This document shows, one piece after another, positions 1-30,313 of a DNA stretch of 30,313 nt. This DNA is from a virus (taxonomy: Duplodnaviria > Caudoviricetes). The stretch lies in IMG/VR virus record IMGVR_UViG_3300036793_000157, positions 1 to 30,313 of that record, one strand, 5' to 3'. Under the pieces are notes generated by a model. That model worked only from the letters and a program-made list of their open reading frames with translations, had not been told where the DNA came from and searched no databases. Both the position numbers and the translations under genes were made by a program. Positions within the stretch are counted from its first letter, which is position 1. Every line of letters starts with the position of its first letter.

Positions 1-9
1 GGGATCGGG

Positions 10-768
10 TCAGCTCGGTTGTACCGAGGCCAGGGCGATCAGGTAGGTGGCGAGGTCGTCCGACTTGCAGGCCTGAGTCAGTTCGGCGCGACCGAGGACG
101 GCCAGTTGCCGCACCTCGCGGAACTTGCGCCACTTGATGGCGTCTTCGGGATCTTCGAGCCCCTTGACCTCCACGGCGATACCCATGTCGGTCAGCAGGA
201 AGTCAGGGGCGTACCAACCGGCCGCGCGCCACAAGACGCCGTGCTCGCGCTCGTACCGCTCTACGGGGATCTTGTGGAGACCGCAGAGGCCCCAGAAGAG
301 CGCCTCCCACGTCGAGTCGAGAACGACAGCTTCATCTACCACGATGTGCTTCTTCTTCTTGGTGTGCTTCTGGGCGCAGGCGTTCGAGCAGTACTTCGCG
401 TATCCGAAGCTCTTGGGCCGGGAGACGGTCTCTCCGCAGTTCTGGCACTGGAACGTCCGGTGATTCGCCGGATCCGGCTGCCGCTTGAGGCCGTAGGTCT
501 CTCGGCAGTCCGGCGAGCAGTACTTAGTGGTGTTCCTGACCTCGTAAGGGATCCGGCCGACTCCGCACGGGCAATGCGAGCGAGGATCTTCGTCCCACTC
601 CTTGCGCTTACGCTCTCCCCGCTCGATGTTGCCGACGGTGCGATTGCAAGGTCTCGAACAGAAGCGCTGAGCTGAGCTACGCGCCTGAGTCAGCGTTACC
701 TCGAAGGTTTTGCCGCAACCCTCGCGGGCGCAAGTCCTGGACACAACAACGGGCTGGTTTCTCGTCAT
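10..768 (-). CDS. Zn-finger-repeat protein with C-terminal PD-(D/E)XK nuclease; putative free-standing homing endonuclease
   Basis: Three Cys-rich modules ending FCSRPC / YCSPDC / YCSNAC, then STWE...YAPDFLL...AVEVKG (PD...ExK signature). Lies directly downstream of the major capsid gene. Confidence 0.75.
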   Translation of the reverse strand: MTRNQPVVVSRTCAREGCGKTFEVTLTQARSSAQRFCSRPCNRTVGNIERGERKRKEWDEDPRSHCPCGVGRIPYEVRNTTKYCSPDCRETYGLKRQPDPANHRTFQCQNCGETVSRPKSFGYAKYCSNACAQKHTKKKKHIVVDEAVVLDSTWEALFWGLCGLHKIPVERYEREHGVLWRAAGWYAPDFLLTDMGIAVEVKGLEDPEDAIKWRKFREVRQLAVLGRAELTQACKSDDLATYLIALASVQPS

Positions 769-818
769 GGGTTCAGATCTTACATGAACACCATTGAGAC
801 GAGAAACCAGCCCGTTGT
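746..818 (-). promoter_or_regulatory. Perfect 21-bp inverted repeat covering the nuclease start codon (translation-occluding or terminating hairpin)
   Basis: acaacgggctggtttctcgtc (746-766) is the exact reverse complement of gacgagaaaccagcccgttgt (798-818). Extra pairing inside the loop (atgg/ccat, gttca/tgaac). Confidence 0.85.
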
Positions 819-824
819 AGCGGG

Positions 825-1865
825 TCAGACAGGCGCCGGGACCGTGATGGGCTGGGAAGCGACCGTCTTCGTCAAAGTGGCTAGCCCGCGCGGGTTGAGC
901 ACAGCCATGCTGACCATCTCGTCGAAGACCCAGCCCTTCCAGAAGGACTCGACCGTGTGGTTCTCCTCGACGTCGAGCGAGTAGAGAACCGGGAAGACCC
1001 CGAGGAAGTTCGGCTCCGGGGTGAGGAAGATCGTCCCACCCGGGACCATGATCGAACGCTGGATCTGGAACTCACCGAACGTGGTGATGGTCTCGCCAGC
1101 GACGACACGGTCCTTGAAGGCCCAGCCCGTGTCGTTGATCGTCCACTTGTAGAAGTCCCGGTAGTCCATCGGGTTGACCAGCAGGCGCGCGCTTTGCAGC
1201 TCGTGCATGTCGGTCAGGGACACGCCCGCGTACAGGGCGGCCGGGGTGAACACCGTGCCGGTCTGGGTTACCCGGTGGTCCGGGGTAACCGTGTGATCGG
1301 CGCGGTTGGCGTAGGCGTTGACCGCAGCCTGGAGGATGAGCATGAGCCGCGCATCCTCCTGCTTGAGGATGCTCTGCTTGGTCTCGTCCTGCGCCTGCTC
1401 GACCGCGTTGATTCGCAGGTAGACCAGGTCTTCCTTGCGGATCGCCGGGAAGGAGGCGATCCGGTAGAACCGGATCGGAACTCGCTTGCCCTCGAACGGG
1501 TTGATGCGGACTTCGCCCTCGTGGCCGGACATGACGTATGCCTGGCCGAGGTCGTCCCACACGTCGTACTCGACGGGGGTGCCCGGAGTGACCGGGTCCT
1601 CCATGAGCACGTTGCGGGTGATGCCCTGGTAGCGGAGCTTGAGCTGGATCGGCCCGACCATGCCGACGCCGAGGCGCCGGATGCCGTTGCTGCCGTCCTG
1701 AAGGATCAGGGCCAGCTTCTGCGTCTTCGCCGTGTGGGTCATCGTCTGTCCGCCGTTGAGGCGGGCGACGATGTTGGCCACGTAGTCGTCGGACTTGGTG
1801 GGGGTGGCCTGCTTGCGCAAGCTGTTCACCATTCCCCCGGCAGTCGTCGCGAGAGCGTTGGTCAT
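825..1865 (-). CDS. Major capsid protein (HK97-fold expected)
   Basis: 346 aa from ATG 1865 (SD GGAAAGGG). Strongly biased codon usage, capsid-like C-terminus (GWVFDEMVSMAVLNPRG), position after protease/scaffold/decoration genes. Recalled resemblance to cluster C-like actinophage capsids. Confidence 0.85.
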   Translation of the reverse strand: MTNALATTAGGMVNSLRKQATPTKSDDYVANIVARLNGGQTMTHTAKTQKLALILQDGSNGIRRLGVGMVGPIQLKLRYQGITRNVLMEDPVTPGTPVEYDVWDDLGQAYVMSGHEGEVRINPFEGKRVPIRFYRIASFPAIRKEDLVYLRINAVEQAQDETKQSILKQEDARLMLILQAAVNAYANRADHTVTPDHRVTQTGTVFTPAALYAGVSLTDMHELQSARLLVNPMDYRDFYKWTINDTGWAFKDRVVAGETITTFGEFQIQRSIMVPGGTIFLTPEPNFLGVFPVLYSLDVEENHTVESFWKGWVFDEMVSMAVLNPRGLATLTKTVASQPITVPAPV

Positions 1866-1899
1866 GTCTTTGTTCCCTTTCCTGAACTCTCGGGGCGGC

Positions 1900-2454
1900 T
1901 TAGGAGAAGGCCGAGCCCTCGGTGCCGTCGAGGCCACCGATGACGATCTTGCTGGCACTGGAGATCTTCAGCAGACGAGCCACCGGCTTGTCCGTGATGG
2001 TGGTACCGACGGTGCCCGCACCGACCGGGCAGAGCTGGCCGCGCTTGGCCGTGGTGGTGTACGCGTACACCAGGGGCAGTGCGCCGGTGCCGGGGTCGAC
2101 CCAGGTGGCCGTGGCGTCGAACGCGGGCGCGAGGACCTCGAACTCCGCGTCCGGGCTCATGACCCAGACGGCGCAGGCGTTGACGCCGCCCTGGTTGGAG
2201 ATCTCGGACTCGATGCCCGGGACGCCTTCCATGAACGCCGCCAGGCCGTACGGGCGCAGCGGGCCGGTGGTTCCGTTGCCGACCAGGGTGACCGAGTCAC
2301 CGATGGTCTTCGCCATCGCCATGCCCGCGTAGATCGGCACGGAGCTGTCCCAGGCCGGGTCCAAGAAGACCGACTTCGGCGTGCTCTGGGAGAACGCGTA
2401 CAGCGGCTTGAGCGTCCTGTGCAAGTAGGAGTTGTCCAGAGTAGTCCGCAGCAT
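1900..2454 (-). CDS. Putative capsid decoration/accessory protein
   Basis: 184 aa, beta-rich, strong SD GGAGGAGG, immediately upstream of the major capsid gene behind its own promoter-like motif. Confidence 0.65.
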   Translation of the reverse strand: MLRTTLDNSYLHRTLKPLYAFSQSTPKSVFLDPAWDSSVPIYAGMAMAKTIGDSVTLVGNGTTGPLRPYGLAAFMEGVPGIESEISNQGGVNACAVWVMSPDAEFEVLAPAFDATATWVDPGTGALPLVYAYTTTAKRGQLCPVGAGTVGTTITDKPVARLLKISSASKIVIGGLDGTEGSAFS

Positions 2455-2508
2455 GTGTTTCCTCCTCCAACAAGAAGGTGATTGGCGGAGGGCCGATGCG
2501 TCCCTCTC

Positions 2509-2546
2509 TCACAAGTTCTGGGAGCTTACGAGGGGGTTTGAACAGG
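2509..2546 (-). promoter_or_regulatory. Candidate late promoter motif (copy upstream of decoration/capsid genes)
   Basis: Minus strand CCTGT-N21-CAGAA-CTTG-TGA. Matches five other copies upstream of structural genes. Confidence 0.55.
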
Positions 2547-2558
2547 CTCGGACACGAT

Positions 2559-2596
2559 GAAAGGCCCCGCAATCTCAAGGAGATGCGGGGCCTTTC
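2559..2596 (-). terminator. Rho-independent terminator after scaffold gene
   Basis: Stem gaaaggccccgc / gcggggcctttc plus inner atctc/gagat. Intergenic. Confidence 0.8.
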
Positions 2597-2643
2597 GTGG
2601 ATGACTTTAGCAGAGAACCATCACCCTCTCTGCCGGGGTCACC

Positions 2644-3564
2644 TCACAGGAACAGATCTTCGTCGCTTTCCTGCATGGCCGCCGTGCGCTGACCGGCACC
2701 GCCGAGCGGGGGAGCCTGGCGGCCGGATGCCGACCGGGGCACCAGGCGCGGGTTGTGGTCCGCCTGCACGGACGCCTGCCGCTTGATGACCTGGTCGAGG
2801 GTGTCGATCTCCGCCTTGATCGCTTGGTAGGTCATGTTCGAGGACTGGATCCGGTGCTGGAGATCCAGGTCCATACCCTGCTCGATGCCCGCCTTCTTGC
2901 GCAGCTTGGCGAGGTGCAGGGAGGCCATGGTGCGCAGGGACGCCTCTTCGGCGATCTGCTGAGCGGTCTTCTGCACCGACGCCGTGCGCTGCGCGTTGGC
3001 GAAGTCCCCGGTCATCGGGAACGCCGTCTGCGGGTTCATCGGGTCACCCACGCGGACGTCGGTCTCTGTCTTGGTCTCGTTGAGCGGGCGCTGGGTCTGC
3101 GTCCCCTCGATCGGAGCCGTGACGTCCTGGAGGTTCTTGAACGCCGGACCCGCGATGTCCATGCCCGGGGTGTAGTTCGTGGTCGTGGCTGCGGCCGGAA
3201 CGTTGGTGGTCGATCCCGGGACCAGACCGGGGTCCTGGACGTTCGCCTTCGCCTCGGGGGTCTTGGTCTCGACCGTCGACTCCGTCGGGGGGACTGCCGG
3301 GGGCTCGGGAACGGGCTCCGCCGGGTTCTGCACGTCGGCGGTGAGCAACTTGAGGCCCATGGCGCTCGCCACTCGGTGCTCGACACCCGCCATCACCGAG
3401 ATCGCCTGAAGACCCCGGGTGAGCCGGTCGATCTGCTCCTGCTGGGCCTTGGCGATCCGGAGCATGTTCCCGAGGGAGGCGTCCTGCGCCTCTGCCCTCT
3501 TGGCCTGGGCCTTGATCAGCGTCTGCTGCTCGGCCATGACCTGCATTGCCGTACGTGGTGCCAT
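2644..3564 (-). CDS. Putative capsid scaffolding protein
   Basis: 306 aa with coiled-coil N- and C-terminal parts and a Pro/Thr-rich linker. Lies between protease and capsid genes. Several K/R-x-A motifs (QRTAS, QKTAQ, KRQAS, QRTAA). Confidence 0.6.
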   Translation of the reverse strand: MAPRTAMQVMAEQQTLIKAQAKRAEAQDASLGNMLRIAKAQQEQIDRLTRGLQAISVMAGVEHRVASAMGLKLLTADVQNPAEPVPEPPAVPPTESTVETKTPEAKANVQDPGLVPGSTTNVPAAATTTNYTPGMDIAGPAFKNLQDVTAPIEGTQTQRPLNETKTETDVRVGDPMNPQTAFPMTGDFANAQRTASVQKTAQQIAEEASLRTMASLHLAKLRKKAGIEQGMDLDLQHRIQSSNMTYQAIKAEIDTLDQVIKRQASVQADHNPRLVPRSASGRQAPPLGGAGQRTAAMQESDEDLFL

Positions 3565-3598
3565 GGGTACTCACTCTTCCTTCGCCATGATGGGTGTC

Positions 3599-3635
3599 TC
3601 TAACGTTTGGTCTTCGACTTCTTCTTGAAGACAGG
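3599..3635 (-). promoter_or_regulatory. Candidate late promoter motif (upstream of scaffold, overlapping protease 3' end)
   Basis: Minus strand CCTGT-N20-CCAAA-CGTT-AGA, 37 nt span similar to the other copies; last triplet deviates. Confidence 0.4.
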
Positions 3636-6008
3636 ACCCTTGTCGTCGTCGGAGTCGTCGTCATCGTCCTTGGGCGCTCCATCGGAGGACTTCACCGCAA
3701 CACCCGGCTGATCATCGTCCTCGTCGTCGTCATCCGGAGCGGAGTCCTTGTCGGCGTCTTTGTCGCCGCCCTTGGGGTCCCACTTCGGACCCTCGTCGTC
3801 CTCGTCGGAGGAATCGTCGTCGTCCTCAGCCGGTTCCTCACCGGGGATGGCTCCGGGCGCACCCTCGTCGCCTTCTTCCGCTTCGAGGTCTCCCTGGCTC
3901 TCCAGGAGGCCCTTGCCGCACGCGGGGCAGACGTCGCCCTCTGCGGCGCCGCCGGTCTCCTCGGTCTCCTGAGTGGCCACGTCGGGCGCGGTCTCGTCGG
4001 TGTCCACGGACTCCGGCTGCTCCTCGGGGAACTCGGTCCCGCAGTTGTCGCAGATCAGCGTCCCGTCGCCTTCGCCCTGCGCCATCTTGTCCGGGTCGGC
4101 CATCTGCGTCTGGTCGAACTGCTGTTGCTGCTGCTGGAGGTTGATCTTGGACGCCATGTCCAGGTCGGGGTCGTTGAACGGGCTCGGCGGGGCGACGTAG
4201 CCGCAGACGGGGCAGTTTTTCCCGTCATATGCGTCGTCCTCACCACATATCGGACAATTTTCGTCCCTCAGGGTGTCGATGTTCGGCGGAGCGAGCGTCT
4301 CTCCGTACGCGAGGTGCCGGGATGCCACGTAGCCCGTCCCAGGGCCCGCGTGGCCGTCGGGAATGTGCTTCTGGCGGAAGTCGTCCCAGCCCTTCTCCGC
4401 GTTCGTCCGGGAGACCTCTCGACCCTTGTTCAGCCGGTCGTTGTTGCTGTCGGTCCCCTTGGCGGCCGCTTCCGCTTCCTGGTTCTTCCGCTGCTGGACG
4501 AGCCAGGTCACCGCCTGCACCGCGTGGCCAGGGATGTGCTCGCCCTCCTGCTTGGAGATGTGCTGCGCCGCCTGGTGGTAGGCGTTCACCACGTGGTCGT
4601 ACCCGGCCGACCGGTTCATGGTCCCGTCCTTGCGCCGGGACCCTCCACTGACCGGCGCGGCGTTGTAGTCCTCGCTCGACATCCGTTTGCCGGTGGCCAC
4701 ACCCAGCGCGTGCCGGTCGATGACCACGTGGGAGACGTGCTCCGGGTGGTCCTCGGGGTGCTCGTCTCCGCCGTGCTCGATGAGGTGGGCGAAGTCCCTG
4801 ATCTTGGGCCCGCTCACGACGTCGTTGTAGTGCTTGCCGGAGAGCACCTTGTCCATGGAGTCGGACTGGCTCTTGGAGGCGAAGATGCCGGATCCCGGGC
4901 CGCCGATGCCGTGGCCTTCGTGCAGCGCTCGCGCTGCGTTGTGCATGTTCCCGGCCCACCCCTGCTGAGGGCTGTAGATGGCCAGGGCGCCCGCGCCAAG
5001 GTGCGAGTCACCGTTCGGATGCCGGGCATCCTTGTCCCCCTCGGACTTGCCAGGCCGGATCGGGGCGAGCTTCGCAATGCTCTTGGCCACCAGGTGCGCG
5101 TCGGGGTACCAGCGCTTCCCCTGAGCCTTCTCGTCATCGGTGGCGTCGTTCCAGTGGCTGATGATGTGGTCGGGATGCACCGGGTTCGCCTTGAAGAACG
5201 GGTGATCCACCGGATCGACCCGCGCGGCCTCCTTGTGCATCCTGCTCGGGTCGAAATCCCAGCGCTCTGCGTTGTACGGCTCCATGATCGGTTCCTTCCG
5301 CACCACATGGATGCGCTCGCGGGAGGCCGTGCGCTGGAGCCCGGCAGTGAGGTGTTCGAGGCCGGATCCGACAACGGGGTCACCCAGCGTGAATGCCGTC
5401 GGGTCTGCGGGAGGCTCGACGAGCAGGGAGTTCTCGAAGAACCGGAGGCCGTAGCAGGTCTCGAAGATGTGCCGACCCTTCTTGCCCGAGGCGAAGAACT
5501 TGCGCCCCTTCTGCCCGGGGATGTGCTGGCAGTAGCTGAAGGTGTCGGTGGCCTTGTTCCCGCAGGCGCTGCACACCGAATGGTCGACGTCGACACCCAT
5601 GGAGGTGCGCTCGATCTCCCTGCGGAGGATCCTCTGCGCGAGCTTGGGGAAGGTCAGCGCGTCGACTTCCTGAAGGCCTTCGACCCAGGTGTCGGGGGAT
5701 CCGTCGGAGTTCTTGTGGTGGTGCAGTGCCGCGTCGACGATGACCCCACGCGCCCGGTAGTGGTTCTCGTTGTGGTGACTGATGAAGACCGGCTTGCCGA
5801 GGAAGGTCTGCCAACCCTTGGTGATCTCATCGGCGGGGAAGCCGTCCCAGTTGTCGTTGACCCTGCTGGAGATCATCCGCGAGCGGACGTAGATCATCCC
5901 CTGCTTGGGCTCGAACTCGAAATTATGCCGCGCGGCGTTCCGGATCAGGCCGTTCCGAGGAAGCTCCATCGCCTCCAGCATCGTGGTACTGGCCCACTTT
6001 TTGATCAC
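3600..6008 (-). CDS. Capsid maturation (prohead) protease fusion: protease + inserted glycosylase-like domain + Zn ribbons + acidic tail
   Basis: N-terminal NDNWDGF...GKPVFISHH...RTSMG...CSACG...CQHI...FFENSLLVEPPADP (His/Ser herpes/HK97-type protease pattern). Middle domain KRWY...YSPQQGW..N...SGPKIRDF...VIDRHA...VQAVTW. Four CxxC pairs and a D/E-rich tail. Confidence 0.7.
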   Translation of the reverse strand: MIKKWASTTMLEAMELPRNGLIRNAARHNFEFEPKQGMIYVRSRMISSRVNDNWDGFPADEITKGWQTFLGKPVFISHHNENHYRARGVIVDAALHHHKNSDGSPDTWVEGLQEVDALTFPKLAQRILRREIERTSMGVDVDHSVCSACGNKATDTFSYCQHIPGQKGRKFFASGKKGRHIFETCYGLRFFENSLLVEPPADPTAFTLGDPVVGSGLEHLTAGLQRTASRERIHVVRKEPIMEPYNAERWDFDPSRMHKEAARVDPVDHPFFKANPVHPDHIISHWNDATDDEKAQGKRWYPDAHLVAKSIAKLAPIRPGKSEGDKDARHPNGDSHLGAGALAIYSPQQGWAGNMHNAARALHEGHGIGGPGSGIFASKSQSDSMDKVLSGKHYNDVVSGPKIRDFAHLIEHGGDEHPEDHPEHVSHVVIDRHALGVATGKRMSSEDYNAAPVSGGSRRKDGTMNRSAGYDHVVNAYHQAAQHISKQEGEHIPGHAVQAVTWLVQQRKNQEAEAAAKGTDSNNDRLNKGREVSRTNAEKGWDDFRQKHIPDGHAGPGTGYVASRHLAYGETLAPPNIDTLRDENCPICGEDDAYDGKNCPVCGYVAPPSPFNDPDLDMASKINLQQQQQQFDQTQMADPDKMAQGEGDGTLICDNCGTEFPEEQPESVDTDETAPDVATQETEETGGAAEGDVCPACGKGLLESQGDLEAEEGDEGAPGAIPGEEPAEDDDDSSDEDDEGPKWDPKGGDKDADKDSAPDDDDEDDDQPGVAVKSSDGAPKDDDDDSDDDKGPVFKKKSKTKR

Positions 6009-6030
6009 ACCGACTCACCTGACCCTTCGC

Positions 6031-6067
6031 TCACCCATTGGGCTGCGTAGGGCCAGGTGAGAACAGT
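6031..6067 (-). promoter_or_regulatory. Candidate late promoter motif (upstream of protease)
   Basis: Minus strand ACTGT-N20-CCCAA-TGGG-TGA. Confidence 0.55.
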
Positions 6068-6984
6068 CAGGAGGTCGGTGGCGTACTCAGCGACTGGGTG
6101 CAGGTGTACTTCGGATTCTGGTAGTCGAACGACGCCGCCCGCTGGCACGTGGTGGTCGTCCCGTCCAGGTTGGTCGTCACCCAGGACACCGGAGGCTGTC
6201 CGTCGTTGCCCTGGGCACCGACCGGAACCGGACCGGCGTCCGTGGTCGTGGTGTCGGTGTAGGTGACGATCAGGTGCCCATTGACGATGGCCGTACTGGC
6301 GATACCGCGACCGGCCGGGCCCGTGGCTCCGTTGGTGCCGTTCGTGCCATTGGTCCCGTTGGTGCCGTCCTTGCCGACCACCTGGCCGACGTCCTGCGAT
6401 GTGCCGTCGGAGTAGATCAGGGTGAGGTGCCCATTGGCGATCGTAGATCCGGTGATCCCCCGGCCAGCCACTCCGGGGTCACCCTTGATGACGCCCTTGT
6501 CCTCGGTGGTGCCATCGGTGTAGGTGATCTTGAAGTGACCGTCAACGATCGCTGTGCCGGTGATGCCCCGGCCAGGAAGGCCCGGTACGCCGGAGGCCCC
6601 CTGCTGACCCTGGGGGCCCGCAGAGGCAGGCGGTACTGCGGCCAGGACTGCGGCCTTGAGTTTCTTCGCCGCGTCGCAGGCGCCCGAGGACTCCAACTGC
6701 TTGGCAGCGGCGTCGTTGCCCAGGCAGAGCAGCAGCTGCGTGTCCGCCGAGGTGTTGGCCGCGCCCGCGAGCACGTCCTTCTGCACGGTGACCGCATCAC
6801 GTTGCTGGGTAACCGTCTGCGTCTGACTGACAGGGAAGGTGAAGAGGATCGCCATCACGGCGATGAGCAATCCGGACAGGGCGAGGCTGGTGAACCACCG
6901 CTGCCGGACCTTGTGCTTCTCCTCGACGCGGGCCGCCTGGAGCAGCTCGTTCGCCTCGGGAGTGATCGTAGGGTCAAGTGACAT
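6067..6984 (-). CDS. Membrane-anchored collagen-like repeat protein
   Basis: Single TM helix (WFTSLALSGLLIAVMAILFTF), coiled coil with a Cys pair, Gly-X-Y triplets, three GRGI..T.I.(D/N)GH...Y.D.T..D.G repeats, C-terminal Cys pair. Confidence 0.75.
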   Translation of the reverse strand: MSLDPTITPEANELLQAARVEEKHKVRQRWFTSLALSGLLIAVMAILFTFPVSQTQTVTQQRDAVTVQKDVLAGAANTSADTQLLLCLGNDAAAKQLESSGACDAAKKLKAAVLAAVPPASAGPQGQQGASGVPGLPGRGITGTAIVDGHFKITYTDGTTEDKGVIKGDPGVAGRGITGSTIANGHLTLIYSDGTSQDVGQVVGKDGTNGTNGTNGTNGATGPAGRGIASTAIVNGHLIVTYTDTTTTDAGPVPVGAQGNDGQPPVSWVTTNLDGTTTTCQRAASFDYQNPKYTCTQSLSTPPTS

Positions 6985-7273
6985 TACCGGTCCCCTCAGA
7001 AGGCACCGCGATATCGTTGTGGATCAGTGCGCGTCGGTACAGCGCTGCCTGGTCCTCGGCCTTCATGATTCGTTGTCGGTAGCGCTCGGTCTCCGCCTCG
7101 GCCTCGTCGGCTCGCTGGAGTGCGCGTCGGTTCTCTTTCTCGAACCGGCTGATCACGGAGTCCTCGGACTCCAGCCGTCCCTTGCGGCGGCCGTCTATCA
7201 CCCTAGCCACCGTGGCAACCAGGGTGGCGAAACCGCCGCCGAAGACGACTCCGAGGACCAGCTCCAGGTTCAT
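6974..7273 (-). CDS. Small membrane protein with coiled coil (lysis-cassette type)
   Basis: 99 aa from ATG 7273, which overlaps the upstream stop. One N-terminal TM followed by a charged coiled coil. Confidence 0.65.
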   Translation of the reverse strand: MNLELVLGVVFGGGFATLVATVARVIDGRRKGRLESEDSVISRFEKENRRALQRADEAEAETERYRQRIMKAEDQAALYRRALIHNDIAVPSEGTGNVT

Positions 7274-7692
7274 GTGGTGCCGTCCAGCGTGCGTGATGCG
7301 CGGGTGAGTTGCCACAGCTCCGCGTACCGCCGGACAAGCAACAGGCACAGGGCCAATGTGCTGAAGAGCACGTAGATCGTTCCCGTCGACTCGGCCCAAT
7401 GGCCTCCGTTGACAAGGAAGATCAACCGGGCGACCACCACAGCGATGTAGGCGATGTACCCGGTCAGCAGCAGGGTGATCGCTATCAGCTCGATCCCCAT
7501 GTTGCGCAGAAGAGCGCTAAGGACGCCCATCAGCCCTCCGACGGTCAGCGAGCCCGCCCACACGTAGATCCAGATCTTCCAGCCGACCAGAGAAAAGCTG
7601 GCGAGCGGGATGAAGATCGACGCGATGGCGGACACGCACATGAACAGGTAGGCGAAGAGGAGAAGACTGCGGGGTAGCGGTCGCGTCACCAC
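7270..7692 (-). CDS. Four-TM membrane protein (holin-like candidate)
   Basis: 140 aa, four hydrophobic segments, SD GAGGGAGG. Confidence 0.65.
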   Translation of the reverse strand: MVTRPLPRSLLLFAYLFMCVSAIASIFIPLASFSLVGWKIWIYVWAGSLTVGGLMGVLSALLRNMGIELIAITLLLTGYIAYIAVVVARLIFLVNGGHWAESTGTIYVLFSTLALCLLLVRRYAELWQLTRASRTLDGTT

Positions 7693-7734
7693 GTGGGTAC
7701 CTCCCTCTTCGTCACCTGGATGGATCCAGAACGC

Positions 7735-7899
7735 CTAGTTGGCGATACCGGGAGCGAGCAGGAGTGCACCGACGAAGCCGATGATCACGGAGACGTGGAA
7801 CAGCAGCGGGCGCCGGTAGGTGGGCACGGTGTGCCACAGGATCGCGTGCAGTGCGGTACCCACAAGGGCAATGATGATCAGGATTGTCGCCAGGGTCAT
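7735..7899 (-). CDS. Small two-TM membrane protein
   Basis: 54 aa from ATG 7899 with SD AAGGAG. Two hydrophobic helices joined by a basic loop. Confidence 0.6.
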   Translation of the reverse strand: MTLATILIIIALVGTALHAILWHTVPTYRRPLLFHVSVIIGFVGALLLAPGIAN

Positions 7900-7913
7900 G
7901 AGAAGCTCCTTCG

Positions 7914-7949
7914 TCACAGGTTGGCATGGGAAACGGCACCACGGACAGG
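7914..7949 (-). promoter_or_regulatory. Candidate late promoter motif (upstream of membrane cassette)
   Basis: Minus strand CCTGT-N19-GCCAA-CCTG-TGA. Confidence 0.55.
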
Positions 7950-7972
7950 AGTCGATCTACACCCTGGGGTGA

Positions 7973-8371
7973 CTAGCCGCCGCTGTTCTGCATGCGGACG
8001 AGAAGACCTCGGATTGCGGTCTTGACGTCGTCGTCGGACAGTTCGGCGTCAGGGGTCGTCATGACCCGCTGGACCAGGGCGATGTAGTCGATCGTGGACT
8101 GTGGCACTCCCCACATGGCGTCGGGAACATGGTCGTCCATGACCTGGGTGACCACGGCGCTGTCCACGGTGGACGGCACAAGCCAGATATACCCAAGACC
8201 GGTACCTGGATCACGTGACCCGGACAACTGGATCGTCGTGCCGAGCTTCTTCTCCAACTCGTCGTGGAGCTGCGCCTGGTTGACGTCCTTGGTCAGCTCG
8301 AACTTCGCGCAGTCCACGTCTGGGAACGGGGTCCAGTCGTCGGATACGGGCGGTGAGACGGCCTCGGTCAC
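7973..8371 (-). CDS. Hypothetical protein (possibly virion-associated)
   Basis: 132 aa, GTG start with SD AAGGAG, host-like codon usage. Confidence 0.65.
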   Translation of the reverse strand: MTEAVSPPVSDDWTPFPDVDCAKFELTKDVNQAQLHDELEKKLGTTIQLSGSRDPGTGLGYIWLVPSTVDSAVVTQVMDDHVPDAMWGVPQSTIDYIALVQRVMTTPDAELSDDDVKTAIRGLLVRMQNSGG

Positions 8372-8385
8372 GTGAAGCTCCTTCG

Positions 8386-11091
8386 TCAGATGAACAGGCC
8401 GGTCGCGTCGACACCGTCGCGCGCGAGAGCCTCGTCGATGAGTGCGTAGTGGGTTCCCTGGATTTGCAGGTCGCCCAGGTTGCGGGCGCGCCTGCCGTCG
8501 TTGCCCTCGTTGATGATCTCCTGCTGCTCGGCGAAGTCGAAGTCTTTCAGGGCCGTCTTCGCCAGGTGCGCGGACGCTGCCTTGGCGATGTCCTGGTCGT
8601 CCTCGGACTCCGCTGGGGTCATCAGGTCCTGGGCCGCTGCGGTGGTCTGGAAAGCCGCCACGATGGCCGCGAGGTCGTCCACGGGGTTCGCACTCGCGTG
8701 GTAGGAGTTCGGGGTCGTGCTGCCTCCCTGGAGCAGCGAGATGCCGCTGTTCTGGTCGGGCACGAGGTCCGCGCTCTGCGGAGGGTTGTCCGGGATCGGG
8801 TCGAGGTCATCCGGAGTGATCTCCGGGTGGTACGGCGGCAGGTGGTCTCCGGACTCGTTCTCCCCGTAGGCCACGGGCAGCGCGGGCTCCGGCTGCTCGT
8901 GCAACGCACCGTCGAAGCCGAGGGTGGGAATGAGGTTGTTCGGCGACGCGTCGAGGTTGTTCCAGTTGTCCGGGTCCTCTGCCGCCGCCCATCCGGTGCT
9001 CGCCGGGTTGGTGGTGTTCGAGTGCTCGGGCTGGCTCGTACCCCGGCCAGGTTGTGGATTTGTGTTGCTGATCGGGTCCCAGGCGGCCGCCGTCTTGGTG
9101 TTGTCGAGCGAGGCCTTGGCGATCTCTTTCCACGGGGCATCTTTTAGCTCCGGGCGCAGCGCGGGGTTCTTCTTCGCGTGATCGACATCCCACCAGGCCG
9201 CCTGCTCGTGATGATCGCCCTTGGGGTCGTCCGGGTTGGGCGTGACCCGGCCGTCCCGCATGGAGATGCCCTTTTCCGAGGGGATCACTACGAGATGACC
9301 TGCGTAGATGCCGTTCGGACTGGTCCAGGTGTGCTTGACGACGCCGCCCTCAGGGAACGGCTGGCCGACCTCCTCTTCAAACTCCCTGATTCCCGCGTGC
9401 AGGCTTGTGAGGTCGCCGTCTTCGTGGTGGCCGCCGGGGGCTTCCCAAGTTCCGCGCGCGGGGTCCTTCTCATCGTCGAGCCCGCGCTGGATCATCAAGA
9501 TCCGCCCGGTGTCGTGGGCCTTGAGAAGTACTCCGGAGACGGATGGGCCCGTCGGCTCTTTGGCCGCGAGCACCGGGCCCAGCTGGTTGCCGTCCACCAT
9601 GCCCAGGTCAGGTAGGGACGCATGCGAACCTTCCTCGTGGCCGCTGGCGTCCTTCCAGAGGCTCACCGCCGCTGTGTGCCGCATACCGACGCGCAGGAGC
9701 GCACCGATGACCTCAGCCGGGTCTTCGTCGGCTTCCCGCATCTGTGCGACCAGGGATGCGACCAGGGAACCCTCGTAGGGCCGCGCGAGCACGTTCTGCC
9801 CGGTGTCCGGGTCGTACCGGACGATGGTCTGCACCTTCTCCGGGGGCTCGGAGGCGTGGACCTCTTTGCCGAACATGCCCTGCGACTGAGCCTCGAACTG
9901 GAGGGCAAGCGCGTGCGAGCATTTGCGGCCTTCGAACTTCTGGAAGGGCCCGCTGCGGTCGAAGGAGTACGCGGCCCATTTGCATCCGCACGTCCAGTCA
10001 CCCACCTTGCGGGTGCCCGGCCGGTAGACGAGCAGCGCTTCGTAGACCCCGTGATCCCCGGTCACCTGTCCGCCGATGCCGTCGGAGGACGCGATGACGA
10101 TGTGCACGCCGCCTTCGGCGCGGATCCGCTTGGCCTTCGCCTGCACGTCCCGCCAGGATGCGGTGATGTGGAAGCCGAGGTCCTTGTCTCGCGCTGCGGT
10201 GCGCAGGATGCGACCGGCGTCCGGGATCTCCATGGATCCTTCTTCCTGTGCCCGCGAAGCGGTGTGGTGCTTCGAGTCACCTTCGTCGTAGGTGTGGTGC
10301 ATCCATCCGTTGCGGTCGGCGTCCGGGTGTTCGGCGTCCGGCTTCCAGGAGATGCCGGTGACCTCGACCTTGCGCCCGCTACGGATGGGTACCTCGCGCT
10401 CCTTGCTGGAGTGGTCGAAAGGGAAGACCCCATTGCGGAAGAGGTGCTCCGGCCGGGTCTCGATGTCCTTGCGCGCAGGACCCTTCGCGTGCAGGACCAC
10501 GGGGATATCCGTGCGCGGGTCCATCATCCCGTTGTGGGCGAACTGCTGGGACCTGCGAGCGTCGGTCGTCCAGTGCATGCCCATCTTGGGACCCTCGGGG
10601 ATCGCGGCATGCAGCGCGTGGAGATGATCTTCTTTCGACGCCTCGGGGTTGTTGATCACGCTGGCGTGTTCGGGGCTCATCCGCGCGGCGAAGCCCCGGT
10701 GGATTCCGTCGTCCTCGACACCCGGGTGCCAGACGTCCCAGTCGGTCGGTTCCCCGTGCGCGCTGTTGGTGTGGCTCGGCGTGTTCTGGTCGCGCTTGAC
10801 CTCGTGCAGGAACTTGATCGGAGAATCCGGGTGCCTGTTCTGGATCTCGTTCATCATGGCCGAACCGGATCCGGGCGTATCCAAGCTCGGGCTCAGGCTG
10901 TCGATGTGCACCGGGGCGCCCTTGCGCTTGGGCGGGAAGTAGTCCACCTGGCCGCCGGACTGCCGTGTCTCCGGGTCGGTGGCCCGCAGGGTGTGCTTGA
11001 CGGGGAACTTCGTCCCGCCGGTCTGCTGCTCGTGCAGTTCGAGCGCGAACTGCCGCGCCGTGTGGAGAGGACCGGGAACCCACTGCATCAA
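8386..11091 (-). CDS. Multidomain protein: GNAT-like, ART-like, SWIM Zn finger, NUDIX hydrolase, C-terminal domain
   Basis: NUDIX box WEAPGGHHEDGDLTSLHAGIREFEEEVG (clear). SWIM CGC...CSH (clear). ART-like IHRG...MHWTTD...EREV (moderate). GNAT-like GQVDY...VHIDSL...PGSGSAMMNEI (weak). Confidence 0.75.
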   Translation of the reverse strand: MMQWVPGPLHTARQFALELHEQQTGGTKFPVKHTLRATDPETRQSGGQVDYFPPKRKGAPVHIDSLSPSLDTPGSGSAMMNEIQNRHPDSPIKFLHEVKRDQNTPSHTNSAHGEPTDWDVWHPGVEDDGIHRGFAARMSPEHASVINNPEASKEDHLHALHAAIPEGPKMGMHWTTDARRSQQFAHNGMMDPRTDIPVVLHAKGPARKDIETRPEHLFRNGVFPFDHSSKEREVPIRSGRKVEVTGISWKPDAEHPDADRNGWMHHTYDEGDSKHHTASRAQEEGSMEIPDAGRILRTAARDKDLGFHITASWRDVQAKAKRIRAEGGVHIVIASSDGIGGQVTGDHGVYEALLVYRPGTRKVGDWTCGCKWAAYSFDRSGPFQKFEGRKCSHALALQFEAQSQGMFGKEVHASEPPEKVQTIVRYDPDTGQNVLARPYEGSLVASLVAQMREADEDPAEVIGALLRVGMRHTAAVSLWKDASGHEEGSHASLPDLGMVDGNQLGPVLAAKEPTGPSVSGVLLKAHDTGRILMIQRGLDDEKDPARGTWEAPGGHHEDGDLTSLHAGIREFEEEVGQPFPEGGVVKHTWTSPNGIYAGHLVVIPSEKGISMRDGRVTPNPDDPKGDHHEQAAWWDVDHAKKNPALRPELKDAPWKEIAKASLDNTKTAAAWDPISNTNPQPGRGTSQPEHSNTTNPASTGWAAAEDPDNWNNLDASPNNLIPTLGFDGALHEQPEPALPVAYGENESGDHLPPYHPEITPDDLDPIPDNPPQSADLVPDQNSGISLLQGGSTTPNSYHASANPVDDLAAIVAAFQTTAAAQDLMTPAESEDDQDIAKAASAHLAKTALKDFDFAEQQEIINEGNDGRRARNLGDLQIQGTHYALIDEALARDGVDATGLFI

Positions 11092-13763
11092 TCCTCCACG
11101 AAGTGGTGAGGCGCCAGATCGCGCTTGTTCACGCGGTAGTGCTGCTCGCCGTCGCTGAATTCGTCGTCCAACTCCGCAAAGTGCTCGGGCACCCGGATGT
11201 GCACCACTGCGGAGCCGTAGCCACTCGTGTTCTCGTCTCCACGGCTGGTGGACCAGTAGGTGGATCCGTCGGGATCCTTGGCGTGCATCGCCTTGTCGTG
11301 ATAGATCGCCGATGCCGCTTCGGGGGTCGTTCGGTGGTAGAGGTCGAGCGGCTCCTCTTCGTGCGCGACGGCGATCTTGTGCACGGGTGCGGTGTTTGCC
11401 GAGCCGGGCCCCAGCGCAGCCTTCAGCTGGCTGGCAAGGCGCCCTCGCGCCCTCCGGAGCGGCACATCGTCGTACATATGGCCGTCATTGGGGTAGGTGC
11501 ACCACGGAGGGCACCCGCGCATCAGAGCATTGTTTTTGTGCGGCTTGAGGTGATGATCTTCGTGACTCTTCTGCCTGGCAGCTCGGTATTTTTCTTCTTG
11601 CGCAGCGTCTTCTTCGGGTGTTGTTTCCTCTTGGGCACCCTTGCCGTCGCAGTCGTCGCAAGGAGAGCGGAAGGTCTTTACTTCATCCGGATCTCCCTCG
11701 CCCTCCGGATCAGTATCGGTCCACTCCGTGTATCCCTTCCCCTTACAGGAATCGCAGGACAACATCTTCCGAGGTGTTTTGGCCATACCTGATGCTACCC
11801 GAAGGGGTAGTTCGATGGATCCTTTGGCCTGCATGAGAGCCATCGGGCCCGGCTCGGAGATCGGGCACACCTGCTGCTGCCACGGGGTGCTCCACGGACA
11901 CGGGCCACGGTCCTGGGGGATGGCCAAGGAGACGGCCGTGGAGTCGCCGGGAAACGTGCATCGGGCCTCCCGCCGCCAGGTGCACCAGTCGTGACCGGCC
12001 AGATCCGCCGTCTTCTTCTGGGCGCCGAACAGGGACAATTGCGCCCGGTCCACGGGCTCAGCCTTCTTCGGTCGTGGTGCGCGTTGCTTGGGCTCGGGAA
12101 CGGCTCCGTGGAAGGGGCCCTTCTCTCCGTCGTGGAAGGGCTCGTCCGGGTACGGCGAGTGGGCCACGTACGCCTTGACCGGGTGGTTCAACGACGCGGC
12201 CGCTTCGGCGCGGTGGTGCCCGTCGGCGACCTGGTAGACACCGTGCCGGTGCACGAGCACCAGGGGAGGCATCTTGTCCGGGTGCTCCTGGTACCCCTGC
12301 CTGGCCTGCTGGACCCGGTAGTCGTCCGCTCCGCTCGGGGAGAAGTCAATGTGCTTGGGGTGCACCGTCTTCTCGTGGAACTCCAGGTCGTGCACCGAGG
12401 AGTCTTCGGCGTCCAGGTGACCCGGGCGTTCGTGGGCGATGTAGTTGGCCGCGTCACCGATACCTGGGCCGTCGGCTCCGTCGGCGTCTTCCCCGTGGAT
12501 GTCCGCGTCGCCGTAGACGTGCGGGTGCCGGTCACCGATCTCGTCCCAGGACAGTCCCCTGGCTGCCTGCTTCTGCTGGCCCTCATGAGGAAGCATCTCC
12601 GCTTCCACGTGATCGTCGTGCACCTTGTTCACCCGCATGCGGGAGCCGCGAGGGAAAATCACTTCGCCAGGCGCACCCACGTAGTCGAGCAGGTGATGCA
12701 TCGGGATCGCGTGAGTCCCTGCGGGCACGTGAATGTGCATCAGCGTGTGGTCCGGGTCGCTATACCCCTTCGTCACGCCCTTGATGGTCGTGGTGGACAT
12801 GTGCGCCGGGTCGTGGATCTCGTCGCCCTCGCTGAGGTGGCCGACCGGTGCGGTGCGGTACACGGTGCTCGGGCCCTTGGTGGAGAAGCGCTGCGAGATC
12901 TGGTCCATCGAGTGACTGACGTCGCTGAGCTTGTGCATCTCCTCCTCGTCGTCCGTCTGCGTGTACTCCATGGGATGTCCACGCAGGTGCCGGTTCAGGT
13001 CCTCGTTGATCCCGTCGCCCGAGTAGGAGGACAGGTGGCCGTACTCGTCATCCGAGAGGCCGCCATCGCCGTGCACGTTCCAGCCGTCTTCTAAGGACTG
13101 CTTCGCCGCAGTGGTGGAGACCCGGGAGTCGAAGTCGATGAAGTCGTTGATCCCCGCCTGCCCGCCCGCGCCGGATGCTCCGGACGCCGGGTCCACGGTG
13201 CCGCGCGGGTGGTTCGACGGGTCGCCGATCAGCTCGGGAGTCCACTGGGCGCCCGGGTGCGCCGACATGGTGCCGCCGCAGTTGGCGCAGGTGGCCTGCC
13301 GGACCCGGCCGTTGTCCGTGGGGTTCTCGAACTCGGTGGCGCCGCAGTACGAGCAGCTGGAGGGCTGGGGGTCGTCGGCCTCGGGGTCCATGGTGGTCGC
13401 GGCCGCAGTGAACTCCAGTTTCCCGGGGTCGGGCCGGTCGGTGAGGATCGTGCCGAATTCCGGGTAATCCTCCGAAGCCAGGTGCACCTCGCCTGCGGTG
13501 GTCAGCGCGGCCGTGGTCTGATTCGGCTTGCTGAGGTCGCCGGGTCCGTAGGTGCCTCCGCCGAGCCCGTGGTCCAGGACGACGTCGTAGGTCTCCAGGC
13601 CGGGCAACGGGCCGTCCTGGACGGCTTTGACCTCACCCATGATGTTGTCGCAGGTCATGACCCGTTCGCCGGGCTGAAAGTCCCAGTAGATCTGGGAAAA
13701 GACGGCGTTCTTGGCCATCTCACCGGTCTCGTGCTGCCGGGCGACGTGGCGACGTACATACAT
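11088..13763 (-). CDS. Multidomain protein: Zn ribbon, VIP2/Alt-like ADP-ribosyltransferase, ParB/Srx domain, Cys-rich domain, DnaJ-type Zn finger, second ART-like domain
   Basis: 891 aa from ATG 13763 (SD GAGGAGG). YSG...LNRHLR...VYR...MSTT...GEVIFPRGS (R-S-E ART). PPLVLV...VADGHHRAEAA (ParB/Srx). CDSCKGKG/CDDCDGKG. LYHRTT...YWST...YG...E (His-type ART-like). Confidence 0.75.
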   Translation of the reverse strand: MYVRRHVARQHETGEMAKNAVFSQIYWDFQPGERVMTCDNIMGEVKAVQDGPLPGLETYDVVLDHGLGGGTYGPGDLSKPNQTTAALTTAGEVHLASEDYPEFGTILTDRPDPGKLEFTAAATTMDPEADDPQPSSCSYCGATEFENPTDNGRVRQATCANCGGTMSAHPGAQWTPELIGDPSNHPRGTVDPASGASGAGGQAGINDFIDFDSRVSTTAAKQSLEDGWNVHGDGGLSDDEYGHLSSYSGDGINEDLNRHLRGHPMEYTQTDDEEEMHKLSDVSHSMDQISQRFSTKGPSTVYRTAPVGHLSEGDEIHDPAHMSTTTIKGVTKGYSDPDHTLMHIHVPAGTHAIPMHHLLDYVGAPGEVIFPRGSRMRVNKVHDDHVEAEMLPHEGQQKQAARGLSWDEIGDRHPHVYGDADIHGEDADGADGPGIGDAANYIAHERPGHLDAEDSSVHDLEFHEKTVHPKHIDFSPSGADDYRVQQARQGYQEHPDKMPPLVLVHRHGVYQVADGHHRAEAAASLNHPVKAYVAHSPYPDEPFHDGEKGPFHGAVPEPKQRAPRPKKAEPVDRAQLSLFGAQKKTADLAGHDWCTWRREARCTFPGDSTAVSLAIPQDRGPCPWSTPWQQQVCPISEPGPMALMQAKGSIELPLRVASGMAKTPRKMLSCDSCKGKGYTEWTDTDPEGEGDPDEVKTFRSPCDDCDGKGAQEETTPEEDAAQEEKYRAARQKSHEDHHLKPHKNNALMRGCPPWCTYPNDGHMYDDVPLRRARGRLASQLKAALGPGSANTAPVHKIAVAHEEEPLDLYHRTTPEAASAIYHDKAMHAKDPDGSTYWSTSRGDENTSGYGSAVVHIRVPEHFAELDDEFSDGEQHYRVNKRDLAPHHFVED
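11796..11809. promoter_or_regulatory. Palindromic operator-like site TACCC-GAAG-GGGTA inside a coding region
   Basis: Same 14-mer as in the 25126-25153 promoter, in inverted orientation. On the minus strand it runs into TAGCAT, 5 nt before an in-frame ATG (MAKTPRK). Confidence 0.5.
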
Positions 13764-13773
13764 GGAGGCCTCC

Positions 13774-13810
13774 TCAGTGTTTGGGCAGGCCGTAGGTGAG
13801 TCCAGGCAGG
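13774..13810 (-). promoter_or_regulatory. Candidate late promoter motif (upstream of multidomain ART gene)
   Basis: Minus strand CCTGC-N20-CCCAA-ACAC-TGA. Confidence 0.55.
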
Positions 13811-14503
13811 TTACGGGCCGAGACCGATGAAGATCATGCTTTGCGAGGAGGTCGCGGTCATGGTCGGCAAGGTCGCGGGCAGGGCGCTGATGACGCTGGC
13901 TCCCCAGACCAGTCGCTGGAGAGCGGTCATCGTCTGGTTGGCCCCGAAGTTGCGGCCGCCGACGAAGGTGGGTGTACCGGCCGACCACGCCAGGAGCACC
14001 GCCAGGTAGACCATCGTGTTCTGCGGAAGCGCGGCCAGGGTCGCCTGGAGAGGGATGTTCAGAATGGCCCCTGAGGTGGCCGCTGCGTTCGCCGTGGCGG
14101 TGAAGTCGGCCGTGGATGCCAGCAGGTTGCCCGAGGTGTCGTAGACGCCCAGCTGAGCTGCGGTGAAGGTGACTCCCACCGTCGAGATGGTGTCGATGCA
14201 CATCTTGGTCGCGGCCAGCGCCTGGTCGATCCGAGTCCGTACACAGTACAAGCGTCCTGTTACCAGCGAGGGGGTCGACGGGGCCATCTGCGGGTCCATG
14301 GTCATCGCCACGAGACCCAGTGCGCCCGCACCCGAGCCGCCGCCGGGGCTACCGAGGTCCTGGACGATCCCGTTGGTGAAGTCGGCGGCCGCGATCTCGG
14401 AGAACTCCTCGTCGGTGAGGATCGCCGTCGAGTTGGCCAGCGGGTAGAAGATCCCGTCGGGCAGCGTGATGTTGTTCTTGAGGGTCTTGACGATGTGCGA
14501 CAT
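13811..14503 (-). CDS. Putative virion structural protein
   Basis: 230 aa, Ala/Thr/Gly-rich, short N-terminal domain, GGGSG linker, beta-rich C-terminal domain. Translationally coupled to the portal (TGATG). Confidence 0.55.
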   Translation of the reverse strand: MSHIVKTLKNNITLPDGIFYPLANSTAILTDEEFSEIAAADFTNGIVQDLGSPGGGSGAGALGLVAMTMDPQMAPSTPSLVTGRLYCVRTRIDQALAATKMCIDTISTVGVTFTAAQLGVYDTSGNLLASTADFTATANAAATSGAILNIPLQATLAALPQNTMVYLAVLLAWSAGTPTFVGGRNFGANQTMTALQRLVWGASVISALPATLPTMTATSSQSMIFIGLGP

Positions 14504-16686
14504 CAGGCCGTTTCCTCATCCCACTCGGGCTTCCACTGCTCTTTGCGGTCGATCTGGACGTACCGACGCATCCCGACGTGCCTCGGGTTTCCGTACAGAC
14601 CCTGCGGCCGGTAGTTCTCCGGGCGCGGCGTGACGCCCTCGTCGGTGACGACATCCTCGATCGAGTTGTCTGGCGCCGCGTAGTGCTTGAGCGTGGCCTC
14701 CCGGATCTGACCGCGCCGGTACTTGAAACCGGCGATCTTCTTCGCGGGCTTCGGCATGGTGGCCCTCGCTTCGTCGGATTCCGGCGGCCGCTGGTCTCCC
14801 GGCTGCGGTGCTTCCTCGTCCATCCCGCCCATGGGCTGGCCCGGCATGGGGATCACCTGACCGCCAGCGTCTCCGGCGTTGTCCTCGTCGGTGTCGTCGG
14901 CGAGGTCGTCCTGGCTCGGTGCGAGCGCCGGTGTGCCGACGTCCTGAGTGCCCAGTGTCAGCAGTGCCGCGTCTCCCGCGCTCTCGTCGGGGATGTTGAG
15001 CGCCTTCGGCTCGAAGTCGTCGCGGAGATCCTGGGCGATCGGCAGGCCTGCGTCCCGGAGCGCCTCATAGGTCTCCTTGCGGGTCTCCTGCTCGGCGACG
15101 GCGAGTCGGATCTGCTCCTGCTTCTTCTGCTCGATCATCTCTTCGAAGTCGAGGCCGGTGCCGAGGATGCTGCGCTCCACAGGGATGGGGACGCCCCTAG
15201 CCACGAGCGCCTCCATGAACTGGCGCTCCTGCTGCTGGTCGGCGAGGTTGAGGGTGTCGAACTCCAGCTCGGGAACGAGGAGCTTCGGCTGCTGGATGAT
15301 CTTCTGCTCGCCGGTCTCCTCGTCGACCTCCAGCACCTCCTCCATCTTGACGTACCGGCGCCCGTTGCGGACGTCGTAGTCGAAGTGCTCCTGCGCCTCG
15401 GCCACAATCCGGGCTCGGTCGTTGAAGAAGTCCTTGAGCTGCTGCTGGTGGTGCGTCATCAGCTCGGTGACCACGTCGCGGTTCAACGCGTCGGCGGCGT
15501 AGGTCTCCCCGGCCTCCGCTCCCTGGAGCATGGTGCGCGACAGGCCGAAGGTCTGGAGGATGCGGTCCTCCAGCCGGTCGAAGTCGCCGGAGAGGTCCGG
15601 CATCTCCTCGCGGCCGAAGACGCTCTCGATCTGAGTGGTGAAGTTGTCCACGAGCACCCGGAAGTCACCGGCCATGGCCATGTCGAACGACTCGCGGAAG
15701 TTCTCCAGGTCCTCCGGCGTCGGGATCCAGGGAACGTCCATGCCGAGGTCGGTCGCGGAGGCGCCGAGCTTCGCCAGAATCAGCGGGGTGTACAGCCGGT
15801 CGGCGATGGCGTCTTGGGCGGTGTTGAGCATCTCCTCCTGGAGGACTGCCCGGAAGGCCCGCATGATAATCGGAATGCCGCGCTTGTGGAACGGGTCCGC
15901 CTCGAACTTGACCTGCTTGAGCAGCATGTTGGAGACCGGCATCCGGCTGTTCTCGCCCGCGTAGGCGACCAGCTCGGGGTAGTTCTCGACGAGCTGGTTG
16001 AACTCCCATACCGGTTGCCGCTGGCGGAGCACGTCGCGCAGAGCCTGCGGGAGGCGGATCAGGAAGCGGGGGTCGCGGGAGAGGGGGCTGCGCTCCACGA
16101 AGACGTCGTTCGGGTGCAGCAGCTCCTCGGATTCCCAGACGCCCAGTACCTCGTTGAAGGTCCCCAGGGGGAAGGCCTCGCCGACCATCCACTTCTCACG
16201 GGAGACGTTCACCATGAAGTTCTTGTAGTCGAGCTGGTCGAAGAACAATTCCTCGTGGAATTCCTTGACCTTATTGTCCTTGCATTTAATGGCCATTCCC
16301 TGCAAGGGGTACTTCGAGAAAATGTCGATACAACTCGCGATGACCGGGTGGGTCAAATACAGGAGTCGGCAGAACTCCCGGAGTTTCGCCATTTCCTCGT
16401 CTTTGGAAATGTCGAAGGGGAGATTGTTCTGCCTCCAGTAGAACATCGGGTCGCGGGGTCGTCCCATGGCGAAGGCCAGGTTGGCGGACTCCATGCCGAA
16501 GCTGCCGCTCGACGTGTCGGCGAGCGGTCCGGTCGCCTGCTTCCGCAACGCGCCCTGCCGTCGGCTGTAGGCCATCTGCGCTCGGGCGGCCTTCTCGCGG
16601 TCCTCGCTGCTGGGCATGCCGGAACCCGTGGGGATGATGAGTCCCTTCGGGGTACCTCTGCGGTCGTTCACGCGGAAGTCAGGCAC
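14503..16686 (-). CDS. Portal protein
   Basis: 727 aa. Helical N-terminal part (FCRLLYLTHPVIASCIDIFSKYP), GEAFP...LLHPNDV, RGIPIIMRAFR, ILQTFGLSRTMLQG..TYA, acidic C-terminal tail. Typical portal architecture within the head module. Confidence 0.8.
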   Translation of the reverse strand: MPDFRVNDRRGTPKGLIIPTGSGMPSSEDREKAARAQMAYSRRQGALRKQATGPLADTSSGSFGMESANLAFAMGRPRDPMFYWRQNNLPFDISKDEEMAKLREFCRLLYLTHPVIASCIDIFSKYPLQGMAIKCKDNKVKEFHEELFFDQLDYKNFMVNVSREKWMVGEAFPLGTFNEVLGVWESEELLHPNDVFVERSPLSRDPRFLIRLPQALRDVLRQRQPVWEFNQLVENYPELVAYAGENSRMPVSNMLLKQVKFEADPFHKRGIPIIMRAFRAVLQEEMLNTAQDAIADRLYTPLILAKLGASATDLGMDVPWIPTPEDLENFRESFDMAMAGDFRVLVDNFTTQIESVFGREEMPDLSGDFDRLEDRILQTFGLSRTMLQGAEAGETYAADALNRDVVTELMTHHQQQLKDFFNDRARIVAEAQEHFDYDVRNGRRYVKMEEVLEVDEETGEQKIIQQPKLLVPELEFDTLNLADQQQERQFMEALVARGVPIPVERSILGTGLDFEEMIEQKKQEQIRLAVAEQETRKETYEALRDAGLPIAQDLRDDFEPKALNIPDESAGDAALLTLGTQDVGTPALAPSQDDLADDTDEDNAGDAGGQVIPMPGQPMGGMDEEAPQPGDQRPPESDEARATMPKPAKKIAGFKYRRGQIREATLKHYAAPDNSIEDVVTDEGVTPRPENYRPQGLYGNPRHVGMRRYVQIDRKEQWKPEWDEETA

Positions 16687-16711
16687 GCTCGCTCCTCAGG
16701 CTCTGGTCTAC

Positions 16712-16918
16712 CTACGCGGATGGGGGCGCGCTCTCCGGCTCGGGGACGAGGGTCGATGTGACGGGGGCCGCTGCCTCCTCCACGATGCCGTAGTTGATCA
16801 GCCTACCCACCTCGACCTCGTCCGCCGGTGAATCGGTGGGCAATTCGACCGTGTCCCCGGGCTTGAACGTTCCCTGGGAATTTGTCCACGGGATCAGCAC
16901 TGTGTACGTGGGCATCAC
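16712..16918 (-). CDS. Small hypothetical (structural-type) protein
   Basis: 68 aa, YTVL...FKPGDTVEL...RLINYGIVEE. Overlaps the upstream stop. Confidence 0.6.
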   Translation of the reverse strand: MMPTYTVLIPWTNSQGTFKPGDTVELPTDSPADEVEVGRLINYGIVEEAAAPVTSTLVPEPESAPPSA

Positions 16919-18531
16919 GCGACTCCGTTCTTCTTGCGGATGACCCGCAGCATGGCCGCCCGATTCGGGGTGGACTCCAGGGCGATCCTGCGCAGGAGTT
17001 GGTCCTCGGTGAGCACCGTTCCCGAGGCGGTGCGGTAGGACTTCTTCGCGAACGGGTTCCCGCCGTCGTCGGCATCGACGTCGTCCGGGGGCCCATCCGC
17101 CGCCTGCGGGTCGTCGGTGGCCTCGGGGTCCTCTTCATCGCCCGGGGGCACGTCGATGCCGTCAGCGGCGTTCTGAGCCCGCATCATGTCGTCGGTGTCC
17201 TGGCCGGGCCACTGCGGACCCATGCCGGGCACCTGGACGGGCACTCCGTTGATCGTCTGCGGGAATGCCGGGTAATCGGGTTGTATCTGTACGGTAAAGC
17301 ACATTTTGCAAAATCCGCAGGATACGCTGCCGTCACTTCTGGCAATTACTTGCCCAGAACCGCATGAAGGACAATTACCCGTAAGAATGTTGTCTTCCAG
17401 CGTAAATGCGTTAGTCCCGTGGGCACGGATGCAATACACCGGTTCGATTTTCCCAGTGGGTCGTACTGATTCCACGGTCCATCCGAGTCGGGGCGGAACG
17501 GGCGTCGCCTTGACTCGTGCTCGCTGATCGTCGCGGAGGAAGAACTCGGGCAGGAGGTCGTCTGGTGCCAGGCTCATGTTGTGGATCATGCTCGTGACGC
17601 CGAAGCCGGTCCGGAGTTTGCTGCTCGGCTCGAAGGTCCCGATGCCCAGAACGAGCGCGATGTCGCGCACGTGGAGGAGATCGTCGATCGAAGACGACGA
17701 GATCGACGGGCAACCCTTGGCGTCCATTGAACCATCGGCGGCGAAGTAACCCATCAACCAGCCCAGTAGGTACTCGGGAGTGTCCGTCAAGGACGGGAGG
17801 GTCTTGGTGTACCCCTTCATCCCCGAGGTGTACCTCAGGCCCGGGACTCCCTTGTCCGTCTGGACTTCGTACGCCCGCGTGGCGATCTCGTCGAAGTACT
17901 TCGACAGATCGCGCTTGCTGCCCCACAGAGTGGCCACTCCGTAGGTGGTGGACTGCCGGTGCTGGATGGCGCCGTCGCCGAAGACGAAGCCCATACGGAT
18001 GCCCTCGCGGTCCGGCGTGATGTCGAACTGCTGGGGGCGCAGTTTCGCCAGCCGGTGACCCCTGCTCAGGAGATCCGTCGTCACCACGCGGTCAGGGCGG
18101 CGGACGAGCCACCGATGCCCGGCCGTGGCGCGGATGACCTTGGTCTTCTGGTTGCGCTTGAGCGTGACCTCCCACAACTCCTGCTCGCCCAGCTCCTGCA
18201 CGGGCGCCTGCATCCAGTAGCCGCCGTGGGGCTCGTCGATGGAGCCAGTGAGGACCCACTGAGTGGTGCCAGCCGCCTCCGCGAGCGTCATCACGCCGTC
18301 CCGGGTGAGGAACCGCGTCTCTCCGCCGAAGCAGTGATAAATGACTTGGGGGTCACCAGAATCGTGAGCCATCTTGATGATCGGCGGCATATCTTCGGAA
18401 AGAAGCCGTGCGAACTTCTGGGCCGGAGAGGCATCCTCGGGCAGCGGCTCGAATCCACTTCGGACTGCGTACCGATCGGTTCTGTTACTCATCTGGGTAT
18501 GGTATCCCGACGAGGTATCTTGATCAGTCAC
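16915..18531 (-). CDS. Zn-ribbon protein interrupted by a LAGLIDADG intein
   Basis: GTG 18531 with SD GGGAGG (alternative ATG 18492). The spliced product would read ...QVIYH|CPSCGSGQVIARSDGSVSCGFC..., followed by an acidic linker and a helical C-terminus. Confidence 0.8.
   Translation of the reverse strand: MTDQDTSSGYHTQMSNRTDRYAVRSGFEPLPEDASPAQKFARLLSEDMPPIIKMAHDSGDPQVIYHCFGGETRFLTRDGVMTLAEAAGTTQWVLTGSIDEPHGGYWMQAPVQELGEQELWEVTLKRNQKTKVIRATAGHRWLVRRPDRVVTTDLLSRGHRLAKLRPQQFDITPDREGIRMGFVFGDGAIQHRQSTTYGVATLWGSKRDLSKYFDEIATRAYEVQTDKGVPGLRYTSGMKGYTKTLPSLTDTPEYLLGWLMGYFAADGSMDAKGCPSISSSSIDDLLHVRDIALVLGIGTFEPSSKLRTGFGVTSMIHNMSLAPDDLLPEFFLRDDQRARVKATPVPPRLGWTVESVRPTGKIEPVYCIRAHGTNAFTLEDNILTGNCPSCGSGQVIARSDGSVSCGFCKMCFTVQIQPDYPAFPQTINGVPVQVPGMGPQWPGQDTDDMMRAQNAADGIDVPPGDEEDPEATDDPQAADGPPDDVDADDGGNPFAKKSYRTASGTVLTEDQLLRRIALESTPNRAAMLRVIRKKNGVA
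17374..18333 (-). mobile_element. Intein (320 aa) with LAGLIDADG homing endonuclease
   Basis: Block A CFGGETRFLTRDG, block B IRATAGHRW, LAGLIDADG motifs MGFVFGDG and LMGYFAADG, block F VYCI, terminal ILTGN followed by Cys+1. Confidence 0.93.
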
Positions 18532-19030
18532 GAGGCCCTCCCAGCGCCTGGCCGAGCAGCTCCCTGCTGGCCAGCCGGAGAACCTCGGTGCGGTCTTCCT
18601 CGTCCAGTTCGGCCAGGTGCTCGCGGAGACTGGCCGTCTGCCGGAGGCGGGTCTCCACGAGAGCCAGAGCTTCCTCCGCGTAGTCCCCGGCCTCCGCGAG
18701 GGCACCCTGGGATGCCAGCGACTGCACGACGCTGCCTGGGCCGCCCGTGGCCATCAGGTGCGCTGCGCCGGTGGTCCGGATGGGTCCGACGCTCAGGGAG
18801 TCCTCCAGGCCGTCCTGGGCAGCGAAGGAGGCGGTCACCCGCCGGTTGGCCGGTGCCACAGAGTCATCCAGCGAAGCGAGGAAGCTGACGCTGCCCTGCC
18901 GGGGTCCGCTCAGCCACTGGACGTGACCGGAGAGAGCTGAGGACAGGACAAGGATCTGGCCGTGCGACCCCAGCGGCGTTCCGTCGCTTCCGTCACCGAT
19001 GCTGGTGACCATCTGGCCCTCGTGGAACAT
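18524..19030 (-). CDS. Hypothetical head-module protein
   Basis: 168 aa, SH3-like N-terminus and helical C-terminus. Tightly coupled to its neighbours. Confidence 0.65.
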   Translation of the reverse strand: MFHEGQMVTSIGDGSDGTPLGSHGQILVLSSALSGHVQWLSGPRQGSVSFLASLDDSVAPANRRVTASFAAQDGLEDSLSVGPIRTTGAAHLMATGGPGSVVQSLASQGALAEAGDYAEEALALVETRLRQTASLREHLAELDEEDRTEVLRLASRELLGQALGGPRD

Positions 19031-19897
19031 TCACGCCTCCGGGTAGTGGAGCACCGACCGACGGGCCAGGTGAAAGGTCTCGGGCAGCGACAGACCCGGG
19101 TTCATCCGGGAGATCGTGGCCATCCGGGGGAACACCTGGCCGTTCTTCTTCCCTGCGAAAACCCGGCGGCCCTGGGAGAACGAGTCCCGGCCCCACTCCG
19201 TGCGCAGCGGCGGCCGATACGGGTCGACCTCGGGGTGCTTGTCGACGTCGGCCAGCGATCCGCACTTCTCGTGGCAGAACCAGTGCGCGTGTTCCCTCTG
19301 ATCCGCCCGCAGCGAGGTATCCGGCGCGTAGCAGACCGGGCAGCTCGCCTGCTTGAGCAGGACGCCTTCGGGCTCGACCTCGGTCTTCTTGCGCGCGAGG
19401 AACGGGGTCGTCGTCGAGTGGTTCGGGTAGTTGTGCGGGGCGACCAGGGGTGCGGGTGCGTCCGCCCCATAGCCGGGCGCCGGGTTGTGCTTGTCGTAGA
19501 CGTACAGGTTCGTCTCGCCGACCTGGCCGGGCACCGGGCGCGTGGGCGCGCGCGGGGTCAGGTCGGTGTGCACGGGCGCGTTCGTGGGGTTGGCACCCGG
19601 GCCGGGACCGGCGTACTCGTCCCATCCCGCCTCCGGGTCGTCGCCGACGTAGCCGGGCCACTTCTTGTCCCCGTCGGTCGGCGGCGGCATGCCGGGCTCC
19701 TTGGCGCCCTCGCGCATGAAGTCGGCGAACGAGGGACCGCCCTGGCGGGCGACGGCTACGGCCACCTTGCGCTGCTGGTCGGGGGTTCCGAACCAGACAT
19801 CCACGTTGGTGGATCCGCAGGCGTGCTTCACCAGGGGTGCGACCTCGTCGAGGTGACCCCGGTCCCCGCAGCCGAAGCAGACGATTTCGATGCTCAT
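19031..19897 (-). CDS. Zn-finger-containing hypothetical protein
   Basis: 288 aa from ATG 19897 (overlaps upstream stop, SD GAGGAG). CFGC...HACG and CPVC...CHEKC clusters with a Pro-rich linker. Confidence 0.65.
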   Translation of the reverse strand: MSIEIVCFGCGDRGHLDEVAPLVKHACGSTNVDVWFGTPDQQRKVAVAVARQGGPSFADFMREGAKEPGMPPPTDGDKKWPGYVGDDPEAGWDEYAGPGPGANPTNAPVHTDLTPRAPTRPVPGQVGETNLYVYDKHNPAPGYGADAPAPLVAPHNYPNHSTTTPFLARKKTEVEPEGVLLKQASCPVCYAPDTSLRADQREHAHWFCHEKCGSLADVDKHPEVDPYRPPLRTEWGRDSFSQGRRVFAGKKNGQVFPRMATISRMNPGLSLPETFHLARRSVLHYPEA

Positions 19898-21882
19898 CCG
19901 CGCTCCTCCTCGTCTTCGTCTTCTTCTTCGCCCGGGTTGCCGTCGGAGGAGTTGGTGGGGATCCCCTGGCGCTGTCGCTGAGGGGTGTTGATGTGCCGTT
20001 CTTCGGCGTTCTGGCGCGGCCGCTGCTTCACCGGGGCGTCCCAGTTGTTCGCGTCGTACTCGTCCCCCGACTCGACGCCTGAGGGGTTGTCGTCGCTGGA
20101 CCGGCCGATCGACTCCGCCTGGTGGTGCACTGCGGTGAACGGGTTGCTGCCGCCCGGCATGCTGCCCGCGCCCGGGGTCCCACCGGGAGTGCTTCCGCCG
20201 CCGGTCGCGAACGGGTTGCTGCCGGTCTGGTCGTTCGGGATGGTCATCGGGGATCCGGCCATCGAGCCGGGGCCGCCCGCCTCCATCGACGGCGGCGGGG
20301 TCGGCGCGTCGGAGGTGGACGTGCTCGACTGGTCGGTGGAGTCGCCCATGGAGGTGTCGGTCGAGGACACGTCGGCGGTCACCCACCGAGCACCCGTCTT
20401 GCTGTCGCCGACCTTGGCCACCCCGTACTGCTCGGCCCAGTGGTTGATGTGATCCACCACGGTGCTGCGGTCGTGCTTGGACCGACCAATCAGGCCCTTG
20501 GCGTTCTCGACGTCCTTGGCCGAGTAGATCGGGAACGAACCATCCGAGAGGGCGTGCCCACTTTTGGCCGCGTCATCCCTCTCGGACTCGGAGAAATCCC
20601 GCGCCTCACGGGTGGTCGACGCCATCACGCGGTTGCCCTGCTGGGCGACGATCCAGGGGTGGTCCTCGTGCAACCGGACACCGTGGCCCGGGTCGCCGCC
20701 GAGGTGCTTCCACACGTCGCCTTCGCGGTAGACCGGGGTGTTGCATCCGGCACACGCGCCGTGGTTGTCCTTCTCGGCCATGACCCAGATAGACGCCTGC
20801 TTCGGGGTGTTGCTGTAGGAGACCGGAGGAGCCGAGGTCGAGGACTGCGGGGTCTTCCCGTACATGTCGACGCGTTCGTCCGGCTCCGGCAGGCTCACGT
20901 CCGCCGGGAACCCGTTCTGCTGGTCGCCCGCGACACCTGCGGAGCCACCCGCGAAGTAGTCGGGGTTCGGTCCCGGACCGGTCTGGACGCCCTCGTCCAC
21001 GTAACCGGCCGACGCCCGGTGCTCGCCGAAGTTCATCGGCCGCTCGACCCAGCCCGCGTTCGGCGGCACCGACCAGTGGCCGGGCTGCATCGGGTACAGG
21101 CCGTTCATCGGATCCACCGGGTCGGGGCCCGCAGGAAACTGCGGGTACTGGCCGTCCGATCCGGTGTTCGGCCCGGCCTCCTGGCCGCCCGCGAAGTAGT
21201 TCGGGTTGCCCGCTCCGGTGCTGCCGCCCGCCGGTGCCTCGTCCGGCTCGTCGGCGGCCGTCTTGTGGAAGTCCTCCCACAGGTCCTCCACGTCGGCGCC
21301 CTTGAGGATCAGGTAGTCCTGCCTGATCGCCTTGGCCACGTGGGTGCGGAAGTCGGCGTCGGGGAACAGCTCGGCCATATCGTCTTCGCAGAGGGCCATG
21401 CGGTGGCCGAACTCGTCCTCAGTCATCGCTGCGCTCACGAACGGCCAGAGGGCCGCAGAGGCGATCTTGGCCCGGATGGCCCGCTCGTGCTGCATGTCGG
21501 CGTCGAGGTCCCGGGAAGCCTCGGTCCACAGGTCGATCGTCATCGTCTCCTCCATCGGTGCCCGCCGGGCGTTATGCAATGTCGTCACGTCCACGCTCGG
21601 ACCGGGCCCGACGTACGGGAGCGGGGAGTAGGGCGGCTTCTTGTCCGGGTTGGCCGGGTCGTTCCACATCGGATCCGTGGTGACCGGCTTCCCGACTGGT
21701 TCCGCGCCGTTATACGGGCTCGGTCCGCCGGGGGTGGCCGGGTCCTGCTCGTCACTGGCTGGCTCGAACGACAGATCCCGAGGGCTCTGAAATCCGTTGT
21801 TCGGGTCGGACGCCTGCGGGTCGAGGGTCATGCCCTCGATGTCCGCAGTCGACACGCCGTCGGCCAGCCGGTGAAGAGGCAT
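19894..21882 (-). CDS. Large low-complexity acidic protein with small embedded domains (putative internal head/core protein)
   Basis: 662 aa, Pro/Gly/Asp-rich. Repeated NP(N/D)YFAGG, CAGC...WKH mini-domain, ERDDAAKSGHALSDGSFPI...DVENA domain. Many K/R/H-x-A motifs. Confidence 0.65.
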   Translation of the reverse strand: MPLHRLADGVSTADIEGMTLDPQASDPNNGFQSPRDLSFEPASDEQDPATPGGPSPYNGAEPVGKPVTTDPMWNDPANPDKKPPYSPLPYVGPGPSVDVTTLHNARRAPMEETMTIDLWTEASRDLDADMQHERAIRAKIASAALWPFVSAAMTEDEFGHRMALCEDDMAELFPDADFRTHVAKAIRQDYLILKGADVEDLWEDFHKTAADEPDEAPAGGSTGAGNPNYFAGGQEAGPNTGSDGQYPQFPAGPDPVDPMNGLYPMQPGHWSVPPNAGWVERPMNFGEHRASAGYVDEGVQTGPGPNPDYFAGGSAGVAGDQQNGFPADVSLPEPDERVDMYGKTPQSSTSAPPVSYSNTPKQASIWVMAEKDNHGACAGCNTPVYREGDVWKHLGGDPGHGVRLHEDHPWIVAQQGNRVMASTTREARDFSESERDDAAKSGHALSDGSFPIYSAKDVENAKGLIGRSKHDRSTVVDHINHWAEQYGVAKVGDSKTGARWVTADVSSTDTSMGDSTDQSSTSTSDAPTPPPSMEAGGPGSMAGSPMTIPNDQTGSNPFATGGGSTPGGTPGAGSMPGGSNPFTAVHHQAESIGRSSDDNPSGVESGDEYDANNWDAPVKQRPRQNAEERHINTPQRQRQGIPTNSSDGNPGEEEDEDEEERG

Positions 21883-23219
21883 CAGTGGTTCCGGTTCTCC
21901 AGGAAGGCGACCCGCTGAGCGATGAACTTCTGGGCCCGCTGGATCTCCGGGTCCTGCTCGTGCTTGGACCCCGTGGCCATCTGTCGGCCGCCCATGTCGT
22001 ATTGGGTCGGCTGGCCGGGCTGGTAATTCATGCCAGGGTTGTTGGTGACGTTCTGGGCCTCGGCCGCGCCGTAGGGCTTCTCCGGCTGGCTGGGCTGGTC
22101 ACCGCCGTAGCCGTAGACGGGGTCCGGCTCGCCGAGGTTGTGTCCCGGTGCGCCCGCAGGCGGGGAGTCGGGCTGGTAGCCGCCCGCACCCATGTCCCCG
22201 GCCCAGCCGGAGTCGTCGTAACCCGCCTGCTTCATCGCGTTGGCGTAGACCTGCCGGGCGGCCGCGAGAGCCTGCCGGGACGCACCCTTGCGCTGGTCGC
22301 GCTCGGCGAGCTGCTGCTCGGTCTCGGCGATCACCTGGTTGACGTTCTGGGGCGAGGTCACCCAGGGGAACGCCACCTCCTGGGGCAGCGGTGTGGGCGC
22401 CGCGTGCGAGTCGTCCGGGCTTACCGTCTGCTGAACCTGGTCCAGGCCGGACACCGCCGTGTGGCGGCTGGCCGACCGCTGGTTGGTGGTCATCGTGCTC
22501 CCGTTCTGCTGTGTGCCGGTGTCTCCGTTGGCCTGATCCGCCGAGGGGTCGACGTGCCCGAGGGCCGGGTCATTGACCGGCACCACGTCCTGCGATGCGC
22601 CGGGGCCGTTGTTGGCCTCCAGCTCCTGAATCTGCGGCGCCCGCTCGGAGGTGGTGGCCTCCAGCGGAAGCGCGGCGTCGTAGTTGCCGTTGGAGAACGT
22701 GTCTGCGGGCATCCCCTGCTCGCCGACCTGGGGCAGCGTGCTCGCCGCCTCCTTGAGCGCACCGGTCTTCAGGTCACGGTTGCGCAGGTGGTTGATCTCC
22801 TCCAGGAAGCTGTCGTGCACCTGCTGCGCGCCGTCACCGAAGCTGCCTGAGATCACGATCGCGTGGCCGCGCGCCTGCTCGGCAAACTCGCCCCCGTCGG
22901 ACTTGACCTCGGCGGAGGTCCGGCCGTACCAGAGGGTCGCCTCTGCGGTGATCTGGTTGGCCAGCGTCGAAGTGTCGGCGGCCGTCTCGATCTCGCCGAG
23001 CCAGTCGGAGGCCGCCGTGATCCGGGAATGAGTGGGAACGGGGGTGAACCGCTCACCGATGGCCGTATTGGCCAGGTCGATGTCTCGTTCCGCCTGAGCC
23101 TGCGCGCGAAGCTGCTGCTGGGCTCGGGTGGCCTCCGCGACCAAGGTCTGCTGATCGGCGAGAGTCTGCGCCTGACCCGCTTCTTGCAGAAGCCGACGCA
23201 CGTCGTGGCTTGTGGGCAT
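21882..23219 (-). CDS. Gln/Ala-rich putative internal head/scaffold-like protein
   Basis: 445 aa from ATG 23219 (SD GAGGAAGG). First gene behind a late-promoter-like motif. Motifs RITAAS, KEAAS, RHTAV, KQAG. Confidence 0.65.
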   Translation of the reverse strand: MPTSHDVRRLLQEAGQAQTLADQQTLVAEATRAQQQLRAQAQAERDIDLANTAIGERFTPVPTHSRITAASDWLGEIETAADTSTLANQITAEATLWYGRTSAEVKSDGGEFAEQARGHAIVISGSFGDGAQQVHDSFLEEINHLRNRDLKTGALKEAASTLPQVGEQGMPADTFSNGNYDAALPLEATTSERAPQIQELEANNGPGASQDVVPVNDPALGHVDPSADQANGDTGTQQNGSTMTTNQRSASRHTAVSGLDQVQQTVSPDDSHAAPTPLPQEVAFPWVTSPQNVNQVIAETEQQLAERDQRKGASRQALAAARQVYANAMKQAGYDDSGWAGDMGAGGYQPDSPPAGAPGHNLGEPDPVYGYGGDQPSQPEKPYGAAEAQNVTNNPGMNYQPGQPTQYDMGGRQMATGSKHEQDPEIQRAQKFIAQRVAFLENRNH

Positions 23220-23249
23220 GGGAGCAACGCCTTCCTCGCGGGTGCCTTC

Positions 23250-23286
23250 TCGGACATTGGTGCGGGAAGCGCGTCCAGGACACAGG
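23250..23286 (-). promoter_or_regulatory. Candidate late promoter motif at the start of the head module
   Basis: Minus strand CCTGT-N20-ACCAA-TGTC-CGA. Confidence 0.5.
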
Positions 23287-23357
23287 AGGGCTCGCAACCC
23301 GGCCCCCAACAACTTCTATATGTGGCGGCCGAGCTGCGGTGAAACGGAACTTCCTGG

Positions 23358-23870
23358 TCAGCTCATCAATGAGCGCCACACCCGAAGGCGACGCCCCTGA
23401 TCATGGTCTGCGCGGTCGGCTCTCTGTGAGTCGGCGTACCGCTCGGTGAGGGAGATGAAGCCGTTCTTCGCGGCGGCACTGAGCATCGCCGCCATGCCCG
23501 CCGTCTTGGGCACCCGGTCGCCGAGGATGGCCCACACCTGGTCGGTGGTGAACTCGGCGTTCTCCTGGGCTGCCTGGGTGATGGCCGACTCCACGAGGAG
23601 CCTCTGCGCGGTGCTCCAGCCCTTGGCCGCCTTCTCGCTGCCCTCCCTGGCCGCGTCATGGCCGCTCACCTTCTCGGCGAGGTTCCGCAGGGTCTCCTTG
23701 GCCGAGGCCTTGTCCGTGGTCACAGGCTGCTCGTAGGAGGGGTTCTCCCAGTCGATGAAGCCGCCCGCGTGGTCGCTCCATCCGGAGCACAGTTTGTGGT
23801 TCGGGGTCGTCTTGTCGCACTGGCACTGTGCGCCGTGGTCGACGTGCCTGTTCCGGCACTCACTCGTCAT
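23358..23870 (-). CDS. Hypothetical protein: Cys/His N-terminus, probable winged-helix C-terminus
   Basis: 170 aa. C..H...CQC...H..C, then EFTTDQVW...AGMAAMLSAAAKNGFI...RVWRS. Confidence 0.6.
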   Translation of the reverse strand: MTSECRNRHVDHGAQCQCDKTTPNHKLCSGWSDHAGGFIDWENPSYEQPVTTDKASAKETLRNLAEKVSGHDAAREGSEKAAKGWSTAQRLLVESAITQAAQENAEFTTDQVWAILGDRVPKTAGMAAMLSAAAKNGFISLTERYADSQRADRADHDQGRRLRVWRSLMS

Positions 23871-24141
23871 CGGCATCCTTTCCCTGATGGACTGCGTCGT
23901 TCCAGAAGACTCCGACCTGGAAGACTCCTTCCCACAGTTCGGGGACGTCGTGGTCCTGGAAGGACGCGTAGCTGACCACGACGATGTGCGGTGGATCGAC
24001 CACGATGAGGTTCTCCGGGTCGGTGCCGAAGAACCGGGCCGCATGCGCTCGGGCGTCGTTCTCCATCTGCGCGTAGGTGAGCCCCTTGACCCTGATCGAA
24101 CAGAGCGCGCTGGCGCCGAGGAGAGACTCGTGCTTGCCCAT
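23860..24141 (-). CDS. Hypothetical protein
   Basis: 93 aa from ATG 24141, SD AGGAAGG. Confidence 0.6.
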   Translation of the reverse strand: MGKHESLLGASALCSIRVKGLTYAQMENDARAHAARFFGTDPENLIVVDPPHIVVVSYASFQDHDVPELWEGVFQVGVFWNDAVHQGKDADDE

Positions 24142-24229
24142 CCGGTGCCCCTTCCTGCGTGTGGTGAGTGCGATGATCGGGTAATCCTCCCGGGGTGGCT
24201 CGGCCATCTCTCCGGAAGGTCCCCACAGA

Positions 24230-24268
24230 CACGAGACCCCGCCGCGTCGGGAACGGCGGGGTCTCGTG
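24230..24268. terminator. Intrinsic terminator-like hairpin
   Basis: 15-bp perfect stem cacgagaccccgccg / cggcggggtctcgtg with a 9-nt loop. Intergenic. Confidence 0.75.
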
Positions 24269-24295
24269 CTCGTGATCCTCGATCTGTATCGGGGG

Positions 24296-24496
24296 CTACA
24301 GGTCGAGGAGCTTCGTGGTGACCGGCGGCTGCTTCGAGAGGTGATCGGCGAAGGCGACGGCGTCGGCCCACTTCGGTGAGGAGAACAGCGTCATTGCGCC
24401 GTCGACGTTCCATCCGTGGCCGGTCGGAGACGGATGGACGAACAGTCGTCTCGGGTCGTGGTGTGTGCGGTGAGGGTGCGGTTCGGTGGTGGTCAT
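24296..24496 (-). CDS. Small hypothetical protein
   Basis: 66 aa from ATG 24496 with SD GGGAG, followed by a terminator. Confidence 0.5.
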   Translation of the reverse strand: MTTTEPHPHRTHHDPRRLFVHPSPTGHGWNVDGAMTLFSSPKWADAVAFADHLSKQPPVTTKLLDL

Positions 24497-24552
24497 GCCC
24501 AACTCCCAGGTAGGAAGGGTTCTTCGGATATTGGTCTCGAAGGTGGCCTCGG

Positions 24553-25089
24553 TCACAGGCTCTTGGCCCGCTTGCGGAGCGTCTTGCGCATCCGCTTGAT
24601 CAAGGGCATCTCCTCCAACCACTCCTCGTCGGTGTCGCGCAGGTCGTCGTCGACGACATCGTCCGGCGCGTTGTGGAGATAGGTGGAGAAGTACTGGAAG
24701 TGCAGCTCCGGGGCGCGACGCTGGAGGAGGGCGATCACGCGCTCGATGTGCGAGGTCTCCATCGTGGCTACCTCGATGGGTCCGTCCGCGCTCTTCCACC
24801 AGCGTTTCTGCATGAGCAGGTCCAGGTGGCCGGTGAGTTCGACGGGCGGTCCCTCGTTGAGCGTCGCCCAGGTGAGGGCCTCACGGACCTTGTCAGCGGT
24901 GGCTGCCTCCTGCTCGGTGAAGTCCCGGTGCGGCAGTGTCGCTTCGATGAAGACGACTCCGTCCTCGACCACTCGGCTGAGCACCCAGGTGGCCGTGGCT
25001 TCCTGGACCTGTTCGAGGAGTGTGGGGCGGGGGTTCTGCTGGATCGCCTCGGTGAGGCGTAAAGCCAGTTCTTCGTGTGCTGAGGACAC
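24553..25089 (-). CDS. Hypothetical protein
   Basis: 178 aa from GTG 25089 with CCGCACAGGAGG leader. C-terminal WKSADG..I..M...HI..VI..L motif recurrent in phage proteins. Confidence 0.7.
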   Translation of the reverse strand: MSSAHEELALRLTEAIQQNPRPTLLEQVQEATATWVLSRVVEDGVVFIEATLPHRDFTEQEAATADKVREALTWATLNEGPPVELTGHLDLLMQKRWWKSADGPIEVATMETSHIERVIALLQRRAPELHFQYFSTYLHNAPDDVVDDDLRDTDEEWLEEMPLIKRMRKTLRKRAKSL

Positions 25090-25125
25090 TGGACCTCCTG
25101 TGCGGTCTCTCTGCGTGTTCAATTG

Positions 25126-25153
25126 ATAATACCCCTTCGGGTAGTGCTGTCAA
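25126..25153 (-). promoter_or_regulatory. SigA/HrdB-type promoter with overlapping palindrome
   Basis: TTGACA-N16-TATTAT. TACCC-GAAG-GGGTA spans the spacer and the start of the -10. Confidence 0.75.
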
Positions 25154-25233
25154 GCGGCGGATGATCTCCATTCGGGTGAAGATCCGGTGTACCCGAACGA
25201 CGAAGGGCCTCAATGGACAGACGAGGAGGTCCC

Positions 25234-25455
25234 ATGACGTTCAACCAGGTGCTCAGCTTTTCCGGACTCATCGGTTCCCTGGCCACGATCCTGCTGGGGG
25301 TCGTGATGATCAGGGTGATCCGGCGGCTCAACGATCCGCATAAGATCTCTGCGGAGTCGCAGAAGCACATGTACCAACTGGTGGTCTGCGCGTGCGTCAT
25401 CGCGATGGTCGTGTCCGGTTTACGAGCATGGCAGCTCACTCTCCTGGGAAAGTGA
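25234..25455 (+). CDS. Small two-TM membrane protein (only convincing plus-strand gene)
   Basis: 73 aa from ATG 25234 with strong SD GAGGAGGT. Two hydrophobic helices; fills the gap between minus-strand genes. Confidence 0.7.
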   Translation: MTFNQVLSFSGLIGSLATILLGVVMIRVIRRLNDPHKISAESQKHMYQLVVCACVIAMVVSGLRAWQLTLLGK

Positions 25456-25491
25456 GCTGCCATGGGTGGTACGCCCCGCCAGTGATCTGAC

Positions 25492-25761
25492 TCAGTCTGC
25501 GGAGACCTTGACGCTTTCCCGCAGGGACTCGATGTCCTCCTTGGTCAGCAGGCCGCTGGTGAACGCGATGGAGACGGCGTCCGTGCGGTTGGCCGCGCCG
25601 AGCTTGGCGTAGATGTGCCGCGCGTGGATCTTCGCGGCGTCCACGCCGAATTCGAGCTGCTCGGCGATCCGTTCGTTGCTCAGGCCAGCGGCCATCAGCC
25701 GGAGGACTTCTCCCTCGCGCGGGGTCAGTTCCGGTGGACCCTGATCAGTTCGTGTGCTCAT
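25492..25761 (-). CDS. Stand-alone LuxR/NarL-type HTH transcriptional regulator
   Basis: LTPREGEVLRLMAAGLSNERIAEQL....AAKIHARHIYAKLGAANRTDAV is the canonical GerE/LuxR HTH. No receiver or sensor domain. Confidence 0.92.
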   Translation of the reverse strand: MSTRTDQGPPELTPREGEVLRLMAAGLSNERIAEQLEFGVDAAKIHARHIYAKLGAANRTDAVSIAFTSGLLTKEDIESLRESVKVSAD

Positions 25762-25813
25762 GGTGGTCTCGTTTCGCTCGGTAGGCGGGGGTGCCTACGG
25801 TGATCCTGTGTCC

Positions 25814-25842
25814 ATAGTACCCGGTTGGGTAATGCCCGTCCA
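25814..25842 (-). promoter_or_regulatory. SigA/HrdB-type promoter of the LuxR-HTH gene with overlapping palindrome
   Basis: TGGACG-N17-TACTAT. TACCC-AACC-GGGTA overlaps the spacer and -10. Confidence 0.75.
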
Positions 25843-25851
25843 GGGAAGGGT

Positions 25852-26685
25852 CTACGAAGTGATCTCTGTCGCCAGAGGCTTGCGCTCGGCGAGCTTCTTC
25901 TTGGCCTGCTCCAGGTAGTCGCCGAGGAAGGCGTGCTGACCCTGCATCTGTCGGATGGCCGACGAGAACTGAGTCTCCAGTCTCCGGATCATCTGCTCCA
26001 GGGACTGGACGTCGAAGAGCAACTCCGCTGCCCGGGATGCCTCGATCTCCAGTGCTGAGAATTCCAGGCGGTTGAGCCGCACCAGTTCCTTGGCCACGTC
26101 GAGACCCCATTGCTGGTGCGCGGTCGGCGGCCGGTTGGGGTTCGGTTGGAAGCGCAGTTTTTCGATCTGCTCGCGGAGGTACCGACTGTCGTCCTGCGCG
26201 TGCTTGACCTGAGCACGGAGACCCTGAGCGTCCCAGTAGACCTTGGCCGCGATGGTGCGGAAGGCAGCACCCTGGTCGTCGATCTTGACGATGGGTGCGT
26301 CCCGGATCACGGTCATCGATCGGGTGCGGCGTCCGGACGGCGGGGCCATGATGCCCCAGCGCTCGGGGAGGTCGAGGCCTTTGAGGAGCGCGGGATCGGA
26401 GACGACCAGCCACCACTGGTCGCAATAGCGCAGCCACGGATCCGGCTTGCTCAGGTCGTCCAACTCGTGCAGGAGATCGGCGCGGGAGACCTTCAGTTCG
26501 TGGCCCACGATCCTCCTGCCGGTCGCTCCGGCGAGTCCCTGGCAGATCAGGTCGGCTCGCCGGTTGCTGTCGGGAGCGCCGATCTCAGGGAGGAAAATCC
26601 AGGCGGGTAGTACGTTCTCCGGTAGGTAGTGGCGCCGGAGCATCGCAAGCAGCGCTCTGGCGTCGATCTTCTTCTCTTCGGGCAC
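25852..26685 (-). CDS. MmcB-like PD-(D/E)XK nuclease-fold protein with coiled-coil tail
   Basis: PEI...RRADLI...GHELKVSRADLLHEL...YCDQWWLV...LPERWGIM. Confidence 0.7.
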   Translation of the reverse strand: MPEEKKIDARALLAMLRRHYLPENVLPAWIFLPEIGAPDSNRRADLICQGLAGATGRRIVGHELKVSRADLLHELDDLSKPDPWLRYCDQWWLVVSDPALLKGLDLPERWGIMAPPSGRRTRSMTVIRDAPIVKIDDQGAAFRTIAAKVYWDAQGLRAQVKHAQDDSRYLREQIEKLRFQPNPNRPPTAHQQWGLDVAKELVRLNRLEFSALEIEASRAAELLFDVQSLEQMIRRLETQFSSAIRQMQGQHAFLGDYLEQAKKKLAERKPLATEITS

Positions 26686-26709
26686 GAATCCTCCTGTGCG
26701 GCTATGAGA

Positions 26710-26743
26710 CCGGCCCGGACCCCTGGCGTGGGATCCGGGCCGG
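26710..26743 (-). terminator. GC-rich hairpin, possible terminator
   Basis: ccggcccgga / tccgggccgg 10-bp stem just downstream of the stop at 26755. Confidence 0.55.
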
Positions 26744-26754
26744 GCGGTCGATCG

Positions 26755-27243
26755 TTACTGGCAGGTAGCGGGGTCCAGGTGATCCGGAAGCTGCGCGTCA
26801 CGCCAGCTCTCGGTGAGGTAGGACTCCGCGTTGGTGTTGTAGTCGGCCACGGTGTTCTGGCACTGCTGCTGCAAGCCGGTCAGCACCGTGTGCAGATTGG
26901 CGTCCTGCTGAGCCGCCGGGTCGAACGGGGTGCCGTTGGCCTGCGGGTGTGCGATCTCGTAGGCGGTGATGTCCTTCTGCGACTGGGCGATCTTCGCCTT
27001 GTACGCCTCCACGTCGTTGAACTCGGTGTGGAACGTCTTCTGGGCCGCGACCCAGTTCTGTGCCGAGTTCTTCTGCTGGTAGGCGTCACCCTGGCCCTTC
27101 CAGGGCGCGGTGATGACACCGAAACCCCAGAGGATCATGACGATGACGATGCCGGTGCCGAGCAGGATCCCAAGGATCTTGAACCCGGTGACGAGGGGCT
27201 TGCCTTCGAGGTCGTCGGCCCACTCCTCCGCGCTGCGCCGCAT
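26755..27243 (-). CDS. Single-TM membrane protein with coiled coil
   Basis: 162 aa. TM ILGILLGTGIVIVMILWGFGVI, helical ectodomain, CQ..VADYN...LP motif with two Cys. Coupled to the lipoprotein gene. Confidence 0.75.
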   Translation of the reverse strand: MRRSAEEWADDLEGKPLVTGFKILGILLGTGIVIVMILWGFGVITAPWKGQGDAYQQKNSAQNWVAAQKTFHTEFNDVEAYKAKIAQSQKDITAYEIAHPQANGTPFDPAAQQDANLHTVLTGLQQQCQNTVADYNTNAESYLTESWRDAQLPDHLDPATCQ

Positions 27244-27845
27244 CAGGGGCCAACCTTCACGCCGCCGTGGTTCACCGACGGCTTGTCCGTGACGTTGTAG
27301 GTCACGACCGGGGTGGTGGTGATATTCAGCGGCGCGTCAGCCTCGATCCAGATGGCTGCGGGAGGCAGCTGGATCTCGACACCCGCAGTGGTGAAGAACG
27401 CGGCGCTACCGGCCTCTGGGCCCCACGTGCCGTTGTCTCCTGGCGAGGTGGTGGCGATACCGCAGGCGGAGTTGTCACCGGGGCATCCGGAGACGGTCTG
27501 CGAGTTGGTCAGCTGCGAGTTCGGGTCGAAGACCATCCCCTGGATCGGCCACTGGGCGATCGGCTGACCCTGCTGGGAGAGCATGACCACGTAACGGAGG
27601 CTCTTCGGGTCGTTCTGGCGCAGCAGGTGCTCGGTCAGCTCCTTGCGCTCGGACCAGCCTCCGGCCGTCATCTTGGCCAGCGGGTACGGCACCGCAGCCG
27701 TGGCCGCCTGCTGGTAGGAGGTGGTGACCTTCTGGGCCGCCTGCTGGGTGGAGTCCTGATTGCTCGTGCAGGCGGTGAGCCCGAGCACGAGCAGGAGCGC
27801 GGCGGCAATCGCCCCGCCCCGCCGGAAACGCGTTGCTTTGTCCAT
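27243..27845 (-). CDS. Putative lipoprotein
   Basis: Basic N-terminus, hydrophobic stretch and lipobox LTAC. NSQLTN...SPGDNGTWG...FFT motif. Confidence 0.8.
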   Translation of the reverse strand: MDKATRFRRGGAIAAALLLVLGLTACTSNQDSTQQAAQKVTTSYQQAATAAVPYPLAKMTAGGWSERKELTEHLLRQNDPKSLRYVVMLSQQGQPIAQWPIQGMVFDPNSQLTNSQTVSGCPGDNSACGIATTSPGDNGTWGPEAGSAAFFTTAGVEIQLPPAAIWIEADAPLNITTTPVVTYNVTDKPSVNHGGVKVGP

Positions 27846-27890
27846 CGTGAGTCCCTTCGGGTATGCAATACGTACGTTCGGTTTGGTTGG

Positions 27891-28217
27891 TCAGTCGAAC
27901 AGGTCGTCGGTGGAGATCACCTCGGGCTCGGGAGCTTTCTCGTTTGCCCTGCGCGTGAAGTACGCGAGGTAAAGGGGGCGCAGCAATCGCACGATCGGGC
28001 GCATGCGGTGCTTCCCTCGCTTGGTGACGTTGCGGATGCAGGTCCGGCACGTCATGCCGATCGGTGTGCGGATCTCCGCAGTCGACCAGTTGTTGACCGG
28101 GAAGCCGCACGCGGCCGTAGCGGGAAAGAGCCCCTCCAGCGTCAGGTGCTGGCGCATGGGGATGAAGTGTGTGGTGCAGTACATGGCTCGCGTGCCTTCG
28201 GGGGTGCGATAGCTCAC
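27891..28217 (-). CDS. Hypothetical Cys/His protein
   Basis: 108 aa, TH...ACG...TCRTC, basic C-terminal half. Confidence 0.6.
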   Translation of the reverse strand: MSYRTPEGTRAMYCTTHFIPMRQHLTLEGLFPATAACGFPVNNWSTAEIRTPIGMTCRTCIRNVTKRGKHRMRPIVRLLRPLYLAYFTRRANEKAPEPEVISTDDLFD

Positions 28218-28582
28218 CAGAACGTCACCGCCGTGAAGACGCCCGGACCGTGAGCCCGGTCATCCAACGGCCAGACCCACCACTTGCAGTAGTTCCGGTC
28301 GCCGGGCGCCGAAGGCACGATGCGGCACCTGCCCGTTCGGGCACCCTTGACTAACGTCCAGACGTCGTCGGCGAGCTGATTGATCTCTTCGGCCGTCGGT
28401 GTCTGCTCGTCCCCCTCCGGTATCTGCAAGGAGGTGTAGGCCCGGCCGCCGACATTGTCGCCGGACTCGCTGCCATCCGAGGCCTCCAGGGCGAGCCCGT
28501 AGGCCTCGACGGGGTCATCAGTGCCGCGCACCATGAAGCCTTCCTCGAAGAAGTGGACCTTGATCTTGCTGCGGGCGGCCAT
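28214..28582 (-). CDS. Hypothetical protein
   Basis: 122 aa from ATG 28582 (TGATG coupling). Confidence 0.6.
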   Translation of the reverse strand: MAARSKIKVHFFEEGFMVRGTDDPVEAYGLALEASDGSESGDNVGGRAYTSLQIPEGDEQTPTAEEINQLADDVWTLVKGARTGRCRIVPSAPGDRNYCKWWVWPLDDRAHGPGVFTAVTFW

Positions 28583-28788
28583 CAGGACGTCCCGAAGAGC
28601 GGAGTGGCGTACCAGGCCTTCGCGGTGACCTCGTGCGGGTTCGGGTCCAGGTGCGTGGGAATCCCATACGGGAACTCGTCGGAGGTGTGCAGCCAGCCCC
28701 ACGTCTCCGACCAGCACGCCTGCTGCTCGCACGTGTCGCACCACGGGTGCCCGTTGTGCCGATCCATCAGCTCGCGGTTGCTGGGCAT
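28582..28788 (-). CDS. Small hypothetical protein (CxxC...WLH)
   Basis: 68 aa from ATG 28788 (TGATG coupling). Confidence 0.6.
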   Translation of the reverse strand: MPSNRELMDRHNGHPWCDTCEQQACWSETWGWLHTSDEFPYGIPTHLDPNPHEVTAKAWYATPLFGTS

Positions 28789-29246
28789 CAGGAGTCGCCA
28801 CCCTCGGGCTCCAGCAGACGGAAGTGCAGCCGGTGGAGGGACCAGTGCGTGTACACGCCGCTCATGCCTCCCTCCTTGATGTGCTGCACCTTGTCGAACT
28901 CGACCGAGAAGTACGGCTCGCCCGGAGGACCCTGGTCCGCCCCCGTGATGCGTCCGCGCACTGGCTTCTGGGTCCAATAGAGCACGTCGGCGAGGACCTC
29001 CACTCGGTCACCGACCTGGACGTCCACACCAGTGATCGCCGGGGTGGCTGCCACGCCGCCGAGAAGGTGGAACTCCTCGACTGCTGAGCCGAGCCGCTCG
29101 CCGATGTTCTTCTCGGTCGTGGACCAGATGCAGGTCCACTCCGTGTCGGCGAACTGGTTGTCGGGGTAGCCCGGGTCCATCCGGACCCAGATCGAATGGC
29201 CGCCGTCGTAGCCCTCCCGACGGATCGTGCCGATGGGGTCAGCCAT
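28788..29246 (-). CDS. Hypothetical protein with SH3/KOW-like C-terminal half
   Basis: 152 aa from ATG 29246 with CCGCACAGGAGG leader. VQVGDRVEV...GRI...YFSVEFD. Confidence 0.65.
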   Translation of the reverse strand: MADPIGTIRREGYDGGHSIWVRMDPGYPDNQFADTEWTCIWSTTEKNIGERLGSAVEEFHLLGGVAATPAITGVDVQVGDRVEVLADVLYWTQKPVRGRITGADQGPPGEPYFSVEFDKVQHIKEGGMSGVYTHWSLHRLHFRLLEPEGGDS

Positions 29247-29285
29247 GTCCTTTGCCTCCTGTGCGGCGAACGTGCAGTTCACCTC

Positions 29286-29314
29286 ATGCTACTCGATCGG
29301 GTAGGTATCGTCTA
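29286..29314 (-). promoter_or_regulatory. SigA/HrdB-type promoter with overlapping palindrome
   Basis: TAGACG-N17-TAGCAT. TACCC-GATC-GAGTA overlaps the spacer and -10. Confidence 0.7.
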
Positions 29315-29320
29315 CGGGGG

Positions 29321-29791
29321 TCACTCGAAGGTCAAGGAGAACGCGCCCTTGCCGCCGGGGAAGTCCACGGGGGTGCTGAAGGCAATCTCCTTGGTGGTTC
29401 CTCCGTGACCGTGCCAACGCACAACGGGCCTCTTGCCCTCGGAGGTGACGAACGGCGTCGCAGCGCGAACCAGGGCCTCCAGGATGGGGTCCAAGTATTC
29501 GCCATCGAGGTTCTTCCACTGCACGGCACCGTCGAGGATCTCGTGCATCCGGGACCGCAGGTCGGACAGGGCGAGGTTGCGCTCCTCGATAACCTGCCGG
29601 AGGTATACCGACTGGTCGAGCACCTCCTCATAGGCATCCCTCAGTGCGTCGCGGCCGTTGTCCGCCTGGAGCGGGGTCCCGTAGCGCTCGGTGCCGATGA
29701 TCTTGCGATCCTGGTGGTCCTCGCAGACCAGATCGTGGATGTAGGCGTTGTCGTTGATCTTCGGCAAGTTCTGTTCGACGTGCTCGCTCAT
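29321..29791 (-). CDS. Putative all-alpha NTP pyrophosphohydrolase-like (MazG/dNTPase fold) protein
   Basis: G.ERYGTPL...NGRDAL.DAYEE.LD..VYLRQ acidic helical motif. Confidence 0.5.
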   Translation of the reverse strand: MSEHVEQNLPKINDNAYIHDLVCEDHQDRKIIGTERYGTPLQADNGRDALRDAYEEVLDQSVYLRQVIEERNLALSDLRSRMHEILDGAVQWKNLDGEYLDPILEALVRAATPFVTSEGKRPVVRWHGHGGTTKEIAFSTPVDFPGGKGAFSLTFE

Positions 29792-29985
29792 GCGATGACT
29801 TCCTCCTTCTCGTTGGTGGCCCGCAGTGTGGACCAGGTGCCGACCGCCTGCGCGGAGAGGCTCTGGTGCGGGTAGTGGCGGGGTGTCTCCGACCAGATGA
29901 CGAGCCAGGGCAGCTCCTTGCTCCGCTCGGGGGTGTGGATCGCGCGGGTGCCATCGGCGCTGATGCGCTCCTCGCGAATGGTCAT
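29788..29985 (-). CDS. Small hypothetical protein
   Basis: 65 aa with CCGCACAGGAGG leader. Confidence 0.65.
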   Translation of the reverse strand: MTIREERISADGTRAIHTPERSKELPWLVIWSETPRHYPHQSLSAQAVGTWSTLRATNEKEEVIA

Positions 29986-30023
29986 GTCAGGTGCCTCCTG
30001 TGCGGCGTTGATCAGTGGGTCGG

Positions 30024-30299
30024 TTATTCGGGTGCTTCGGGAAGGTCGAGGCGGTCGACGATGCCGTCGAGGGTGTAGAACTCCTCCTCGTCGGAGAATC
30101 CCGGGCAGGAACCGTCAAGCATCCAGGGGCTGTCCACGGTCCTGCGCTTGAGCGCGATCACGAGGTCTCCGGTCTCGTACCAGATGCGGGCTTCGTCGGC
30201 GTCGCGCTCGGCGGTGACCTCGTGACTGATGTCGTGGTTGTCCCGGGAGTTACCGAACTGCCAGCTGTAGCCGTCGGGCAGGGCGTCCGTGTCGATCAT
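30024..30299 (-). CDS. Acidic hypothetical protein
   Basis: 91 aa, SD GGAGGAG. Confidence 0.65.
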   Translation of the reverse strand: MIDTDALPDGYSWQFGNSRDNHDISHEVTAERDADEARIWYETGDLVIALKRRTVDSPWMLDGSCPGFSDEEEFYTLDGIVDRLDLPEAPE

Positions 30300-30313
30300 G
30301 TGGTGCTCCTCCG

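Follow-up and report, generated by a model that had tools for sequence, protein, structure and literature searches.

What are chains of unrelated enzyme domains doing in the head proteins of a tailed virus, and why does the same short motif recur between them? The question is raised by IMG/VR record IMGVR_UViG_3300036793_000157, whose positions 1 to 30,313 were analysed here (the window, meaning this whole stretch of 30,313 nt). A sequence-only reading had proposed that domains bracketed by [K/R/H]-x-A sites are cut free by the prohead protease inside the capsid and then injected. All open reading frames and motifs named in it are present, on the minus strand, where every feature given below lies. 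Our analysis leads to an explanation of this type, which taken as a whole we hold to be moderately probable: carrier proteins with exchangeable cargo, a protease that cuts after the motif alanine, and likely injection. It builds on the motif and its restriction to head proteins, on the position of the motif at swap junctions, on cargo that moves from one carrier to another, and on the fold of the protease.

The window is a phage head module

We identify the window as the head module of a Bxz1/Myrna-like actinobacterial myovirus (Bxz1/Myrna/E3 type). The major capsid protein (825..1865; PHROG 2522, E 1e-95) is 53-59% identical to cluster C/AA/Finch-type capsids and has a leader ending in K-Q-A|T at Ala20 (codon 1806-1808), with S[DE][DE]Y directly after the motif in relatives. 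It is followed by a capsid cement or minor coat protein (1900..2454; Pfam Phage_cement_3, E 1.5e-28) with no motif match, and by a likely scaffold (2644..3564; role assigned from position and fusion) that has 12 [KRH]xA sites and that several relatives encode in one ORF with the protease. The portal (14503..16686; PHROG 2833, E 3e-139) has K-Q-A|T at Ala51 (16534) and four further sites in its C-terminal tail. Beyond it lie a Zn-ribbon carrier (16915..18531) that here holds an intein (17374-18333) and no cargo, while its orthologues range from 153 to 1551 aa and do have N-terminal cargo; two small conserved genes (18524..19897, namely 18524-19030 and 19031-19897); and two motif-bearing proteins, at 19894..21882 (its N-terminal domain recurs in Finch gp12 and Phrappuccino gp44 and has a weak match in Alice gp81) and 21882..23219. 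The motifs that had been noticed in the scaffold, in the latter two proteins and near the N-termini of portal and capsid are thus all there. In the same head module of Rhodococcus phage E3, gp70 is labelled a structural protein in GenBank, on a basis not stated there.

The motif is enriched in head proteins

The motif is real and specifically enriched in head proteins. Since the narrow patterns were picked post hoc, the unbiased test is to rank all 8,000 tripeptides: in 115 non-redundant head proteins RTA ranks first (138 occurrences, 33 expected) and KTA fourth (96, 19 expected). Within the window, where expected counts come from within-protein shuffles, nine head proteins contain 93 [KRH]xA (66.1 expected), 31 [KRH]xA[AS] (10.8), 15 [KRH]TA (3.8) and 11 [KRH][TV]A[AS] (1.2), and 24 other proteins, not counting portal, capsid and cement, show no excess for the same four patterns (37 against 38.0, 2 against 6.0, 2 against 2.9 and 0 against 0.9). 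The enrichment of [KRH]-x-A-[AS] in head-module over other proteins, which the sequence-only reading had put forward as a check, is borne out. Among 94 larger genes of phage Alice the six most enriched are gp70, 81, 89, 75, 99 and 90, and the 85 other genes show no enrichment of [KRH]TA (14, 22 expected).

At the same time, chance would give roughly two in three of the loose [KRH]xA matches, and some lie inside folded domains, such as the strand with the catalytic Arg of the ART. Narrow motifs are also raised 1.7-2.2-fold in the control set, which counts against the explanation given here and is partly due to unclassified head proteins that were in the control; this set omits the low-GC loci L039, L041 and L096. 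Of the 19 junctions originally named, 16 fit [KRH]-x-A, and STTAA, HITAS and VLAA do not.

The signal belongs to the protein. In frame, the motif occurs 284 times against 75 after codon shuffling, compared with 278 against 316 in the +1 frame and 66 against 48 in the +2 frame; synonymous codons at motif sites are close to background, and no DNA repeat family marks these sites among the 20 largest listed. On these three grounds a DNA recombination signal was rejected as the origin of the motif. The motif is kept in a relative with 44-46% GC and in gp7, gp14, gp19 and gp21 of the low-GC phage G; in phage G it is found in the portal, the protease and gp21, and the capsid protein is not enriched (2, 3.4 expected), which counts against our explanation.

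The motif lies at swap junctions and at processing-type sites

Comparison of orthologues placed the motif at the breakpoints of domain gain and loss. With each junction counted once, eight near-identical cluster C1 phages have [KRH]xA within 7 aa of 16 of 22 swap sites (4.9 expected) and [KRH]TA at 9 (0.8 expected); in the window clade the figures are 14 of 20 (4.7 expected) and 9 of 20 (1.1 expected). A clear case is Alice gp75 and Bxz1 gp83, which share 93-96% identity as far as one [RH]TA and again from the next, with unrelated cargo between. Several observations count against a simple reading of these numbers: the reversed pattern A-x-[KRH] is raised as well (9/22 against 3.4 in cluster C1, 12/20 against 3.9 in the window clade), the breakpoints are situated in basic, Ala-rich linkers, and in a coarse BLAST test most alignment ends are motif-free, with [KRH]TA at 29/225 and 38/324 ends, about 2-fold over expectation. 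No clean swap site was found in gp98 orthologues.

The motif also occupies positions where processing might be expected. Of 120 homologues of the protease, 100 have it within 45 aa beyond the protease domain (29 expected). It closes 39 of 42 distinct capsid leaders, with S[DE][DE]Y coming next, and directly precedes the YGE domain in 49 of 68 sequences, with P2 free to vary. The conserved position of this last site is Ala in 58, Gly in 7 and Ser in 3 of the 68.

The protease has an assemblin-type fold

The protease polyprotein (3600..6008, start possibly at 5981) comprises the protease, a glycosylase-like cargo and a Zn/acidic tail, and its gene sits in the head module beside the scaffold and capsid genes. 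Alignment and a fold model place the prohead protease domain at 5325..5933, ending in R-T-A|S (Ala228). His78 and Ser136, the latter in an SMG motif, are invariant in 38 aligned sequences. The model (pLDDT 85) matches T4 gp21 (5jbl) with Z 10.3 and rmsd 2.7 over 127 aligned residues and herpes assemblins with Z 6.0-8.6, and structure ranks 1-15 are every one gp21 or a herpes protease. A Foldseek search with the model gave no significant match (best E 0.098), which counts against the assignment, and a PDB sequence search with the protease profile gave none. On the modelled structure, the domain is assigned an assemblin beta-barrel fold, in line with the earlier call of a prohead protease with an SMG serine. 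Its orthologues E3 gp77 and Gordonia phage Pupper gp94 are labelled prohead or capsid maturation protease in GenBank.

We consider it quite likely that this protease cuts after the motif Ala. That P1 is Ala is likewise likely, as suggested by conservation of the motif and by analogy with herpes assemblins.

Enzyme cargo is exchanged between conserved carriers

The cargo of the protease polyprotein, DUF7178 (4308..5225), lies between K-E-A|A (261) and H-L-A|Y (567) and is recognised from Pfam, invariant residues and a model. The model (pLDDT 93) aligns with the T. maritima OGG 3n0u (Z 10.2, rmsd 3.7, 177 aligned), a Z that helical folds may reach by chance, and its top 21 structure rows are 19 DNA glycosylases and 2 queuine-salvage enzymes; Foldseek with the model gave no significant match and a PDB sequence search with the profile gave none. 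Lys141 and Asp170 of the domain are invariant in 30 sequences and may correspond to the catalytic pair of HhH glycosylases. DUF7178 is predicted to have an HhH DNA glycosylase fold. It is inside the protease polyprotein here and tag-borne in Myrna gp102 and Pupper gp101; in two relatives (L004/L006) it is a separate ORF with a short leader only and no evident carrier, which counts against the carrier scheme.

The SWIM-anchor polyprotein (8386..11088), orthologous to Alice gp89, Myrna gp96 and Finch gp16, begins with a GNAT-like plus ART-like cargo unit (10258..11055) between H-T-A|R (11) and H-T-A|S (277). Its GNAT-like part (10789-11055) is assigned through relatives, being linked to the Pfam-GNAT protein of L091 and to Alice gp113/gp115 with an HHalign score that is partly circular; its ART-like part (10258-10773) is homologous to the first cargo of Alice gp75. 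The whole unit occupies different positions in L093 and L094. A conserved SWIM-type carrier unit follows R-T-A|A (298) and ends in H-T-A|A (473) (9670..10194; E 0.046, weak), then comes a NUDIX cargo ending in K-T-A|A (667) (9088..9567; Pfam E 2.2e-12), which is also found inside the protease polyproteins of L018, L023 and L054, and after K-T-A|L (846) a conserved C-terminal unit (8389..8550) with matches in 7/7 cultured phages tested.

The adjacent cargo polyprotein (11088..13763) is joined to the 8386 ORF in L087, L088, L089 and L093. From TTA|A to K-Q-A|A (400) it carries an R-S-E type ADP-ribosyltransferase, ART1 (12564..13103; Pfam ADPrib_exo_Tox, E 1.2e-11), with no homologue in the predicted proteins of the other loci. 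A ParB-like cargo (DGHHR; 12006..12563; PHROG E 0.001, weak) ends in K-T-A|D (586) and recurs in the protease polyprotein of 5 relatives. Next are a Cys-rich unit ending in R-V-A|S (657) that most close relatives have (11793..12005), a DnaJ-type zinc-finger unit ending in R-L-A|S (777) (11433..11792; Pfam E 0.001, weak) and, after K-I-A|V (798), a small ART-like cargo (11091..11369) with weak links to PHROG 6170 and, in the Atlas, to PARP (16% of members); HHalign did not link it to other cargo. Both ART-like domains are leads only.

The domain calls of the sequence-only reading thus hold firmly for ART1 and NUDIX, are supported through relatives for GNAT, and are weak for ParB, SWIM and DnaJ. 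Its picture of modular domains bracketed by the motif stands for the enzyme domains, which are exchanged between carrier proteins; the SWIM unit and the N- and C-terminal units are conserved carrier parts and not exchanged cargo, and the same probably holds for the Cys domain. PADLOC returned a partial NUDIX match and nothing else.

Fate of the freed domains

How might such proteins work? We propose that conserved carrier domains take exchangeable enzyme domains at the basic-x-Ala motif and would enter the prohead core together, assembling by way of their conserved units. During head maturation the T4-gp21/assemblin-fold protease would cut after the motif Ala, and the same cuts would set the protease free, take the leader off the capsid protein, shorten the portal and break down the scaffold. 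Enzymes of 8-33 kDa, the size of the predicted fragments, would be freed inside the capsid, kept there folded like T4 IPI-III and Alt, and injected along with the DNA, so that ART, GNAT, NUDIX, ParB-like and glycosylase domains may act early on host proteins, nucleotides or incoming DNA. Packaging plus injection of the cargo seems reasonably probable.

Alternatively, the motif may be a true protease site whose freed domains exit the prohead, serve as packing, or act late in the cell or on head DNA (glycosylase and NUDIX, for instance, in genome upkeep). Most T4 core fragments do leave the head, a point against injection (PMC10052503, PMC9026906, as available in part), several units here are not enzymes but zinc fingers or acidic sequence of low complexity, and glycosylase and NUDIX activities suit repair or sanitation equally as conflict. 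However, cargo turns over rapidly among near-identical phages, as conflict genes do, ART, GNAT and ParB match polyvalent-protein domain types (PMC5512222, in its available part), and the predicted fragments are of the size range that T4 retains; we regard this alternative as rather unlikely. Less probable still, and in our view doubtful, is an uncut docking or assembly signal for scaffold or core, with polyproteins packaged whole: transfer without cutting is the case for N4 virion RNAP and for some polyvalent proteins of plasmids, according to the available text of PMC5512222, and the motif surroundings are basic and Ala-rich, but maturation sites have the pattern seen here where the protease ends, in the capsid leader and at the ends of the portal, namely a fixed P3, a small P1 and a variable P2, and a fold relative of Ala-cutting proteases is encoded in the same protein. 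A last reading, very improbable and largely refuted, is that helical linkers rich in Ala and Arg in high-GC proteins, or a DNA recombination signal, produce the pattern as a side effect. In its favour, loose [KRH]xA is up 1.4-fold only and the reversed pattern is raised at junctions; against it, [KRH]TA is up 3.8-fold and frame-specific, enrichment is absent from the 85 other Alice genes, and the motif is kept at low GC with codons unconstrained.

Relation to known systems

The proposed cleavage and release of cargo has a close parallel in the T4 gp21 system with IPI-III, Alt and the capsid targeting sequence. The protease fold is shared, the leader, the scaffold and the packaged enzymes all bear a short motif in T4, and an ART is packaged there, as is proposed here. 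The conserved residue at the putative P1 is Ala here (in some cases Gly or Ser) and P3 is basic, whereas T4 cuts after Glu (a T4 review, available in part, gives LIE as a conforming site; PMC9026906), and T4 has one cargo domain per gene, whereas here several unrelated enzymes are chained in carriers, the protease-scaffold protein included. In phiKZ (gp175) and SPN3US (gp245) the prohead protease also processes many head proteins, among them portal, capsid and itself, at a tripeptide motif, but that motif is A-x-Glu, and at 13 of 14 mapped sites the cut takes off an N-terminal propeptide and does not separate enzyme domains (PMC10052503, available part). About 80% of SPN3US head proteins are uncut and nearly all cuts are such removals, which counts against our explanation (PMC10052503, PMC9026906, available parts). 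Herpesvirus pUL26 shares the fold and has an N-terminal protease that a cut at an Ala site separates from the scaffold following it; its sites have a hydrophobic or aromatic context in place of a basic P3 (for pseudorabies assemblin most likely YLQA-T and VQA-S), and no enzyme cargo lies between protease and scaffold (PMC4498786, available part).

Polyvalent proteins (Iyer et al. 2017; PMC5512222, available in part) are likewise multi-domain and fast-shuffled, with ART, GNAT, ParB and NUDIX, and are predicted to be packaged and injected; the present proteins resemble them in having several unrelated effector domains within one shuffled polypeptide, ART-PolyVal matches one relative, and the Alice gp113 GNAT is named in that account. 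Release there is proposed via a built-in zincin peptidase, whereas here the protease would work in trans on sites of a defined motif, and assemblin domains there are only C-terminal, whereas the protease here is N-terminal (PMC5512222, available part). The zincin MPTase hub domain, present in 36% of polyvalent proteins and not obligatory, had no Pfam match in the window proteins and 60 relatives, and the junction motif was not found in the available part of the polyvalent-protein account.

The GenBank records of E3 gp77 and Pupper gp94 differ from the present account in giving neither a cleavage rule nor a cargo architecture. In literature available in part, we found no basic-x-Ala rule or processing for cluster C/E3 phages, no measurement of cutting, presence in virions or injection for any member of the family, and no cleavage data in the papers on Myrna cryo-EM (PMC7150772), Rhodococcus phages (PMC13313380) and the phage G tail (PMC8570332). 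The available text of a phage G multi-omics study is contradictory, with gp19 detected in particles in one place and not in another (PMC12484599).

If true, the explanation would tell where a family of phage prohead proteases cuts, a rule that was not found in the available portions of print sources, and account for the largest 'hypothetical' genes in more than 200 cultured mycobacteriophage and Gordonia phage records. The cargo segments would be a ready candidate list of injected anti-defence enzymes. Chances are about even that the system amounts to a programmable virion payload, readable from sequence alone, in which any domain between two basic-x-Ala sites or behind a 20-residue tag is packaged, cut and injected as a day-zero anti-defence kit of ARTs, acetyltransferases, NUDIX and DNA glycosylase.

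Neither the window nor any of 128 IMG/VR loci gave a match to the tag in question. It is an N-terminal stretch of about 20 residues, ending in the motif, on some 10 stand-alone cargo genes of cultured relatives, and may be comparable to the short N-terminal propeptide tags on unrelated T4 cargo. A second, tag-based cargo-loading route is likely in these cultured relatives, and the tag would then correspond, in actinobacterial phages, to the capsid targeting sequence of T4 and serve to bring reporter proteins into phage heads.

The basic-x-Ala motif is enriched in head-module proteins

We compared the window with 128 IMG/VR loci surrounding capsid and portal and with the head regions of 15 cultured actinophages and phage G; of the cultured phages, the first seven enter the family-wide motif and BLAST counts, together with the window and the IMG/VR loci. 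The sequence-only reading had placed [KRH]-x-A sites between unrelated domains of head proteins. Their positions were confirmed; of the 19 junctions named, 16 agree with the motif and three do not. Its expected head-module bias was also borne out: [KRH][TV]A[AS] occurs 11 times in nine window head proteins (1.2 expected) and not at all in 24 others (0.9 expected). Among 115 non-redundant proteins, drawn from 282 head-module proteins and totalling 88,601 aa, RTA ranks first and KTA fourth of all 8,000 tripeptides, and [KRH][TV]A[AS] was observed 178 times compared with 25.5 in shuffles. The control set (576 of 941 proteins) gave 95 compared with 43.0, an excess inflated by unclassified head proteins within it. 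In Alice, gp70, 81, 89, 75, 99 and 90 were the most enriched of 94 larger genes (uncorrected p < 0.05), and 85 other genes held 14 [KRH]TA (22 expected). Compared with codon shuffling, the motif was seen 284 vs 75 times in frame, 278 vs 316 in the +1 frame and 66 vs 48 in the +2 frame; because of this in-frame excess and the ordinary synonymous codons at the motif, the signal is carried at the protein level. By itself, the loose tripeptide [KRH]xA is a poor predictor (93 vs 66 in the window).

The most regular case seen is Finch gp12 (L082:6105-8504), where K-T-A or something very near it stands ahead of each of some nine small acidic segments. In a relative of 44–46% GC (loci L039, L041, L096), the protease frame spans about 1,950 codons and head proteins keep the motif. 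Histidine makes up 4.4% of head polyproteins from the IMG/VR loci and window (controls, 2.5%), 8–10% of several cargo units and 2.3% of cultured-phage polyproteins.

Carriers exchange domains at basic, Ala-rich junctions

Carrier lengths vary while conserved units are kept: 260–2043 aa for the protease protein (window 3600..6008, -), 281–1618 for the SWIM polyprotein (8386..11088, -) and 153–1551 for the Zn-ribbon carrier (16915..18531, -), some ending at a locus edge. Five relatives have the ParB-like unit of the window's cargo polyprotein (11088..13763, -) in their protease polyprotein, and the GNAT+ART-like unit takes other positions in two loci (L093, L094); no homologue of the first ART was found in the fetched loci. 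Sixty scanned proteins of relatives contained NUDIX, GNAT, Arr-type and polyvalent-type ART, LysM, zeta-toxin-like kinase and L5 gp82 domains.

Among eight near-identical cluster C1 phages, [KRH]xA lies within seven residues of 16 of 22 distinct swap sites (4.9 expected) and [KRH]TA at nine (0.8 expected); the window clade gave 14 of 20 (4.7 expected) and nine (1.1 expected), respectively. The clearest swap is Alice gp75 against Bxz1 gp83: their identity is 93% as far as one [RH]TA and 96% from another onward, and the stretches in between are unrelated. An acidic control pattern showed no rise (C1 5/22, window clade 0/20). The reversed pattern was raised as well (9/22 vs 3.4 and 12/20 vs 3.9), so a basic, Ala-rich make-up is a general trait of swap junctions. 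The proposal that domain gain and loss break at the motif is supported by these residue-level tests, but a coarser BLAST boundary test gave just ~2-fold enrichment, with the motif absent at most ends.

In relatives (L085, L087, L088, L093, L094), the counterparts of the two window polyproteins meeting at 11088-11091 are either a single ORF or divided, at differing module ends. In L004:5705-7563 and L006:5629-8199 the protease protein is three ORFs, and the DUF7178 and tail ORFs have short leaders ending in the motif.

Protease fold and placement of candidate cleavage sites

The protease AlphaFold model (pLDDT 85) best matches T4 gp21 (Z 10.3, rmsd 2.7, 127 residues), then herpes assemblins; Foldseek E-values for it were not significant. 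His78 and Ser136 are invariant. Of 120 homologues, 100 (29 expected) have a motif within 45 residues C-terminal of the protease domain. The conserved domain that comes next could be anchored in 68 homologues, and in 49 of these a motif lies directly ahead of it. At this site P1 is Ala in 58, Gly in 7 and Ser in 3, P3 is basic in 55, and P2 is free. The capsid leader ends in the motif in 39 of 42 distinct leaders.

The available text on pseudorabies assemblin gives YLQA-T and VQA-S as its most likely sites (PMC4498786), and that on the SPN3US protease describes cutting after A-x-E (PMC10052503). Phage G gp19 is 37% identical to the window protease, and K-x-A is enriched in phage G (L148) gp7, gp14, gp19 and gp21; its capsid protein showed no such enrichment. 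Phage G is a distant cultured megaphage for which particle proteomics exist.

DUF7178 cargo and an N-terminal tag

DUF7178, inserted in the protease protein (4308..5225, -), gave a model of pLDDT 93. DNA glycosylases of the HhH type are its structural matches (top Z 10.2, rmsd 3.7, 177 aligned), and 19 of the top 21 rows are DNA glycosylases. Its Lys and Asp are invariant, and some relatives are labelled glycosylase in SEA-PHAGES records.

In cultured phages, stand-alone DUF7178, GNAT, zeta-like kinase and other genes open with a common tag (approximately R-I-x-T-A-R-E-Q-x5-P-W) that leads into the motif: Alice (L137) gp98, 99 and 115, Myrna gp102 (L083:30488-32374), Skog (L133) 165, 166 and 173, Pupper (L136) 101 and 109, and Phrappuccino 57 (L135:21330-24596). 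A profile built on seven seeds added three genes, one of them weakly (E 0.21), and had no match in the window or in the 128 IMG/VR loci. The tag parallels the T4 capsid targeting sequence as presented in the available text of PMC9026906, and, among the indirect hints of packaging, it is the strongest. The record of E3 gp70 calls it a "structural protein", the basis for the label not being given.

A proposed cutting and delivery scheme

From the observed motif, junction placement, domain exchange and protease fold, we infer that carriers would co-assemble into the prohead, that the protease would cut after the motif Ala, and that the freed fragments, of predicted size 8–33 kDa, would be kept in the head and then injected. 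Cleavage after Ala is quite likely; the scheme overall, including fragment retention and injection, is somewhat favoured. Counting against it are the solo DUF7178 ORFs in L004 and L006, which have no evident carrier, the three non-conforming junctions, and the T4 and SPN3US precedents, in which, as far as the available texts go, most fragments leave or most proteins are uncut (PMC9026906, PMC10052503).

The working resembles T4 gp21/CTS/Alt, but the T4 Glu rule fails here; it is also like the polyvalent proteins, whose assemblin domains, as described in the available part of PMC5512222, are C-terminal, whereas the protease here is N-terminal. Given these two differences, we regard the system as a variant rather than a member. 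No description of a basic-x-Ala cutting rule was found in the literature searched, which comprised titles, abstracts and open-access passages.

The window and its relatives

The window is a linear IMG/VR virus record of 30,313 bases, ~20% complete and ~65% GC, with nearly all genes on the minus strand; a tRNA search of it found none. PHROG or Pfam recognise portal, capsid, cement and head-maturation protease. Matches to the capsid protein come from 229 phage records, with 53–59% identity among the matches listed (cluster C, Phrappuccino, Finch, Skog, Pupper, Stormageddon), and because 209 of the 229 are Mycobacterium phages the host is probably an actinomycete.

An inverted repeat with 40-nt arms (727-837) crosses the intergenic gap that directly follows the capsid gene and precedes an HNH-like gene. 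Membrane and collagen-like genes (6067-8371, -), possibly lysis-related, separate the SWIM polyprotein from the protease and are not enriched for the motif; relatives have a similar ~300-aa gene there. The 16915 gene holds an intein with a LAGLIDADG domain (17374-18333, -), absent from most orthologues and found in the same place in one relative (L116).
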